This document shows positions 1 through 64,000 of a stretch of DNA of 64,000 bases, in pieces. The stretch covers positions 36,410 to 100,409 of the IMG/VR virus record IMGVR_UViG_3300019487_000024. One strand, given 5' to 3'. The notes beneath the pieces were generated by a model, which was given only the letters and a program-made list of their open reading frames with translations, was not told the origin of the DNA and made no database searches. The translations under genes and the position numbers were made by a program. Position 1 is the first letter of the stretch; each line of letters opens with the position of its first letter. This DNA is from a virus.

Positions 1-173
1 GCTTCCCCACCCGAATTGGACAGAGTTTGTCCGCTCAAGGAAGAGCCAATGGGGTCTCCAAGGGAGTCGCAGCTTGTGCTGTAAGTGGTGTCGCACCAGA
101 TGGTTGGTTGGTGTGGCCATACCCAAGGTGGATTACCCGTATCCCACGGATCGTAGGGTGGATACGTCGGGCG

Positions 174-599
174 TCATTTTGGATAGTGATGGTGATGAAT
201 TTCAACCGGGGGTGGAGGAAGGACGATCTTCTCATCAAAGAGACGAACGCCAATTACACCAACATTTTTCTCGGAGCCATCGCTCTTGGAAGCGGCGTAG
301 GATTGGTTCTTGTAGTCAAAAACGAACTTGGCAACTTTGTCATCAGAAACACGGAAGCCATCAAAGCGAGCCGAGTTGTTTCCACTGACAACATAACCGG
401 GACCGTCTTGTTTGGCGAGCTTTCCATTCAGAATGTCAAGCCCGTCAACAGAGCAGACTGCGAGAATGCGGCTCCAATTGTTGTTTTTGATTTCAATGGC
501 ATACTCAGAGCCTTCTTTGGCTTCGATGAAAGTTTTACCTTCAAAGAAGTATTTTTTGCAGGGATTTCCATTAACCAGTATATTTATTTTGTAGGACAT
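174..599 (-). CDS. Conserved hypothetical phage protein; frame continues past an in-frame TGA to the window edge
   Basis: ORF with a beta-rich globular N-terminus (AVCSVDGLDILNG...GYVV...FDGFR...VGVIGVRLFDEK). After the TGA at 174-176 the same frame stays open for 57 codons. Confidence 0.75.
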   Translation of the reverse strand: MSYKINILVNGNPCKKYFFEGKTFIEAKEGSEYAIEIKNNNWSRILAVCSVDGLDILNGKLAKQDGPGYVVSGNNSARFDGFRVSDDKVAKFVFDYKNQSYAASKSDGSEKNVGVIGVRLFDEKIVLPPPPVEIHHHHYPK

Positions 600-688
600 A
601 GTATTTACCTTTCTTTAGTTAGAGTTAAAGATTTAGCCGCTCATACTGCGGATTTCATCTTGTTAACAATAAATACTATGTTACATTG

Positions 689-706
689 AAAGTCAACTTT
701 TTATAT
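689..706. repeat. 18-bp direct repeat, copy 1 (AAAGTCAACTTTTTATAT)
   Basis: Identical to 1378-1395; overlaps the ATG of the 705..1379 endonuclease. Confidence 0.9.
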
Positions 707-1379
707 GAAACTTGAAAAATCAAAAATCAAAAAATTGTATCAGGAAGAAAAAATGGATACGGCTGAGATTGCTAATTTACTAAACGTGAGTCAAAAAACG
801 GTATGGTATTTCATGGTTAAAAATGGAATACCCAGAAGAAACAAAAAACAAACGGGAGCAAGCGATCTTATTGGTAAACAAATCGGAGAGTTATTTGTTA
901 TTCGTCGAGCCGAAGAAGTAGAAACAAACCAAGGAACAATGTGGGAATGCAAATGTTCGTGTGGAAATACAAAGATAATTCGAGGAAGTAGTTTGACAAC
1001 GAAAAACGCAACCTCATGTGGATGTAAATGGAGGCGAGCGTCCTATGAAGAAATATCGGGGAGTTACTGGTGGGGGTTAAAGCGAAATGCCCAAAAGCGA
1101 AAGTTTGCGTTTGAAGTGACGCAACAAGAAATGTGGGAGTTGTTCTTAAAACAAAACAGACAATGTGCGTTGAGTGATGCTGAAATAGGGTTTGGAAAAG
1201 GGTTGAATAGAAATGGGCAAACGGCATCATTAGACAGGATCGATTCTTCTAAAGGTTATGTCATTGGAAATGTAAGATGGGTTCATAAAACGGTCAATCA
1301 AATGAAGTGGGATTTGTCTGACGAATCCTTTTTTCAATGGGTTCATAGAGTTGCTATGAAGTATGATATTGGAAGATAA
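705..1379 (+). CDS. Putative homing endonuclease (HTH + WECKCSCG/SCGC Zn motif + HNH-like nuclease)
   Basis: N-terminal HTH (TAEIANLLNVSQKTVW), WECKCSCG...SCGC, C-terminal CALS...ASLDRIDSSKGYVIGNVRWVHKTVNQMK. AT-rich relative to its neighbours. Confidence 0.8.
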   Translation: MKLEKSKIKKLYQEEKMDTAEIANLLNVSQKTVWYFMVKNGIPRRNKKQTGASDLIGKQIGELFVIRRAEEVETNQGTMWECKCSCGNTKIIRGSSLTTKNATSCGCKWRRASYEEISGSYWWGLKRNAQKRKFAFEVTQQEMWELFLKQNRQCALSDAEIGFGKGLNRNGQTASLDRIDSSKGYVIGNVRWVHKTVNQMKWDLSDESFFQWVHRVAMKYDIGR

Positions 1380-1395
1380 AGTCAACTTTTTATAT
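1378..1395. repeat. 18-bp direct repeat, copy 2
   Basis: Identical to 689-706; overlaps the stop codon of 705..1379. Confidence 0.9.
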
Positions 1396-1438
1396 CGAAA
1401 AACTTAAACCCGCAGTATCCCGTTTTCGATATTATAAG

Positions 1439-1467
1439 TTTACACTCGGAACAAAATGAAGTAGGAT
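1439..1467 (+). promoter_or_regulatory. Putative sigma70-type promoter for the helicase
   Basis: TTTACA-17bp-TAGGAT, 27 nt upstream of ATG 1495. Confidence 0.5.
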
Positions 1468-1494
1468 ACTGCACAACAAAACGAAGAAAAGAAT

Positions 1495-2901
1495 ATGGAA
1501 AATGGTCAAAACGAAGTGAACACACTAAAGAAGTTTGGAAACGTGTTCCAAGCCAAATGCATCGCAATCCTCATATCAGACAGAGCTTTCCTTGAACGAA
1601 TTTCGGACATTATCTCACCTGAATACTTTGAAACTGATGCCCACAAGTGGATCATCAAATTGATTGCTGAATACTTTCCTCAGTATCGTGAAATTCCTAC
1701 GATGGAAGTGTTCAAGGTTGAGATTCAAGGAATTCCCGACGAGGTTTTGAAGGCGGCAGTCTTTGAGCAAGTCAAGTCTGCTTACAAACATGTTTCCTCT
1801 ACCGACACTGAATACGTTAAGGAAACTTTCTTGGAATTCTGCCGTAACCAAAAATTGAAGAACGCAATTTGGGACGCACATGAATACTTGAAGCAAGGTG
1901 ATTACGACAACATTTGGAACGTAATCAATGAAGCATCCCGTGCCGGTATTGAGAGAAATCTCGGTCACAATTACTTTGATGACATTGAATCCCGTCACAC
2001 GGCTGCGGCTCGTGACACCATCAAGACGAATTGGACAATCATTGACACACACTTGGATGGTGGTCTTGGAAAGGGTGAACTTGGATTTATCGTTGCCCCC
2101 GCAGGTAGCGGAAAGTCTTGGTTGCTTGCTCGTCTCGGTGCCGAGGCGATGAAGCAGGGCAAAAACGTGATGCATATCACTTTGGAGTTGAACGAAAAGT
2201 ATGTCGGTCTTCGTTATGACGCCATTTTCTCTGGCATTGCATTCCAAGAAGTCCGAAAGAACGCTGATGTTGTCAAGAAACACATTGATGACATGAAGGC
2301 TCAGGGTGGTGGAAAGCTCTTCATTAAGTATTTCCCGATCAAGACCGCTTCTTCGGCAACAATCAAGATGCACATTGATCGTCTCCAATTGATTACGGGG
2401 ACAAAAATTGATTTGTTGGTCGTTGACTATGCCGATTTGCTACGTCCATTTGCCGCAGACAAAAACAGCAATTCTTACACTGAAGCAGGCGGCGTTTACG
2501 AAGAACTCCGTGGTGTATTGGGCGAACTTCAAATCCCCGGATGGACTGCTTCTCAATCAAATCGTGGTGCCCACGAAGAGGAAATCATTGAGGCACATAA
2601 CGTCGCCGACAGTTATCGCAAGATCATGACAGGTGATTTCATCATGTCGTTGTCCCGAAAGATGGAGGACAAGCTTGCGGGGACTGGACGCATCCACGTT
2701 ATGAAGAACCGCTTCGGTGCTGATGGTATTACTTACGTCTGTGAGTTTGATACGTCTTGTGGAAAGATCAACATCTTTGATTCAAAGTCCGTTGAAGGAA
2801 TGGAGATTTTGAGCAAAGCGAAATCCGAACAAGAAAACATCAAAGACATTCTCAAGAAGCGTTGGAAAGAAACGCATGGGAATGAAGATTCGTCAGAGTA
2901 A
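1495..2901 (+). CDS. Replicative DNA helicase (DnaB / T4 gp41-like)
   Basis: Walker A APAGSGKS, HITLEL, Walker B LLVVDYADLL, WTASQSNR, MKNRFG. Confidence 0.95.
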   Translation: MENGQNEVNTLKKFGNVFQAKCIAILISDRAFLERISDIISPEYFETDAHKWIIKLIAEYFPQYREIPTMEVFKVEIQGIPDEVLKAAVFEQVKSAYKHVSSTDTEYVKETFLEFCRNQKLKNAIWDAHEYLKQGDYDNIWNVINEASRAGIERNLGHNYFDDIESRHTAAARDTIKTNWTIIDTHLDGGLGKGELGFIVAPAGSGKSWLLARLGAEAMKQGKNVMHITLELNEKYVGLRYDAIFSGIAFQEVRKNADVVKKHIDDMKAQGGGKLFIKYFPIKTASSATIKMHIDRLQLITGTKIDLLVVDYADLLRPFAADKNSNSYTEAGGVYEELRGVLGELQIPGWTASQSNRGAHEEEIIEAHNVADSYRKIMTGDFIMSLSRKMEDKLAGTGRIHVMKNRFGADGITYVCEFDTSCGKINIFDSKSVEGMEILSKAKSEQENIKDILKKRWKETHGNEDSSE

Positions 2902-3017
2902 GTACAAACTTCTCAATTCATAAATCTGTCGGACAGGAAATTTTCATTCCTGTTCGAGATTAGAAATATCTACTTATACCTACGGCAAAAACAGGCAGCG
3001 AAAGAATTTTGGTAATT

Positions 3018-5642
3018 ATGGAAACAAACCCGACACGTTTTGAAGATGTCAAAAAATTAACCACTGAAGAATACTTTCAAGGAAACGATTTCAGTGTTGA
3101 TGCATTTCACAAGAAGTACTCACTTACTCCAACTGAAACTTACGTACATGCGGTCAAACGTGTGTGTGATTTCATCGCTTCGGTAGAAAAGACAGAAGAG
3201 CTTCGTCAGTATTGGAGTGCAAGGTGGTTTGACGAAATCTTCAATGATTGGTGGCATCCCGCTGGCTCAATCATGCAAGGAGCGGGTTCTGGACGAAAAA
3301 TTTCTCTCGCAAATTGCACTACGATTTCTCTTGGTGCTCGTCGTGAAGACGAAGAGTGGGACAGTCTTGAGTCCATTATCAAAAACGCCTCATATACGAT
3401 TGCAAAGTGTGCCGCCTATCGTCAAGGGTTGGGGGTTGACTTCTCACGATTACGACCCAACGGAACTCAAGTATTGAACAGTGCCAATCAGAGTACCGGA
3501 GCGGTTCATTGGATGCAATTCCAAGACAAGATTGGATACTTCGTGGGACAAAAGGGACGTATTCCTGCCATGTTATTTAGTATCTCATGCGATCACCCTG
3601 ACGTTGAGGAGTTTATCCAAGTCAAGGGTGATTACACCAAGATTCAAAACGCCAACATCAGCGTGCAATGTTCGGAAAAGTTCTACAAGGCGGTGGAAAA
3701 TGATGCTGATTGGGAATTGTATTTTGAAATCCCTGCCATCAAACAAGGCGACAAAATCTACGTTGACGTTCACAGCGTTGACATGAATTGCACCAAGGAG
3801 AAAGAGACTGGTCGTTATTATAAGGTAGCCACACATGATCGCAAGAAAGAGGCATTTACGAAGACCGTGAAGGCTCGTAAGCTCATGGAATTGATTGCGA
3901 AGAACATGCATACCAACGCCGAGCCGGGAATTCAGAACATTGACATTGCTCGTAAGTACAGCAATAGTGATGCTTTGTACGACCCGAATGACGAATACGA
4001 TTCTCGCATTCTTTCTACCAATGCTTGCTCCGAGCAATATCTTTCTCGTGAATCTCTTTGCGTTCTAGCCTCCATCAACTGTGGCAAGTTTTCCCCAAAT
4101 GTTGAGACTTACATTCATCAACTTGAAAAGATTTCCAAGTCGGTTAACCGATTCTTGGACAACGTTAACGAATGTGAATTGGCATATCAAACTTTCGCCA
4201 CACCCCATCAAGAGTTGGCAATTCGTAAACTCCGTCGCACTGGAGCAGGTTTAACTAATATAGCTGCATGGTTGTTTCGTCAGAAGCTTTCGTATGGAAG
4301 CAAAGATGCCAACGATGCGACTGAAGAGTTCACCAAATGGTATAACTACTGGCTCTATGTTTCTACAGAAGAGCTTGGTAAAGAAAAGGGAGACTTCGGT
4401 CTATTCAACAAAGAGAAGTGGCAGAATGCTCCGTTTGTTTCTCGTATCATGAAGGAGTCTGAGAAGCTTCACGCCGCTCATGGTGTTCCCGTCCTGAAAG
4501 GAACCCATGCTCGAAATGTGACCGTCAGTTCTATTGCTCCAACCGGCACCTTGTCGTTGATGTTCAGGGACTTTGTGTTTAGCTATGGAATTGAACCTGC
4601 GTTCTTTCTCTATTACTGGAAACGCACTCGTATGGCAGGAAAGTATGAGTATTACTTCTGTGTCCCACGAGTTGTCCGTGAAATGTTTGAAGAAGCGGGA
4701 CACCCGATTCCAATCGCATCAGATACCATGCGTGATGATTGGGATGGAAGGAATGGCAGACCAATTGCTGCGTTCATCGATCAACACAAGGCAAAGTTCA
4801 ATTTCAAAGACTCAACCGAAATTGATCCGCTCCGCAAGCTTGAGCTTATGTCTCAGGTCATGAAGTGGGTGGACAGTTCCATTTCAGTCACTTACATGTT
4901 GCCAATTGGCTCTTCGTGGAAGGACGTTTACAACTTCATCATGGAAGCACATCGCAAGGAAGTGAAGAGCATCGCCGCATTCCCCGACAAGAAAATGTAT
5001 GGAATTGTCTCCAGCCTGTCTTTCAAAGACTTGGCATTCAAGTTGAAGGATGAAGGCGTCTCCATTCATCATCAAAATTTCTCGGACGATGAATTGAAGG
5101 TGTTGAACCTTTCTCGTGAAAGCATTGAGCCGCACTCACATTCTATTCCAAAGCGTCTTACCACGTTGGACGCAGACATTTACGTTGTGTCCGTCAAGGG
5201 AGAAAAGTATTGCGTTGTCGTTGGATTACAAAACGGACAGCCGTACGAAATTTTTGGCGGACATTTGAATGGGTTTGGATTTAAGTTCACTCATAAGAAA
5301 GGCAAAATCATCAAGATCAAGCAAGGACAGTATTCCTTGGAGTTTGATGATATTGCTATTGAAGACTTCTCCAAGCAATTCACTCCGACCGAACAAATTC
5401 TATTCCGAATGGCATCAATGTCATTGCGGCATGGTGTTCCAATTCAATTCGTTGTGGAACAACTTCAAAAAGCAACCAACGACATTACAAGCATGGCATC
5501 CGCTGCGTCACGCTGTCTGAAAAAGTATATTCAAGACGGCACTAAGATTACAAGTCAGAAATGCCCAAGTTGCGGAAAAGAGCTTGTTTACATTGAAGGA
5601 TGCTCTACCTGTACCTCATGCGGACATAGTAAATGTAGTTGA
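3018..5642 (+). CDS. nrdJ: Class II (adenosylcobalamin-dependent) ribonucleotide reductase
   Basis: SLANC, GLGVDFSRLRP, NANISV, active-site TNACSEQ, SIAPTGTLS, GIEP, DSSISVT, C-terminal TSCPD-like region and CPSC...CTSCGHSKC Zn ribbon. No ATP cone. ATG 3018 preferred over TTG 3009. Confidence 0.9.
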   Translation: METNPTRFEDVKKLTTEEYFQGNDFSVDAFHKKYSLTPTETYVHAVKRVCDFIASVEKTEELRQYWSARWFDEIFNDWWHPAGSIMQGAGSGRKISLANCTTISLGARREDEEWDSLESIIKNASYTIAKCAAYRQGLGVDFSRLRPNGTQVLNSANQSTGAVHWMQFQDKIGYFVGQKGRIPAMLFSISCDHPDVEEFIQVKGDYTKIQNANISVQCSEKFYKAVENDADWELYFEIPAIKQGDKIYVDVHSVDMNCTKEKETGRYYKVATHDRKKEAFTKTVKARKLMELIAKNMHTNAEPGIQNIDIARKYSNSDALYDPNDEYDSRILSTNACSEQYLSRESLCVLASINCGKFSPNVETYIHQLEKISKSVNRFLDNVNECELAYQTFATPHQELAIRKLRRTGAGLTNIAAWLFRQKLSYGSKDANDATEEFTKWYNYWLYVSTEELGKEKGDFGLFNKEKWQNAPFVSRIMKESEKLHAAHGVPVLKGTHARNVTVSSIAPTGTLSLMFRDFVFSYGIEPAFFLYYWKRTRMAGKYEYYFCVPRVVREMFEEAGHPIPIASDTMRDDWDGRNGRPIAAFIDQHKAKFNFKDSTEIDPLRKLELMSQVMKWVDSSISVTYMLPIGSSWKDVYNFIMEAHRKEVKSIAAFPDKKMYGIVSSLSFKDLAFKLKDEGVSIHHQNFSDDELKVLNLSRESIEPHSHSIPKRLTTLDADIYVVSVKGEKYCVVVGLQNGQPYEIFGGHLNGFGFKFTHKKGKIIKIKQGQYSLEFDDIAIEDFSKQFTPTEQILFRMASMSLRHGVPIQFVVEQLQKATNDITSMASAASRCLKKYIQDGTKITSQKCPSCGKELVYIEGCSTCTSCGHSKCS

Positions 5643-5713
5643 GAGTGAACTTTTTTTAAGTTTACTTATCTCATTTTATATTTATTGGCATAACACTGCG
5701 TTCGTGTATTGCT

Positions 5714-6103
5714 ATGTTTGATTTAAGTATAATCATTACGGTCGTCCCACCCATTGTCACGGGCATTTTTGCCTATCTAGTTGCCCGCAAGAAAAACATT
5801 GTGGCTGAACGGATTAGCCGTGCTAAGGTTGATGCCGATGTCCAGACACAAGCCTTGGTTATTGTCCGACAAGTCATGAATGACATGCGGGACGATTTCC
5901 ATCGTGAGATGGCGGTTATGAGAACCGAGAATGAGAAACTCAGATCAGAGATTGAGGAGAACAAGTCCCGTCTTCAATCGCTCCAAGAACAGTTGTTGGC
6001 AAGTGACGAACTCATAGAAACGCTCAAATCCGAATTGTCAACCCTCAAAAAAACCTTGGCTTTGTACGAGGAAGAAATTGAACGGTTGCGAAAGGGAAGC
6101 TGA
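5714..6103 (+). CDS. Single-TM coiled-coil membrane protein (possibly holin-like)
   Basis: N-terminal hydrophobic helix (IIITVVPPIVTGIFAYLVA) followed by a long heptad coiled coil. Confidence 0.6.
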   Translation: MFDLSIIITVVPPIVTGIFAYLVARKKNIVAERISRAKVDADVQTQALVIVRQVMNDMRDDFHREMAVMRTENEKLRSEIEENKSRLQSLQEQLLASDELIETLKSELSTLKKTLALYEEEIERLRKGS

Positions 6104-6110
6104 AACAACT

Positions 6111-6425
6111 ATGACTGGTTTACTGATGAAAAAGTATCATATTGCCATTTTGGATAACGATGATGGGTTTGTTACAAAAGTGGTGGGAGCCTTAAAGCTG
6201 TGGTACAGTAACAAAATTGTGATTCAAACATACCGAGATACTCACTCCATGTTTGAAGCCGTAAGTCTTAACAAAGCCAAGAATAAGCCCTTTGATATGG
6301 CTGTGGTCAGCCCCGAACAAATGGCAGAGAGATTGATTCTTCAACGAGCCAATCCCGCTCTAAAAGTGGTCTGTTGTGAAGACGAACAAACTCTCAAAGC
6401 AGCAACCGCAAAGGTCTTGTTATAA
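6111..6425 (+). CDS. Stand-alone response-regulator receiver-like (pseudo-receiver) protein
   Basis: HIAILDNDD (beta1 acidic pocket), FDMAVVSP at the beta3 position with Ser where the phospho-Asp is expected, PALKVVCC. Confidence 0.55.
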   Translation: MTGLLMKKYHIAILDNDDGFVTKVVGALKLWYSNKIVIQTYRDTHSMFEAVSLNKAKNKPFDMAVVSPEQMAERLILQRANPALKVVCCEDEQTLKAATAKVLL

Positions 6426-6450
6426 AATCACTTTTCCTTCATCGAAGCCA

Positions 6451-6478
6451 TATTTATAAGGGTAGCGATTTATAAATA
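6451..6478 (+). promoter_or_regulatory. TATTTAT late-type promoter motif with an inverted TATAAATA copy
   Basis: TATTTATA at 6451-6458 and TATAAATA at 6471-6478, upstream of ATG 6484. Confidence 0.55.
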
Positions 6479-6483
6479 CGTCT

Positions 6484-7212
6484 ATGAACCCAGAAAATTT
6501 CCAAGGTCTGATTCGCCGCATTCTCAAAGAAGAAGTTGAGAAGCGTAGCGATACCAACAAGCCAACATATAGTCGTGTCCCCGAAGTGGTTCATGGCGAA
6601 GATTACCAGAAGAAAAAAATTTCTCCGCAGCCACGGGACACTATGACCAAGCAGGAGATGCTTGAGGACATGGACAAGGTAGTCAAAGCAATCAACAAGG
6701 AGTACATGGTCGTATGGGATGACCATGACGACATGTCAATTCATGCCAAAGACTTGTTCACGATTCGCATCATCCCCAAGTGGGAAAACAATTTCTGCAT
6801 TGAAGCAATGACCCGCAACGAAGATCGCATTTTCATCACTGGACAAAATTGGGATCAAGTCAAGGAATTCGTCAAGGTCAACTTGAAGGATGACAAGACT
6901 TCTCAAGAGATTGCTTACAACAAAGCCATTGCAAATGTCACTGGCAAGAATGACACCACTTCAAAAGCTGACAAGGATTTACCTCAGAAAGACAAACCAA
7001 AAACTTTACCGCTTACCAACGAACCTCCAAAGAAGGACAAGAACAAAGACAAGGATTACACGGAAGACTCGGTTAAGAAGGACGATGATTTGCCTGAGAA
7101 ACCAATGAAGGAAGTTAAGGATTTCGAGAAACAAATTGATCACAAAGTTAAAGACCCGGTTAAGCTTCGCCGTCGCAACCCCGACACCAAGTTGACAATT
7201 AAGCAGTCTTGA
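6484..7212 (+). CDS. Hypothetical, probable virion/internal head protein
   Basis: N-terminal LIRRILKEEVE motif, K/D-rich C-terminus, preceded by the TATTTAT motif. Confidence 0.6.
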   Translation: MNPENFQGLIRRILKEEVEKRSDTNKPTYSRVPEVVHGEDYQKKKISPQPRDTMTKQEMLEDMDKVVKAINKEYMVVWDDHDDMSIHAKDLFTIRIIPKWENNFCIEAMTRNEDRIFITGQNWDQVKEFVKVNLKDDKTSQEIAYNKAIANVTGKNDTTSKADKDLPQKDKPKTLPLTNEPPKKDKNKDKDYTEDSVKKDDDLPEKPMKEVKDFEKQIDHKVKDPVKLRRRNPDTKLTIKQS

Positions 7213-7230
7213 TTTTGATTTTCTCCACTG

Positions 7231-7260
7231 AAGGCGAGACGCAAGTCTCGCCTTTTTTAT
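7231..7260 (+). terminator. Intrinsic terminator
   Basis: AAGGCGAGAC-GCAA-GTCTCGCCTT followed by a T run. Confidence 0.85.
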
Positions 7261-7288
7261 TGACTTTGGACGGCACATGTGCCATAAT
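7260..7288 (+). promoter_or_regulatory. Sigma70-type promoter
   Basis: TTGACT-17bp-CATAAT directly after the terminator. Confidence 0.7.
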
Positions 7289-7294
7289 GCTAGA

Positions 7295-8197
7295 ATGATC
7301 AACATGGACTTTTCCAAGGCTTCCGACCTTAAACCCAAAGAGCTAATCATTAGCGATTTGAAGTGGAAGTACCTTGTCCGAGCAGTGATGCGTGCCAAGA
7401 ACATCATGATTATTGGACCTTCTGGCTGTGCAAAAACGATGGCGGCAAGGTGTGTGGCAACGGCTCTCAAACGTCCCTTTCAGAAGTTCAACATCGGTTC
7501 TACACAAGATGCCCGTGCAACTTTGATTGGCAACACGACCTACAACAAGGAGTCGGGCACCGTGTTTCATAAATCGGGGTTTGTTAAAGCAATCACTACT
7601 CCAAACACTATCGTTCTTCTTGACGAATTAACCCGTGGAACACACGACGCATGGAACATTCTCATGCCGGTTACTGATCCCACACAGCGTTGTCTTCAAT
7701 TAGACGAAGACGAAAATAGCACAGTAGTCAATGTTGCTGAAGGAGTATCGTTTATCGCCACAGCCAATATCGGCAATGAGTACACGGGAACCAAGGTGCT
7801 AGACAAAGCAAATTCTCGTCGGTTTCCAGTCAAACTTGAAATGAATCCATTGGAGCCAGACGAATTGAAAAATCTCTTTGGTATTCTTTTTAAGGATGCC
7901 ACAAGTCAACACAAAGCAACGATGAATGTTCTCGTTGAGATTTATGACGACATCATCAAGCAGTGTCAGTTAGAAGATGCGTCAATTTCTACGATTATCC
8001 CACCAGCCAACATGGTGGAAATGGCTGAACTTGTCATGGATAATTTTGACCTTGAAGAAATCGCAGAAGCGGCTATTTATCCCGAATATGGCGATGAAGG
8101 AGGGGCAGATAGCGAACGAGCGTTCGTCAAATCCATCTTGCAGAAATACTTTCCGAAAGATGTAAAGAGTCCAATCAAAGACCCTCGCCGAAAGTAA
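7295..8197 (+). CDS. MoxR/CbbQ-family AAA+ ATPase
   Basis: Walker A GPSGCAKT, Walker B VLLDELTR, FIATANIGNEY, RRF. Start uncertain (7277, 7295 or 7304). Confidence 0.9.
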   Translation: MINMDFSKASDLKPKELIISDLKWKYLVRAVMRAKNIMIIGPSGCAKTMAARCVATALKRPFQKFNIGSTQDARATLIGNTTYNKESGTVFHKSGFVKAITTPNTIVLLDELTRGTHDAWNILMPVTDPTQRCLQLDEDENSTVVNVAEGVSFIATANIGNEYTGTKVLDKANSRRFPVKLEMNPLEPDELKNLFGILFKDATSQHKATMNVLVEIYDDIIKQCQLEDASISTIIPPANMVEMAELVMDNFDLEEIAEAAIYPEYGDEGGADSERAFVKSILQKYFPKDVKSPIKDPRRK

Positions 8198-10504
8198 ATG
8201 AGCAAAGGTATATCACCAGCCGAAGCTGACTTCTGGTTGGATACTGATAAGTATGCCAACTTCTTTGAAGAGCAACTAGACCCAAATAAGGGTCTGGTCT
8301 TCAGCATAGATATGGTTCGCCTTTCATCCATCAGAAAGGCAATCTCCAACTTTGTTCGCATTCTCACCCGCAAAAACATCCCGGTCTATTTCAATGACAT
8401 GGACGCCAACGTCAACTTTGGTGGGAAGATCATCTATATCTCGGCGAAGATATTGAACAAGCAGGACTTTGATGTAGCAGTTGGACAAGCACTCCACGAA
8501 GCTGCCCACACCCTCAAGACCGATTTTGATACCGTAAAGCTGGCATGGACCAATATCCCACACAAGATATTTCAACTGTCCGACTCAAAAGGAATCCGCC
8601 GTGCATCATTGGAGAAATTCATTCACACCACTTGGAACGTCATTGAAGACCGCTACATTGATGACTACGTGTTCAATTCGGCACCGGGCTACCGTGGATA
8701 CTATGTCTCGCTCTATGACCGATTTTGGCACTGTCCAGAAGTAGATGAAAATCTCTTGAGTGATAAGTTTAGGTATCCTAGCTTGGATTCCTACATGTTC
8801 CGAATCATCAACTTCACCAATGATAACACGGATTTGCTTGCTCTTCCACGCTTGGATGAAATTGCCGACGTGATTGACATTGAGAACATAAGCCGATTAA
8901 AGACAACTCAAGACCGAGTTAAGACGGCGTTTGAAGTTGTTGAGATTGTCTTGAACTGTCTTGACGTAAATCCACCACAAGCAGGAAAAGGAACTCCAAA
9001 CAAAGGAAAGGGAAAGAACCTTGCTCGCCCCGAAGATTTTTTCGACTTTGATGGTGAAGAAGGCGAAGGAGACCCCCAAGAGTCCGATGGTTCTGGCAAA
9101 GAGTCCACCCCATCCGAAAGTCCACAAGAGGAAAAGGAAGTGGGGAATAATCCGAAGGATGAATCAAAGGATGTTGATGTTGGAAAGCAAATGGTAGAGG
9201 AAATTTCCGACGTAATGAGCGGGCGTGACCAGACACCGGAGATTCTCAAGGAGAACAAAGATGTCGTGAATAAGGTGTCCGAGGACGAGCTTTCCGATGG
9301 AGAAGTCAAAGAAATCAAGAACATGGTTGAACAGCAGAGGAAGTTTCTGCTTGGGGAATTGCCGAAGGAAGTCGTTACGCCAGAACAGAAACAGCTACTT
9401 GACTTAATTGAAAAGCATGGCATATTACTCGTGAAAGTTGATGCACCCACTCTCCTAGCAGGAGATGACAAGAACTTGAAAGTGGATTGTATTGTGGTTC
9501 AGAAGATGACCAAAGAACTCATATTGGCGGGACAAGAAGTATTCCCTCTCTGTGGAGTCATGAAGCTTGGAAATGAGACGCCCGACCCTCCCAAAGAAAA
9601 CGCCGAAGCAGTCAAAAAGGGCATAGTGCTTGGCACCAAGCTCGGTAGAAAACTTCAAATCCGAAACGAAATCAATCCCACCAAGACAATCCGAAAGAAG
9701 TGGGGAAAGATTCATCGTCGTCAACTTCATGAAGCAGCATTTGATGCGGAGGATTTGTTTTACAAAATCACCATTGACGAACATCAGAAGGCAACCCTCC
9801 ACATTACAGTTGACGCCAGCGGGTCTATGTCAAGAGGCAACAAGTGGACACAAACCATGATTGCCGTGGTTGCCATCTGCAAGGCGGCATCCATGATTGA
9901 CAATGTTCACGTCACGGTTTCATTCCGGTCCACACAGAATGTTGGAATGACTTGTTTGCCGCATATCATTCTCGCCTACGATTCAAAGGTGGATAAGTTC
10001 TCCAAAGTCCGAAACTTGTTCCCATATCTCAGTCCCAACGGCTATACGCCAGAAGGATTGGCATTCAGTGCCATCATGAATCTGTTTGAGAACATTACTC
10101 CCGACGAAACGGATCGTTATTTCCTCAATCTCTCCGATGGTGAGCCATGCTATGCTATCAAGGTCGCATCGACAGGAATGCACATTTCATATCAAGATGA
10201 AGTGGGCGTAACCCATACCAAGGGGCAGGTAGATAAAATAAGACGCCACGGAATTGAAATCCTGAGTTACTTCATTGATGAAGATTATGAAGGTCCATTG
10301 GGCAAGGTAAATAAAGAAACAAAGCCCGCAGACATTGCCAAGGCTAAAGAAACTCAGAAGGAATTGGACGAAACGCCACTACGAAAAAACTTCCGCAAAA
10401 TGTATGGTAAGAACGCACAATTCATCAATGTTGAAAGCATAGTTGACTTGGCTCGTACAATTAACCGACTTTTTTTAACAAAGCAAAATGAAAAAAGGAC
10501 TTGA
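8198..10504 (+). CDS. vWA-domain partner of the MoxR ATPase, with an N-terminal HExxH region
   Basis: ALHEAAH and NVIEDRYID, acidic linker, MIDAS motif VDASGSM, GYTPEG, LSDGEP. Confidence 0.85.
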   Translation: MSKGISPAEADFWLDTDKYANFFEEQLDPNKGLVFSIDMVRLSSIRKAISNFVRILTRKNIPVYFNDMDANVNFGGKIIYISAKILNKQDFDVAVGQALHEAAHTLKTDFDTVKLAWTNIPHKIFQLSDSKGIRRASLEKFIHTTWNVIEDRYIDDYVFNSAPGYRGYYVSLYDRFWHCPEVDENLLSDKFRYPSLDSYMFRIINFTNDNTDLLALPRLDEIADVIDIENISRLKTTQDRVKTAFEVVEIVLNCLDVNPPQAGKGTPNKGKGKNLARPEDFFDFDGEEGEGDPQESDGSGKESTPSESPQEEKEVGNNPKDESKDVDVGKQMVEEISDVMSGRDQTPEILKENKDVVNKVSEDELSDGEVKEIKNMVEQQRKFLLGELPKEVVTPEQKQLLDLIEKHGILLVKVDAPTLLAGDDKNLKVDCIVVQKMTKELILAGQEVFPLCGVMKLGNETPDPPKENAEAVKKGIVLGTKLGRKLQIRNEINPTKTIRKKWGKIHRRQLHEAAFDAEDLFYKITIDEHQKATLHITVDASGSMSRGNKWTQTMIAVVAICKAASMIDNVHVTVSFRSTQNVGMTCLPHIILAYDSKVDKFSKVRNLFPYLSPNGYTPEGLAFSAIMNLFENITPDETDRYFLNLSDGEPCYAIKVASTGMHISYQDEVGVTHTKGQVDKIRRHGIEILSYFIDEDYEGPLGKVNKETKPADIAKAKETQKELDETPLRKNFRKMYGKNAQFINVESIVDLARTINRLFLTKQNEKRT

Positions 10505-10529
10505 CATTTTATACCAAATGGCGTATCCT
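10501..10529 (+). promoter_or_regulatory. Sigma70-type promoter
   Basis: TTGACA-17bp-TATCCT. Confidence 0.7.
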
Positions 10530-10573
10530 TGCCCTCGATTCACCAAGGAGTGATCTCACTTCCTAGTTAAATT

Positions 10574-10948
10574 ATGAAACAAAATACTCGTAAGAACAAA
10601 ACCAATCAGTCGGTTACTTGGCCAACTACTGCGTACTTCACCATTGCCGACTTGCACAAGCTTAATCCAAAGTTCGTCAACATCACTTTGAGAGTTCGTC
10701 TCGCCAATGCGATTGAAGATGGCAAGGTTGCCGAAATTGGTTGGGTGCCCGGAGGAAAGGGTCGTCCACCAAAGGTTTTCTCGTTAACCCCCGTCCAACA
10801 AACAACCCTCAACAAAGCCAAGTCTGAGAACGTCAACTTGGTTGACAATGCCGAGAAGCTCGTCAATGTCATCAATGTCTCCACTCCGACCCCTGCCACG
10901 GTGCCTGCTTCCACAGTGCCCGACGCTGCGACTCCCGCAGTGAAGTAA
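10574..10948 (+). CDS. Putative winged-helix DNA-binding protein
   Basis: FTIADL...LRVRLANAIEDGKV...GKGRPPKVFSL wing motif; P/A/T-rich tail. Confidence 0.55.
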   Translation: MKQNTRKNKTNQSVTWPTTAYFTIADLHKLNPKFVNITLRVRLANAIEDGKVAEIGWVPGGKGRPPKVFSLTPVQQTTLNKAKSENVNLVDNAEKLVNVINVSTPTPATVPASTVPDAATPAVK

Positions 10949-10995
10949 GGTCTGAGAATCAAATAGCCGTATATCGGCGTAATCTAGGGACAGTT

Positions 10996-11199
10996 ATGGC
11001 AAAGAAGAAGAGAACCAAGCAACAATTGTTGGACAAAATCAAACCCAAAGATTACCTGATATACGGCATTTTTGATTTCGAGAAACAGACGCTTGTATAT
11101 GTCCACATGGATTACGACCAAGTGGAAATGGAGTTTGAGTTGGAAGGATATTCCGAAGAGCGGTATGACATTGTTGAGTTCTACATCCGCTTGATTTAG
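10996..11199 (+). CDS. Hypothetical protein
   Basis: 67-aa ORF with a plausible RBS, co-directional with its neighbours. Confidence 0.7.
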   Translation: MAKKKRTKQQLLDKIKPKDYLIYGIFDFEKQTLVYVHMDYDQVEMEFELEGYSEERYDIVEFYIRLI

Positions 11200-11498
11200 T
11201 AGCGTCGGATGTATTTCCCAATCGTTTCAATGGGACCGTTGTAGGTGTCGATGCGGCGGAAACCTTCTTGAGTCAAAATGTAGGAGTAGATACGAACTTT
11301 GGTGATGGGTTTCACTCCCATCAACTCGTCCAATTTTTTCACTTGCGTCATAACGACGTTTTTCGATCCCCAAATGATAGGTGTCTCAAAATCCCTGTCA
11401 AAAAGGATTGACGTGTTCGAGTCGGGATAAAATAAATGGAACACCGACCCCGCAATTTTCCCCTTCTTTTCTGGATTGATAACATTTTGTGCGAGCAT
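11196..11498 (-). CDS. Hypothetical protein
   Basis: ORF fills the gap on the - strand; TATTTAT motif (11503-11509) lies 4 nt upstream of ATG 11498. Confidence 0.65.
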   Translation of the reverse strand: MLAQNVINPEKKGKIAGSVFHLFYPDSNTSILFDRDFETPIIWGSKNVVMTQVKKLDELMGVKPITKVRIYSYILTQEGFRRIDTYNGPIETIGKYIRRY

Positions 11499-11522
11499 AC
11501 TCATAAATAGAGATAAAATAAC

Positions 11523-11551
11523 TTGAACCACTATCTATACTGTGGTAATGT
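11523..11551 (+). promoter_or_regulatory. Putative sigma70-type promoter
   Basis: TTGAAC-17bp-TAATGT. Confidence 0.45.
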
Positions 11552-11577
11552 GACCGTTGAACAAGGAAACCCGTAGT

Positions 11578-11745
11578 ATGGGCAAGACCTATAAACGAAA
11601 TGATCGCCATCTGAACAAAGATGGTAGGACTTTTACCAAACCACAGAAGAAAACGTCTGGCAAACAAGACTCTCAGGAAAACAAACAGCGATGGAAGTTT
11701 TCCGCTCGTGAAGAGGCTCAAATACTGGACGACATGAGATTATGA
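11578..11745 (+). CDS. Small basic hypothetical protein
   Basis: MGKTYKRND...; ATGA overlap with the next gene. Confidence 0.6.
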   Translation: MGKTYKRNDRHLNKDGRTFTKPQKKTSGKQDSQENKQRWKFSAREEAQILDDMRL

Positions 11746-11987
11746 TTTACGCCGTTATCGTTCTTTCCGTTTTAGTTATCTTGCTCGGTGTTTTGTTTTT
11801 CTTCCTTGAGAAGAGACAACAATCATTGCTCAAAGCATTCTCCGAGACATTGGAGCGGATTGAATTGATAGAGGACAACTGCCGAACGCTTCGTCAAAAT
11901 GATGACATTCTGGCAAATGACTTAAAAATGTTACTGCATGAGTTCAAAGGTGTCGAAAAGAAAGTCGTCAAGCCAGTCGCCAAGTGA
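11742..11987 (+). CDS. Small single-TM coiled-coil protein
   Basis: N-terminal 21-aa hydrophobic helix followed by a coiled coil. Confidence 0.65.
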   Translation: MIYAVIVLSVLVILLGVLFFFLEKRQQSLLKAFSETLERIELIEDNCRTLRQNDDILANDLKMLLHEFKGVEKKVVKPVAK

Positions 11988-12450
11988 CGGACCAAAGAGA
12001 CGTTCTCTCTTTGATCATGTGAAGCACATCCGGCAAGTCCAAGACCCGGATTACTACAACAATTTGTCTGAGGACGACCGCAAGTCGTTCAATCATTTCA
12101 TGATCATCCGTGCTCTCTCAATGGATGAAGAAATCCTTGAGACGATGGCACAGCTTTATCAGATTTTCGACAAGATTCCCTCGGCTCAGTTCTATAAGCT
12201 TCTCATTGCTCTCGTTCCAAAAAGCATGAGATTCTATCCGTGGATAAAATCCAAGAAGATGAAACACGACAAAGAGCTTTTGGCTCTGGTCGCAAAACGA
12301 TTTCAAGTCCCAAGCTATCAAGCCAATGATTACGTCAATCTTTTGCTTCGCACTGAGAACGGTCAAGCGGAACTGGTAAGCATTTGCAAGGCGTTTGGAC
12401 TTGAGGACAAAGAAGTGGAAGAACTTTTTGCGGAGAAGAAAGACGAATGA
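11938..12450 (+). CDS. Clamp loader small subunit (T4 gp62-like)
   Basis: SLFDHVKHI...SFNHFMIIRALSM...FYPWIK...VAKRFQVP pattern. gp44- and gp45-like genes occur in the same window. Confidence 0.75.
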   Translation: MSSKVSKRKSSSQSPSDGPKRRSLFDHVKHIRQVQDPDYYNNLSEDDRKSFNHFMIIRALSMDEEILETMAQLYQIFDKIPSAQFYKLLIALVPKSMRFYPWIKSKKMKHDKELLALVAKRFQVPSYQANDYVNLLLRTENGQAELVSICKAFGLEDKEVEELFAEKKDE

Positions 12451-12983
12451 GAGGAAAAACTGCCAACGAATTGCCTCCAATGGACCCGAACACATTGGAA
12501 GATGATGATTTGTTAATCATTTGGGATAAGAGTGCATACGATCTGAGGGAGCATGTTATTCGATCAAAGGACGATGCTCCTCTTCCCTTTACAACAAAAC
12601 ACATTCGCCTTGGGGATTTGAAAGCATATCTTCAAAAGAAGCCTACACCAGTAAGTTCTGGATTTACTGCGGAGACTTTGAAAGAAATGTTTGAGTCTGC
12701 AAAGCGGGTTAAGGATGACGCTTTGGCGGCAGCAAAACAAGCATTGGAAGAGGCGTATGTAAAGTATCATCCGTCGTCTAGGAGCAAAGAATTTAACAAA
12801 TGGGCAGCAAGCTTTTTTTCTTGGGAAGACCCAACCCCCGAAAAAGATATTGAAGCCTGTGAGCTTGCATGGAATGCGTGCAAAAACCGAGTTTTGAAGA
12901 TTCTCGAAACCCCAATACAAAATCTTGACCTAAGCACCGAGGAAGTTGATCGACGCTTCATCGACAAAATCAAAGAGTTATGA
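12447..12983 (+). CDS. Hypothetical protein
   Basis: 178-aa ORF with ATGA overlaps at both ends. Confidence 0.7.
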   Translation: MRGKTANELPPMDPNTLEDDDLLIIWDKSAYDLREHVIRSKDDAPLPFTTKHIRLGDLKAYLQKKPTPVSSGFTAETLKEMFESAKRVKDDALAAAKQALEEAYVKYHPSSRSKEFNKWAASFFSWEDPTPEKDIEACELAWNACKNRVLKILETPIQNLDLSTEEVDRRFIDKIKEL

Positions 12984-13666
12984 AAGTAATCGGAGTTGGC
13001 GGATATGCCCGTTGTGGCAAGGATACCTTCGTTAGCATTGCGAAGAAGATTCTCACAAAGAACAATTACGAACCCCTTCGTGTGGCGTTCGCTGATACTT
13101 TGAAGAATGAAGTTCAAGCCATGTTGAAAGTCAACGACTTTCCGCTCGATGTTTACACCACCGATACAGTGGAAAAGACAAAAATTCGTCCGTTGCTTGT
13201 TTGGTGGGGTTGTGCGAGACGAGATTTGAGTGAAGATGGACTGTATTGGGTAAACGTAGTGGACAAACAACTTCGGTCGGTGAGTGCTACCGATTCAAGA
13301 GACGATGTTATTGTCTTGGTTTCTGATGTACGGTTCCCAAATGAGGCGGCGTGGATTCACAAGAGTTGGGGTGGAGAAGTGATTCATTTGAAACGCTATT
13401 CTGTCCATTGTAGTGCTTCGCCGGTATTTGATCCGGCGACTAAGACTTTTGGAAACTCCGCACCAATCAAGACATTTGATCCCGCTCCAAACGAAGAAGA
13501 ATCCAAAAATGATCCACTCGTTCAAGCAGTTGCAGACGTTTCCGTTTCTTGGGAAAGTCGTGGGATTCCTGCCGGTGGATGCGTTACCGAAGACACATAT
13601 CTTCAAGAGCAAGTTTTGAATGCTCTCAATTCTACTGGAGCATTTAACGGGAAACTATCACTATAA
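12980..13666 (+). CDS. Deoxynucleoside monophosphate kinase (T4 gp1-like)
   Basis: GVGGYARCGKDT P-loop, VAFADTLK, VSDVRFPNE. Confidence 0.85.
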   Translation: MKVIGVGGYARCGKDTFVSIAKKILTKNNYEPLRVAFADTLKNEVQAMLKVNDFPLDVYTTDTVEKTKIRPLLVWWGCARRDLSEDGLYWVNVVDKQLRSVSATDSRDDVIVLVSDVRFPNEAAWIHKSWGGEVIHLKRYSVHCSASPVFDPATKTFGNSAPIKTFDPAPNEEESKNDPLVQAVADVSVSWESRGIPAGGCVTEDTYLQEQVLNALNSTGAFNGKLSL

Positions 13667-13937
13667 GTTGTCCAGCTTCGGTGTAAAAGATGAGTTGCCT
13701 GTCTGTTGTCTTAGATAGGAACTCGTTTTTTAGTCTTGGGACAATGTGTCTGGCTCCATCCAAGTAAAGCTTGGAGCATACAGCATAGAGTTTGGCTTTG
13801 TCTTCTTTTCGGAAGCAATTACAATCAACCGCATAGTCATTGATGCAGTTAATGAGTTGTGTGAAGGTGCTATCCAACCTTGATAATTCATGTGTGCTCA
13901 AGAACCGAGCAAACTCAGTTGGATTTCGGAACTCCAT
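13644..13937 (-). CDS. Hypothetical protein
   Basis: 97-aa ORF, last gene of the - strand block; 3' end overlaps the convergent kinase gene. Confidence 0.7.
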   Translation of the reverse strand: MEFRNPTEFARFLSTHELSRLDSTFTQLINCINDYAVDCNCFRKEDKAKLYAVCSKLYLDGARHIVPRLKNEFLSKTTDRQLIFYTEAGQLIVIVSR

Positions 13938-13940
13938 GCG

Positions 13941-14291
13941 TTACCCCAACAATTTGTCTATGACTGCGTAGATGAACAGTCCTCCCAAGATCACAAGTGG
14001 TAATTGTGCAAACACCCCGATGGAAACCAAGAAGCCTTGAACACAGCACACCAATAAGCCTAGCCACACAGACAGACAAATCGGACAGCTAATCAAACGT
14101 ACGAAGAAGCAGTTGCGGTGCCTTAGAAGGTAAAGACGGTAGGTTAACGACACATCGTTGTATTTCTTATCGTCGTAGTCCTTGTAAAAGGATATAAAAT
14201 TGAGTCTCAGTAGGCGGCAGTATTCCACCCAAGCATCGGTTCTGAACCAAATCAGAAGGAGAAGACCTATAATGGAGATAGACAGTAACAT
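13941..14291 (-). CDS. Membrane protein with a CxxC motif (DUF1360-like)
   Basis: About three hydrophobic segments; LISCPICLSVWLG. Confidence 0.65.
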   Translation of the reverse strand: MLLSISIIGLLLLIWFRTDAWVEYCRLLRLNFISFYKDYDDKKYNDVSLTYRLYLLRHRNCFFVRLISCPICLSVWLGLLVCCVQGFLVSIGVFAQLPLVILGGLFIYAVIDKLLG

Positions 14292-14306
14292 CAACAATAA
14301 ATATCC

Positions 14307-15578
14307 TCAAAGGATAGTAAAGTTGATGTCGTCTATGGGAGGATTTTTTACAATCAGGCTGTCCTGAATGTGGTTTGTAATGCGATTGATGGTAAGAACT
14401 CCGTTGGCACATTCATACTGCCCCGGTTCGGCAGTGTGAATTATGTCATTCAGGTGAAGAATTGTTTGGTCGGTGAAAACATTCGGAGCGGCTTTGGAAA
14501 AATCCAAGTCCAATACGATTTCATCGTCAATTGCCGCCTCCACAAAAACATCTTCATCCAGTCGGTAATACTTTTTGTAAAGCTCCCATTGTAGCTGGTT
14601 AATATCCAAGAGTTGATTTGCAAACTCATGAAGTTGCTTCAATGATGCTTGAAGATTCTGTCGTATTTCTGGATTATCAACGAAAATCCGGCTGAAACGA
14701 AAGTGGTTTTGAAAAATTCCGCTTGCATCATTCCACTTCACGTTTTTGAGGTTTGCTGCTACGGGATATTTGTATTCCTTTGTGGCGTCAAATGCGGTGT
14801 CGTGTTTGAAATGTGGCCACTTTCGTAGAAAGCGAGTCATTTCTACCGTATCGGCTTGTTGTTGAAGCTGTGTGCGTGCTTTTGCCTTCTCAGTCCACCA
14901 TTCAATGCCACGAGAAGATGTGCAAGTGAAGTGATATACAATGGCATTCCACACTTGGTCAATTTTCACGCCCTTCATGGTGAAGCGATATAACAAGTCT
15001 GAATCTTCACGAGACCGGCGAAAGAAAGTGTCATGTCCCCCAATGTCCAACCAATCCTTTTTATACAAACTGAAGGGAGCAAACCAAAATTGGGTCACTC
15101 GGTCGGACTTTTTCTGCTCGGCAAACTTGGAAAAAGCATCCAAGTCAAATTTTTGAGGGTCTAGCCCGAAATCATGGGTAATTTTCTCTGGAGAAGGAGG
15201 ATGAAGCGGCGGTTCAATGCGGGTAGAGGAAACGATTCGTCCGGGAGCCAAATGCTTGCCCAATTCTAAATCATAAAGCGGTCCTATAACCATGTCTGAC
15301 TGCAAATACGACACAAAGTCCGTCTCAGCCATCTCAAACATCAAATTGATGTTTCGAGCATATCCAATAGGGACCGGAAGCGGGTTTATTATAACCTTCA
15401 GGTTAGGAAAGTGCTCTTTTTGAGTCTTGAGAAATCCAACGGTATCTTGATTGTCGTTTTCTACATAAACCAAGATGGGGTGGTTTCGGTGGGAGAGGTT
15501 TTTATAAAGAGAACGAAACAACAACTCTATGTGATGCCGTTCGTTCCTTGCTGTATTGATACAAAATGTGATGTTCAT
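14307..15578 (-). CDS. Glycosyltransferase family 2 (GT-A)
   Basis: ITFCINT, VYVENDNQD, YLQSDM, IGGHDTFF...REDSDL, VYHFTC. Confidence 0.85.
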   Translation of the reverse strand: MNITFCINTARNERHHIELLFRSLYKNLSHRNHPILVYVENDNQDTVGFLKTQKEHFPNLKVIINPLPVPIGYARNINLMFEMAETDFVSYLQSDMVIGPLYDLELGKHLAPGRIVSSTRIEPPLHPPSPEKITHDFGLDPQKFDLDAFSKFAEQKKSDRVTQFWFAPFSLYKKDWLDIGGHDTFFRRSREDSDLLYRFTMKGVKIDQVWNAIVYHFTCTSSRGIEWWTEKAKARTQLQQQADTVEMTRFLRKWPHFKHDTAFDATKEYKYPVAANLKNVKWNDASGIFQNHFRFSRIFVDNPEIRQNLQASLKQLHEFANQLLDINQLQWELYKKYYRLDEDVFVEAAIDDEIVLDLDFSKAAPNVFTDQTILHLNDIIHTAEPGQYECANGVLTINRITNHIQDSLIVKNPPIDDINFTIL

Positions 15579-16441
15579 GCCAATGCTTCCACCATTCGCT
15601 TAATTCCGGCATCCATACCAATCAGGTTTAGGTTTTGACTTCTAAGTCTTCCACCGTCACCCGTGTAAGGATGGTCTTTTTCCACTTGCTTAACAACAAC
15701 ATTGATTGGAACGTTCATTGCCTTGCAAATCTTCGCACCAACGTCGGCAAGGGTTTCTTTATGCCCCATGTCTTGTTCATAAACCAGATTCATGTGACAA
15801 AGCTCTTTAGAGCGAGTTTTCAAAACGTGATCTATGACGACAGCAACATCATCCACAAAAAAGAAATCCATCTTCTTGTTTTTTTCAATCTCAATCGGAA
15901 GTCCTTCCTTTAGGCGAAGGATTGATCGCTTGATAAATCGAAAGTCGGGTTCATCTGGACCAAAACATCCAAACAACCGAAGAAGATATGGTTCGGACAA
16001 TTCCACTTCATCTTCGTTGTACTGTCCCATGCCCAAGGCTCGCTTTGCTATTATGTTTTTGGAGAGTCCGTATAAATCAACCGGCCAAGACTTGTAAAGT
16101 TCTTCTTCGTCCACTTGGTCTATATCAAAGCGTCTGTCAAATTCTGCCCCCGAACCAATAATGATGGTTGGTCTGTAATCATCAATCCAAGTGAGGACTT
16201 CATACATTTTGATGTTGTCCACAAAATCTTGATGTTGGTTTTGGGATGCAAAATGACCTTTGAATCCGGTGTGGACGATAGCAGTTGGGCAATGCTTATT
16301 GAGATACATCATGCATTTCCCAAGGTCGGTCATGTCCAATTCTTGACGGGTTGGTGCCAGAACATCATGCCCAAGACTTCTAAGAGCACGGGCGACGTTT
16401 CGACCAACAAATCCTCCCCCACCAGTGACTAATGTTCTCAT
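15575..16441 (-). CDS. NAD-dependent sugar epimerase/dehydratase/reductase (extended SDR)
   Basis: TGGGGFVG, GSGAEF, YGLSK. Confidence 0.9.
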   Translation of the reverse strand: MRTLVTGGGGFVGRNVARALRSLGHDVLAPTRQELDMTDLGKCMMYLNKHCPTAIVHTGFKGHFASQNQHQDFVDNIKMYEVLTWIDDYRPTIIIGSGAEFDRRFDIDQVDEEELYKSWPVDLYGLSKNIIAKRALGMGQYNEDEVELSEPYLLRLFGCFGPDEPDFRFIKRSILRLKEGLPIEIEKNKKMDFFFVDDVAVVIDHVLKTRSKELCHMNLVYEQDMGHKETLADVGAKICKAMNVPINVVVKQVEKDHPYTGDGGRLRSQNLNLIGMDAGIKRMVEALA

Positions 16442-16914
16442 TTTACAAGGTTCATGTAAGACGGACGACCGTTGAACAGGTAATGGTGCAGCAAATTTTG
16501 CATATCAACCTCGGTGGTCGGCTTGAATAATACCAAATTCTGAAAAGGAGTCAACACCGAAATATCTTCTTCTGCCCAATGGGTATATCCAAGGTATCCG
16601 TAGTCACGATCACGCCCTCCACCGGCAATTTTGATGGGCAAAGACTCGTATTGCATGAAGTTTCGGATGAATTCAAACGGACGAAAGACTGCAAATGAGG
16701 AAATGGAATAGCAAACTGGAAGTTTTCCTTCCATTGCCATACCCGCTGCACAAGCAATCATCAATTGTTCGGCTGAACCTACGTTAAAAAAGCGATTTGG
16801 ATAGGTATCACGAACTTTGTCCCATAAACCATAGCCCATGTCGGCAGTGATAAGCACGATGGAATCGTTCTCACCCATCTTTGTCAGTAATGCGTCAGCA
16901 AATGCACGTCTCAT
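16438..16914 (-). CDS. Transketolase-like beta subunit, pyrimidine-binding domain only
   Basis: LITADMG, RFFNVGSAEQLMIACAAGMA, RPFEFIR, GYTHWAEED. 158 aa; no C-terminal domain. Confidence 0.9.
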   Translation of the reverse strand: MRRAFADALLTKMGENDSIVLITADMGYGLWDKVRDTYPNRFFNVGSAEQLMIACAAGMAMEGKLPVCYSISSFAVFRPFEFIRNFMQYESLPIKIAGGGRDRDYGYLGYTHWAEEDISVLTPFQNLVLFKPTTEVDMQNLLHHYLFNGRPSYMNLVK

Positions 16915-17639
16915 AAAACTTGATATATTAAAGGAATGGTATGAACTCCTCGTTTGAATTTTCTCCAATCATTCTCCCAAATATATTTTACTTTGTACCC
17001 AAGAGATTTCATTTTGGTTAGTTTCTCGTATGTTTTCTTTAACAAGATTCCATATTTCAATTTGGTGTCAGGATTTAGGTCTGTTTGTTTGTATATTTCG
17101 GGATTTCCGTGCCAATAATCACCAAGAAATTCATAAACCGTATTGTTTTCCCGATCATATCCATCCACTTTCTTCTTTTTCCATTTTGGAAGCGAGTAGT
17201 TTGTAGTTTTAATTCCCATCCACAATAAAAAGTCACGTTCAAGTCTTGAAATTTTATGTAAACAAGTAGGACACTTACTACCACGCAAATGATGATATGG
17301 ACTTTGAATAAACGTGCCATGTTTATGACAGATTATTTTTACCTTGTGGTGAGAATGAATATAGTTGACCTTAGAATAATTATATTCATTTTTATGAACT
17401 TTGTTTGCCTTAGTTATAAATTCATAGTTTGAATACAAATATCTTCCGGAACATTTGATACAACCTTTCCCCATTAAATGGTCATTTGGTCTTTGAGAAA
17501 ACATGTGTTGACATGCATTACATTTAATGTCCACTTTTTCTCTGCTTGATTTGTACAACACATGAGAATAATCATATTTTTTGCCATGAATTTTTATGGC
17601 TTTTTCGATAAATTCTTTTGTGTTAGAAAACTTTGGCAT
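16911..17639 (-). CDS. Putative homing endonuclease (two DUF723-like Zn repeats + PD-(D/E)XK/Vsr-like domain)
   Basis: Two repeats of FIxKAxKxH..YxYSxVxY....V.I.C..H..F.Q.P..HL.G..C..C; VDGYDRENNTVYEFLGDYWHG...YIWE. AT-rich; sits between the transketolase halves. Confidence 0.8.
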   Translation of the reverse strand: MPKFSNTKEFIEKAIKIHGKKYDYSHVLYKSSREKVDIKCNACQHMFSQRPNDHLMGKGCIKCSGRYLYSNYEFITKANKVHKNEYNYSKVNYIHSHHKVKIICHKHGTFIQSPYHHLRGSKCPTCLHKISRLERDFLLWMGIKTTNYSLPKWKKKKVDGYDRENNTVYEFLGDYWHGNPEIYKQTDLNPDTKLKYGILLKKTYEKLTKMKSLGYKVKYIWENDWRKFKRGVHTIPLIYQVL

Positions 17640-17702
17640 TACAATGGTTCCATTTATCCAAGTGAGTTTTTACGAAAACTTCCTTACTATCTTTGAATAA
17701 TT

Positions 17703-18344
17703 TTACTTCAGAATTTCAAGTGCAACTGCATATTCTTCCGGGCACATTATTTTGTAGTGAGCATTTTGACCTTTGAGAAACGAAAATTCCTCAGTAGCTT
17801 GTTGTGTGTCTCCAATGCAGGCAATGTTTCCGATGGAAAATGCTGCCAAACGTTTTTGAAGCTTATCATATGGGATTTCGCAATATGCTCCATATCCATT
17901 ATGAACCACGTAAACCTTGATGTTCTTCACGGGATGGTCCGCAATGAATCGAAGGGCTTCCCAAATGACTCCTTCGGCACATTCGCCATCACTTACCATC
18001 ACATGCACGCCACGATTGGGGTTTGCAAGTGCCCGACCTACAGCGGCGGCTAATCCCATACCCAAACTTCCCGTTGAACACCAAAGATGATTCGCTTCGT
18101 CCAGATGTGGGTGCCCGCCATGCTTCTTGAACAACTCCTCAGCATTATGTCCGTGATGTTTTTCCAGCACGACGTATTGTGCCAAAGAAGCATGTCCGTT
18201 AGAAAGGATGAAAATGTCATCCACAGGCTTGTTTCTGAAAATCCAGTCAATGATGTCCACACAGGACAAATAGCTCCCCAAGTGAGAGAGTTTGTTCTTG
18301 TAGGCAATCTCAATGATGCGTTTCTTTAGGTCTTTGTTTACCAT
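17703..18344 (-). CDS. Transketolase-like alpha subunit (TPP-binding)
   Basis: SHLGSYLS, FILSNGHA, STGSLGMG, SDGECAEGVIWEA. Confidence 0.9.
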   Translation of the reverse strand: MVNKDLKKRIIEIAYKNKLSHLGSYLSCVDIIDWIFRNKPVDDIFILSNGHASLAQYVVLEKHHGHNAEELFKKHGGHPHLDEANHLWCSTGSLGMGLAAAVGRALANPNRGVHVMVSDGECAEGVIWEALRFIADHPVKNIKVYVVHNGYGAYCEIPYDKLQKRLAAFSIGNIACIGDTQQATEEFSFLKGQNAHYKIMCPEEYAVALEILK

Positions 18345-19315
18345 ACGAAATTCTTCTTGTAGTATTCCACAATCTCAGGAAGTTTTTGATCTAGGGAACA
18401 TTGATTCTTCCACCCAAGCTTTTTCAGCTTACTATCATCCAAGCTATAACGTACGTCTTGTCCGTCACGGGAATATGTGAAGTCACAGAATTCCAACAAT
18501 CGGTCCATGTCGTTGTCGGGATTGAAATCAACGGTTGACGGATGGAACGTGAGAGCATAGACCTTCTTCACAATGTCAATGTTGAAACATTCTTCTGGAC
18601 CGGAAATGTTGTAAATTTCATTCGTCACACCGGCATCAATGATGGTCATGACAGCATCGGCAGTGTCTTGAGCATGAAGCCATACACGTCTTGGCGATCC
18701 TCCATTGTGCAATGGAACCTTGCTTTCCAAATGAAAGCACTTGCATGTTTTTGGAATGAGTTTTTCGACGTATTGTCCAACACCATAGTTGTTCGTGGGT
18801 CGGACAATAACATACGGAACCTTGAAAGTCCGTGCCCAAGCGAGAATCAACATGTCAGCCGCAGCTTTCGTAGCCGAGTAGGGATTGCTTGGCTTCAACA
18901 AGTCGGTTTCCGTATGAGACCCCGATTCAATGTCTCCATATACTTCATCGGTACTGAAATGAAGCAGGGTGGGCATCTTTAACCGTTTGGTACGGATAAG
19001 ATCGAGAAGGTGCTTTACTCCATTGACATTTGAGTGAAGAAAGGCATCGCTGTTGGTTATGGAATTGTCAACGTGGCTTTCGGCGGCAGTATTGATGACA
19101 TAATCACAATCATAGAGGCTTTCCAAATTGCAAATGTCTTCCTTGATAAACTTGAAGTTTGGACCGTAGCAATGAAAGTCAATCAATCGGTGTGGTTGAG
19201 CCGCATAGGTTACTTTATCGACGCCAATGACATACCACCCACGACGAAGGCAGGCTTCGGTCACATAGGCTCCGATGAATCCAAGGCATCCCGTAACGTA
19301 AACGATTTTTTTCAT
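18338..19315 (-). CDS. rmlB: dTDP-glucose 4,6-dehydratase-like
   Basis: TGCLGFIG, AAESHVDNSI, STDEVYG, PSNPYSATKAAAD, RPTNNYG, EKLIP. Confidence 0.85.
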   Translation of the reverse strand: MKKIVYVTGCLGFIGAYVTEACLRRGWYVIGVDKVTYAAQPHRLIDFHCYGPNFKFIKEDICNLESLYDCDYVINTAAESHVDNSITNSDAFLHSNVNGVKHLLDLIRTKRLKMPTLLHFSTDEVYGDIESGSHTETDLLKPSNPYSATKAAADMLILAWARTFKVPYVIVRPTNNYGVGQYVEKLIPKTCKCFHLESKVPLHNGGSPRRVWLHAQDTADAVMTIIDAGVTNEIYNISGPEECFNIDIVKKVYALTFHPSTVDFNPDNDMDRLLEFCDFTYSRDGQDVRYSLDDSKLKKLGWKNQCSLDQKLPEIVEYYKKNFVW

Positions 19316-19318
19316 AAC

Positions 19319-19969
19319 TTATTGGTAGTTGGCTTCCAGCTCTTCCTGCGTATAAGTATAAGGCAGTTTCTTCACAAACACTTGCCATCCACCATGCAAA
19401 ACTTGAGTGTGTCCGTCATACGCTGTAAGAAAACTGTCCACGGCGAGCTTCGGCTTCTGCTTTTCGTCTGTAGTATGAGCACCCCATCCATAATCATCAA
19501 AAATCAGGATGCCGTTGTCCTTGAGGATGTACCAAGCGAGCACGGCATCTTGCATAACATCAATTGCCAAGTGAGAGCCATCAATGTAAACATAGTCGGC
19601 GAACCCTTTGGTTTGACCGTTATGAGTCAACGAACGGAGAACATCGTAGGAGCTTCCCTTGATGAAATGGATGTTGGGGAAGGAACCAATGTTATGGCGA
19701 AGGCATTCGTTATCATTGATGTCAATGGCATAGTGAACGCTTCCCGGACCATTGGCAATTCTCTGAGCACAAAACACGGCACAGTCGCCATGCAAGACTC
19801 CAATCTCAACACCAACCACGTTTGGTCTGCCTGCAATGAAGGCAAGATGGTTTTGCCAGTCGGGAATCCACTTCTCAAAGAAATTTGAGCCGAAGAACCC
19901 TTCGGGGCGTTTCATGAAGGCTGGATATGTGTAACTTGTGATGTCTCGTTTAAGTGTGTATTCGCTCAT
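19319..19969 (-). CDS. Class I SAM-dependent methyltransferase (Methyltransf_24-like)
   Basis: VEIGVLHG, YVYIDGSH, LKDNGILIFDDY. Confidence 0.85.
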   Translation of the reverse strand: MSEYTLKRDITSYTYPAFMKRPEGFFGSNFFEKWIPDWQNHLAFIAGRPNVVGVEIGVLHGDCAVFCAQRIANGPGSVHYAIDINDNECLRHNIGSFPNIHFIKGSSYDVLRSLTHNGQTKGFADYVYIDGSHLAIDVMQDAVLAWYILKDNGILIFDDYGWGAHTTDEKQKPKLAVDSFLTAYDGHTQVLHGGWQVFVKKLPYTYTQEELEANYQ

Positions 19970-21321
19970 AACGTTTTGAAGAAGTTGTCAACCTGTTCCT
20001 TTACATAGTCCAATTGAACGGGAGTTATCACTGGACTTGTGCCCAAGAAAAAGGTGTCTGTTGTGACCTTGGTCGCCGCACTAAACAATTGTTTGGCAAC
20101 GTGTTGTGATTTATGGAATTCGCCATACATATCCATCCATTTGATGTCATTGTATGCTGGCTGCAATAAGAGATTGCCGCCGAAATAGTTTCGAGTCTGA
20201 ATCTTACGATCCTCAAGATACGCAGTGAACTTGGAACGTTTGAAGACAGATGGATTCTTTACAGTAACGGGGAACGCAAACCACGAAGGGTCAGAGTTCT
20301 CGGTTGCTTTATGAACAATGAAAAACTCTTCATAGGGAGCGAAGATTTCTGTCAGTATCTTGTGATTTCTCCTTCTGAGAGAATGAATCTCGTCCAACTT
20401 ATTCAGTTGAACAACTCCCATTGAGCATTGCAACTCGATTGGTTTCAAGTTGTAGCCCACATTGTCATAGACATACTTGTGATCGAAAATTTCATCGGGA
20501 ATGGCGGGGAGCCAATTGCTGAAGCGGCATCCACAAGAACCCTTGATTGAAAGATTTGCCTTTCGTCCCACGCAGTAGCATCCACGACCCCACTCACGGA
20601 AGCTTCGTGCTACTTTTTCTTGTTCGGCTGTTTTGCAAGCCACGAATCCGCCTTCACCCATTGTCATATGGTGGGCGGGATAGAAAGAGCACGTTGCCAT
20701 GTCACCATCGGTTCCGACAGGCTTTCCATCGTAGGTTGAACCAAGGGCGTCACAACAATCTTCCAAGAGAATGATGTCTGGGCGAAGCTCTTTGATTATC
20801 TCTTTGAGCTTCTTCATGTTCGGAGGGTTTCCGAGAACATGGGCAAAGGTAATGACACGGGCATCGGTGTTTCTGAGGGCTGTAGCAACTTGCTCCAGAT
20901 TCAAATTGAGAGAATCCAGTTCAATGTCAACAAAGACAGGCGTAAGTCCACATTGAAGAACCGGATTGACTGTTGTTGGGAAGCCAGCAACAGGAACGAT
21001 GACTTTCTCTTCGTCTTTCAGACCATAGAGACGTTTGGCAGTCTCCATCATTAAAAGATTGGAGCTTGACCCGCTGTTGGTCACTATTCCATATTGTTTT
21101 CCAAGAAGGGGTGGGAAGTTCTTTTCAAACTTCATGGCATCTTCCCCAAGGACAAGCCATTCGTTTAGCAAAGCATTTGTAGCTGCCACAAACTCAGCCG
21201 AATCAAAGTATGGACCAGCATATTGAACCCAATCTTTTCCGGGGGTCCATGTCTTTGCTGCGTGCTTTTCCCCAATGTATTCGGAGACAAGCTTCAGGAT
21301 GTCTTCTTTGCTGACTGGCAT
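19966..21321 (-). CDS. rfbH: NDP-4-keto-6-deoxyhexose 3-dehydratase (RfbH/DdhC, E1-type, PMP/Fe-S)
   Basis: NSGSSSNLL, GFPTTVNP, HVLGNP, EDCCDALG, SFYPAHHMTMGEGG (His in place of the DegT Lys), WGRGCYC...SCGCRF Cys cluster, DHKY, GYNLKP. Start ATG 21321. Confidence 0.88.
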   Translation of the reverse strand: MPVSKEDILKLVSEYIGEKHAAKTWTPGKDWVQYAGPYFDSAEFVAATNALLNEWLVLGEDAMKFEKNFPPLLGKQYGIVTNSGSSSNLLMMETAKRLYGLKDEEKVIVPVAGFPTTVNPVLQCGLTPVFVDIELDSLNLNLEQVATALRNTDARVITFAHVLGNPPNMKKLKEIIKELRPDIILLEDCCDALGSTYDGKPVGTDGDMATCSFYPAHHMTMGEGGFVACKTAEQEKVARSFREWGRGCYCVGRKANLSIKGSCGCRFSNWLPAIPDEIFDHKYVYDNVGYNLKPIELQCSMGVVQLNKLDEIHSLRRRNHKILTEIFAPYEEFFIVHKATENSDPSWFAFPVTVKNPSVFKRSKFTAYLEDRKIQTRNYFGGNLLLQPAYNDIKWMDMYGEFHKSQHVAKQLFSAATKVTTDTFFLGTSPVITPVQLDYVKEQVDNFFKTL

Positions 21322-21322
21322 A

Positions 21323-22270
21323 TCAAATGTCGGAGAACGGGCAATTGGTGTTCTTAATGATTGGGCAAGCCGCAAGAACTTCACGAATAGAATCATCCAA
21401 TGAAAATTGGGGTCTCCACCCAAGCGATTCCAACTTGTCATTTGAGACAATGTAGTTTCTTTGGTCGGGGTCTTTGTTGATTTCCGATGTAGTGATGAAA
21501 AAGTCGGGTACTTGTTTCTTGATGGCGAGACAGAGTTCCATTTTGTTTACGTTGGCACTGGTATTGCCGACGTTATAGACTTGTCCTTGCATTGAAGGAG
21601 TTTTGAGAGCCAATGACATAGCACTTACTACGTCTCGGATGTGTACGAAGTTTCTAGCGAAGTGGGATTCAAATAAGACAATGAACTTGTCGTTCCATGC
21701 TCTCCAAGTGAAATCATTGACGAGCAAATCCATACGCATTTTGCGGGAGACTCCCATTACTGTAGCCAAACGAAATGACGTTGCATTTCCATTTTGCATG
21801 AGAGCCTTTTCAGCCGCACATTTGGTTTCACCATAAAGAGAAATTGGTCTTAATGGAGTCTCTTCCGTGCAGAAGATGGCTTTTCCATCCGAATGCTCTC
21901 CCAATCCATATCCAGAATTGGTTGTGGCATAAATGACGATTTGATCCTTGCTAACCTTGCTGGCTAGAAACTCCGAACTCTCTTGGTTTACCTGTTTGGT
22001 TTCGATGGGGAATCGGTTGCAAAGGGGCATTCCAACGTAGGCGGCGAGATTGATGATTGCATCGTGTTGGGAAATTAAAAAGGAATAGCGGGCTGTATCA
22101 CGAACATCGCCATAAACAAATCTGAAGTTAGGATTGGAACAGTTTTCCAAAATCCCATGTTGACGATGAATCAGATTGTCCAACACCGTGACCGAATAAC
22201 CTTGGTCAAGAAGATTGGGAGCCAATATGTTTCCAATGTAGCCAGCACCACCAGCGATCAGTATTCTCAT
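21323..22270 (-). CDS. NAD-dependent epimerase/reductase (extended SDR)
   Basis: AGGAGYIG, YGETK, RLATVMG, RMDLLVN. Confidence 0.9.
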   Translation of the reverse strand: MRILIAGGAGYIGNILAPNLLDQGYSVTVLDNLIHRQHGILENCSNPNFRFVYGDVRDTARYSFLISQHDAIINLAAYVGMPLCNRFPIETKQVNQESSEFLASKVSKDQIVIYATTNSGYGLGEHSDGKAIFCTEETPLRPISLYGETKCAAEKALMQNGNATSFRLATVMGVSRKMRMDLLVNDFTWRAWNDKFIVLFESHFARNFVHIRDVVSAMSLALKTPSMQGQVYNVGNTSANVNKMELCLAIKKQVPDFFITTSEINKDPDQRNYIVSNDKLESLGWRPQFSLDDSIREVLAACPIIKNTNCPFSDI

Positions 22271-22689
22271 AGTTTCTCTAAAAGTTTGCTTGAAGCATAC
22301 AACTTTGGAAGAGAAATTGCAACATATTTTATTCCCAATTCTTTACACAATATGACTTCAGCAGACTCGGCGTTGATTCCTACACGGTCTCCGCTGTTAA
22401 AAAAATACATCTCGTCATCAGGAAACTCTTTCCTGACCTTTTTTATACTCTCACAGACCGTTTTGTCCTTGTCCACAGAAATCCACGCCTCGCTAATCGG
22501 TTTGAGGGTCGCAACGATGTTTCGGCGGTGATCTTGGTCCATGAACACTCTGGAACCCTTGACCGTTACTTGATGGTCATTATTTATGATAGCAATTAAG
22601 TAATTGCATTGATCCTTGGCGGCTAGGAAGTACTGAATGTGCCCGTAGTGCAAGGGATTGAAATAACCCGATACGATTCCAATTTTCAT
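22267..22689 (-). CDS. HIGH-family cytidylyl/adenylyltransferase
   Basis: SGYFNPLHYGH (HxGH), NNDHQ, NSGDR, SSKL. Confidence 0.85.
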   Translation of the reverse strand: MKIGIVSGYFNPLHYGHIQYFLAAKDQCNYLIAIINNDHQVTVKGSRVFMDQDHRRNIVATLKPISEAWISVDKDKTVCESIKKVRKEFPDDEMYFFNSGDRVGINAESAEVILCKELGIKYVAISLPKLYASSKLLEKL

Positions 22690-23639
22690 GAGTGGATTCT
22701 GGATACTCCGGTGGATTCAAACTTGAACGGAAGAACATCGTCTCCAAACACTTCAAGTAGTTTGGCTTTGGTGTGTGGGGTGCAGATAGCCAAAACAAAT
22801 CCACATCCTCCGCTGCCAAGTAACTTAGCACCATACGCACCGTTATCCATTACAGTCTTGACAGTATGGTCAACTTTTGGGGTAGAAATCAATGGTGACA
22901 AGTCTTTCTTCTGTCTCCACGTTTCATATAGAAGGTTCCCAATACCCTCAATGTCTTCTTCGACGAAGCGGTCATATGCTTCACGAGCAAGCGACAAGAT
23001 TTGCATCTTATCTTTGTGGTTATGAGATTTGGCAATCTCTTCTTGGCTTCTTTGCTCGTTGGTGTAAATTAGAACCATTGAGTCTTCAAGCTCTTGCTTG
23101 AAATCCTCGGTGATGGGGAGCGGCTTGACCGAAAAGTCGCCCGTGGAGTGAATCTCAATTGAGTTGAGTCCACCGTAAGCTGGCCAAATTGAGTCTTGAA
23201 TACCTCCCGCCTCTTTCAAGATTTCTCTTTCTACCTTGATGGCATCATATACCAACTTCTTTTTGTCTATGGGGCGTCCATAGAGTTGATTGATTAGATA
23301 GAGAAGTCCAACACAGTAGGAAGAAGACCCACCAAGACCCGTCCTTGATGGAATGTCGGCAAAGGAGAAGAGTTCCACGAAATCTTTGACATCACCATAC
23401 TTCAAAGTTTCACGAATGAGTGGGTTTTGGATAGAATCAAATTCCTTGACATAATCCATCTTGGAATAAACGACCAATGTCTCTTTGGATAGAATCTTGG
23501 GACGAAACCGCATTGACAAGTAGGAATACTTGTCGATTGTGGTGCCAATCAAAAACGAACCGTGTTCTTTGTAAAACGATTCATAATCAGTTGACCCACC
23601 AAACAGGGAAATGCGTAATGGCGTCTTGGCGATTATCAT
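22686..23639 (-). CDS. GHMP sugar kinase, D-glycero-D-manno-heptose-7-phosphate kinase (HddA-like)
   Basis: TPLRISLFGGSTD, DIPSRTGLGGSS, GIQDS..AYGGLN, GAKLLGSGGCGF. Confidence 0.88.
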   Translation of the reverse strand: MIIAKTPLRISLFGGSTDYESFYKEHGSFLIGTTIDKYSYLSMRFRPKILSKETLVVYSKMDYVKEFDSIQNPLIRETLKYGDVKDFVELFSFADIPSRTGLGGSSSYCVGLLYLINQLYGRPIDKKKLVYDAIKVEREILKEAGGIQDSIWPAYGGLNSIEIHSTGDFSVKPLPITEDFKQELEDSMVLIYTNEQRSQEEIAKSHNHKDKMQILSLAREAYDRFVEEDIEGIGNLLYETWRQKKDLSPLISTPKVDHTVKTVMDNGAYGAKLLGSGGCGFVLAICTPHTKAKLLEVFGDDVLPFKFESTGVSRIHS

Positions 23640-24151
23640 TGGTCACGTTTGGAAAGAATTGGAGTTTGAGTTGGCCAGATTAGATTGAACAATGGGTCGT
23701 TCCACTTAACCGACAACTGGTCCGATTGGGGAGTGAATCCATGACTCAGGCGATAGTGAAACAAAGCATCGTCGCTCATTACGCAATGACCATTGACACA
23801 GCCGGGAGGAAGAAAGGCTTGAAATCGGTTTCCGGCAGTCAGCACGACTTCTTCTTTCCCCTTATATGTTGAAGACTTGGGGTTCATGTCTATCACCACA
23901 AAGTAAACTTCTCCATGTAACACTTCGATGAGTTTCCAATTGGTGAAGTCACCATGTAATCCCCGCAAAACGTTCTTAGTAGAATGAGCATACGAATCCA
24001 CTAGGAAATCAATTTCTCGCCCAAACAGTTGGTTGTAAACCTCTTTGTTGTAGGCTTCGTAGTTGTAGCCCCGATGATCGGAGAATGCTTCGGTACGAAT
24101 GAGAAGAAAGTCATGTATCTTCTCGCTTTTATACTCTACTTTCGGATTCAT
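23636..24151 (-). CDS. RmlC-family NDP-sugar 3,5-epimerase (cupin)
   Basis: FSDHRGY, NVLRGLH, PPGCVNGH, WNDP...WP...ILSKRD. Confidence 0.88.
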   Translation of the reverse strand: MNPKVEYKSEKIHDFLLIRTEAFSDHRGYNYEAYNKEVYNQLFGREIDFLVDSYAHSTKNVLRGLHGDFTNWKLIEVLHGEVYFVVIDMNPKSSTYKGKEEVVLTAGNRFQAFLPPGCVNGHCVMSDDALFHYRLSHGFTPQSDQLSVKWNDPLFNLIWPTQTPILSKRDQ

Positions 24152-25326
24152 ATGCTGTTCAAGATTTGACAGAGTTCCAAGATTTTACTGTGTTCCAGTT
24201 CTGGATAGTTTCCAATATACCATCCGAAATGATGGACGAAATTGCAGACTGGATAACTCAGATATTCATTTCCATAAAGCTTTCGCAAATAGGGTTGGGC
24301 AAGTTGATTGCCTCCACCAGACATACCACGGCGGAATTCAATTACGTTTTGTGAAAGAACTTCTTCAACGTAGTTTCTCTTTGCAACGTCGGGAGAAGCC
24401 AACAAAAGGGTGAACGCATAGTTGCTATTTCCTTCACGATCAAAGTCGGTGTAATACTTGGTCTTATCAAGGTTGTCCAAGAATACATCCAAGTTTTCCT
24501 TACGCTTCACGTTATTTTCGTCCAAGCGTTTCAATTGATTCAGTGCCATGACTGCATTGATTTCTGTAGAACGCATGTTATAGGAAGCAGCAAGGAAGAT
24601 GAAATCCTTATTCAATTCGGGATTGGCAGCAACGATGTTGTTTTTCATCACTACATCGTCCATTTCCCGTGCCATAGAATGAGAGCGAAGCGAACGACAA
24701 AAGTCGTAGAACAATGGGTCGTTGGTGCAAATCATTCCTCCTTCAATCGAAGTCATATGATGTGCGTAATAGAACGAGAAATTGGATGCATATCCAAAGG
24801 AACCTAGTTTCCGACCATTGAAAGTGGCTCCATGAGATTCACACACGTCTTCAATGATTTTGATGCCTTGATTTTCGCATACATCCAACAACTTTTGTGA
24901 CAAGCCATTGTATCCGAGGATATGAGTCAACAAAATCGCCTTTGTTCTTGGGGTGATCTTCTTGATAATCTCGTCCACATCCGCCGCCAAGTTCTTTTGG
25001 TTAATGTCCACAAACACCGGCGTAAATCGGGCATGAAGAATTGCCGCTACGTCGGAAACCCATCCCAAAGGAGAGGTAATAATTTCTCCATCACCATAAA
25101 GTTCCTTCAAGGCAAGGAGAGTCAATATGTTTGCAGAACTTCCAGAGTTAACGAACACCGAATACTTGACGCCCAACCATTTACTCCATTCTTCCTCAAA
25201 TTCCCGAACCTTCTTACCATTGGTAAGAATGGGGATGGGGCGTTGAGATAGGAACTGTACAAGGACATCCATATCCGACTCTACAATGTTGTTATGCATC
25301 AGTGGCCAATTCATATCAATCTCCAA
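24148..25326 (-). CDS. DegT-family PLP enzyme, ColD-like GDP-4-keto-6-deoxymannose 3-dehydratase
   Basis: VNSGSSAN, EDVCESHGA, SFYYAHHMTSIEGG (His in place of Lys, no E1-type Cys cluster), YNMRSTE, YIGN. Confidence 0.8.
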   Translation of the reverse strand: MEIDMNWPLMHNNIVESDMDVLVQFLSQRPIPILTNGKKVREFEEEWSKWLGVKYSVFVNSGSSANILTLLALKELYGDGEIITSPLGWVSDVAAILHARFTPVFVDINQKNLAADVDEIIKKITPRTKAILLTHILGYNGLSQKLLDVCENQGIKIIEDVCESHGATFNGRKLGSFGYASNFSFYYAHHMTSIEGGMICTNDPLFYDFCRSLRSHSMAREMDDVVMKNNIVAANPELNKDFIFLAASYNMRSTEINAVMALNQLKRLDENNVKRKENLDVFLDNLDKTKYYTDFDREGNSNYAFTLLLASPDVAKRNYVEEVLSQNVIEFRRGMSGGGNQLAQPYLRKLYGNEYLSYPVCNFVHHFGWYIGNYPELEHSKILELCQILNSI

Positions 25327-26848
25327 GAATCTTTCTCTTTAGTTTGATTTTGGTCATTTCCAAAATGTTCTTTGCTTCCTCGGCACCAAAGATTCTTTCA
25401 ATCCTCGCCAAGAATGCCGGATCAGTGTGATACTTCACAAATGCTTCATCACGGAACTTTAGAACCTCGGCAGCAGTCAAGTGCTTGGTTGGCATCGGAA
25501 CCGTTGTATAGGAGTGGAATGAGTATCCTGAATACTCCTTCGGCAATTCATATCCATTCTCCAAGGCATCCTTGTAGAGCTTACTACCGGGGAATGGCAT
25601 AACTGCATAGGCATTCCACCCCGACGTACAAAGCTCAAGGCTAAGATCAAGTGTTTTCTGCATTGATGCCATATCGTCTTCAGGAAGCCCGAAGAGATAG
25701 TTGGCAAGGACTTCAATACCCGCCTCTTGAACGGATTCAATTACTCGGCGAATGTCGGTGTCTTCAAACTTTCCTTTGGAGACTTCCAAACGGACATTAC
25801 GGTCTCCGCTTTCAATTCCGAGGCAGAGCCAACGGAAGCCTGCTCTACGCAAGAGCTTCAAAAGTTCTGGATTTTTACCAACCGTGTCAACACGAGAATA
25901 AGCCCAAATGAGAACCTTGTCGGCATATGGTTTTGCTGCCAATGCTTCACAGATTGGGACGTAGTTCGCAGGACTGAGCAAAAACATTTCGTCGGTGATA
26001 CGAATGGTGTAAACACCCGCAGCGACTAGCTTGTCAATCTGATTGACAACAAATTCGGTGGACCAGTGACGCATCACACGATAATTGCTTGCGACACCGA
26101 TTGGATCGTTGTCTGTACGGTTTAGGATGTTAATCATACAGAAGTCACATCCGAACTTACATCCAAGCGATGTATAGAGCGTAGCATACGGACTGCGTTT
26201 AGCAGGGTCGTAATTAGCGTGCCACATTGGAGAGCGGTACAAATCAAATGGACGTTCCTTCTGAGGAAGCAAGTCCCACGCATATCCCGGCAAATCCTTA
26301 TCCAAAAGAATCTGAGGAACCAAACGCTCGGCGGGAGTCAGCGTAGGAACACCGTTTTTGCGAAAGCCGATCCCCTTGATGTTATCCATATTGGTTACAT
26401 CAATGGATGGCTCCTTGAGCAAGTTATGAAGAGCATAGACACCTTCATTGGTAAATACAAAGTCCACGTTCTTTTCATCTTCCAATGTTTGAAGTGGGAG
26501 AGCTTGCATGTAAGACCCCAAGAACCCAAGAGGGATGGTTACGCCTGCACCCTTGATGTCATTGGCAAGCTTTACGGCACCGCTCATACTGACAGAGCCA
26601 GCGTTGACGTTCTGCCCATAAACAACAAAGCACAAAAGGCGTGGGTTGAGTTGGTTGATCCGCTCAATGATTTTGGAATTTGGAAGCTTTTCAGCATTCA
26701 CGTCAATCAATCCAACTTTGAATCCTTTACTGCGGCAAGATTCGGCTAGTAAGAGTGCCCAAGTTGGTGGTTCGATGGATGAATAGCTGGTTGCCAAATC
26801 TTGATAGATTTCGGAGGCATTGCCGGGAGCGATGAATAAAACGTCCAT
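25316..26848 (-). CDS. Cobalamin-binding radical SAM enzyme (class B-type)
   Basis: N-terminal B12-binding-like domain (EPPTWALLLA, VGLIDVNAE), CKFGCDFC, TDEMF, LGIESG, YLFGLPED, PFPGSKLY. Confidence 0.9.
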   Translation of the reverse strand: MDVLFIAPGNASEIYQDLATSYSSIEPPTWALLLAESCRSKGFKVGLIDVNAEKLPNSKIIERINQLNPRLLCFVVYGQNVNAGSVSMSGAVKLANDIKGAGVTIPLGFLGSYMQALPLQTLEDEKNVDFVFTNEGVYALHNLLKEPSIDVTNMDNIKGIGFRKNGVPTLTPAERLVPQILLDKDLPGYAWDLLPQKERPFDLYRSPMWHANYDPAKRSPYATLYTSLGCKFGCDFCMINILNRTDNDPIGVASNYRVMRHWSTEFVVNQIDKLVAAGVYTIRITDEMFLLSPANYVPICEALAAKPYADKVLIWAYSRVDTVGKNPELLKLLRRAGFRWLCLGIESGDRNVRLEVSKGKFEDTDIRRVIESVQEAGIEVLANYLFGLPEDDMASMQKTLDLSLELCTSGWNAYAVMPFPGSKLYKDALENGYELPKEYSGYSFHSYTTVPMPTKHLTAAEVLKFRDEAFVKYHTDPAFLARIERIFGAEEAKNILEMTKIKLKRKILGD

Positions 26849-26851
26849 AAC

Positions 26852-27793
26852 TTATTGGTTGAGGAACGAAACGATTCGTTCGTGTAACTGAGGCACCGAA
26901 AGACCGTTCATATCAAGAACTTCCTCTCGTGTGCCGTTATCAAATATGTATCGTTCAGGAAGCCCCAAACGCAAAATTTTGTGGTTCAGTCCAAGGTCAC
27001 ATACAACCTCACAAACCGAAGAACCAAATCCACCGGAAAGTGTTTGTTCTTCGAGGGTTATGACGTGTGAGTACGGATTAAAAGTATTCACAAAGACCTG
27101 AAGATCGATGGGTTTAATCTTCCAAAGGTCAACTACACCCACGTCTAAATTGTGACTTTCCTTCAAACTGTCACGGAGCTTTAAGGCTCGTGGCAATAGG
27201 TGTCCACTGGTCGTAATACATACTTTGTGACCTTGATGTAAGGTACACATGCCACGTTCCACCGTGTCTGTCGTGGCATCCTTGTAGAAATCCACACAGG
27301 ATTTGTCGGTGCCACGCTCCAAACGAACATAGCGGAACTTTGGCTTGTCCAAGGTCAACTTGACCAACGGACGAATGAGATTGTTGTTGGCGGGAGAGTG
27401 AATCTCCAAACCAAGTAGCGAACGCATGTAAGCAATGTCTTCGTTTGGCTCATGGGCAGGACCGGACGGAACATATCCGAGACCGACACCACATGCCAAG
27501 AAGGTGATTGGATTGTTTGCCATTGCACAGGAGTAACGCATCTGCTCAAAGCATCGTGCCGCCCACGAACCCATCGTATAAACATAGACTTTGTATCCAC
27601 GGGATGCAAGACCAGCACCAAAATTGATGGTGTTCTGTTCGGCGATACCCGTTTGAAATACTTGGCGGGGGACTTCCTTACGCCAGAGGTCTAGCGTAGG
27701 TGCTCCCATGTCTGCTGACAAAACGATAACTTTGTCGTTCTTACGTGCTTCTACAAGCAACTCACTCAGAAATTCATCTCTTGGTGCGTTCAT
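26852..27793 (-). CDS. Transketolase-like beta subunit (pyrimidine-binding + C-terminal domains)
   Basis: LSADMG, TGIAEQN, RCFEQMR, GPAH, IKPID, LEEQTLSGGFGS. Start ATG 27793. Confidence 0.9.
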   Translation of the reverse strand: MNAPRDEFLSELLVEARKNDKVIVLSADMGAPTLDLWRKEVPRQVFQTGIAEQNTINFGAGLASRGYKVYVYTMGSWAARCFEQMRYSCAMANNPITFLACGVGLGYVPSGPAHEPNEDIAYMRSLLGLEIHSPANNNLIRPLVKLTLDKPKFRYVRLERGTDKSCVDFYKDATTDTVERGMCTLHQGHKVCITTSGHLLPRALKLRDSLKESHNLDVGVVDLWKIKPIDLQVFVNTFNPYSHVITLEEQTLSGGFGSSVCEVVCDLGLNHKILRLGLPERYIFDNGTREEVLDMNGLSVPQLHERIVSFLNQ

Positions 27794-28554
27794 GCTAATT
27801 CTTCCTTTCCAGTCTTGATAAGGTCTGCCGTTTTTGGAATGATGGTGTGGTACTGCCACTTTCCTTCCATATAGCTTACGCCCTTGCCCTTAACGGTATT
27901 GGCAATCACAACTTCCGGTTGGTCGTCCATCGTAGAGAACGCTGCCCGAAGTTGATCAAAGTCATGTCCATCCACTTCGGTTACTTTGAACCCGAAGCTT
28001 TCAAACTTGGCACGCAATGGTTCTAAGCGAAGCAATTCTTCCGTTCCTCCAAGGATGCACAGTTGGTTTCTGTCCACAATCAACTTCATGTTGTTGAGCT
28101 TGTGGTGAGCGATGAATGTGAGGGTTTCCCACACAGAGCCTTCATACAGTTCTCCGTCTCCGAGGATGACGAAAACCTTCTTGTCATTATCATATGCGAG
28201 TCCAGCGGCATAACCAATACCATTGCCGAGAGAACCACCTACGAAATGACATCCGGGGATGCTTGCGTCAGAGTGAAGACGAAGGATTCCACCCTTGCGG
28301 CAATACTTGTCCAGTTCTTCCGCAGGCACCAAGCCACGGTCCACCAAGATAGGATAAATGGCGGGCGACCCATGTGCTTTGCTGAAGATTAGGATGTCAC
28401 TGTCGGGGTTGAAGACAGTCTTGTCATAATGCAAGGACACCAATACATCCACAGTGGACAACGAACTTGCTAAGTGACCGACTCCCGATGATGTTTTGAA
28501 ATCAAAGATTCGGCGTCTGACAGACTTTGCTATTTCTTTCAATTTTTCGTTCAT
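27790..28554 (-). CDS. Transketolase-like alpha subunit (TPP-binding)
   Basis: GHLASSLS, FSKAHG, GSLGNG, GDGELYEGSVWE, DRN, TVKGKGVSYME. Confidence 0.9.
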   Translation of the reverse strand: MNEKLKEIAKSVRRRIFDFKTSSGVGHLASSLSTVDVLVSLHYDKTVFNPDSDILIFSKAHGSPAIYPILVDRGLVPAEELDKYCRKGGILRLHSDASIPGCHFVGGSLGNGIGYAAGLAYDNDKKVFVILGDGELYEGSVWETLTFIAHHKLNNMKLIVDRNQLCILGGTEELLRLEPLRAKFESFGFKVTEVDGHDFDQLRAAFSTMDDQPEVVIANTVKGKGVSYMEGKWQYHTIIPKTADLIKTGKEELA

Positions 28555-29507
28555 ACGATTTTCTCTCTGTAGTGTTGCAACAAAAATTCAATGCTCTCGT
28601 CCAATGTTCGAGTAGCTTTCCATCCTGTTTGGTTCTTGAACTTGGATACGTCAGGAATTTGCATAGTTACGTCCACGGGACGCAGTAAGGACTTGTCCAA
28701 TTCAGTTGGAACAGGAACCTTAGCGTGGTCAACGAGCTTCTGCAAAAATTGTCCAACGGTAAGATACTCCGTTCCACCGATGTTGTACTCTTCTCCATGC
28801 ACGCAATTGATTGCGGCTTGCCAATAGGCTTCCATAATGTCTCTGACATCAATGATGGTTCTTGTGGAGTCCAAGTTGCCATGTGTAATGACTTTCCTCT
28901 TACTTTTTTCAATCTCAACGACTTGACGAGCAAAGGCACTTGAGAAAATATCAGGTCGGCGAGGATTGATGTAAGTGAACGCCCTCGTCAGGACCACGGG
29001 AATACCATATGAAAGCCAATAGGACTTGCATAGCTTCTCTTGAGCCAGCTTGCTAATCGCATAGACATTCACGGGGTCAATCTTCTGGCTCTCCTTGATG
29101 GGAGTATCCTCTACTCGCACTTGTCCATAGACTTCGGATGTGCCACAAAATTGAATCACTGGCTTCATCTTCAGAATACGAACTGCTTCAAGCAAGTTAA
29201 GTGTTCCATTGACATTGTTATTGAAAATGGAACTAGGATTTACAAAGCAAAGCCTCACGTTGGCATGTGATGCCATGTGGAAGATGTAATCTGGCTGTGC
29301 TTCTTCCAGTGCCCGAATTACCGCACCCATATCGGTCAAATCACACTCAAATAGCTTTACCTTATCTTGGACTTTCTCAAGATTGGATGAACGGTCGGTG
29401 TGCCATCGAGTAATACCTTGAACTTCAAGGTTTTCTTTCGTAACCAAGTGCTCGGCAAGATAACTTGCCCCGCTACCATTGATTCCTGTAATCAGTGCTT
29501 TCTTCAT
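28551..29507 (-). CDS. GDP-mannose/GDP-heptose 4,6-dehydratase-like SDR
   Basis: ALITGINGSGASYLAEHL, TSEVYG, YAISK, GNLDSTR, LLRPVDV. Confidence 0.8.
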   Translation of the reverse strand: MKKALITGINGSGASYLAEHLVTKENLEVQGITRWHTDRSSNLEKVQDKVKLFECDLTDMGAVIRALEEAQPDYIFHMASHANVRLCFVNPSSIFNNNVNGTLNLLEAVRILKMKPVIQFCGTSEVYGQVRVEDTPIKESQKIDPVNVYAISKLAQEKLCKSYWLSYGIPVVLTRAFTYINPRRPDIFSSAFARQVVEIEKSKRKVITHGNLDSTRTIIDVRDIMEAYWQAAINCVHGEEYNIGGTEYLTVGQFLQKLVDHAKVPVPTELDKSLLRPVDVTMQIPDVSKFKNQTGWKATRTLDESIEFLLQHYREKIV

Positions 29508-30370
29508 AGAGTTTCAAGAAATGCTTTCTTGTGGTTGAACAACCAATTTACAGTGCCGGTATATTCTGCGGCTCTTTTTTGATTGTCTATGACCGCTTCC
29601 ATCTTGGAGTTGTAAAGCTCAAGGCTCAATCCGTTAATGATTCCTTCCAATTGATCCACGGTCTCAAATTGAATGATGCCATCCATGTTGAAGTGTTTCT
29701 TCACTCCATCTGTGCCCCGATAGATTGGAATGGTTCCAAGAACTAAGGCATCGGTCAGTTGTTCCGAAAAGAAGTCGTCTATCTTCGTGTTTGGAACGAC
29801 AATGGTAAAACAATAGGGTGCCAAGGCAATAACTTTTCCAAATGCACCTTGCTTGTTGATGATGTCGTTGTATCCACTGCCATAGACATCAATCTTTCCC
29901 TGAAATCGGTTGATGATTTCATGACGCATTCTATGACCCTCGGTCCAGTTTTTGAAAGATGCGATGGCGGACAGCAATCGTTCTTTTTCGTACAGACCAA
30001 AGTCTTTTTGATCGATGAAACAATCTTGAGCGGGTACCCAAGTAAATTTGGATTCTCCAACCAAATCTTTGAGGCACAAGAACGGACTCATGATGTGGTC
30101 AAAGTGTTGGTGATTGTCTTTCAGCCATTCGTATGGATGAAACAAGTGCGGATTGCACGCCTTGGCATTGTCATAGATGGTAGGAACTTCAACCACCAGA
30201 GCAACCTTCTTTCCGCTGACCTGAGTATGTGTAGTAAGAAGTGTGTCTTCAAAAATATGAAGATCACCATTGGGGTTTCCACAATACCATGCCCATGCTT
30301 CTGGCGTTGGGGCTACCGTATTGATGTAGTCCTCAAACTTCTTGGTTGTGTGTGCTGTAACCGTGTTCAT
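29504..30370 (-). CDS. GT10-like (alpha-1,3-fucosyltransferase-like) glycosyltransferase
   Basis: IASFK...GHRMRHEI...IDVYGSG...Y.FTI...N...DFFSEQLTDALVLGTIPIYRG. Start ATG 30370. Confidence 0.7.
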   Translation of the reverse strand: MNTVTAHTTKKFEDYINTVAPTPEAWAWYCGNPNGDLHIFEDTLLTTHTQVSGKKVALVVEVPTIYDNAKACNPHLFHPYEWLKDNHQHFDHIMSPFLCLKDLVGESKFTWVPAQDCFIDQKDFGLYEKERLLSAIASFKNWTEGHRMRHEIINRFQGKIDVYGSGYNDIINKQGAFGKVIALAPYCFTIVVPNTKIDDFFSEQLTDALVLGTIPIYRGTDGVKKHFNMDGIIQFETVDQLEGIINGLSLELYNSKMEAVIDNQKRAAEYTGTVNWLFNHKKAFLETL

Positions 30371-31905
30371 ATTCTGATCCAACTGTCGAGAATTAAGTCT
30401 TCGTAAAGAAATCCATCCGCAATCAATGCCGGTCCAAACCATGTGGACGGAACTATAACCTTAGCATCGGGCATTCGGTGCAGATATGCTGCCCACCATC
30501 CGAAGCTACTATTGGAGATAATGATGTTCTTGCAACTGGCAATTGTGTACAGTTCGCAATAGTCCTCATCTTTTATGTATTGGACATTACGGTCAAATTT
30601 CAAATTTTCCTTACACCACTCGATGTCATCGCTGAAAATGTAGATATTTGGAGTATCCGTCAATTCCACCGCCTTTTTATAGTATTCGGAAGTGAGCATT
30701 GGGTGGTGATCTGGAAACTTTTTGTAATCCCCTCGACGAACCTGAATAGCCGTTGCTTCGGTCGTCATTCGGTAGTGAGAATCAACCAATGTATCTACGG
30801 TGTTCTTGTCCCAAAACAAATCACGGATGTAATCCTGATTGTGATGGAAGTACTTGTAGGATTGATAATGTCCGCCCAGCTTGACGTTGGGTTGGAATGG
30901 AATTTCTTTGTATCCAATCTTATCCCAAGAGTAACGAGTCTTTAGGGGTGGGTTCTTATCAAGATGAATCTTTGAAAAGACGTTGGCAACGTAGTTGTTT
31001 ACGTTCCTACCTTGATTTGGAAGAATATGCTCATTGGGATTAACGACCAATAGAGCATTGTTATCCTTTGCTAACGAAGCCGCAGCCGCAACTTCAAACA
31101 TTTGATTCCCCAAGCCCCCGGCTAAGGTAGGTGATACGATGGCTAGTTCGTTGTATTTTGGTCGGCGGCGAATTTCATTTTCATAAATCACGCCGATATT
31201 GTTCACCTTGTTCTCAATGCAGCCACGGCTTGCGTTAGCATTGGCGTTGTTCCAAATGTAAATATGTTGATCAACTCGGAAAATCTTATCCGAAGGACAC
31301 ATCTCAAGAAAAGCGTACATCAAAACCAAGTCTTCCAAGGTCATGTACTCACCATCGGTCGTTGAAATAAGGTCTTTCTTGTTCACCTTTTTCCACAGGA
31401 ACCCACGGCAAGTGCGAAAGTGTGAATATCTCCACAGGTCTTGGCGATAGAGCTTGTGCAACTTGACTTCTGCGGGGGCTTCGGAGTTCTGTGGGAAAGC
31501 TTCTTGGGTGCTATCCCCTCCATTCCACACAATCATGCCGCCATACGTCATCCAACAGTCGGTTTTGTTGTAAACCTCGTTGAGATAGTTCAAGACTTCT
31601 TCGTTGGCGAGAAAATCATCACCATCAAGAACACACACGATGTCGTTGTCGTTGATTTGTTCCCAATTCTCCACATCAGCCAAGAACCAAGACTTCAAAT
31701 GACGTTCTGGACTTGTATGCAAAGAGACACGAGCGTCAGTATCAGCGTACTTTTGGACAATCTCCCCCGTTTTGTCGGTGGAGCAAGCGTTGTAGTAAAT
31801 GATCTTGAAGTTCTTATGAGTCTGTGTAAGCACAGATTCAACGTTCTGAGCAGCCCATTGCTCATTGTTATAACTTCCTATGAGTATTATGAACCTGTTA
31901 TTCAC
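30367..31905 (-). CDS. Bifunctional GT2 + GT11 (alpha-1,2-fucosyltransferase-like) glycosyltransferase
   Basis: N-terminus SYNNE...SVLTQ...LDGDDFL; C-terminus GGLGNQMFE, QVRRGDY, FSDDIEWC, SNSSFGWWAAYL. Confidence 0.88.
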   Translation of the reverse strand: MNNRFIILIGSYNNEQWAAQNVESVLTQTHKNFKIIYYNACSTDKTGEIVQKYADTDARVSLHTSPERHLKSWFLADVENWEQINDNDIVCVLDGDDFLANEEVLNYLNEVYNKTDCWMTYGGMIVWNGGDSTQEAFPQNSEAPAEVKLHKLYRQDLWRYSHFRTCRGFLWKKVNKKDLISTTDGEYMTLEDLVLMYAFLEMCPSDKIFRVDQHIYIWNNANANASRGCIENKVNNIGVIYENEIRRRPKYNELAIVSPTLAGGLGNQMFEVAAAASLAKDNNALLVVNPNEHILPNQGRNVNNYVANVFSKIHLDKNPPLKTRYSWDKIGYKEIPFQPNVKLGGHYQSYKYFHHNQDYIRDLFWDKNTVDTLVDSHYRMTTEATAIQVRRGDYKKFPDHHPMLTSEYYKKAVELTDTPNIYIFSDDIEWCKENLKFDRNVQYIKDEDYCELYTIASCKNIIISNSSFGWWAAYLHRMPDAKVIVPSTWFGPALIADGFLYEDLILDSWIRI

Positions 31906-32884
31906 CTAATACTCCTTTCACATGAGTAAGCCATCGGGCTTGGTCCAAATAGAAGCTTTGCTTTAGTCCTAGTCTAGCATGAGCACTAACATGGTCATAG
32001 AATCCCTTATCTGAGCGAAGTTGAATCGCAAGGTGTCTAGCCATATGAATGTCATTCACGTCAACGCTCAGTTCGGGGAACAAGAATGCTTGGGTGTCAA
32101 CCTTTTCGTTGCCTATGCATGGAATGCCGAAATATGCACAGTTCATGCTGAAAGTGCCTGCGGCAACGGTGGGCATGAGATTGACTGCATATTTGAAAGT
32201 AGAAAGCTGTGTCATCCAATCATTCCACATGACCCACGGCAAATGCGTCAGTCCGGGAACTTGTTCTTCACCCGCACGTTTACAATGAGACGCAGGCACA
32301 AAAAGAGGAACTTGAAATTCTGTTGCTACGACGTAGCTCTGAAACCCACCATACCACCGGGCAAAGTTCCCGCCTACAATTGCCTTTTCTTCGGGGGCAG
32401 GAGGCACATTGATTGAAAGCATCAAGGAAGGAATGACTGCAACTTTAGTTTGCGGGAATAGTCCCTTATAGAAATGAGTATCATATTCGTTATGGGCGAA
32501 CAGTACGTCACATTCCGAGAGATGGTTATAGAAATTGAACTGAGTAGGTAAATCGTACTCATTAAAGAACCAAGACGGACCTTCTTGAACATTGCATACC
32601 TTTTGGTTGTTCTTCTTGAGGGTTTCAACTATTGGTTTGGCATAGATGCTGATGTCCTTATCGGCACCGGGAGTACTCATTTCAACTCCGACCGTATTGA
32701 GCTTTACGGTCGCCTTGGGGAATATGATGAATACTGCGTCGTAGCCTTTAACCTTCTCGAATTGATGTATGTTGTAATGATCTGCGTCAAGCGTATTCAT
32801 CCACGCAAATTCCGTTCGCATGTTTGTATGATCATGAGGAATTTTCCCCATGAATGGCATTTCTGTAAGGAACGCTGACTTCAT
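31898..32884 (-). CDS. Putative GT-B glycosyltransferase
   Basis: C-terminal AVNLMPTVAAGTFSMNCAYFGIPCIG resembles the GT-B nucleotide-binding signature; located inside the glycan cluster. Confidence 0.6.
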   Translation of the reverse strand: MKSAFLTEMPFMGKIPHDHTNMRTEFAWMNTLDADHYNIHQFEKVKGYDAVFIIFPKATVKLNTVGVEMSTPGADKDISIYAKPIVETLKKNNQKVCNVQEGPSWFFNEYDLPTQFNFYNHLSECDVLFAHNEYDTHFYKGLFPQTKVAVIPSLMLSINVPPAPEEKAIVGGNFARWYGGFQSYVVATEFQVPLFVPASHCKRAGEEQVPGLTHLPWVMWNDWMTQLSTFKYAVNLMPTVAAGTFSMNCAYFGIPCIGNEKVDTQAFLFPELSVDVNDIHMARHLAIQLRSDKGFYDHVSAHARLGLKQSFYLDQARWLTHVKGVLGE

Positions 32885-33336
32885 TTGTAATTCACGATGT
32901 AATCGGAACAGATTCCAAGGCACTTCTTCAGTTGTGCCTTTGTGTATTTCGCTCTCTCAGGAAGCACACAGATTGAAATGCTTGTTAATGGTTTACCGGG
33001 GAATGTACATAGGATTCCGGGGTGACTCGTCATGGCATGAGTATCCGTTTCATGCCAAAAGAATGTGGGAGTGGGAAGAAAATTCAGTTTATTGACTGAC
33101 AGAGTAACCATTGCTGTGGAATTCTTACAATGCACCCACAAATTCGGAGTAAGATAAACGAAGCTTTGATCGATCTTGTATTGTGGCTTGTCGTGCCCCA
33201 ACCACCATCCACGCTCATACCACACATCAATCTCCACGGCGAACTTTTTGTTCAACGCCTCAAGGATATACGAAGGATGATTCTCCCGCTTTGGGTTTGG
33301 TCCGGTGAGATTTCCTCTATGTGAAATGAGTATCAT
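32881..33336 (-). CDS. Minimal glycerophosphodiester-phosphodiesterase-like protein
   Basis: ISHRGN...EN...VEIDVW...LGHD...WVHCKN...FWHE...ICSD. Start ATG 33336. Confidence 0.75.
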   Translation of the reverse strand: MILISHRGNLTGPNPKRENHPSYILEALNKKFAVEIDVWYERGWWLGHDKPQYKIDQSFVYLTPNLWVHCKNSTAMVTLSVNKLNFLPTPTFFWHETDTHAMTSHPGILCTFPGKPLTSISICVLPERAKYTKAQLKKCLGICSDYIVNYK

Positions 33337-33343
33337 TTTTCCA

Positions 33344-33372
33344 ATAATACTACATTGGAAGGCATAGATCAA
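33344..33372 (-). promoter_or_regulatory. Putative internal sigma70-type promoter
   Basis: TTGATC-17bp-TATTAT, 7 nt upstream of ATG 33336. Confidence 0.5.
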
Positions 33373-33391
33373 CTTATTATAAGTGAAACAA

Positions 33392-33655
33392 TCAACCTGC
33401 GTCAAAAAAGTATCCCGAATCCCGTGGGGAATCGCCGGGAGACTCACTTTTGAGCGGTTTTGTTGGGTCTGGAAGGGTTCCTTCCCACTTGAACTTAGGG
33501 CGGAAATCTCCATCACCATCAGAAAATATACCTACGGGACGTGATGACCCCATTCCACCAAGCTGTTCCATTTTCTTTAACATACCGAGAAAGTGCGGCA
33601 CCCATCGGGATTTCATTTCGCACTCAATGGTGAATTTTGTCGTCTCTTTGCTCAT
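33392..33655 (-). CDS. Hypothetical protein
   Basis: 87-aa ORF with GSSR...FSDGDGDFRPKF and a YFFDAG end. Confidence 0.7.
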   Translation of the reverse strand: MSKETTKFTIECEMKSRWVPHFLGMLKKMEQLGGMGSSRPVGIFSDGDGDFRPKFKWEGTLPDPTKPLKSESPGDSPRDSGYFFDAG

Positions 33656-33656
33656 A

Positions 33657-34388
33657 TCAGTAAGTCAGGCTAACTGCGTTATCCATTACCATGTTTTTGT
33701 GGTAATTGGCGTCGTTCCACTCTTCAAAGTCCCACTTAACAGTCTTGAGGTTATCAAAGAACTGACGGACTTCGTTCAAACGAGAATCCCACACGTTGTC
33801 AATAACAATTACAGTGTCTTTGTGGGCAACTCGGAGTGCCATGTTGAAGTCTTCGTTGGCACCGTCAAATGAATGATCGCCGTCAACGAAGATAAGGTCA
33901 TACGTCCCACCGAAGTCTTTGGCTCGTTCGGTGAGGATTTCAAAGTTCTTTTCACGCACCTGTTCATAAGTCATGTTCTTGAACTCAGGAAACACAATCA
34001 AGGGGTCGTTGTACTTCCAAGGGTCTGCGTAGGTTGGGAAGGAATACCAATATCCGGGACGAACACGCTTATTGGTTGGTACACGATTGACTTCGCCGGT
34101 ATAACCACCACGCTTGATGTCGAATGAATCAACAATCCCCGAAGTATCCACTCCATAGATTTCATCCATAGCTCTTCCCATTGAGTCGGAGCTTTCATAA
34201 TGCATGGAACCGATTTCAAGGCAGTTCTTGGGCTTCAGCATCTTAACGAGAGTGTACAGACAGTTGCGAGCATGAGTTGCAGCACCGGCATACTTGGTGC
34301 CTTGAAGGATGCCATTCTCTGGACCTTTGTCCACGTAGTTGTTTTTGAATTCGGCTTTGATGAATTCGATTTGATTGGCGTAGTTCAT
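33657..34388 (-). CDS. Class I SAM-dependent methyltransferase (Methyltransf_24-like)
   Basis: KPKNCLEIGS, YDLIFVDGDHS, IVIDN. Confidence 0.85.
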   Translation of the reverse strand: MNYANQIEFIKAEFKNNYVDKGPENGILQGTKYAGAATHARNCLYTLVKMLKPKNCLEIGSMHYESSDSMGRAMDEIYGVDTSGIVDSFDIKRGGYTGEVNRVPTNKRVRPGYWYSFPTYADPWKYNDPLIVFPEFKNMTYEQVREKNFEILTERAKDFGGTYDLIFVDGDHSFDGANEDFNMALRVAHKDTVIVIDNVWDSRLNEVRQFFDNLKTVKWDFEEWNDANYHKNMVMDNAVSLTY

Positions 34389-35023
34389 AATAGTCCTAGT
34401 TGTCTAAATTGTTCTGTCACCGATGGTAAAAGCTTCTTGGAATCCAAATGACAATAGTCTTTGTAGTATTCCATTTTGGTTAATCCATCCCCGTCAATTA
34501 AATCACGAACAATTGACGTAAAGCCAATTCCATGTTGCTTGCACAGGGTTTCCAAGTAATCATTCCATCTCAATGAGATTTTATTGCGAGTAAGGCAATC
34601 TCCAAATACTGGTTCGCTTGGGTTGTCATCGTGTCCACGAGTTGTTGATGGATGCCCGCCCCAAGCAAGGACATTGTATCCATTTTCTTGCAAGTGTTTG
34701 TGTGCTCGAAAGAAACGGTCTAGGCATTCATCTACAACTGTTTCTACAGGACGCTTTTGAGCATCTGCTTGCTTTGGCAAATGCCATCGGCAATCTACTT
34801 CTCCCACGGCAATCATTACATAGTCTCGTGGAGTAACAGGAAGTCCGTTAAGCATTCCAATCATGGTTGGATAGTGATGCTCAAAGAAATTGTATGCAAT
34901 CACCGGACCAAGTGAGAAAGATTGAAAGTGCTCATTTTCATTTTCATTTTCTCCTTTTCCAAACCTTGCGGGTGTAGAATCGGTGAAGAAATGAGCATGG
35001 CTGTTTCCAAAGACGTAAATCAT
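34385..35023 (-). CDS. SGNH-hydrolase-like protein (possible sugar O-acyl esterase or transferase)
   Basis: YVFGNSH (block I), GEVDCRWH, DYCH (DxxH). Start ATG 35023. Confidence 0.65.
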   Translation of the reverse strand: MIYVFGNSHAHFFTDSTPARFGKGENENENEHFQSFSLGPVIAYNFFEHHYPTMIGMLNGLPVTPRDYVMIAVGEVDCRWHLPKQADAQKRPVETVVDECLDRFFRAHKHLQENGYNVLAWGGHPSTTRGHDDNPSEPVFGDCLTRNKISLRWNDYLETLCKQHGIGFTSIVRDLIDGDGLTKMEYYKDYCHLDSKKLLPSVTEQFRQLGLL

Positions 35024-35268
35024 AATGTTCGTTTGTGTAAATCTTTTGAACCCAGCAATTTCAAGACTGAAAGCCACTTCTCTTTTGAATCATACTCGGT
35101 TTCTATGAGTCCCGACCTCAGAGTAAATTCTATAAAATACAAGGTTTCGTGTTCTATCCATGATTGAATCCCAATCAGTTCATCTTTCTTAATAGAGACG
35201 TGTGGAACTCCATTGATCAAGATAGAAATGGTGTACGCCGTAACCTTTATCTCATAGACATCTTTCAT
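35020..35268 (-). CDS. Hypothetical protein
   Basis: 82-aa ORF with ATGA overlaps on both sides. Confidence 0.65.
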   Translation of the reverse strand: MKDVYEIKVTAYTISILINGVPHVSIKKDELIGIQSWIEHETLYFIEFTLRSGLIETEYDSKEKWLSVLKLLGSKDLHKRTL

Positions 35269-35585
35269 ACAAGATACTTGTCCCCTTTCACACTTGGAGT
35301 TTTAATGACACATGTAACCGCATCCGTAAGAGCCGAAAAACTAGCAGTTTCTCCCCGCTTGATTCTTATTACATCGTCAGCATTGTGTACAATTCCATTC
35401 AATACAACTGTTCCAGATACCACGATGGTAATCTCTTCGGCTTCTTTGTGATAGTGAGTTGTATCTACATCACCGGCCTTGTAACGCTTAACGGCTACTT
35501 CAAAGTCTTTGGTTTTTAGAAGCGACGGGTCAAAGTCTCCGACAACCCATCCACCAACAAAGTTATTGAGATTGTAGGTTAACAT
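35265..35585 (-). CDS. Cupin-fold protein
   Basis: GGWVVGDFDP, HYHKEAEEITIVVSG, KTPSVKGDKY. Confidence 0.8.
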   Translation of the reverse strand: MLTYNLNNFVGGWVVGDFDPSLLKTKDFEVAVKRYKAGDVDTTHYHKEAEEITIVVSGTVVLNGIVHNADDVIRIKRGETASFSALTDAVTCVIKTPSVKGDKYLV

Positions 35586-36255
35586 AATCTTGCATTTGCT
35601 TTAGCTTCTCAGGTGTAATGGCACTAAACACAGGGTCTTTTGGTTTCAAAAGCTTTGCTTGTGAATGCGTATTGATAGAAAAGTTGTAATGCTCTCGAAC
35701 TTGACGGGACCACACAACATCCTCGCTTTCACCCCAAGACAAACGCTCATCCAACGGAAACCTTTGCATGACAGCACGTTTTGCAACCCAATATGCTCCT
35801 GAGATGTACATACACTTCGTCAAATTGGTGACTGTGTATGGAAGTAGTCGGCCTCGGTTGTATCGGTCGGGGTCATCATCCGAAATCCAAATAGTCCAAT
35901 CACGGAAGCGACTCCCATCCGCATTCAAGATTGGTGTCATGCAAATGTCAAAATCGTTACCAAACTTTTTGAATCCATCATACCATCCGGGGACAAGTGT
36001 CACATAGTCATGGAAATATACTACGTTCTCATACTTGGCTGTTTCCGTGATGATGTTCTTCTTCCGAGTAATCCACATCGGCTTTTTGGATTCATCAAAC
36101 GGAATAACTTGCATTACATCGTTCTTGTGGGCTTCGTTTCCACCAACGATGATGATTTCAAACTCTGGAATGTTTTCGTCACAGATTATATCAACAATCT
36201 GTTGTAAGAACCCGCTACTGCCGGGAGAAGTTATGATTCCAAAGGTAAAGTTCAT
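35563..36255 (-). CDS. GT-A (GT2-like) glycosyltransferase
   Basis: FTFGIIT, EIIIVGG, WITRKKN, YFHDY, LDERLSWGESEDV. Confidence 0.8.
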   Translation of the reverse strand: MNFTFGIITSPGSSGFLQQIVDIICDENIPEFEIIIVGGNEAHKNDVMQVIPFDESKKPMWITRKKNIITETAKYENVVYFHDYVTLVPGWYDGFKKFGNDFDICMTPILNADGSRFRDWTIWISDDDPDRYNRGRLLPYTVTNLTKCMYISGAYWVAKRAVMQRFPLDERLSWGESEDVVWSRQVREHYNFSINTHSQAKLLKPKDPVFSAITPEKLKQMQDYVNLQSQ

Positions 36256-36971
36256 TTGAAATGGTCTTGAAAATACGTCAAGTCTTCAGGAGTGCCAAGA
36301 CCCCACATTTTATTGATGTGGAATATCTTCACTTTCTTTCCATCGCCGATTGCTTCATTATACACCGGAGCCACATAGAACTCGTTGTTAACTCGCACGT
36401 TCTTGGCAATCATTTGTTCGGCATACTTGACATAATCCGAACCTTTGCTCCAATAATAAATTCCAACTGTGGCTTCGTTACTAATGACTTCCTTTTCCTT
36501 CACTTCTGTCACGAATCCATTGTCATCCAATCTCACATAGCTCCACTTAGGATGGCTGTTGTTGAAGGTAAGAATACCACCATCAATCTTGTCTCCTTGC
36601 ATGGAATACATGAACTTATTCCAATCGAAATTTTCAATATATTGGTCTGAATTTGCAATTAACAATGGTTCATCATTATTGATGAATTTCTTGGCGAGTA
36701 GGGTTGTGCAAGCAGCACCCTCAGTTAAATGGTCAACCTCAACGATATTACATTTAGCGATTCTGTTTAGCAATTGTTTGAAATGATATTGCTGAGTATG
36801 TTCTTTTCTGACTATAAATGTATGAATGGCGGGAATACCAAGGTTTTCAACAACAACTTGTATCATTGGTTTATCATTAAAATTCTTAACAGCAATCAAA
36901 GGTTTTGGAAAAGAATAACCTGCCTTTTCAAACCTACTGCCTGCTCCTGCACATGGTATTAAGACTTGCAT
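36252..36971 (-). CDS. Sugar-phosphate nucleotidyltransferase
   Basis: LIPCAGAGSRF...PKPLI, TEGAACT, IANSDQ, KWSY, EKEVIS, EFYVAPVYN, GLGTPEDL. Confidence 0.88.
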   Translation of the reverse strand: MQVLIPCAGAGSRFEKAGYSFPKPLIAVKNFNDKPMIQVVVENLGIPAIHTFIVRKEHTQQYHFKQLLNRIAKCNIVEVDHLTEGAACTTLLAKKFINNDEPLLIANSDQYIENFDWNKFMYSMQGDKIDGGILTFNNSHPKWSYVRLDDNGFVTEVKEKEVISNEATVGIYYWSKGSDYVKYAEQMIAKNVRVNNEFYVAPVYNEAIGDGKKVKIFHINKMWGLGTPEDLTYFQDHFK

Positions 36972-38155
36972 ATTTGTTTCTTTAGTCGTTCAAGTTCAGT
37001 TTTTGTTTCTTGCCACAATTGATAAAAGTCGTCACCATGTCCGGGATGATGTTGTTTTGTGGTCAACAGTTTTAGATTTTCTAGGCGATTGTCATCTTTT
37101 TTTCCATTCTTATGGTGGACAATCTCATGTTTTTCGAGTGCTCGGCGTAGATGAAGCGACATAACTAATCTATGTTCAAAAACATATTCGGGTTTTCCTT
37201 CACTTTTCCACGAAATCTTGTGGGCTATTTCTTTTTGTTCGTATGGTAATTCGGAAACATTTAATACAACGTATCCATGTGTGGAACGTTTATTTGGGTT
37301 GTATAAAATGTGTTTTTTTCCATGTTGGAATGCAGACGGACAACAAGATTGACATTTTCCCGTGAATACTCCTTTTTGAATTTGAGTTATAATGTTGTGA
37401 TTATTGACGAATCTTGATGTATTGCAGGATGGACATAAAACTGTTGATTGGTAATGTCCTTTGGCTTGATTGGAATTTTTTTGAAGAAGCAATTCTGAAA
37501 ATTGAGAATACTTCTGCATACATTCATAAAGTTTATTGATAGCCTCAATAAACCGCCCCACTCTTGTCAAATTGACATCGGAGGGAGACTGTATAATCAT
37601 TACTTCCGCTCCACTATTCGTGGCTGCGGCGATACCGTTAGGAGAGTCTTCCAAAATCAAAACTTCAGATGGTTGAAGGTTCAAAGTCCGAATAGCCGAA
37701 ATATAAATCTCTGGATTTGGTTTTGGTTGTTGGACTTGTTCGTTTGTTAAAACAATGTCAAATATATTTGCACAGTGTAATTTTTCAAGAAGAATGTTCG
37801 TTGTTTTTTGAATACTATTTGTGCAAAGTCCAACTTTCAATCCTCGATCACGCAAATTACAAATAACCTTTTTTATTCGGCTGTCACATTTGATATTTGC
37901 AAGTAATTTTTCAGTTAGTTCTTGTTTTCTATGTTCTATTTGAGAATTCCATTCTGATGGAAGTCCTTTGTATAAGTTTAGAAATTCGAGTTTTTTCTTC
38001 GTGGATAATCCTTCGTAGGTTTTCGTTTGTTCTGAGGGAGTGATGACATATGACGAGGAATACTCTGATAGTGCATAATTCAATGCTGTAAAGTGGAGTT
38101 CTTTTGTTGAAGAAATCAATACTCCATCAAGGTCGAATAAAATGGCTTTAATCAT
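36959..38155 (-). CDS. HAD-family phosphatase fused to a Zn-finger/HNH endonuclease
   Basis: FDLDGVL, CTNS, KPNPEIY, LEDSPNG, then CPSC...CQSC and EHRLVM...VHHKNGKKDDNRLENL, all in one frame. AT-rich. Confidence 0.85.
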   Translation of the reverse strand: MIKAILFDLDGVLISSTKELHFTALNYALSEYSSSYVITPSEQTKTYEGLSTKKKLEFLNLYKGLPSEWNSQIEHRKQELTEKLLANIKCDSRIKKVICNLRDRGLKVGLCTNSIQKTTNILLEKLHCANIFDIVLTNEQVQQPKPNPEIYISAIRTLNLQPSEVLILEDSPNGIAAATNSGAEVMIIQSPSDVNLTRVGRFIEAINKLYECMQKYSQFSELLLQKNSNQAKGHYQSTVLCPSCNTSRFVNNHNIITQIQKGVFTGKCQSCCPSAFQHGKKHILYNPNKRSTHGYVVLNVSELPYEQKEIAHKISWKSEGKPEYVFEHRLVMSLHLRRALEKHEIVHHKNGKKDDNRLENLKLLTTKQHHPGHGDDFYQLWQETKTELERLKKQICKS

Positions 38156-38213
38156 ACTCTGCTACTATCGTGTTAGATATAAGTAGAGTTAAGAATTGAG
38201 AAAATCATTTATT

Positions 38214-38930
38214 TTATTTGAATACCGAATGTCCTTGATTTTCTGCTTGGGTGAAAACTTGATTGTATCTCAAATTGGTTTTGACTTGAGTCTCAATAGT
38301 TTTGTCATGATAGAGAGCATATTCTTCGTCTTGTGGCAAACAGACATAGGTAAGGTATCCTTCAATTTTCTCGTGCAGTCTTCGGTTGAAACTGATACGA
38401 GGATACTCTCGTTTGAATATGCGAAATTGAAAATCCGGGTAGTTCACCACAGGACGCTTGAAAGTAGGAGAAACAGTCAGCTTCCAACCCCATTGGGCTG
38501 CGTGTTGTGGAGTAACTCCCCGGAAATCGTTTATGCGTGGAACGGCATAGGCTTCCATCGTTGGATTTGCCTCAAGAAGAGCGTGGAGATTCTCTCCTAT
38601 TAAGGCATCGGGAGGATATTCGTCTCCATCTATCTGGAAAATGAAGTCTCCCGACGATCTTTCTATACCAAAGTTCTTGTGGGCACCGTAATTGCGGTCT
38701 AATGGATGTTCGAGAACCTTGCAGGTTTTCTTTTCAATCATCTCATAGCCCATTTTGACGGCAAACTCTGAGAGAATGTTCTTTGTCTCTTGGTTATCCT
38801 TCGCCTCACTGTCAATCAATACAATCACTTCGTCGTCAGAGTTTTTGACGACCGTGCCGACGATGCTAAGAAGTTTTCTCAGCGTATCCGTCTCTGTACT
38901 AACAGTTATTAAGTACGATACTTTTGGCAT
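38214..38930 (-). CDS. Glycosyltransferase family 2
   Basis: VSYLITV, EVIVLID, AHKNFG, IFQIDGDE, VPRIN, PDFQFRI, LHE. Confidence 0.85.
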   Translation of the reverse strand: MPKVSYLITVSTETDTLRKLLSIVGTVVKNSDDEVIVLIDSEAKDNQETKNILSEFAVKMGYEMIEKKTCKVLEHPLDRNYGAHKNFGIERSSGDFIFQIDGDEYPPDALIGENLHALLEANPTMEAYAVPRINDFRGVTPQHAAQWGWKLTVSPTFKRPVVNYPDFQFRIFKREYPRISFNRRLHEKIEGYLTYVCLPQDEEYALYHDKTIETQVKTNLRYNQVFTQAENQGHSVFK

Positions 38931-39618
38931 AACTAAAATTGGATTTGTCCGGTATTCGTATGAACTTACACTTGAGAAGGGCTTTTATGTTTTCTTCACG
39001 AACAATGTCTTTTTTTACCCGCTCTTTGTTTTTGAAATGGTGTGTTCTTTCATCCCACTCAATTACCATGTTTTTTGATGATTCGTAGTAATCTACCCAA
39101 TATCCATATTCAGATATGTAGAACTCACCACCATTTAAGGCATGAACGCCATTCCATCCCATTTCCGAGTTCAAATAATCAAAAAACTGACAGGCAAGTT
39201 TGTTGTAGTTTGGTCTATACTTTCCATCATTTCCCATCAACATTCGCATCTTTCGTATTGACTCCGTTCTTTTTCTGATACATTCTTGTCCTCGTTCTGT
39301 TTTGTGAAAGTTAATCAATGCAGTTGAATGGGATTTTCTTCGTGCATTAGACCACACTCTTCCTAAATTATAAGTGTTTCCTGTATTTACTCTTTTGAGA
39401 GTTTCCAAATTTGCACATGGTTTCCCTTTTCTATGACTTCTATTACCACTATGAGCACAACTTTTACATGGATGGTTATATTGTTTTGCTCTCCACAAAT
39501 TTTGTGATGAAGAGTATTCTACAACTCTATTACAATCTGGACAATTTCTGCTCCATCTCTTTTTGTTTGTAGTATTTTTTAAGTTTGTCTCGCTTGATTT
39601 TTTTACTATGTCGGTCAT
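38899..39618 (-). CDS. Putative homing endonuclease (Zn finger + NUMOD-like + PD-(D/E)XK/Vsr-like)
   Basis: CPDC...CKSC, GGEFYI...YWVDYY...VIEWDE..HH...DIVRE...FIRI. AGGAG RBS; AT-rich; overlaps the start of the GT2 gene. Confidence 0.75.
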   Translation of the reverse strand: MTDIVKKSSETNLKNTTNKKRWSRNCPDCNRVVEYSSSQNLWRAKQYNHPCKSCAHSGNRSHRKGKPCANLETLKRVNTGNTYNLGRVWSNARRKSHSTALINFHKTERGQECIRKRTESIRKMRMLMGNDGKYRPNYNKLACQFFDYLNSEMGWNGVHALNGGEFYISEYGYWVDYYESSKNMVIEWDERTHHFKNKERVKKDIVREENIKALLKCKFIRIPDKSNFSYAKSIVLNNC

Positions 39619-39691
39619 AAAATCTCCTCTGACGAATTCGACTTTGTTCCCGAAGCTCTTCTTCGGTTCGATTTAGTCGTTCTCGTCCCAT
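39530..39691 (-). CDS. Small basic 53-aa ORF overlapping the endonuclease (not in the ORF track)
   Basis: MGRERLNRTEEELREQSRIRQRRFYDRHSKKIKRDKLKKYYKQKEMEQKLSRL; TATTTAT motif 4 nt upstream. Confidence 0.55.
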   Translation of the reverse strand: MGRERLNRTEEELREQSRIRQRRFYDRHSKKIKRDKLKKYYKQKEMEQKLSRL

Positions 39692-39730
39692 AGTAATAAA
39701 TAGTTCGTTAGGATATAAAACGTTAGGAAA

Positions 39731-41350
39731 TTACAGAAGTTGGAATGTCTCTTCCAATGTTTTTTGAATATCAATTATGGGCATTTCTGTATTAAACATC
39801 ATCTTAGATGCTTTCACATTAGATAGATTTGAATCAAGTCGGCTCATAATTATAGTTTTCCCTCGCAATTGTGAAGCTATATCCTTCAAATTTTCAAATT
39901 TGATACTTTTCTTTTCTTCTCCTGTATTTTCAAATTTTATATTTACGGGAGACTTGTTAATAGCAACAATGGTTGTTTGGGAAGTTTCTTTTTCCTTAGC
40001 AGGTTCGGCCTGTTTGATAGGAACATTCTGTCCATTTGGAGCAGTTGCTCCCGGCAAGTTCAGCTTCTTCAATTTCGGAAGAACTATGGTTTGTTCTGTG
40101 GCGAACTTTGGAACATACTTGTCCAAAAGAGGATGAAAAATCTTGTCCATTGCCTCGTTGCTGAATTTCTCAGCGTTTTCGGCACGAAGCTTTTCAGCAT
40201 CTTCCAGAATCTTGCCGTTGTAATTGTTGAAGTAATGCTTCATCTTCAATTGGGCAGCGGCATAATCCACATCAAACCAACGAGCATCCTTCACAAACCA
40301 ATCGTTAACCGCTTCATCTGGAATTGGAACCAAGTTACCTTCAAAGAACTTGGCATACTTAGGATTCAAGAAATCCAAGTGCCCGCTCCAATTTGGAGCA
40401 AGCAACGGCTTACCACTCAAGGTAGAAAGCAACAGCGGATGCCCATAGCCTTCGCCGTGAGTAAAGCTGGCATGAACCTTGACCTTATCGTGGTTGAATA
40501 AGGCATTCATTTCCACGTCATCAAGCTCTCCGTGGAGAAGATAGACGTTTGGTAGGGTTGCGTTTGGAAGTTGTGATTTGACCATGTTCGTTACGTCGTT
40601 GATCTTGTTGATGCAATCGTAACGGTCCATAATGCAAATTTGTGCTCCGCTCGTCTTGAGAACCAAGCAGGGAGGATTCGAAACATTGGCAAATGCTTTC
40701 AAGAAGGTTTCAATCAAATGTCCGATAGCCTTTCGGTCAGCACGCATGTTTCCGTTCGTCCATTGACCGACAAACAAGAAGGCAAATGACTCTGGAATGG
40801 ATTGCAATGCTTCTTCCACAGATGCAACCTTTTCGTCGGTCTTTTTGTAAATGCGAGTGTCGGCTCCCCACGGAACAATTTCCATAGGAGTGCGAACAAC
40901 CAATTCTTCTGCCGCACCATTGGGAAGTCGTTTGTTGTAATTTGCGTGAGCAAACACGTCCTTGACGTGCTTGGATAGAACAAAGTTCACATTCATGCGG
41001 TTCAATCCCTCAATCCATTCTGGGCGTGGAACGGTAGTCTCAATACCAGCAGTCATTCCGATGTTGAACTTGGCGGGATTGGCATATTCATTCGGAATGG
41101 TCATTTGAATGAAGACTTCTGGTTGACGAGACAATGGACCTTTGAGAATCTTGTCCAATAGTGCCTTGCCTTCGGGGTCTCTTACTTCCGAGTCCAAATT
41201 CTTCTTGCTGCAAGCACCCCAAACTGTCGGGGCAATGTGCAAGTCAAACTTGTCGTAACGATAAAGACTCTTGGCAACAGATAGTGCCCAATCGCCATAA
41301 CCAGAACGGGTCCAAATAGGACTTTGTAATACACAGATAGGTTTGCTCAT
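39731..41350 (-). CDS. GT-B (GT4-like) glycosyltransferase
   Basis: TRSGYG, FLFVGQW, RKAI, THGEGYGHPLL...GKPLLAPNWSGHLDFL. AT-rich C-terminal extension. Confidence 0.85.
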   Translation of the reverse strand: MSKPICVLQSPIWTRSGYGDWALSVAKSLYRYDKFDLHIAPTVWGACSKKNLDSEVRDPEGKALLDKILKGPLSRQPEVFIQMTIPNEYANPAKFNIGMTAGIETTVPRPEWIEGLNRMNVNFVLSKHVKDVFAHANYNKRLPNGAAEELVVRTPMEIVPWGADTRIYKKTDEKVASVEEALQSIPESFAFLFVGQWTNGNMRADRKAIGHLIETFLKAFANVSNPPCLVLKTSGAQICIMDRYDCINKINDVTNMVKSQLPNATLPNVYLLHGELDDVEMNALFNHDKVKVHASFTHGEGYGHPLLLSTLSGKPLLAPNWSGHLDFLNPKYAKFFEGNLVPIPDEAVNDWFVKDARWFDVDYAAAQLKMKHYFNNYNGKILEDAEKLRAENAEKFSNEAMDKIFHPLLDKYVPKFATEQTIVLPKLKKLNLPGATAPNGQNVPIKQAEPAKEKETSQTTIVAINKSPVNIKFENTGEEKKSIKFENLKDIASQLRGKTIIMSRLDSNLSNVKASKMMFNTEMPIIDIQKTLEETFQLL

Positions 41351-41568
41351 ATTTCTAATTCTCTTGGTTCAACTCCAAAATTGTCTTTCAACAGCTTGAA
41401 CACATTGGTCAAGCATTCATCGCACAAGTGAACTTCTACACCAGTCAAGTCGTGGGAACTTCCATACCAACTTGCTGTTTTGAGTTCGGAAAAGCATTCT
41501 CTTTCAGGATGTTTATCACAGAGATACTTGGCATCTTCCAAAACTCCTTGTGTGATCACTTTCTTCAT
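41347..41568 (-). CDS. Small Cys-containing hypothetical protein
   Basis: CDKH...WYGSSHD...HLCDEC. Confidence 0.7.
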   Translation of the reverse strand: MKKVITQGVLEDAKYLCDKHPERECFSELKTASWYGSSHDLTGVEVHLCDECLTNVFKLLKDNFGVEPRELEI

Positions 41569-42155
41569 TGTCCTTGCTTTTCCTTCATTTCTTCGCTGTA
41601 ACGCTTCTTGATAGGAATCCCACCGCCCTTGTTGTAAAGTTCGGTAATAGATGCTCCCGGAATTCCTTCCACGATGGTCTTGAAGGCATTCAGTGCTCCA
41701 TCAGCAGTAGAAACCTGTGGAACTGGTTTCTTGACATCGGTGCTTCCAAATCCACCTTCGGAACGAACACTTGCGGGAAGTTCTTCGGCATCTTGGAAAC
41801 CAGCCGCCGTGTAGTTCTCAAAGATGATTTGAGCAATCTTATCTCCCACGGCAATCTTCTTATCGACATTGCCAAGATTGATAAGGATAACACCTACGTC
41901 GCCACGATAATCTTCATCAATGACTCCTGCCATTGTATCAAGACCGTCTTTGTAAGCTAGACCACTGCGAGGAGCAATGCGTCCATAAAGACCAGAAGGG
42001 ATAGCGACTGAGATTCCAGTTTTGAAGAGTTTTCGTTCAAGCGGCTTCAACGTGTATTCTTCAATTGAATACAAGTCATAGCCTGCCGCAAAGTCACTTC
42101 CACGAGTAGGAGTCTTTGCTAACGGATTCGTTTTCTTGATCGGAATTGTAACCAT
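41565..42155 (-). CDS. dut: Trimeric dUTPase
   Basis: AAGYDL, GRIAPRSGLA, GVIDEDYRG, IAQII, RSEGGFGST. Start ATG 42155; about 50-aa tail after motif V. Confidence 0.95.
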   Translation of the reverse strand: MVTIPIKKTNPLAKTPTRGSDFAAGYDLYSIEEYTLKPLERKLFKTGISVAIPSGLYGRIAPRSGLAYKDGLDTMAGVIDEDYRGDVGVILINLGNVDKKIAVGDKIAQIIFENYTAAGFQDAEELPASVRSEGGFGSTDVKKPVPQVSTADGALNAFKTIVEGIPGASITELYNKGGGIPIKKRYSEEMKEKQGQ

Positions 42156-42168
42156 AAGTTTGCCCACA

Positions 42169-42197
42169 ATACTATCAGAACTTATCCAATAGTGCAA
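42169..42197 (-). promoter_or_regulatory. Sigma70-type promoter for dut
   Basis: TTGCAC-17bp-TAGTAT with an extended TG and an upstream A-tract. Confidence 0.65.
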
Positions 42198-42224
42198 CTT
42201 TTTATACGACTTTGTAGTCTTTTT

Positions 42225-43715
42225 TTATACCAAGACTGCATCCGCTCGTTTTTGAAGAGCATCCTTGTCAATCTTGGGAATTTCAAAGCCCATGCCATCT
42301 TTCATTGTGTTGCCGACATAATCTTTGACCGAGAACACACTGAACTTCTTGGGCTTCGTCCAGTTCTTGAAAACGTATTCCATGCCAGTGATGAAAGTCT
42401 CACCCATGTTCTTGGCATTCAATCCACCTTCGCCAAGTGCCCAATCACGACCTACTTGACCGCACTTGGTTCGTTTTTCGTCGCCCATAAGATACCAATA
42501 CATGAATCCCTCAGCACAATCTTCCCACTTAGCCAAGTCATCAAAGATGTAAGGCGTAGGAATGCTTCCTTGAATAAGACGAGTTACCGGCCACACAGGA
42601 TATGCCCATGCACCACACGTTTTATACTTTCCAACATTGTTGCTGCCAAAGTCAGCAGAGAACTCCACGGGCTTGCCTTCGTCGTCCACCTGACCAATTT
42701 GATCTTGAAGACCACCCGTGACCGTAGCAATGATGGGCGTGCCGCACATGATACTTTCCGCAATGGAAAGACCAAATCCTTCGTTGGAAGAAAGATTGAC
42801 TGTTACGTCGGCAACGTTATACATCAAATTCATTTCTTGAGGAATTAACTTGCCCGGTGAGAAGATGATGTTATATTCGGGGCAAAGAGCTTCCTTGACA
42901 GCCAATAGATTGGTGCCAGCTTCGTGCATGATTTCGGTGTGAAGAACCAAAGTGCATTGAGCAGCTTCTTCTTTTGGCAGGTTGTCGCAGAACTGACGAT
43001 ATGCCAACATAATGTTGCTCGTGCGTTTGCGATGAACGTTGCGGCTGTTATAGAAGATGACGAACTTGGCTTCTTTCTTTCCATTGAATAGACGCTTCTT
43101 GAATTCAACCAATTTTGGGTCGTCTTTTGCAATCGGGAAGAATGTCTCAGCATCAATTCCATGCGGAACATAATGTATCAAAGAACGTTCGTTCATCGGT
43201 CCTTCGTCATTCACGGTGACACAGTTCTTTGGAGACAAGACATATTTGTTGATGTTCATCGTCTGCTTACTGATTGAAAAGAGAGCGTCGCAGCTTTCAT
43301 AAAACGGACGATTGTACATTGGGTATGGCACGTCATCCCAAATGTTCAAGTAAGTCAGTGGCATGGCAGAACGCACTTGTTTTTCCAGTGCATAGAGCCA
43401 TCCCCAAAAGCGAGGGTCGGTAAAGTGAAGAATGGCATTTGGCTTTTCCATAGCAATGACTTGGAAGAGCAACTGCTCATTGCCATATCCGTCAATTGGA
43501 TACAGCTTGACATAGGCATCCTTCATCTTTTTCAGTTCATTGGTGGACTGAGAAAGATCGAATACCTTTCCTTTTTCTGGATGGCTAATGGCACCGGCAA
43601 GCTGACACCAGTCATACTTGTGAACCGTGCTAAGAACCAACTCACGGGACATCGTTGCGATGCCCGAATTCATACGAAGATCATCCGACAGAAGAAGAAT
43701 TTTTGGCTTTGCCAT
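42225..43715 (-). CDS. GT-B (GT4-like) glycosyltransferase
   Basis: ILLLSDD...SGIAT, FTDPRF, VPHGID, SRNVHRK, SSNEGFGLSIAESIMCGTPIIATVTGGLQDQ. Confidence 0.9.
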   Translation of the reverse strand: MAKPKILLLSDDLRMNSGIATMSRELVLSTVHKYDWCQLAGAISHPEKGKVFDLSQSTNELKKMKDAYVKLYPIDGYGNEQLLFQVIAMEKPNAILHFTDPRFWGWLYALEKQVRSAMPLTYLNIWDDVPYPMYNRPFYESCDALFSISKQTMNINKYVLSPKNCVTVNDEGPMNERSLIHYVPHGIDAETFFPIAKDDPKLVEFKKRLFNGKKEAKFVIFYNSRNVHRKRTSNIMLAYRQFCDNLPKEEAAQCTLVLHTEIMHEAGTNLLAVKEALCPEYNIIFSPGKLIPQEMNLMYNVADVTVNLSSNEGFGLSIAESIMCGTPIIATVTGGLQDQIGQVDDEGKPVEFSADFGSNNVGKYKTCGAWAYPVWPVTRLIQGSIPTPYIFDDLAKWEDCAEGFMYWYLMGDEKRTKCGQVGRDWALGEGGLNAKNMGETFITGMEYVFKNWTKPKKFSVFSVKDYVGNTMKDGMGFEIPKIDKDALQKRADAVLV

Positions 43716-43743
43716 AGTGATGTAACCTTTCTTTGGGTGGGGA

Positions 43744-43947
43744 TTAAGCTAACGAGGAAGATGTTGCAGAAACGGGAAGAACGAAACTGTTGATTTCGTC
43801 TCGGAACGTGTCTTCGTTGACATAACGATAGACAGTTTTTTCTACAAGACCTTGCAATGTAAGCTTATGGCGAATGCCGAGAATCTTGAACTGATCGTAC
43901 AAAGTGTGCTCCACTTTGACTGTTGTTGCGACTTTTTTCGTGCTCAT
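43744..43947 (-). CDS. Putative ribbon-helix-helix DNA-binding protein
   Basis: ATTVKVEHTLYDQFKILG...TLQGLVEKTV beta-alpha-alpha pattern. Confidence 0.6.
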   Translation of the reverse strand: MSTKKVATTVKVEHTLYDQFKILGIRHKLTLQGLVEKTVYRYVNEDTFRDEINSFVLPVSATSSSLA

Positions 43948-44023
43948 ATATGTAAGTATCCGCTTATCTACGGGAATACATATAGTGATTTTTCCGAAAA
44001 AGTCGAGCGATTTGTTTTTTTAT

Positions 44024-44920
44024 TTAGAAGATAACTGCGTCCGCCACACCATCACATTTTTTGTTCTTCAGGTATGGGCAATACTTGCAGTTCTTCTTGT
44101 TTTTGCCGGGGATTTTGGGGTAGGAAATGGTTGTGTTATGCTGACCTTCAGTTGTGAAACAGGTGTCAACAAACTTGCCAAATTCTTGAATGACTTGAAG
44201 AACATCCGATTGAAACGAGCTTGGCTTGAAAACTTGGAGACGAGACTGAGCATATTGGGCGTTCTCGTAAAGCTTCCGCTTCAAGATGATAAATTCAACG
44301 TTGATCTTGGTGAGTGGAATGTTGTTTTGTTTGCTATACAAAGCCTTGTAAAGAACCAATTGGCTTGTCTTGGTGAAATCTTCCTTCTGAGTATTCGTCC
44401 AACCGTTAGTACTGGTTTTGAAGTCAATGATACGAATGTTGCCCGTGGCTTTCTCACGCATTACCAAGTCCAGCTTGCCATTGAGCATGACATTGTTACG
44501 AATCTCAACATTGAGTTCATCTTCAATCGCCAGAAGTTCCCACTTCGCCCGTGGGAAATGCATGAGAATGTTGGCGGGGTCAAGAAACTCGTTCAAGATG
44601 TTTTCTCCATCTTCAACGAAGCCATCAAACTCTGGTTGGGTGAATGGAATCTTTTTCTTCTCAACTTCCTTTTTGAAGGCAGCAACGAAAAACTCCTTGT
44701 TGTCAATCTTCTTAGCCGCCTCTTCACTCTCATGAAAAAGGACTTTCAGATAGTTTTGGACAGTTTCGTGGATGGCAGTTCCGAAAGACATAATGAGGTT
44801 GTCCTCAAACTGTTTTTCGTGGAGAATGTAATCTCTATACCATTTGTGGGAGCAAGTGAACCAATTGGTGAATTGAGAAAAACTTACTATCTTCTTCTTT
44901 TTCTTGACTTCTTCGCTCAT
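44024..44920 (-). CDS. PD-(D/E)XK nuclease (Cas4/AddB-like, probable Fe-S cluster)
   Basis: SFSQ...CSHKW, FGTAIHE, GKLDLV, IIDFKT, QLVLY, CKYCPY...C. Confidence 0.9.
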   Translation of the reverse strand: MSEEVKKKKKIVSFSQFTNWFTCSHKWYRDYILHEKQFEDNLIMSFGTAIHETVQNYLKVLFHESEEAAKKIDNKEFFVAAFKKEVEKKKIPFTQPEFDGFVEDGENILNEFLDPANILMHFPRAKWELLAIEDELNVEIRNNVMLNGKLDLVMREKATGNIRIIDFKTSTNGWTNTQKEDFTKTSQLVLYKALYSKQNNIPLTKINVEFIILKRKLYENAQYAQSRLQVFKPSSFQSDVLQVIQEFGKFVDTCFTTEGQHNTTISYPKIPGKNKKNCKYCPYLKNKKCDGVADAVIF

Positions 44921-44970
44921 TGTCCCTATACTTTAACAGAAAGAGGGACATCTGTCCATTTATTATAAGA

Positions 44971-45717
44971 ATGAAAGCAATTTTGGCATCTATCTTGTTG
45001 GTCGTTTCGTCCGCATTTGCGTTCGGAGCAGAGTTGACGAATGGCGTCTTCTATCTTGACACTCCCACCGAAGCCCATCTGATTGCACAGAATGGTGCCG
45101 CCCGCACCAATCATCTGATCGCAGGCAAGACCTACATGGTTGACGATGTGATTGTTGAGTTTGAATCAACCAACAAGACGATGTTCTACCTTTCGGGCGG
45201 ACCAATCGTCGAAGCTTCCTCCCATTACTCTTTCAGCGTAAATGTTTTTGACCAAGAAGTCAAGAATTTTGATCTTCAGCCCCGCCAAGCAGATTTTGGA
45301 ATTCACAACATCAATATCACATTCACGAAGGGCGACTTTGTTGTCATTTATCCAAACGCAAGTCCAGATTCCTCCTTGGTCGTCAGTACTCCCTATGCAA
45401 CGTATCAACTTGGTGCTGGGCGATATTTCTTCCGTGTAACCGAGAAGTCCGTTGTCGTTTTTGTTTTGGAAGGTATGATGATGGTGCATGGCGATAAGAA
45501 TCGTGTTGAGAAGACGGACAAGGGAAAACTTTCCATTGCGGTGCCTTTATCCGATCCTCTTAGTGGAGTGGATGACCGATGGGTTATGAGCATGAAGAAC
45601 TTGAAACAAGAAGAGATTGACAGGTTCGGCTCGCCGATTCTTCTGGCAGAAAGACGCCTTCAAAACATTCGCTTCGTGGTAATCAACGGACGAGTCATTG
45701 GTGTCCTGTTAAAATAA
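44971..45717 (+). CDS. Secreted FecR-like beta-domain protein
   Basis: Signal peptide MKAILASILLVVSSAFA; TKGDFVV...LVVSTPYATYQLGAGRYFFRV...VVVFVLEGMMMV resembles the FecR domain. Confidence 0.6.
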   Translation: MKAILASILLVVSSAFAFGAELTNGVFYLDTPTEAHLIAQNGAARTNHLIAGKTYMVDDVIVEFESTNKTMFYLSGGPIVEASSHYSFSVNVFDQEVKNFDLQPRQADFGIHNINITFTKGDFVVIYPNASPDSSLVVSTPYATYQLGAGRYFFRVTEKSVVVFVLEGMMMVHGDKNRVEKTDKGKLSIAVPLSDPLSGVDDRWVMSMKNLKQEEIDRFGSPILLAERRLQNIRFVVINGRVIGVLLK

Positions 45718-45718
45718 G

Positions 45719-45747
45719 TTGTGGGAAGCTTGATTTTGGTGTATGAT
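45719..45747 (+). promoter_or_regulatory. Putative sigma70-type promoter for the polymerase operon
   Basis: TTGTGG-17bp-TATGAT, 8 nt upstream of ATG 45756. Confidence 0.5.
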
Positions 45748-45755
45748 TGCTGGAA

Positions 45756-46076
45756 ATGACGTTTCAGCAATTACACAGTTTGACCGAAGAAGAGCTTTCC
45801 ATCTGCTTGTATGTTGTTGGAGTTCTTGATCCTGTAACGTTTCCTCCGATAGAAATTACCGACCCAAAGCAACTCATTTCTTTCAGAAACGATGTTCTGA
45901 TTCAGAAATTGATGAATGCTGCACCACGGCTCAACGAACAAGGAATTCCAATCTTTATTTCGTTGATGGCAAAGCTTGGAGTCAAAGTTGAAGTCAAGCC
46001 CGTAGAACCGGCAACTGCACCCGTAAGTGCATCAACCGAACAAACATCTTCCAATGTATCAGAACATATTCGTTGA
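45756..46076 (+). CDS. Hypothetical protein
   Basis: ORF between the promoter and the polymerase; overlaps the polymerase start. Confidence 0.65.
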   Translation: MTFQQLHSLTEEELSICLYVVGVLDPVTFPPIEITDPKQLISFRNDVLIQKLMNAAPRLNEQGIPIFISLMAKLGVKVEVKPVEPATAPVSASTEQTSSNVSEHIR

Positions 46077-48624
46077 CAAAAAGGAGTGGGTAGTTCACCT
46101 GTGGGACGATACACACGGATACACTTCGTTTCCGTATCCAAGATATGCATACCGTCGCAAGCCGTGCGGCAAGTTCAAGTCATTGTATGGTGACGAGCTT
46201 GAGAAAATTTTCAATTACGACGAACGTGAGCCAAACCTGTTTGAATCGGACGTTAGTCCTGAAATGCGTGTCTTGATTGATGCCTATGACGATTCGGACG
46301 AACCTTCAAAGGGTCATCGGGTCTTGGTAATTGACATTGAGACGAGCACGGAAGGTGGATTCCCCGATATTACTCAAGGCGACAAGACCATTACGGCTAT
46401 TGCCTTGTATGACCAAGCTGGCAACACGTATTACTCATATGTTCTGGATGCTGATGGCAAAATCCCTTGCAGTCATGTCGGGAATGTCGTCACCGAATCT
46501 TTCCGTTGCGAAGAAAACCTTCTCACTACGTTCTTGAACAAGTGGGAAGAAATTCGGCCAACCATTGTGACAGGTTGGAACACCAATTACTTTGACTTGC
46601 CGTACATCTTCCATCGCCTTCGTGCTGTGCTCGGCAAGGCTGCGGGCTATAAGCTCTCTCCAATCGGAACTGCCTACCAGAACAAGTTCAACAAAAGGAT
46701 GATTATTGCGGGCGTGGCGTGCTTGGATTATCTTGACCTATACAAGAAGTTCCTCGGTGTCATGAAGCCATCATATGCTTTGGCAAACGTTGCAAAGGAC
46801 GAAGAGTTGAAGCAGCAGAAGCTCACTTATAAAGGCAACTTGATGGACTTGTATAAGAATGACATCCATCGCTTTGTTGAGTATAACTTGGCGGACGTTA
46901 AGGTCGTCGTAGAGCTTGACAAGAAGTATGACTTTATCAATCTCGCCCAAGCCGTTTGTCATAAAGGGCATGTTCCATACGAATGGTTTCAAATGTCAAG
47001 TCGTTGGATTGATGGAGCTATCTTGATGTATCTCCGTCGCCATGACCAAGTGGCTCCGAACAAGCCCGTTGGTGGTCGTGAAGAGTACGAAGAAATGCAG
47101 GAGGCAGGCGAAGACGGATTCACAGGTGCATTCGTCAAAGAGCCTGTTCCCGGTCTCTACGATTGGATTTACTCCGCAGACATTACGTCGCTGTATCCTT
47201 CAACGATCATGTCGTTGAACATTTCTCCCGAAACCAAGATTGGCAAGATTGAGGGATGGGATAGAGCCAAGTATGACCGTGGTGAAATGAGTGTCATTCG
47301 TGTGGGCGACCAAGCATATTCGTTGAGTGATTTTCAAGAACTAATTGCCAACCATGCATTCTCCATTTCAAGTAACGGAGTTCTCTATAGGCAAGACAAG
47401 ATGGGTGTCGTTCCCACGATTCTTGATACTTGGTTCGCCGAACGTGTTGAATACCGCAAGCAAGAAATGGAATACAGCAAGTCGGGAGATAAGGAGAAGG
47501 AAGGATTCTTCAAGCGTCGTCAATTGAGGCAGAAAATCTTCCTCAACTCAGTTTATGGTGTGTTGGGGTTGCCTATCTTCCGATTCTACGACCGAGACAA
47601 CGCCGAAGCCACGACGATTTCTGGTCAGACCATCATTCGCAACGCCGAGTCGTTGGTGAATGACATGTACAAGAAGCGATACGACAGCAAGGGCGTTCCC
47701 GCTCCGGTCCCCGACTTTGTTAAATACATTGATACCGACTCCTTGTATGTCTCGGCACAACCACTAGCAGATTTGGAAGGAAATGTTGAGGACATGAAGA
47801 AGTTCACAATTCAACTCGTGACCGAAGTGGCAGATTACATCAACAAGTTCTACAGCTACATGGTTCCTCGCATTTTCAATGTAGCTCCCGCCAATAACCG
47901 TATCAAAATCGTTCCCGACGTGGTAGCCAAGAAAGCTCTGTGGGTTGCCAAGAAGCGTTATGCCATGCTCAAGGTGTTTGACATGGAAAAGATGAAAGAC
48001 GTTAAGGACAAGGATGGTCGTGAAGGAAAGCTTGAAGTCAAGGGTATTGATACCGTTCGTTCAAGCTTCCCACAAGCGTTTCGCAAATTTGCCGGTGACA
48101 TCCTTGACAATCTTCTGCGTGGTACGTCTCGTGAAATCTTGGACGAAAAAATCATGGCATTTGAAGAAGAGATTGATAAGCATAGCATTATTGATTTGTC
48201 CAAGACGAGTTCTGCTAATTTCATATCCAGAAGTGGAAATGAAAACTACAATCCATCAGGAAGAAAGCCATTTCAATTCGTTAAGGGAACTCCTGTCGCA
48301 GTCAAAGCAGCACTGGCATACAATGACTTTTTGAAGGCGTGGGGGATGGAGAAGCAAGTTGAGACTATCAAGACTGGTTCCAAAATCAAGTGGATTTATC
48401 TTCTTCCAAACGATTTCTATGTAGAACAATTGGCTATGAAAGCCGATGACACCGACCCCGACCGACTTTTGGAGTTTGTTGCGGCTCATGTTGACCGCAA
48501 AGGAATGTACAACAGTGAACTTCATAGCAAGCTTGAGGAAATTTATCACTGCGTCGGTTGGAAGTATCCAAACCGAGGCTCCCAGCTTGCAGCCAAGGTC
48601 TTTAACTTTGAGGAAGCGTGGTAA
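46054..48624 (+). CDS. Family B DNA polymerase (T4 gp43-like)
   Basis: ExoI DIET, ExoII GWNTNYFDLPY, ExoIII YNLAD, polymerase motifs DITSLYPS, KIFLNSVYG, YIDTDS, KKRY, KGID. Start ATG 46054. Confidence 0.97.
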   Translation: MYQNIFVDKKEWVVHLWDDTHGYTSFPYPRYAYRRKPCGKFKSLYGDELEKIFNYDEREPNLFESDVSPEMRVLIDAYDDSDEPSKGHRVLVIDIETSTEGGFPDITQGDKTITAIALYDQAGNTYYSYVLDADGKIPCSHVGNVVTESFRCEENLLTTFLNKWEEIRPTIVTGWNTNYFDLPYIFHRLRAVLGKAAGYKLSPIGTAYQNKFNKRMIIAGVACLDYLDLYKKFLGVMKPSYALANVAKDEELKQQKLTYKGNLMDLYKNDIHRFVEYNLADVKVVVELDKKYDFINLAQAVCHKGHVPYEWFQMSSRWIDGAILMYLRRHDQVAPNKPVGGREEYEEMQEAGEDGFTGAFVKEPVPGLYDWIYSADITSLYPSTIMSLNISPETKIGKIEGWDRAKYDRGEMSVIRVGDQAYSLSDFQELIANHAFSISSNGVLYRQDKMGVVPTILDTWFAERVEYRKQEMEYSKSGDKEKEGFFKRRQLRQKIFLNSVYGVLGLPIFRFYDRDNAEATTISGQTIIRNAESLVNDMYKKRYDSKGVPAPVPDFVKYIDTDSLYVSAQPLADLEGNVEDMKKFTIQLVTEVADYINKFYSYMVPRIFNVAPANNRIKIVPDVVAKKALWVAKKRYAMLKVFDMEKMKDVKDKDGREGKLEVKGIDTVRSSFPQAFRKFAGDILDNLLRGTSREILDEKIMAFEEEIDKHSIIDLSKTSSANFISRSGNENYNPSGRKPFQFVKGTPVAVKAALAYNDFLKAWGMEKQVETIKTGSKIKWIYLLPNDFYVEQLAMKADDTDPDRLLEFVAAHVDRKGMYNSELHSKLEEIYHCVGWKYPNRGSQLAAKVFNFEEAW

Positions 48625-48653
48625 TTTGAAGACTGCCCGTAAGTTAAAATAAC

Positions 48654-48681
48654 TAGACAAAAAGCCGCATTGTGATACAAT
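48654..48681 (+). promoter_or_regulatory. Sigma70-type promoter
   Basis: TAGACA-16bp-TACAAT with an extended TG. Confidence 0.55.
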
Positions 48682-48692
48682 GCACGTTACGA

Positions 48693-49436
48693 ATGAAAAA
48701 AGAGACTCTTGAGACATTTATCCGCCGTTACACGTTGGGGAATTTGATTCCCAAAGTGAAGTGGAAGTACACTGCAAAGGAAAAGACCTTGCATACTCGT
48801 GCGGTTGCCGACAATCGGTGTTTCGTCGCCGACGTGGTAATGAGCGAGTTCACCGATTTTGGTGATAATGACACCGTGGTATGCATCGGTGACACCGAAA
48901 AGGTCAAAGCAATGATGTCTCCTTTCGGCGATGACATTGCAGTTTCAATCAACAAAAATGGGGATCGTGTTCTTGGATTTACCGTTTCGGATGCCGATTG
49001 TGAAAGTTATTGCACAGCAGCCGACCCCACGGCAATCGATCCCGTCCCCAAAAACCTTCAAGACGTTCCAGAGTATCATGTTGTCATTCCCCTTACTGAA
49101 GATTTCCTTGAGAAGTTTTTGAAGGCTCGCAATGCTCTGAATGACGTTGAAACCTTTTCTGTGGGAATGAACAAGAAGGGAGTCTTTGAGATTGTGATTG
49201 GTTACACAACGGCAAACTCCAACCGCATTCGCTTTTCTCCACAAACAACTCCCGACAAGAACAAGATTGAAGCGGCTCTTTCGTTTCCAATCAAGAATCT
49301 TGCAGCAGTATTCAAGGCGAATGCTGACATTCCTGATGGTGTGTTGTCCATCAATTCCAACGGCATCATTCGGGTCTATTTCAAGAACGACAAGTATGCT
49401 TGTTCATACTATCAGTTCGCCAACAAGAAGTCATAA
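48693..49436 (+). CDS. Sliding clamp (T4 gp45-like)
   Basis: About 247-aa alpha/beta protein between the polymerase and the clamp loader; YCTAADPTAI linker. Confidence 0.75.
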   Translation: MKKETLETFIRRYTLGNLIPKVKWKYTAKEKTLHTRAVADNRCFVADVVMSEFTDFGDNDTVVCIGDTEKVKAMMSPFGDDIAVSINKNGDRVLGFTVSDADCESYCTAADPTAIDPVPKNLQDVPEYHVVIPLTEDFLEKFLKARNALNDVETFSVGMNKKGVFEIVIGYTTANSNRIRFSPQTTPDKNKIEAALSFPIKNLAAVFKANADIPDGVLSINSNGIIRVYFKNDKYACSYYQFANKKS

Positions 49437-49438
49437 TT

Positions 49439-50407
49439 ATGTCATTTGACCCAAATACGTTTTTCGAGATGGATGCTCCCAACGAAGTTCCAGACCACAG
49501 TTTGTGGGTTGAACGGTATCGTCCAAAGACTGTTGAAGAATTGATTGCGAGTCCCGCAGTCAAAGAAACCCTTCAACTATGGTTGAAGAATAAAGACATT
49601 CCACATTTGCTGTTCTTCAGTTCTCCGGGCACGGGCAAGACTTCAATTGGTAAGATTCTGATTAAGCACATTCCATGTGACAGCCTATTGATCAATGCCT
49701 CGGACGAGAATGGTGTGGATAGCATTCGCAACAAGGTGCAAGACTTTTGTATGACGATGGGAGCACAACCGCTCAAGGTGATGTTCTTGGACGAAGCAGA
49801 CCGTTTGACGCCGGACGCACAGGGTATTCTCCGCAATCTCATGGAGACTTATTCGGAGAGCACACGCTTTATTCTCACTTGCAACTACCAAGAGAAAATT
49901 ATTCCCGCCATTAAGTCTCGTAGCCAAAGCTTTGAAATCAAGCCACTTTCAAAGCCAGAAGCGATGAAACATTTAGTGACCATTCTAACGAAGGAGAAAG
50001 TTACGTTCAAGCCCGAAGACGTTGCCTTCATCGTAGCGAGCTATTTCCCCGACCTTCGCAAGATTATCAACTTTGCTCAACAATCATCCATTACTGGAGA
50101 ATTGAAGATTGCTAAGGCTAACACAGCAGACCAAGACTTCAAGATGAAGCTTATTGGATTGCTCAAGACGCCAAAGACTCCCGGCGTTTTCAATGATATT
50201 CGTCAGCTTGTTGCTGATGCAGCATTTTCCAACTACGAAGAGGTTTACAAGTTTCTCTTCGATCATGTTGACGAGTATTCCAATGGAAAACAAGCTGAAG
50301 TAATTCTTCATCTGGCTGATGCCACATATCAATCTGCATTAGTCTTTGAGCGTGAAATCACGTTTGTTGCAGCAATGCATAAGCTCTTAACCGTGCTTAA
50401 AAGCTAA
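49439..50407 (+). CDS. Clamp loader large subunit (T4 gp44 / RFC-like)
   Basis: LWVERYRP, SSPGTGKTS, INASDENG, FLDEADRL, RFILTCNY, FPDLRK. Confidence 0.95.
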   Translation: MSFDPNTFFEMDAPNEVPDHSLWVERYRPKTVEELIASPAVKETLQLWLKNKDIPHLLFFSSPGTGKTSIGKILIKHIPCDSLLINASDENGVDSIRNKVQDFCMTMGAQPLKVMFLDEADRLTPDAQGILRNLMETYSESTRFILTCNYQEKIIPAIKSRSQSFEIKPLSKPEAMKHLVTILTKEKVTFKPEDVAFIVASYFPDLRKIINFAQQSSITGELKIAKANTADQDFKMKLIGLLKTPKTPGVFNDIRQLVADAAFSNYEEVYKFLFDHVDEYSNGKQAEVILHLADATYQSALVFEREITFVAAMHKLLTVLKS

Positions 50408-50410
50408 TAT

Positions 50411-50587
50411 ATGATTTGGTTCAACAAAGACAAAACCGCTTGCCTAAATACCTCCTTGATAGCTTTCTGGACATTCAAGAACGGCGAGCTTAACGTCTAT
50501 ATTGGTTCCACAGACCCCATTGTCTTCAATGGCACTGACGCAGAGGAGATTTATAATATGTTGACTTTGCGTAAAGAGATACTATAA
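50411..50587 (+). CDS. Small hypothetical protein (58 aa, not in the ORF track)
   Basis: MIWFNKDKTACLNTSLIAFWTFKNGELNVYIG...EIL fills the gap after the clamp loader. Confidence 0.6.
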   Translation: MIWFNKDKTACLNTSLIAFWTFKNGELNVYIGSTDPIVFNGTDAEEIYNMLTLRKEIL

Positions 50588-50609
50588 TAACCGCATACCA
50601 AGGAAACTT

Positions 50610-50849
50610 ATGACAGAACAAGACCGCAACAAAATCCTCTCAGAAACAGTTCGCCGCTTCGGACGCCAAGAATGGTTTCGTGACGCTGTTGTTTACAACA
50701 GCCATCCAACATCGGGAGTCCCAACTCTTGAACTCAAAGTGAACTATGTTCCCATCTTTGAACGCAAGATCGTTATGGACTTCGCACAAGGATTCAATTT
50801 GACTGAACGCTTCACCGTCGTTGACAAAGACGGAAAGCCAGTTGACTAA
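50610..50849 (+). CDS. Hypothetical protein
   Basis: 79 aa, AAGGA RBS. Confidence 0.7.
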   Translation: MTEQDRNKILSETVRRFGRQEWFRDAVVYNSHPTSGVPTLELKVNYVPIFERKIVMDFAQGFNLTERFTVVDKDGKPVD

Positions 50850-50850
50850 G

Positions 50851-51438
50851 ATGAAACGACAATCCAAAACTGTGACAACTCCGTCCACCGACAATAAGAA
50901 TCTCTTACGGAAGACTCGCTGTTACCTTATCGGACACATGCAGTATGCCGATGGTAGGGGATGGCGTGACACCGTAAAGGATGAACTCAAAGATACTGGC
51001 GTCGTTTTCTACGACCCATATCACAAGCCGTTTGTCCATGACATTCCAGAAGATGAAAACAGCAGAGCAGAAATGCTTCATTGGATGGAAACGGGACAAT
51101 TTGATCTCGTTGCCCAACGAATGAAAGAAGTTCGTGGGTACGACCTTCGTCTTTGTGACATTTGCGACTGGTTCATTGCTGTAATTAAGCCAACCGTTGC
51201 ATCGTGGGGCAGTGCCGAAGAAATCACAACCATCATTCGTGAAAAGAAGCCTCTCTTTCTCGTCATTGACGACCCAAAGGGAAAGAAAGCTTGTCCTTTA
51301 TGGCTTTTGGGTGTTCTTCCTCACAAGTATGTCTATGACAATCTTGAGGAAGCCATTCAGACCATCAAAGGTATTGATAATGGCATTGTTCGCATGAGCA
51401 GTGACCGTTGGAAACTTCTCTTGCCGGAATTACGATGA
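50851..51438 (+). CDS. Nucleoside 2-deoxyribosyltransferase-like protein
   Basis: CYLIGHM...GWRD...FYDPY...DLRLCDICD...SWGSAEE...KPLF. Confidence 0.75.
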   Translation: MKRQSKTVTTPSTDNKNLLRKTRCYLIGHMQYADGRGWRDTVKDELKDTGVVFYDPYHKPFVHDIPEDENSRAEMLHWMETGQFDLVAQRMKEVRGYDLRLCDICDWFIAVIKPTVASWGSAEEITTIIREKKPLFLVIDDPKGKKACPLWLLGVLPHKYVYDNLEEAIQTIKGIDNGIVRMSSDRWKLLLPELR

Positions 51439-51638
51439 ATTCTGTAGTCACGCTCACCAGTGGTAAAACATTGGACGTGAAATTGGTGAAGTCCTACGTT
51501 GTAGATGCACCAATCGGTAAACCCGCAGAAGTCCTCGTAACTCTCAAGAGTGGTAAAACGTTGAAGGTAACACTCCAAGATTTGGATTGTATTGAAACCT
51601 TCCGTCGTGAACTGAATGAAATCAAAAACGAGGAGTAA
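51435..51638 (+). CDS. Small hypothetical protein with an internal duplication
   Basis: VTLTSGKTLDV / VTLKSGKTLKV. Confidence 0.65.
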   Translation: MNSVVTLTSGKTLDVKLVKSYVVDAPIGKPAEVLVTLKSGKTLKVTLQDLDCIETFRRELNEIKNEE

Positions 51639-51640
51639 CT

Positions 51641-51967
51641 ATGCCGTGGGAACAAGTTTGGGTGCCAAACCCGTCTGACGAAAACATTCCTCTCCACAAA
51701 AATCCACCTGATAACTTCCAACAATATGAAGGGTGGGGGTGTAAGATGGCTCGTCGCTCAGTTGAGTCGTTAATTGAAGACCATAAACAAGGCAAAGAGC
51801 TTGACCATCGAACATATTACTACTGCCGAGAATGTAAAGGATGGATTGAAGGAAAGCCGACCGAATATCATGAAGATAACATCGGACCTTTATGTGGAAG
51901 GCGAGGAACAGTAACAGCGTGCATTCGCTGTGGCGATGAAATTGGTTTCTGTGGAATGGTTAGTTAA
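51641..51967 (+). CDS. Zn-ribbon hypothetical protein
   Basis: CREC...CIRC; GAGGAG RBS. Confidence 0.7.
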   Translation: MPWEQVWVPNPSDENIPLHKNPPDNFQQYEGWGCKMARRSVESLIEDHKQGKELDHRTYYYCRECKGWIEGKPTEYHEDNIGPLCGRRGTVTACIRCGDEIGFCGMVS

Positions 51968-52230
51968 TGAAAAAGAGATTCAATAAATACATTGAACTTG
52001 GAGGATTGGATCGCAAGGAAGCAGAAATCCTTCTCCCTCTGATTCCAAAGACTGACGGCTTCAAATATCTTCGCCAACAGATACAAACCGAGTTGTCTGT
52101 TCGTTATGAGTACGTTGTAGAATGCACTGATTGTCCCCGTAAATTCACCGTTGAATCACTAACCCCAATCCCAAAGGAAAAGATAGCCGAGGGCGGAATC
52201 TGTTCCAATTGTAGCGATGACTACAAGTAA
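51967..52230 (+). CDS. Zn-ribbon hypothetical protein
   Basis: CTDC...CSNC. Confidence 0.65.
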   Translation: MKKRFNKYIELGGLDRKEAEILLPLIPKTDGFKYLRQQIQTELSVRYEYVVECTDCPRKFTVESLTPIPKEKIAEGGICSNCSDDYK

Positions 52231-52233
52231 GTT

Positions 52234-52509
52234 ATGCCATACATCAAACAAGAAGACCGAAGTCAATACGATTCTCTCGTAGAAGATGTTGTTGATGCTC
52301 TAACCGACCACGGGTTCAAACCCGCAGACGTTGGACATGTCAATTACGTAGTTTCAAGCATCATATGGAAACTTTTTGATTCCAACAAGAAATATGCTAA
52401 TGCAAACAGTCTTGCAGGAGTGTTGTCTTGCGTTGATAAAGAATTCTACCGACGCAAGGTAGCTCCATATGAAGACGAGAAGATTCAAGAGAATGGAGAT
52501 TTGAAATGA
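52234..52509 (+). CDS. Conserved small helical phage protein
   Basis: MPYIKQEDR...GHVNY...GVL...EFYRRKVAPYEDEKIQENGD, a recurrent phage protein pattern. Confidence 0.8.
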   Translation: MPYIKQEDRSQYDSLVEDVVDALTDHGFKPADVGHVNYVVSSIIWKLFDSNKKYANANSLAGVLSCVDKEFYRRKVAPYEDEKIQENGDLK

Positions 52510-52856
52510 ATCAACTGATTTACTTGGCGGTTCCCTATTCCTATAAAGACTCCGATCCAGCAAAGGTTATGGCGGTCAAAGAGGAACGATTTCAAGCGGT
52601 CAACAAAGTTGCAGCCAAATTGATGGCAGAGGGTAATTATATCTTCTCACCCATCAGTCATACGCATCCAATTGCCTTGGCGGGGTCACTTCCGGGGGAT
52701 TGGCAGTATTGGGAGGGGTATGATCGATGTATTTTGTCCTCTTGCAAGAAGCTTATGGTCCTAAGACTACCGGGATGGGAGACTTCCACCGGCGTTACCG
52801 AGGAACGTAAGATTGCCGAGGAACTTGGCATCCCCGTTGAGTTCATAGACCCATAA
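52506..52856 (+). CDS. DUF1937-like (nucleoside deoxyribosyltransferase fold) protein
   Basis: IYLAVPYS, FSPISHTHPI, W..YD, LPGWETSTGV.EE..A..LGIPV. Confidence 0.8.
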   Translation: MNQLIYLAVPYSYKDSDPAKVMAVKEERFQAVNKVAAKLMAEGNYIFSPISHTHPIALAGSLPGDWQYWEGYDRCILSSCKKLMVLRLPGWETSTGVTEERKIAEELGIPVEFIDP

Positions 52857-52877
52857 TTTAGGATTTCATAATAAAAG

Positions 52878-52900
52878 AAAACCTCCATTCGGAGGTTTTT
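52878..52900 (+). terminator. Intrinsic terminator (possibly bidirectional)
   Basis: AAAACCTCC-ATTC-GGAGGTTTTT. Confidence 0.75.
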
Positions 52901-52925
52901 GTGTTTTCATAGATATGTATTTCAC

Positions 52926-53358
52926 ATGAAATTGTGGAAATTTATCATTGGAAATGAAAAATATGAAGTATCTTCGGATGGAGAAGTTAAAAATAGTTGC
53001 ACCGGAAGAATTCTTCGTCAATTTTTAAGACGGGACTATCCATCCGTCGAATTGTACAAGGAAGGAGATGGAGTCATATATTATGTTCATCGTCTAGTTG
53101 CCGCAGCTTTTATTGATAATCCAACAGGAAAGCCGTGTATAAATCAATGGAATAAAAACCGATAATAATATTGAAAATTTAGAATGGTGTTCATCAGAAG
53201 AAAACATTGAACATTTTTATATTCAATTAGCAAAAAAACATCTTTGTGATACTGCGTTTAAGTTTTTAACCGAAAATTTCAATCAAGATAAATTAACTTC
53301 AAGCGAATGGGTAAATAAATTTGGGGAGTTCATAAAAACCAAGGATAGTAATAGATAA
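52926..53358 (+). pseudogene. Frameshifted NUMOD4-HNH homing endonuclease
   Basis: YEVSSDGEVKN...VHRLVAAAFIDNPTGKPCIN, then a frame change at ~53145 to NGIKTDNNIENLEWCSSEENIEH. Confidence 0.85.
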
Positions 53359-53393
53359 TTGTTTTTAAGGCGGCTATTTTACTATTTATATCC

Positions 53394-53999
53394 ATGCATA
53401 AGTCGTCTATCCAAGAAAATGAGTTCTCACCCGCACCGGGAGGACTTGGTAGCGTCGTAAGTCAGCCGGGGATTGGTACATTTGCGTCTCCCGAAGTCTC
53501 ACAAAACAGTGCAAACTTTGCACATAGCGATAACAACAAGTCAGTTGGGTCGCATAGCAATACTCGCAAAGAGAATCCCGATTCTGGATCGATGGCAAAC
53601 GATTTTCAAGCTATTTTCTGCAAGAAAGACACTCCTTCTCCAGATGAAATTGTAGCTGGCATCAATTACGAACTTGGTCAGCAAATCAAAAAGGATAAAC
53701 AGGTAGCAAAGCAAGCAGTCCTCACTAATTTGAAAAAAGACCCACACTTCTATAGCAAGCTGAAGATGCTTAACATAGACGATGAAAGCATGGTAAACAA
53801 TATGAGCGAAACAAAACAACACCCCAACGATAACCCTCTCCGAGAAAAAGTTGAAGCCAATGTCGAAGAGACGAAGAAGATTTTTGAGGAACTGGCTGCG
53901 GAGAAGGACCAAAAGTATGTCGTCAACTCTGGAATTTCCGCCGTGATGAAAGAGATGTGGGCACAAAAGCGTGCTCGCAACGCTTGGAAGAACGTTTGA
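53394..53999 (+). CDS. Hypothetical virion-like protein with a DUF5661-like motif
   Basis: GINYEL...AKQAVLTNLKKDPHFYSKL; TATTTAT motif 4 nt upstream. Confidence 0.7.
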   Translation: MHKSSIQENEFSPAPGGLGSVVSQPGIGTFASPEVSQNSANFAHSDNNKSVGSHSNTRKENPDSGSMANDFQAIFCKKDTPSPDEIVAGINYELGQQIKKDKQVAKQAVLTNLKKDPHFYSKLKMLNIDDESMVNNMSETKQHPNDNPLREKVEANVEETKKIFEELAAEKDQKYVVNSGISAVMKEMWAQKRARNAWKNV

Positions 54000-54042
54000 T
54001 GATTCATATATGAGTCGGTAAACACATTTAATAACTCATCCA

Positions 54043-54696
54043 TTAGAGTTTGCTTCTTCGTAGTTTTCGTGCTGTCTTATATTTTGGAATGTCTTTCGAT
54101 GGAACTTTCGATGTGAGTGTTATCTCCAATCCAAGGTTGTCAATAATGTTGAAAACGGTCGAAAGACTAATGTTTGGATTTCCTTTGAAAAGTCTCCATA
54201 CAGTATCTCTGCTTGTGTTTACGTCTTTACAAAGCCGTTCTTCTTTTAGATTTATCTTTTGACGGTGTAAATTTAATACCGTCCCAATATCTTTTAAGGT
54301 TTTAATAGGATATTCGCAATAAGTTTGGCGTTCTTTTTCAGAAGGGAAAACATTGTTTATTATTATGTCTTCAACTTCTTGTGGTGTTGTTAGAAACCAT
54401 TCATCACCAACAACATTGGTTGTTCGTGGAAGTTTGAACCGATACAATGCTTTGTGGAGTTGGGATTCAACATAATATCCACATGGAGTTTTAATCAAAA
54501 GTCCTATGATTGGTTCTTTGGCCATTGAAGTCTGAACTCCTTGGGATATTATACGTTGAATTGGCTCGGTAGATGAGAATCCTATTTTACATTCCCATCT
54601 TTTTTTGTTTTCCAACTCTGCAAGACGCTTGTCATTTTCATTGTAATAAACATACACATATTCATTACCAATCCCTATTTCTTTTTCGATCTTCAT
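54043..54696 (-). CDS. GIY-YIG (T5orf172-like) domain + XRE-type HTH protein
   Basis: YVYVYY...KIGFS...QRI...VESQLHKAL...EWF; C-terminal LKDIGTVL...TSRDTVWRLFKGNPNISLSTVFNIIDNLGLEI. AT-rich; antiparallel insert. Confidence 0.75.
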   Translation of the reverse strand: MKIEKEIGIGNEYVYVYYNENDKRLAELENKKRWECKIGFSSTEPIQRIISQGVQTSMAKEPIIGLLIKTPCGYYVESQLHKALYRFKLPRTTNVVGDEWFLTTPQEVEDIIINNVFPSEKERQTYCEYPIKTLKDIGTVLNLHRQKINLKEERLCKDVNTSRDTVWRLFKGNPNISLSTVFNIIDNLGLEITLTSKVPSKDIPKYKTARKLRRSKL

Positions 54697-54907
54697 ATGC
54701 AATACATATCTGACATTAACCTAAAATCACAGATTTATTTTTTGATATATCAGACATTTTCATTGTCTTCAATATCGGACATTATTTTGAATGGAAGTAT
54801 TGATTTTCAAGAAAACTGTAAAGGATAATGGTATTATTGTCTTCTATATCAATCACAAAAGTAAGTTGTCTTCTTCCACATTGTCGGTTATATTTATAAT
54901 CAAACCT

Positions 54908-55885
54908 ATGAGTGACTACAAAAACCATATCGCCCGTGAACTCGGAGTGAAGATTAAAGTCAAAATCTCCGAAGACGTTGACCCCGACGAATTGGGGCGG
55001 GGAATTGAAGATGAACGTTCACAAACGGGCGACGACGATGAACTTGCCAAGAAGATTGCACAGAGCCATCTGAAAGATGATGATAAGTTCTACAGCCGTC
55101 TTAGTAGCCAGTCAGTCTCGCCAAGTCCTCGTGATCGTGTCCTTTCACCAACCGCAGTTATGCCACAAGTATTGGCTGTCGCAGTTCGTGGAAGTAATAC
55201 TGGTGGTCTTCCATCTGGAAATAACATGAGCCGAGGCAAGCTTGGCGGCTATGAACCAATTCCAACAGCAAAACAGAATTCGTTGGTGGTTGACAAGACT
55301 CCTGAAAGTAATGTGATTGAAAATCCGGCACCTATTGCCACTGATGGAGGGGTTGAAACTACTCCGGGTGAGGAACATCCTCATCAAACCCAAAACGATG
55401 CCGACCAACCTCCACAAGCCGTTACTGGTGCATCAACAGATGACACTGACAGTTCTATGTTAAAGGCAGCATTGCCTCAAGGAATTGATGTTGATGTTGC
55501 GGAAGATTGTAGTTGTGAACATGAAGAGGAACCGAAAGAAGATCACGCTGCCGCCATGAATGAAATTAAGGGTATTCCGACTAATCGCCTCTATGCTGTG
55601 CGTAAGTCTCTCCAAGAGAAGGCACAAAAGGGCACCATGACCAAAAAGGAAAGTGAAGTTTTCAGTTGCATTACTGAAGTTCTTCAGAAACGTGGTCTTG
55701 GTCTTGAACAAAAGATGTTCGGAAAAAAGACGATGTTGGAAACTGCCGGTGTTTCTTCAAAAGAAAAAATGGATGACAAATTGGCTAAGTTGAAGGATAA
55801 AAAGGACGACGAAAAAGCAAGGCGAGATCATAAGTCAGTTATGAAGAAGCTTGAGGCTGACGTTCGCCGTGATGATTTAGCATAA
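54908..55885 (+). CDS. Hypothetical virion-like protein with a DUF5661-like motif
   Basis: DELGRGIEDE...LAKKIAQSHLKDDDKFYSRL; low-complexity linker. ATG 54908 follows TATTTAT at 54891. Confidence 0.75.
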   Translation: MSDYKNHIARELGVKIKVKISEDVDPDELGRGIEDERSQTGDDDELAKKIAQSHLKDDDKFYSRLSSQSVSPSPRDRVLSPTAVMPQVLAVAVRGSNTGGLPSGNNMSRGKLGGYEPIPTAKQNSLVVDKTPESNVIENPAPIATDGGVETTPGEEHPHQTQNDADQPPQAVTGASTDDTDSSMLKAALPQGIDVDVAEDCSCEHEEEPKEDHAAAMNEIKGIPTNRLYAVRKSLQEKAQKGTMTKKESEVFSCITEVLQKRGLGLEQKMFGKKTMLETAGVSSKEKMDDKLAKLKDKKDDEKARRDHKSVMKKLEADVRRDDLA

Positions 55886-55893
55886 CTGTTGTT

Positions 55894-56622
55894 ATGGACC
55901 TTTCGAATGAAAAAGATAAACCGATTTTTATGGTTCGTAAAGACGATCTTAGGGTCCGTCTTGCTTCTCTTTATTCATATCTTGCTTCTAAACTTCAGAT
56001 TCGGGAAGTTCCTAAAGTTGTTCTAACCAAGAACAAACAGAACTCGGAAAATCCATTCGGATTGACGGGATACTACGACCCCGATTCAAAGACAATTCGT
56101 CTTTATGTCACCGACCGACATGACACGGATATTCTTCGTTCGTTTGCCCATGAAGTGATTCATCACTGGCAAAATGAGAATGGAACTCTCCATGCAAATG
56201 GAAACGAGCCAGAAACCAAGGCTCATTACGCACAGAATGATGAAAATCTTCGCAAGCGTGAAATGGAAGCATATCTCTTCGGCAACATTCTATTTCGAGA
56301 CTGGCAAGATGAAAATCGCTATGGTCCGCCAGAAAAGCAACCATTGATGCCTCAGCCTATCAATGAAAATCTTCGCATTGTTCATTCCAACAAAGTCAAA
56401 GAAGCTTTGAAAGCTTTGCTATATGACTTGGTGAAGAGTGGCACAATCATTTCATACAACCGCCCACTGAGTTCCGGTCCTATGAATCCAAATGACTTCG
56501 TAGAAGACTTGGCAAACAAACTTACAAGCTCTTTGAATGATGTGGTTCAGACTATCAACAATCGTGGTAATTGGGAAAATCAGAGCGACATGATTAAAGA
56601 AGAGGACATCGCCCATGAGTGA
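55894..56622 (+). CDS. HExxH zinc-metallopeptidase-like protein
   Basis: TGYYDP...IRLY...DILRSFAHEVIHHWQ...REMEAY. Confidence 0.7.
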   Translation: MDLSNEKDKPIFMVRKDDLRVRLASLYSYLASKLQIREVPKVVLTKNKQNSENPFGLTGYYDPDSKTIRLYVTDRHDTDILRSFAHEVIHHWQNENGTLHANGNEPETKAHYAQNDENLRKREMEAYLFGNILFRDWQDENRYGPPEKQPLMPQPINENLRIVHSNKVKEALKALLYDLVKSGTIISYNRPLSSGPMNPNDFVEDLANKLTSSLNDVVQTINNRGNWENQSDMIKEEDIAHE

Positions 56623-57046
56623 AGAATTTCGTCAACTACCCGACATGGCGTCTATGTTAGCACAGAGGATTGCTATGAAGAAAGCCGATGGAAATGGTGC
56701 AACTCCTGCTCCCGGCACCTTTGATCCATATCAAGCCATGTTGAAAAAGAAAAGCGGAGAGACACAACCAGTTGATCCATCTACTGTTCAAACTTGGCCG
56801 GAAGAAGATATTAAGAAACTTCAGGAGTATTGCCAAAAGATGGGAATTGTTGGATTTAGCTCTGGTCGCATGAGTCCTATTGCGGCACTTGCGATGTTGA
56901 AACAGAAGTTTGGAGAAGATTTTTCTAACGTTCCTATTCAAGAGCGAGTTCCACAAGGATATGAGAAGATGGGCACCAAGTCCACCTACGGACCAAATTA
57001 TCCTTACGAAGAAGCCATGCGTAGGAAGCAGATTCTACACGGCTAA
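56615..57046 (+). CDS. Hypothetical protein
   Basis: 143-aa ORF overlapping the previous stop codon. Confidence 0.75.
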   Translation: MSEEFRQLPDMASMLAQRIAMKKADGNGATPAPGTFDPYQAMLKKKSGETQPVDPSTVQTWPEEDIKKLQEYCQKMGIVGFSSGRMSPIAALAMLKQKFGEDFSNVPIQERVPQGYEKMGTKSTYGPNYPYEEAMRRKQILHG

Positions 57047-57110
57047 TTTGGTTATAAATAAGCCTTTCCCTATCCCGCCGAATATTTATACGTACTAATA
57101 CTCTGTACGT

Positions 57111-58061
57111 ATGAAAAAAGGAATCATCGCCATCATCGCAGCACTTAGTATGGTCCTCTTACTGACCAGTTGTGCTGTTTTCACTCAAAAAGGTCGTGCA
57201 TCCAAGGCAGAAGAAGCTGGTCGTACTAAAATCAACAACGTTGATGCTCGAATCAACTCCAATCTCGCCGACAAGATGGACGCCATTGCCAGCCTTGCGT
57301 ACGGAACCGATTACGCCCTCAGTAAAATCAACGAACCTACACGAGAAGTTCAGGTTGCTCGTGATATTAACAAACGTGTAGAGTCTTTGGCTGGCAGTCC
57401 GACGCTTGACCAGATGAAAGAGATGCAGGCGACCATTGATAAGCTTACTTCTATGCTCGCAACTGAGCGTGAAGAAGGTAAACAGAAACTTTCCGAAAAA
57501 GATCAAACGATCAGCAATCTTCAAAACGAAACCAAGGCTCTTGTTGTAGCCAAGGAAACCGAGATTCGCAAATATATGGCTGTAGCTCAAGAAGCAGCAG
57601 CCGCAGCCGATGCTTACAAAGTAGAACTTGATAAGATGAATCGTTGGTTTGGTTTGGGTGCAGTATTTTACGGCTTGAAGAAGTTCATCATCAGTTCTAT
57701 GTGGATTCTCGGAATCGGTGGTATTCTCTTCATTGTTCTCCGCATTGCTTCGGCAGGAAATCCTGCTTGTGCAGCAATCTTCAGTTTGTTCAGCACTATG
57801 GCAAGCTGGGTTATTCGTGCGGTTGAAACTCTCTTCCCGAAGGCAATCGCCTTTGCAGGACACACCGCAAATAACGTCCTCAACGCCTATAAGAGTACTT
57901 TGTGGAAAATCGTGGACAACATTCAAGTGGTTAAGGACCGTGCCGCCGCCCGTGGCGAGAAGCCTAACCTAGACGAAGTTCTGGATGAAGTTGCCAAGTC
58001 AATGAACTCAGACGAAAAGGCTATCGTTGAGGAAATTAAGAAGGCACTTCACTGGAAGTAA
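57111..58061 (+). CDS. Lipoprotein with a coiled coil and C-terminal TM segments (u-spanin-like topology)
   Basis: MKKGIIAIIAALSMVLLLTS-C lipobox, about 150-aa coiled coil, hydrophobic segments near residues 180-235. Confidence 0.6.
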   Translation: MKKGIIAIIAALSMVLLLTSCAVFTQKGRASKAEEAGRTKINNVDARINSNLADKMDAIASLAYGTDYALSKINEPTREVQVARDINKRVESLAGSPTLDQMKEMQATIDKLTSMLATEREEGKQKLSEKDQTISNLQNETKALVVAKETEIRKYMAVAQEAAAAADAYKVELDKMNRWFGLGAVFYGLKKFIISSMWILGIGGILFIVLRIASAGNPACAAIFSLFSTMASWVIRAVETLFPKAIAFAGHTANNVLNAYKSTLWKIVDNIQVVKDRAAARGEKPNLDEVLDEVAKSMNSDEKAIVEEIKKALHWK

Positions 58062-58078
58062 CCCATATTTATACAGAT

Positions 58079-58831
58079 ATGCAAAACATCAAGAAATCAC
58101 AACTTTTGGAAATCATCCGTGCAGTCGTTCGTGAAACCATCAAAGAACGCAAGGACAAGTGGATTCAGAAGGCGGTGGACCCAAAACATAAGGGTTATTG
58201 CACTCCAATGACAAAAGATACTTGCACTCCTCGCCGCAAAGCTCTCGCTCAGAGATTCAAGAGGGGGGATTTGTCTGAGGCCGGATTAACCAGTGAAGAC
58301 GGGGAACAATCTACTCCGCTATCAAATATCCGAACCATGTTGAAAAACATCCAAGCCAATCTTTACAGTGAAGAGGCAGTTAAAAAGTTTACACATGAGC
58401 AAGCAATATATGTCTTGTTGAAAATAAAAAAGATTATTGATGTATTGGCAGATGAAAGTATGAAAGAATCTGCCCATAAGGTCGTATCTCCAAACCAAAC
58501 CGACACCGCCAAGGAAGACAAGGCTCGTACGATTCAGACAGACCCAACGGTCAATGAGGCTTCGTACAAAGTTGTGGCACCACACGCCTATGAAGTCCAA
58601 ATGGACAACAAGGCACTGACTATTCAAACCGAACCAGAAATCAATGAGGCTTCTTATAAAGTTGTCGCTGCTCGACAGGCACGAGTTCAAAAAGATGACC
58701 ACGCCCGCAAAGTTCAGTCCGACCCCAAAGTGACCGAAAATCACAAGGTTCAGGCTCGCTCTGCAAAGACGGTTCAGGACTTGGACAATGACCCAAAGAA
58801 CGTCCGAGACCCCGAAGTTCCGCAAGCGTAA
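58079..58831 (+). CDS. Modular repeat protein, probable internal head polyprotein
   Basis: N-terminal LLEIIRAVVRETIKE; four 30-aa units (residues 131-250); TATTTAT motif 6 nt upstream. Confidence 0.75.
   Translation: MQNIKKSQLLEIIRAVVRETIKERKDKWIQKAVDPKHKGYCTPMTKDTCTPRRKALAQRFKRGDLSEAGLTSEDGEQSTPLSNIRTMLKNIQANLYSEEAVKKFTHEQAIYVLLKIKKIIDVLADESMKESAHKVVSPNQTDTAKEDKARTIQTDPTVNEASYKVVAPHAYEVQMDNKALTIQTEPEINEASYKVVAARQARVQKDDHARKVQSDPKVTENHKVQARSAKTVQDLDNDPKNVRDPEVPQA
58469..58828 (+). repeat. Four degenerate 90-bp (30-aa) tandem coding repeats
   Basis: TCAATGAGGCTTC at 58551 and 58641; units begin SAHKVV / ASYKVV / ASYKVV / NHKVQ. Confidence 0.85.
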
Positions 58832-58855
58832 GTTATAATTACTCGATAAAATAAG

Positions 58856-58884
58856 TTGCATTTTCATTGAATTTGTCTCATAAT
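58856..58884 (+). promoter_or_regulatory. Sigma70-type promoter
   Basis: TTGCAT-17bp-CATAAT. Confidence 0.6.
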
Positions 58885-58945
58885 GCTTGACGTGATAGAG
58901 TGTTATGAGTCGAAGCGACAAAACACATACACAAGAAGGAAACCT

Positions 58946-59254
58946 ATGCAATACTACGTTGTAGATACAACCCTGAATCCGCCACAAGAAAAGCGATTCA
59001 CTGAATATGGACATGTTGTTCAATACCTTGAACAAATGTCTGTCAGAGCATTTGGTCAATCTCGTAAACAGAGAATGATCATGCTTGAAGAGATTGGTCA
59101 CGGACACGATGACTCAAGCTCTGTTAATTTCGTTCGTTCAATGGCTGAAAAATTCAATATGGGAGTTCTCCGTGATGGAGTATTCCGTAATGAAAGGATG
59201 CGATGTGACATTACGTCTGTCGCCCTCTTCCAACGGGAAGAATTCGGTAGTTGA
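58946..59254 (+). CDS. Hypothetical protein
   Basis: AAGGA RBS before ATG 58946. Confidence 0.7.
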   Translation: MQYYVVDTTLNPPQEKRFTEYGHVVQYLEQMSVRAFGQSRKQRMIMLEEIGHGHDDSSSVNFVRSMAEKFNMGVLRDGVFRNERMRCDITSVALFQREEFGS

Positions 59255-59270
59255 AAAGACGAAAAGAGTT

Positions 59271-61934
59271 ATGTTGAATATCCGGTGGAGTTCACCCTAT
59301 GTCGTAAAAGACGGTGCCAAATCTAAATGGCGTCGGGAGTGGTCCATTCCCCCGGAAATGGCTAATGGCTTCTTTGTCTTCTGGAAAAAGAACCGATTCA
59401 AACTTCTAGCCGATGGCTTCTCCGTAAGTAAGAGTGAACGCACGGGTAAATGGTATCTATTTGAAACCAAAGACCACGCTGCTTTATTCAAGAATTTCTC
59501 CGACGCTCCCCCGGCGAATGCACCCGAAGACAACTTCGTTCTTCCCGAATACACCATCCAAGACTCAAGTGGTCTGCGTCTGTGGCAAGTTGATGCGGCG
59601 GGCAAGTTGGTTTCTGCTATCCGCTCATGGAACGCTGCTATTGATGGCTCTGACACGGGCACTGGAAAATGTCTAATTGCGGGAACACCTGTTAAACTGT
59701 ATGATGGTCGGACAAAAAATGTAGAGGATATTGTAGTTGGCGATTGTTTGATGGGAGATGATTCAACTCATAGAGAAGTCTTATCCTTAGCAAGAGGACA
59801 AGATATATTGTATAAAATTAAACCAACACAATATGGTGAAGAATGGGGATGTAATTCCGAGCATATTTTGGTATTGTACAACACTCGAATAAAAGAACTT
59901 GGAGAATTTACAGTAAAAGAATATCTCAAAAAAGCAGAAAAATCAACTCGTTTCAAAAATGAATGGAAATTGATCCGTACTGCGGTCGAATATCCATCTT
60001 ATCATGTAAACGTGTCTCCATATTTAATGGGATTGTGGATTGGTGATGGAACTTGGAATTCATTGTCAATTACTGCGTCTCGATATGAAAAGGAGATTAT
60101 TGATTTTCTATACTCATATGCTAAAGAACATAACGCCCGAATTGCCGAGAGTAAACTGCGGGATGGTTCCAATTCGATTACATTTTATATTCGTGGGTTA
60201 ACTCATGGAAAAAATGAACAATGGGATTTTTTCAAACATTATCAACTTGGTAATTCAAGAGAAAAGTTTATTCCAAAAGCATATTTACTTAATGACCGTT
60301 CTACTCGACTTTTATTATTGGCTGGTATCATAGATTCTGATGGATCATGGGGTAGTAATGGTTGTTATGAAGTAACAACCAAATGGAACAGGTTGAAAAC
60401 AGATATTGTTGAATTATGTCGCTCTTTAGGATATGGTGTTTCTTATGTTCAACGAGAAATTTTGAAAGAAGATAATAATTTTGGGTTTGAAGGAAAATAC
60501 TGGAGAATTTATATTTCTGGTGCTCATGATATTCCATGTAAACTTGAACGTAAGAAATCAACCCCACGCAAACAACCTAAATCGGTGTTAGTTTCGTCAT
60601 TCTCCGTCGAACGAATTGGGTACGGAAATTATTATGGATTTGAAATTTCGGGAAATCGCCGGTTTTTGTTGGGAGATTTCACAATCACGCATAATACTTA
60701 TACCGCATGTGCAGTAGCAAGGGATTTGGGATACAACATTGTGGTCGTATGTCCAAAAGCAGTCATAAAGTCATGGAATAAAGTCATTCGCAAGCATTTC
60801 AAGATGGGTGACAAATGCTTGGGCATCATTAACTATGAAAAGCTCAAGACAGGTAAGAAGGATAATGCTATTGCATCTTATGTCCTAAGCCGATCCTCCA
60901 AACGAAACGTATTTACGTGGAAACTTCCCAAGAAGACATTGATTGTTTGGGATGAATCTCAAAAACTCAAGAACTACAAGACAAAGAATGCCAAGATGTG
61001 CGTCCAAGCCATCAAAGAAGGCTATCCAATGCTGTTCTGCTCGGCAACCAATGCAACCAATCCGCTTGAAATGCGTGCAGTTGGTCAAGCATTGAAGATG
61101 TTCAAGGGGAGTGCCAAGTCCTACTACGATTGGGCAAGAGCACATGGAGCATATGATGGAACGTGGGGATTGGAGTTTAACAATGATCCCGCCGTTCTCA
61201 AAAAGCTTCACAAAGACATCTTTGAAAAGCGTGGCATTCGTCTTCGCCGTGATACTATTCCAAACTTTCCCGCCAGTGAAATCATCTCTGAAGTGTACAA
61301 CATGGATGAAGAGGATGCAAAACGCATCAATGAAATCCATGAAGAGATGGAAGCCGAGTTGAAGCGTCTTGAGAAAATCAAGAAAGGCGACGGGCAGAGT
61401 GAATTGGTCATTCAACTGCGTGCTAGACAGCAAATTGAGCTTATCAAGGTTCCATTGTTTGTAGAAATGGTGGAAGACGCTCTTGAGCAAGGATTTTCAA
61501 TTGCGGTATTCATCAATTTCACAGATACTCTTATTGCTTTGGCTACCCGCCTCGGCACAAAATGCATTTTTGATGGTAAAACTCCCGACAAAGTTCGAGA
61601 CCAAAATGTAGAAGATTTTCAAGATGATAAGGAGAGGGTTATCCTTGTCAACGTTCAATCCGGGGGTGCCGGATTGAATTTACATGACCTAACCGGCAAA
61701 TTTCCTCGCATGTCTTTGATTTCTCCGACCTACTCACCAGTATTTATGAGACAGGCATTAGGAAGGATATGGAGGGATGACGCCAAAACCAAGAGCATTC
61801 AGAAAATTGTCTGTGTTGCCAACACAGTAGAAGAGAACGTATGTAGAAACGTACAATTGAAACTAGACAATCTTGATATGCTTAATGACGGAGACCTCAC
61901 CTATGCGAAAAACTATGAAATCATCAGCGATTAA
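59271..61934 (+). CDS. SNF2-family (SF2) helicase containing an intein
   Basis: LRLWQ, DTGTGK|T Walker A split by the intein, VVCPKAV, INYE, WDESQ, SATNATN, GGAGLNL, QALGRIWR. Start probably ATG 59271. Confidence 0.92.
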   Translation: MLNIRWSSPYVVKDGAKSKWRREWSIPPEMANGFFVFWKKNRFKLLADGFSVSKSERTGKWYLFETKDHAALFKNFSDAPPANAPEDNFVLPEYTIQDSSGLRLWQVDAAGKLVSAIRSWNAAIDGSDTGTGKCLIAGTPVKLYDGRTKNVEDIVVGDCLMGDDSTHREVLSLARGQDILYKIKPTQYGEEWGCNSEHILVLYNTRIKELGEFTVKEYLKKAEKSTRFKNEWKLIRTAVEYPSYHVNVSPYLMGLWIGDGTWNSLSITASRYEKEIIDFLYSYAKEHNARIAESKLRDGSNSITFYIRGLTHGKNEQWDFFKHYQLGNSREKFIPKAYLLNDRSTRLLLLAGIIDSDGSWGSNGCYEVTTKWNRLKTDIVELCRSLGYGVSYVQREILKEDNNFGFEGKYWRIYISGAHDIPCKLERKKSTPRKQPKSVLVSSFSVERIGYGNYYGFEISGNRRFLLGDFTITHNTYTACAVARDLGYNIVVVCPKAVIKSWNKVIRKHFKMGDKCLGIINYEKLKTGKKDNAIASYVLSRSSKRNVFTWKLPKKTLIVWDESQKLKNYKTKNAKMCVQAIKEGYPMLFCSATNATNPLEMRAVGQALKMFKGSAKSYYDWARAHGAYDGTWGLEFNNDPAVLKKLHKDIFEKRGIRLRRDTIPNFPASEIISEVYNMDEEDAKRINEIHEEMEAELKRLEKIKKGDGQSELVIQLRARQQIELIKVPLFVEMVEDALEQGFSIAVFINFTDTLIALATRLGTKCIFDGKTPDKVRDQNVEDFQDDKERVILVNVQSGGAGLNLHDLTGKFPRMSLISPTYSPVFMRQALGRIWRDDAKTKSIQKIVCVANTVEENVCRNVQLKLDNLDMLNDGDLTYAKNYEIISD
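59670..60695 (+). mobile_element. Intein with a LAGLIDADG homing endonuclease (342 aa)
   Basis: Begins CLIAGTPV, block B CNSEH, LAGLIDADG motifs YLMGLWIGDG and LLAGIIDSDG, ends YYGFEI...ITHN followed by Thr. AT-rich. Confidence 0.95.
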
Positions 61935-62253
61935 AACAGTTGTTGTATCTTTAACCGCCGATAACGTATCTGAGTTCGAGATTAACACAGATGTTTTCGA
62001 TGATCCATTCTTGGAAGCGGCGACACGAGCGGTAGAAAAGTGTCGCAAACTAAAAGGAGCTATTGTTCGTCCCATTACTACTTGCTGGGAAAAGAAAACT
62101 CCAAAGAAGGTTCAGATGTATAACTCATACTGGATTCTTGTGAACGCTGGTTGCTATGCAAAGGCAGAGCAACTCAGAGAAAAAATCAAGATGCAGCATG
62201 ACGTGGACCTCAAAAATGAACCGTTACATGGCAGAGACGTTGGATCAAAATAA
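61915..62253 (+). CDS. Hypothetical protein
   Basis: ORF overlapping the helicase end; YNSYWILVNAG. Confidence 0.7.
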   Translation: MKSSAIKTVVVSLTADNVSEFEINTDVFDDPFLEAATRAVEKCRKLKGAIVRPITTCWEKKTPKKVQMYNSYWILVNAGCYAKAEQLREKIKMQHDVDLKNEPLHGRDVGSK

Positions 62254-62995
62254 TGCTTCGCCAAGCGGTTCCTGCGAAGCACCGAAAAGCCTTGACTATT
62301 CGACCCAAGGCGACGATAGACATATCGCCATCCTCTATCGCACGGTAGAACAACTTCAACAAAAAGTTAATGAGCTTGAGACCAAGAAGATTCTTGATGA
62401 AACTCAACTCCCACCCGAACTTCTTGAGCAGAACGGTCTTCTCCCCCATCAACCAAAGAAACTGAAGCGTGGTCGTGGCTTCCGTCCTTTGCTAATGAGC
62501 GAGATAGAAGACGCCAAGAAACAATCTCCATTCGCCGCAGCACAAGCCCGTTGGTTAGGTGTCCATATCAGCACTTACAAAAAGTATGCAAGGCTGTATG
62601 GCATTTATGAACCAAAGCCCAATGAAAAGGGCAAGCGGAACATGTTTGACCCTCAACGTGGAAAGTATCCTCTCACCGAAATTCTTGAAGGAAAACACCC
62701 TAATGTTTCCGACTGGATGGTTAAGGACAAACTCATTCGTAGCGGCACTTTTCCACCAAAATGCAATATGTGCGGCTACGACAAACGACGAATCGTGGAC
62801 CACAAAATTTGTTTATTGGTGGATCACAAAGACGGAGACAAAACGAATTTCAAGTTGGATAATTTGCAGTTGCTATGCTTGAACTGCACATTTGAATGTG
62901 GACGTGGATACATACGTAGAGGCAATCATATGTTTGACCCTGATTGGATGCAGGGAGCACAGACAGATGAAATTGATAAACAGAATCGGTGGTGA
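62228..62995 (+). CDS. HTH + HNH endonuclease-domain protein
   Basis: QARWLGVHISTYKKYA (HTH); CNMCG...LLVDHKDGDKTNFKLDNLQLLCLNC. Base composition is genome-like. Confidence 0.8.
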   Translation: MAETLDQNNASPSGSCEAPKSLDYSTQGDDRHIAILYRTVEQLQQKVNELETKKILDETQLPPELLEQNGLLPHQPKKLKRGRGFRPLLMSEIEDAKKQSPFAAAQARWLGVHISTYKKYARLYGIYEPKPNEKGKRNMFDPQRGKYPLTEILEGKHPNVSDWMVKDKLIRSGTFPPKCNMCGYDKRRIVDHKICLLVDHKDGDKTNFKLDNLQLLCLNCTFECGRGYIRRGNHMFDPDWMQGAQTDEIDKQNRW

Positions 62996-63019
62996 TATTT
63001 ATTACTGGAGAGTCTGACT

Positions 63020-63484
63020 ATGACAAAACCAATTCATATTCTAAATCAACTTGGCGTCCTAGCTTCATTTTCAGTAGCGAAGAAAATCACGGAAGAGGAC
63101 ATCCAAAAGTATTTCAACAAACAGAAAAAGACTGGCAAGTCTGAAAAACAAATTGGTGACATGCTTCATGCGAAAATTTTGAATGACATTCAGGACGCCC
63201 TGATCAAAAATGAAATACCGGGGCTAATAGGTTCTCAGGAAATTGCCAAACAGTTAGGTTTGGACCAATCGGTTGTTGATAAAGTACCAGAACTGAATCG
63301 GTTGGTTATGCTATTGGCTCATAAACTGGCTGAGAAGAAATATGACAAAATGTCCCTCTGTTACTTCATCAATTCTCTCGTCAACGGTCTCGGACTCACA
63401 GAGCGAGACTTCGAGAAGTTTCACAGAAACAACCGAGAAGACGAAGACGAAGACCGATTCAACGACAGCGACAGCGACGAATGA
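63020..63484 (+). CDS. Hypothetical protein
   Basis: 154 aa, GGAG RBS, TATTTAT motif at 62996. Confidence 0.75.
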   Translation: MTKPIHILNQLGVLASFSVAKKITEEDIQKYFNKQKKTGKSEKQIGDMLHAKILNDIQDALIKNEIPGLIGSQEIAKQLGLDQSVVDKVPELNRLVMLLAHKLAEKKYDKMSLCYFINSLVNGLGLTERDFEKFHRNNREDEDEDRFNDSDSDE

Positions 63485-63552
63485 AAACTGGTGGGAATCC
63501 AACGTGAAATATAAATATGTCTTTATCTCACCACGGAGATATTTATCATTGT

Positions 63553-64000
63553 ATGAACGTAATTCCAAATCAAAAATTCGGCCATTTGATGACGATAAAG
63601 AGATTAAGTGGAAGTCATCAAAAACATGCTTTATGGAAGTGTCAATGTGATTGTGGGAAAATAGTTTCAACTCGTCCATATTATCTTATTAGTGGAAGAA
63701 AGAAACATTGTGGATGTCTTACAAATGCTCATAGATTTCATAAGAAACCATATTTTCATCTTTATACAACTTTGAAGAGAACATCAAAACATAGAGGCAT
63801 AAAGTGTGATTTAACGTTTGATGAATTTTTGACATTTACAACTGAAAGAAAATGTCATTATTGTGGAACAACAATTATTTGGAATGAACGTTCTAAGGAT
63901 GGTATGTCTGGTCCATATAATTTGGATCGTAAAGACCCTACAAAAACTTATGTGTTTTCCAATTGTGTTGTTTCGTGCTGGTTATGCAACTATACTAAAA
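63553..64000 (+). CDS. Putative homing endonuclease, truncated by the window end (same family as 705..1379)
   Basis: MNVIPNQKFGHL...WKCQCDCG...HCGC...CHYCG...NLDRKDPTKTYVFSNCVVSCWLCN. Not in the ORF track. Confidence 0.8.
   Translation, partial: MNVIPNQKFGHLMTIKRLSGSHQKHALWKCQCDCGKIVSTRPYYLISGRKKHCGCLTNAHRFHKKPYFHLYTTLKRTSKHRGIKCDLTFDEFLTFTTERKCHYCGTTIIWNERSKDGMSGPYNLDRKDPTKTYVFSNCVVSCWLCNYTK

Follow-up and report, generated by a model that had tools for sequence, protein, structure and literature searches.

A phage-borne glycan assembly locus with a conserved glycosyltransferase frame and a swappable sugar cassette

Loci for bacterial O-antigens and capsules have conserved ends and a hypervariable middle, and encode RfbH, RmlB/C, DegT, HddA and glycosyltransferases (GTs) of families GT2, GT4 and GT11. 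Comparable gene sets occur in viruses. The fibril glycosylation clusters of the Megavirinae (Mimivirus, Megavirus) are virus-encoded, comprise up to 33 genes, combine rare bacterial-type nucleotide-sugar pathways with soluble GTs and differ in content between clades; their glycans are put together in the cytoplasm, independently of the host's export machinery (PMC10117803). In the cyanomyoviruses P-SSM2, S-SCSM1 and S-SCSM2R, which are T4-like and aquatic, glycan genes number 22-24; many of them encode GTs (GT2, GT10, GT11, GT1), others NDP-sugar epimerases or RmlC, and their proposed roles are to change the host surface or to protect DNA (PMC12801897). In mycobacteriophages, soluble phage GTs glycosylate capsid and tail-tube subunits (Freeman et al. 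2023, as cited in PMC12619734). Here we describe a locus of a tailed phage that resembles each of these systems in such features.

Layout and flanks of the island

We analysed a window of 64,000 nucleotides from a large, uncultured phage (IMG/VR virus record IMGVR_UViG_3300019487_000024). The first-pass annotation had described about 30 tightly overlapping, co-directional genes with about seven GT genes. We found 35 ORFs at 13644-43715, all on the minus strand, with a coding fraction of 97%. Of the 34 junctions, 27 are overlapping or abutting, 14 with an overlap of 4 nt. Seven GT genes encode eight GT domains, assigned with Pfam, PHROG or AF2/Foldseek. The island further contains, among others, two nucleotide-sugar modules, two methyltransferases (as claimed earlier; both are Methyltransf_24) and a B12 radical-SAM enzyme; three of its ORFs are of the selfish endonuclease type.

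Genes on the plus strand bracket the island. To the left (11938-13666) are the clamp-loader A subunit (PF16790, 8e-10), a 178-aa ORF and a dNMP-kinase-like gene with weak matches to DNMK and P-mevalo_kinase; a DnaB-like helicase and RNR also lie on this side. The right flank (43904-50407) begins with two ORFs without assignment, followed by the family-B DNA polymerase PolB (46027-48624; Pfam), a sliding-clamp candidate (48672-49436) and a clamp-loader ATPase (49400-50407; Pfam). PolB is 40% identical to that of Microcystis phage Mel-JY01 and 46-52% identical to those of IMG/VR relatives. The replication genes named by the first-pass annotation were confirmed for the helicase, polymerase and clamp loader; the clamp had no Pfam match and is a candidate by its homology to the ORF after PolB in relatives.

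Two related virus contigs, G001 and G002, share the left flank (clamp-loader A, 178-aa ORF, dNMP-kinase-like gene) and carry 21-kb and 26-kb islands bracketed by the same phage genes. Apart from the mobile ORFs, the G+C content of the island is that of its flanks. This synteny shows that the island is a resident, phage-borne glycan assembly locus. All its enzymes are soluble. It sits in the replication module, away from structural genes. The late-type motif TATAAATA, which precedes late genes, is enriched: 8 copies occur in the window versus 1.3 expected, none of them within 6.5-53.4 kb. Because the motif is absent from this interval, the sequence suggests that the island is expressed early or middle.

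Sugar modules and glycosyltransferases

Matches to Pfam and NCBIfam bear out the claimed nucleotide-sugar synthesis enzymes. Module A (15575-21450) encodes an RfbH/E1-type 3-dehydrase (19966-21450; NF011936, 427.7 bits against a cut-off of 423), a Methyltransf_24 protein (19319-19969), an RmlB-like 4,6-dehydratase (18338-19315; TIGR01181, 280 bits, below the cut-off), a transketolase-like pair A (17703-18344 and 16438-16968) and an SDR (15575-16441). Pair A is split by a mobile DUF4379 Zn-finger ORF (16911-17639) with a paralog at G000 27357-28055, and its beta subunit lacks the Transketolase_C domain. The nine ORFs of Module B (21323-29507) encode, in transcription order, a Gmd/LegB-like 4,6-dehydratase (28551-29507), a split transketolase-like pair B (27790-28554 and 26852-27793), the B12 radical-SAM enzyme (25316-26848), a DegT aminotransferase/dehydratase (24148-25326), an RmlC-like epimerase (23636-24151), an HddA-like GHMP kinase (22686-23639), a small cytidylyl/adenylyl-transferase (22267-22689) and an SDR (21323-22270). 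The cassette is syntenic in a Parcubacteria MAG contig, at 57-71% identity, and partly so in a Chthoniobacteraceae MAG contig. Pathway assignments are at the family level; RfbH alone passed an equivalog cut-off.

A further set includes a beta-phosphoglucomutase-family HAD protein with a C-terminal HNH endonuclease domain (36959-38155; HAD_2 1.4e-30, HNH_3 9e-8, TIGR02009 5e-30) and a sugar-1-phosphate nucleotidyltransferase (36252-36971; PF00483 1.6e-11; RmlA-/HddC-like, below cut-offs), which in relatives co-occurs with the HAD and GDPD-like ORFs. A small cupin (35265-35585; Cupin_2 1.9e-4, phrog_24762 7e-33) and the second methyltransferase (33657-34388; PF13578 1.3e-8) lie nearby. The claimed SGNH protein (34385-35077) has GNSH and DxxH motifs and may be an SGNH/GDSL-like hydrolase or O-acyl enzyme, but its Lipase_GDSL_2 match (E=0.028) was under the cut-off, and searches of PDB sequences gave no match. 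Similarly, the protein called GDPD-like (32881-33336) contains the HRG..EN motif, while its PHROG family (phrog_34507, 2.7e-23) has no annotated function and the motif is the sole basis for the name. This ORF is 212 aa as called; its true start is likely Met-62, giving a protein of about 150 aa (relatives, 147-153 aa).

The remaining ORFs are small, weakly assigned or mobile. A 230-aa protein (35563-36255) had no match in Pfam, PHROG or PDB, and an 82-aa ORF (35020-35268) had none in searches that included Pfam and PHROG. The Zn-finger, endonuclease-like ORF at 38899-39618, which is not a glycan gene, lies in a low-GC stretch, shares its C terminus with the ORF at G000 27357-28055 and has no homolog in related islands. 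The sole membrane-type ORF of the block encodes a 118-aa protein with three hydrophobic segments (13941-14297; hydropathy, weak DUF1360 match) that is kept in G001, G002 and two other loci (L011 and L012) and absent from Flavobacterium phage immuto. The last gene, a 97-aa ORF (13644-13937), has positional homologs in G001 and G002 (26-29% identity).

Four of the GT genes form a frame. The first gene of the island encodes a 496-aa GT4 of the GT-B type (42225-43715; Glycos_transf_1 3.7e-12), fused in this phage; most relatives encode its N and C halves as separate ORFs. Its nearest Atlas clusters contain viruses only, and its best PDB sequence match is chlorovirus B736L (3oy2, 1.5e-9). In 95 of 97 loci the acceptor-binding N-domain is more conserved than the C-domain, which is the donor domain. 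At the same end are a 539-aa GT-B (39731-41350; phrog_2170 glycosyltransferase, 8.6e-7; virus-only Atlas GT1 clusters, 0.98), with homologs in 75 of 80 related loci, and a small 238-aa GT2 of the GT-A type (38214-38930; PF00535 5.6e-9), with homologs in 50 of 80 loci and in immuto and Mel-JY01. At the far end is a 423-aa GT2-like protein (14307-15578; PF00535 weak) whose AF2 model has a confident N-terminal domain and a GT-A fold. Foldseek matched it to the GT-A domains of K4 chondroitin polymerase, heparosan synthase and ppGalNAc-T, and the final GT of the immuto island shares 32% identity with it across 417 aa. A dUTPase-family gene (41565-42197; PF00692 2.7e-35) lies inside the frame in this clade only; it adjoins PolB in Mel-JY01, and its product is 25-30% identical to positional homologs.

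The other three GTs are adjacent: a 312-aa GT10-like, fucosyltransferase-type protein (29504-30442) whose weak PF00852 match (7.9e-5) is sub-threshold at 22.8 bits against the Pfam cut-off of 23.9; a 512-aa two-domain GT2-GT11 protein (30367-31905; PF01531 5.5e-22, PF00535 7.6e-12); and the product of the "341-aa" ORF (31898-32884), predicted by AF2 to be a GT-B glycosyltransferase (pLDDT 88.2). In Foldseek the latter resembled BshA, SenB and GT4 enzymes (TM about 0.62-0.68), and 12 homologs occur among related islands.

These families suggest a possible chemistry. In Module A, the RmlB-like dehydratase and the RfbH/E1-type dehydrase would convert an NDP-hexose to a 4-keto-3,6-dideoxy sugar, which the thiamine-dependent transketolase-like pair may branch before the reductase and methyltransferase act. 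In Module B, a heptose or hexose phosphate would be activated by the HddA-like kinase and the nucleotidyltransferase, then dehydrated, epimerised, aminated or deoxygenated, branched and C-methylated. The third small set (the beta-phosphoglucomutase-type HAD, nucleotidyltransferase, cupin and GDPD-motif protein) may supply another activated unit. The eight GT domains could then assemble a cytoplasmic oligosaccharide, decorated with O-methyl and possibly O-acyl groups, on an acceptor conserved throughout the phage lineage.

Recurrence of the frame and absence of export functions

The frame recurs in immuto, in Mel-JY01 and in at least 580 IMG/VR stretches; hundreds of aquatic phages have this type of locus, in which the enzyme frame is fixed and the sugar cassette can be exchanged. 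Dozens of IMG/VR loci have the canonical order PolB-clamp-loader-GT4-GTB539-GT2-[variable]-GT423. Genes inside the frame are highly variable: 421 downstream ORFs from 48 loci fell into 157 families, 109 of them restricted to a single locus. The tail sheath is homologous among immuto, Mel-JY01 and this phage. The earlier description of the block as unusually large holds within the lineage, where 29.4 kb compares with 9-11 kb among loci whose far-end GT fell inside the fetched flank. It is less striking among viruses generally: large phage glycan clusters are already known, and published sets reach 22-24 such genes in cyanomyoviruses (PMC12801897) and 33 in Megavirinae (PMC10117803).

As the first-pass annotation had noted for the block, we found no initiating transferase, Wzx flippase or Wzy polymerase in Pfam searches of the whole 100-kb contig, which represents about 28% of the genome (CheckV estimate). 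No ORF of the contig exceeds three hydrophobic segments. Nor did multi-pass membrane proteins turn up in the contig, in the related loci (1.04 Mb) or in immuto, whose genome is complete, and about 80 related loci and the immuto genome contained no export, ligase or initiating genes. GTs that work on undecaprenyl-linked acceptors are also soluble or peripheral; a route through the host is therefore compatible with the missing membrane proteins.

The acceptor and comparison with known systems

We tentatively favor cytoplasmic glycosylation of a protein that the phage itself encodes, probably one of the virion; remodeling of lipid-linked host surface glycans is nearly as likely. Several features point to a phage protein: the age and phage-borne nature of the island; the virus-specific frame GTs, present in phages of two host phyla (immuto and Mel-JY01); the conservation of the GT4 N-domain over the donor domain; the conserved frame with its variable cassette; the lack of membrane machinery in the sequences searched; and the chlorovirus GT that is the closest solved relative of GT4. 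Against it are the location in the replication module, where the late-type motif is absent; the lack of a Ser/Thr-rich acceptor tract in the 100 kb; and the sugar types, since 3,6-dideoxyhexose, deoxyheptose and fucosyltransferase-like GTs are typical of O-antigens. These sugars, the GT10/GT11-like enzymes and the early/middle module fit host-envelope remodeling, in which phage GTs would extend or replace an undecaprenyl-PP-linked O-antigen or capsule intermediate at the cytoplasmic face, relying on the initiating transferase, exporter and ligase of the host, and the altered cell surface would block superinfection or re-adsorption of progeny. Module B is a bacterial cassette also present in MAGs, conservation of the GT4 N-domain could have an equally good explanation in a universal lipid-PP-sugar primer, and cassette hypervariability fits an arms race against competing phages that read O-antigens. 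However, the virus-only frame GTs keep 38-47% identity between phages whose hosts, Bacteroidota and Cyanobacteria, have different envelopes and export routes, the related loci and the immuto genome supply no export, ligase or initiating gene, and 30 kb of rare-sugar chemistry goes far beyond the needs of known exclusion systems. Precedents exist on both sides: the Megavirinae clusters of 6-33 genes that make clade-specific fibril glycans (PMC10117803) and mycobacteriophage virions glycosylated by phage GTs (Freeman 2023, as cited in PMC12619734); and, for the envelope, the LPS/cell-wall gene clusters of cyanomyoviruses, for which this role is the standing hypothesis (PMC12801897).

Other products appear unlikely. 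The island might make a soluble glycoconjugate, a glycolipid or a glycosylated host protein, or be partly decaying cargo without a coherent product, as the three selfish ORFs, the truncated pair-A beta subunit beside one of them and several ORFs of no assignable function could indicate; yet 97% of the island is coding, its junctions are mostly coupled, family matches of the enzymes are full-length and hundreds of contigs retain the frame. Phage DNA, which had been proposed as a glycan substrate, is an improbable target. A hydroxylated or hydroxymethylated pyrimidine that carries an oligosaccharide to evade restriction would have parallels in the adduct of about 1 kDa on YerA41 thymidine (PMC9023294) and in polyarabinosyl-5hoC of RB69 and DLP3 (PMC13326640), and would suit the replication-module location, the abutting dNMP-kinase-like gene and the dUTPase-family gene, although the latter is a clade-specific insertion. 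DNA is disfavored because the cultured phage immuto, which has a homologous frame and island, has canonical dA, dC and dT in its virion DNA, only dG being replaced, by fdPreQ1 (LC-UV-MS; PMC10516641). Moreover, the 100 kb encodes no ThyA homolog, TET/JBP or C5-methyltransferase; G005 and G006 do have a ThyA gene, but G001, G002 and G007 lack one. An assembly chimera, or host DNA joined onto a phage contig, could be imagined from the similarity of Module B to a bacterial cassette; it is ruled out because phage genes bracket the islands on both sides in independent contigs, and the virus-only frame GTs and flank-like composition also argue against it.

If the acceptor is indeed a phage protein, the variable cassette would give each phage its own type of glycan, comparable to the clade-specific fibril clusters of giant viruses. 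Among the closest systems are those of immuto and Mel-JY01, whose frames are homologous and in the same order (identities, respectively, of 47% and 45% for GT4, 35% and 32% for GT2, and 32% and 27% for the terminal GT2-like protein; 38% for the GT-B). Each of those islands spans about 6-11 kb and has a single cassette of the aminotransferase/epimerase type, whereas the 29.4-kb island has three sugar modules and has been rearranged, so that it lies between clamp-loader A and PolB on the other strand. Compared with bacterial O-antigen and capsule loci, it lacks an initiating phosphoglycosyltransferase, Wzx, Wzy and Wzm/Wzt, and has phage replication flanks. Mycobacteriophage systems (PMC12619734) consist of only one or two GTs beside structural genes, use host sugar nucleotides, and are without sugar pathways or a hypervariable cassette. 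In marine cyanomyoviruses, tblastn detected no homologs of the frame GTs; here the genes lie together in a single contiguous, operon-like block, and their chemistry includes branched-sugar and radical-SAM steps. The Megavirinae are eukaryote-infecting giant viruses whose fibril glycans have been shown chemically, and the virus here is a tailed phage with a predicted glycan; the genes are not homologous, and the island is distinguished by its fixed GT frame with a swappable middle.

Gene content and layout of the island

The window makes up the right-hand 64 kb of one virus record of 100,409 bp, for which CheckV estimates a completeness of 28%. Between positions 13644 and 43715 we identified 35 open reading frames (ORFs), every one of them in minus orientation. 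With three starts trimmed to fit homologs, the coding fraction of this island was 97% and 27 of its 34 junctions overlapped or abutted (14 of the 34 by 4 nt), which bears out the co-directional, tightly overlapping block described in the first-pass annotation. The G+C content of the island (0.43-0.47) is that of its flanks, falling to 0.37-0.39 solely at 16-18 kb and 36-40 kb. These dips coincide with selfish elements that have no role in glycan synthesis: a DUF4379 Zn-finger ORF that splits a transketolase-like pair (pair A), a related ORF at 38899-39618, and an HNH domain fused to a HAD enzyme. The DUF4379 family is endonuclease-like and multi-copy, with one minus-strand copy between the subunits of pair A (16911-17639), a second between two frame glycosyltransferases (38899-39618), and plus-strand copies at 27357-28055 and 33590-33841 of further DNA with its own numbering (G000).

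The predicted sugar genes, all on the minus strand, lie in three sets. Module A (15575-21450) encodes an RfbH/E1-type 3-dehydrase, which at 427.7 bits against a cut-off of 423 is the sole island enzyme above an equivalog cut-off; an RmlB-like 4,6-dehydratase; a Methyltransf_24 enzyme; the split transketolase-like pair A; and an SDR. Module B (21323-29507) encodes a Gmd/LegB-like dehydratase, a second, full-length transketolase-like pair (pair B), a B12-binding radical-SAM enzyme, a DegT-family enzyme, an RmlC-like epimerase, an HddA-like kinase, a small cytidylyl/adenylyl-transferase, and an SDR. The third set (32881-38155) comprises a β-phosphoglucomutase-type HAD enzyme, a nucleotidyltransferase, a cupin, a second Methyltransf_24 enzyme, a weak SGNH-like ORF, and an ORF of ~150 aa with a GDPD-type HRG..EN motif.

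At 176 aa, the beta subunit of pair A (16438-16968, minus) is without the Transketolase_C domain present in pair B. Pair A may be damaged, its short beta subunit adjoining a mobile ORF. Long Logan contigs encode transketolase subunits 79-93% identical to those of the island. The order of module B (dehydratase, transketolase-like pair, B12 radical-SAM enzyme, DegT enzyme, HddA-like kinase) recurs with 57-71% identity in a bacterial-type locus (L025:7360-15985) of the Parcubacteria MAG QZIP01000015.1, a 1.4-Mb assembly with no matching PolB.

The longest non-coding stretch in the island spans 320 bp (33337-33656). It contains the best minus-strand sigma-70-like match (TTGACG, 18 nt, TATAAT; 33405-33376), which may be an internal promoter ahead of the GDPD-motif ORF (32881-33336). 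Scans for sigma-70 promoters and terminators yielded no more matches than expected from shuffled sequence and were uninformative.

Outside the island, the motif TATAAATA, whose complement TATTTATA lies just upstream of plus-strand starts, has eight copies in the window against 1.3 expected. Its sites (6451-6478 and 53383-63517 in the window; 4492-32011 in G000) are placed ahead of late genes, with none in the 6.5-53.4 kb interval. The motif probably marks late promoters or initiation regions in this phage. The flanks also contain a ribonucleotide reductase large subunit gene with a C-terminal TSCPD domain (3009-5642, plus); an SNF2-family helicase gene with an intein, whose Hint and homing-endonuclease domains lie between helicase motifs (59085-61934, plus); and a T5orf172/MUG113 (GIY-YIG-related) ORF, the lone minus-strand gene amid plus-strand genes (54043-54702, minus), which is likely a mobile element.

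A virus-specific glycosyltransferase frame

The island contains seven glycosyltransferase (GT) genes with eight domains, in agreement with the first-pass estimate of about seven. Four of them, GT4 (42225-43715), a 539-aa GT-B enzyme (39731-41350), a small GT2 (38214-38930), and a far-end 423-aa GT2-like protein (GT423; 14307-15578), make up a frame that encloses a cassette of other genes. The frame GTs belong to virus-only families, with the 539-aa protein falling in virus-only GT1 clusters, while the cassette genes have bacterial relatives. Within the cassette, a 341-aa ORF (31898-32884) has no family match and a predicted GT-B fold (pLDDT 88). A phmmer search of the PDB gave no match for five ORFs of unknown function, for the 423-aa GT, or for a profile of the 539-aa GT. 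The predicted structure of the 423-aa protein has a GT-A fold; we dropped this fold as a clue to the acceptor, as it resembles polysaccharide synthases and polypeptide GalNAc-transferases alike.

PolB of the window is 40% identical to that of the cultured Microcystis phage Mel-JY01 and 46-52% identical to those of IMG/VR contigs. Two related virus contigs, G001 and G002, carry islands of 21 kb or 26 kb inside the same flanks as the window. One flank consists of clamp-loader A, a dNMP-kinase-like gene, and ORFs of 97 and 118 aa; on the other side are the small GT2, the 539-aa GT, dUTPase, and GT4, followed by PolB. The middles differ. With the same phage flanks bracketing islands in both contigs, the sequence evidence is that the island is not a chimera, the artifact that the first-pass annotation had named as a possible refutation.

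The cultured phages Mel-JY01 and immuto, a Flavobacterium phage, share a tail sheath with the phage of the window. A megablast search of the block against cultured phages gave no match. In a pattern scan, at least 580 IMG/VR stretches encoded GT4 relatives; among the best 80 of these loci, the 539-aa GT was present in 75, clamp-loader A in 57, and the small GT2 in 50. The usual co-directional order in relatives is PolB, clamp, clamp loader, GT4, GT-B, GT2, variable genes, and GT423. In the clade of the window the island is rearranged and on the opposite strand, and the frame is linked to clamp-loader genes, as in immuto-like islands. The 421 ORFs downstream of GT4 in 48 loci formed 157 families, 109 of which were confined to one locus. 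Where the terminal GT fell inside the fetched 10 kb, islands measured 9-11 kb, compared to 29.4 kb here, a comparison biased to short islands because longer ones exceed the fetched flank. GT4 is a single 496-aa protein in the window (42225-43715, minus), G002 (locus L014), and immuto; most relatives and Mel-JY01 have one ORF for its N-domain and another for its C-domain (loci compared, L016:6237-7223 with 7231-7761, and L001:30244-31735).

Candidate acceptors of the glycan

The first-pass annotation had seen no flippase, polymerase, or polyprenyl initiating transferase, and profile searches of the 100-kb contig uphold this. Neither the initiating transferases PF02397 (WbaP/Bac_transf) and PF00953 (WecA/Glycos_transf_4) nor PF01943 (Polysacc_synt) and PF04932 (Wzy_C) matched, while control genomes did. 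Within the island, hydrophobic segments occur in the 118-aa ORF alone (13941-14297; three segments), no ORF of the 100-kb contig has more than three, and 1.04 Mb of related loci contained a single four-segment ORF. A gtrABC-type seroconversion set was also missing: no GtrA Pfam match was obtained at E ≤ 0.01, and all GTs are soluble. The 118-aa ORF was ruled out as a GtrA-like flippase, having no family match and not being conserved in immuto. A 381-aa membrane coiled-coil protein upstream of immuto GT4 was ruled out as part of the system, being present in just one other locus.

A scan of the 100-kb contig for Ser/Thr-rich acceptor tracts gave spurious frames only and none in real ORFs. In 40 of 48 related islands (e.g., L042:5398-5865 and L054:12717-13160), a conserved ORF of ~150 aa for a Zn-ribbon protein (gp179 of immuto) separates the 539-aa GT from the small GT2. 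This protein could be an adaptor or acceptor in those islands. An HMM search found it absent from the genome contig of the window, and we rejected it as the carrier or acceptor here.

We tentatively favor glycosylation of the virion or another phage protein as the function of the island. An acceptor intrinsic to the phage is suggested because the frame is specific to viruses and persists in phages of both Bacteroidota and Cyanobacteria; because, in 95 of 97 loci, GT4 is better conserved in its acceptor-binding half than in its donor half; because membrane machinery is absent from both the 1.04 Mb of related loci and the complete immuto genome; and because, among solved structures, a chlorovirus enzyme is nearest to GT4. 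A more specific model, in which we place slightly less confidence, is that across an aquatic T4-like (immuto-like) lineage the fixed frame primes a phage protein, and a swappable bacterial rare-sugar cassette makes the virion glycan distinct for each phage. The cassette, which here would encode branched 3,6-dideoxyhexose and modified heptose pathways, would be exchanged horizontally.

Remodeling of the host surface is an alternative of almost equal likelihood. The conserved acceptor domain would be explained equally well by a universal lipid-PP-sugar primer, and peripheral GTs can do without membrane segments. The island sits within the replication module, the late-type motif is missing around it, and its sugars resemble those of O-antigens. 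Modification of DNA seems very unlikely, although its size would be no obstacle: the 1-kDa adduct of YerA41 shows that oligosaccharide-size DNA adducts exist (PMC9023294), and we therefore dropped adduct size as an argument. The argument against DNA is now based on immuto, which has a homologous island and yet yielded canonical dA, dC, and dT when its virion DNA was analyzed by LC-UV-MS, with dG replaced by the non-sugar base fdPreQ1 (PMC10516641). ThyA-type, TET, and C5-methyltransferase genes were also not found in the 100-kb contig, ~28% of the genome; immuto and two more distant relatives do encode ThyA.

Significance and relationship to known systems

Large phage glycan gene sets and GT-made virion glycans are already known. 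Cyanomyoviruses carry sets of 22-24 genes with putative function (PMC12801897), and mycobacteriophages are known to glycosylate their virions with GTs of their own (work cited in PMC12619734). We found no literature description of a locus built like this one, in which virus-specific GTs frame a hypervariable cassette of bacterial type throughout a lineage of aquatic phages, or of a cassette with this chemistry. Literature searches likewise yielded no report of chemically identified glycans on virion proteins of this lineage.

If the virion reading is true, the island would be the phage equivalent of an O-antigen locus and, for tailed phages, the first system to carry out oligosaccharide glycosylation autonomously and to supply its own sugar nucleotides. 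Tailed phages would then resemble giant viruses in making the glycans of their surface themselves, out of rare bacterial sugars, with a bearing on phage stability, adsorption, grazing, and host recognition, and the locus, given the 580 or more IMG/VR stretches, would mark phage "glycotypes" in aquatic viromes. Should the host surface be what the glycan alters, the island would offer the first concrete mechanism for the old puzzle of phage LPS genes. On either reading the question is directly testable, as both cultured phages carry the frame, and the cassettes are a source of uncharacterized, putative sugar-branching and C-methylating enzymes.

Like bacterial Wzx/Wzy- or ABC-dependent O-antigen and capsule loci, the island clusters NDP-sugar genes with GTs and has a variable middle between conserved ends, but two initiating-transferase families, Polysacc_synt, and Wzy_C are unmatched in the 100-kb contig. 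Whereas gtrABC seroconversion uses the GtrA flippase, GtrB, and a membrane GtrC, the island has soluble GTs and one small three-segment ORF. In mycobacteriophages, GT genes lie beside capsid and tail-tube genes and C-terminal tails are glycosylated; here, the GT genes lie in the replication module and the real ORFs of the contig lack Ser/Thr-rich tracts. Megavirinae have clade-specific sets of up to 33 genes whose glycans are shown on fibrils (PMC10117803), while the glycan here is predicted from gene content. As in Megavirinae- and chlorovirus-type autonomous virion glycosylation, virus-encoded NDP-sugar pathways and soluble GTs share one cluster, the content of which varies by clade or strain.
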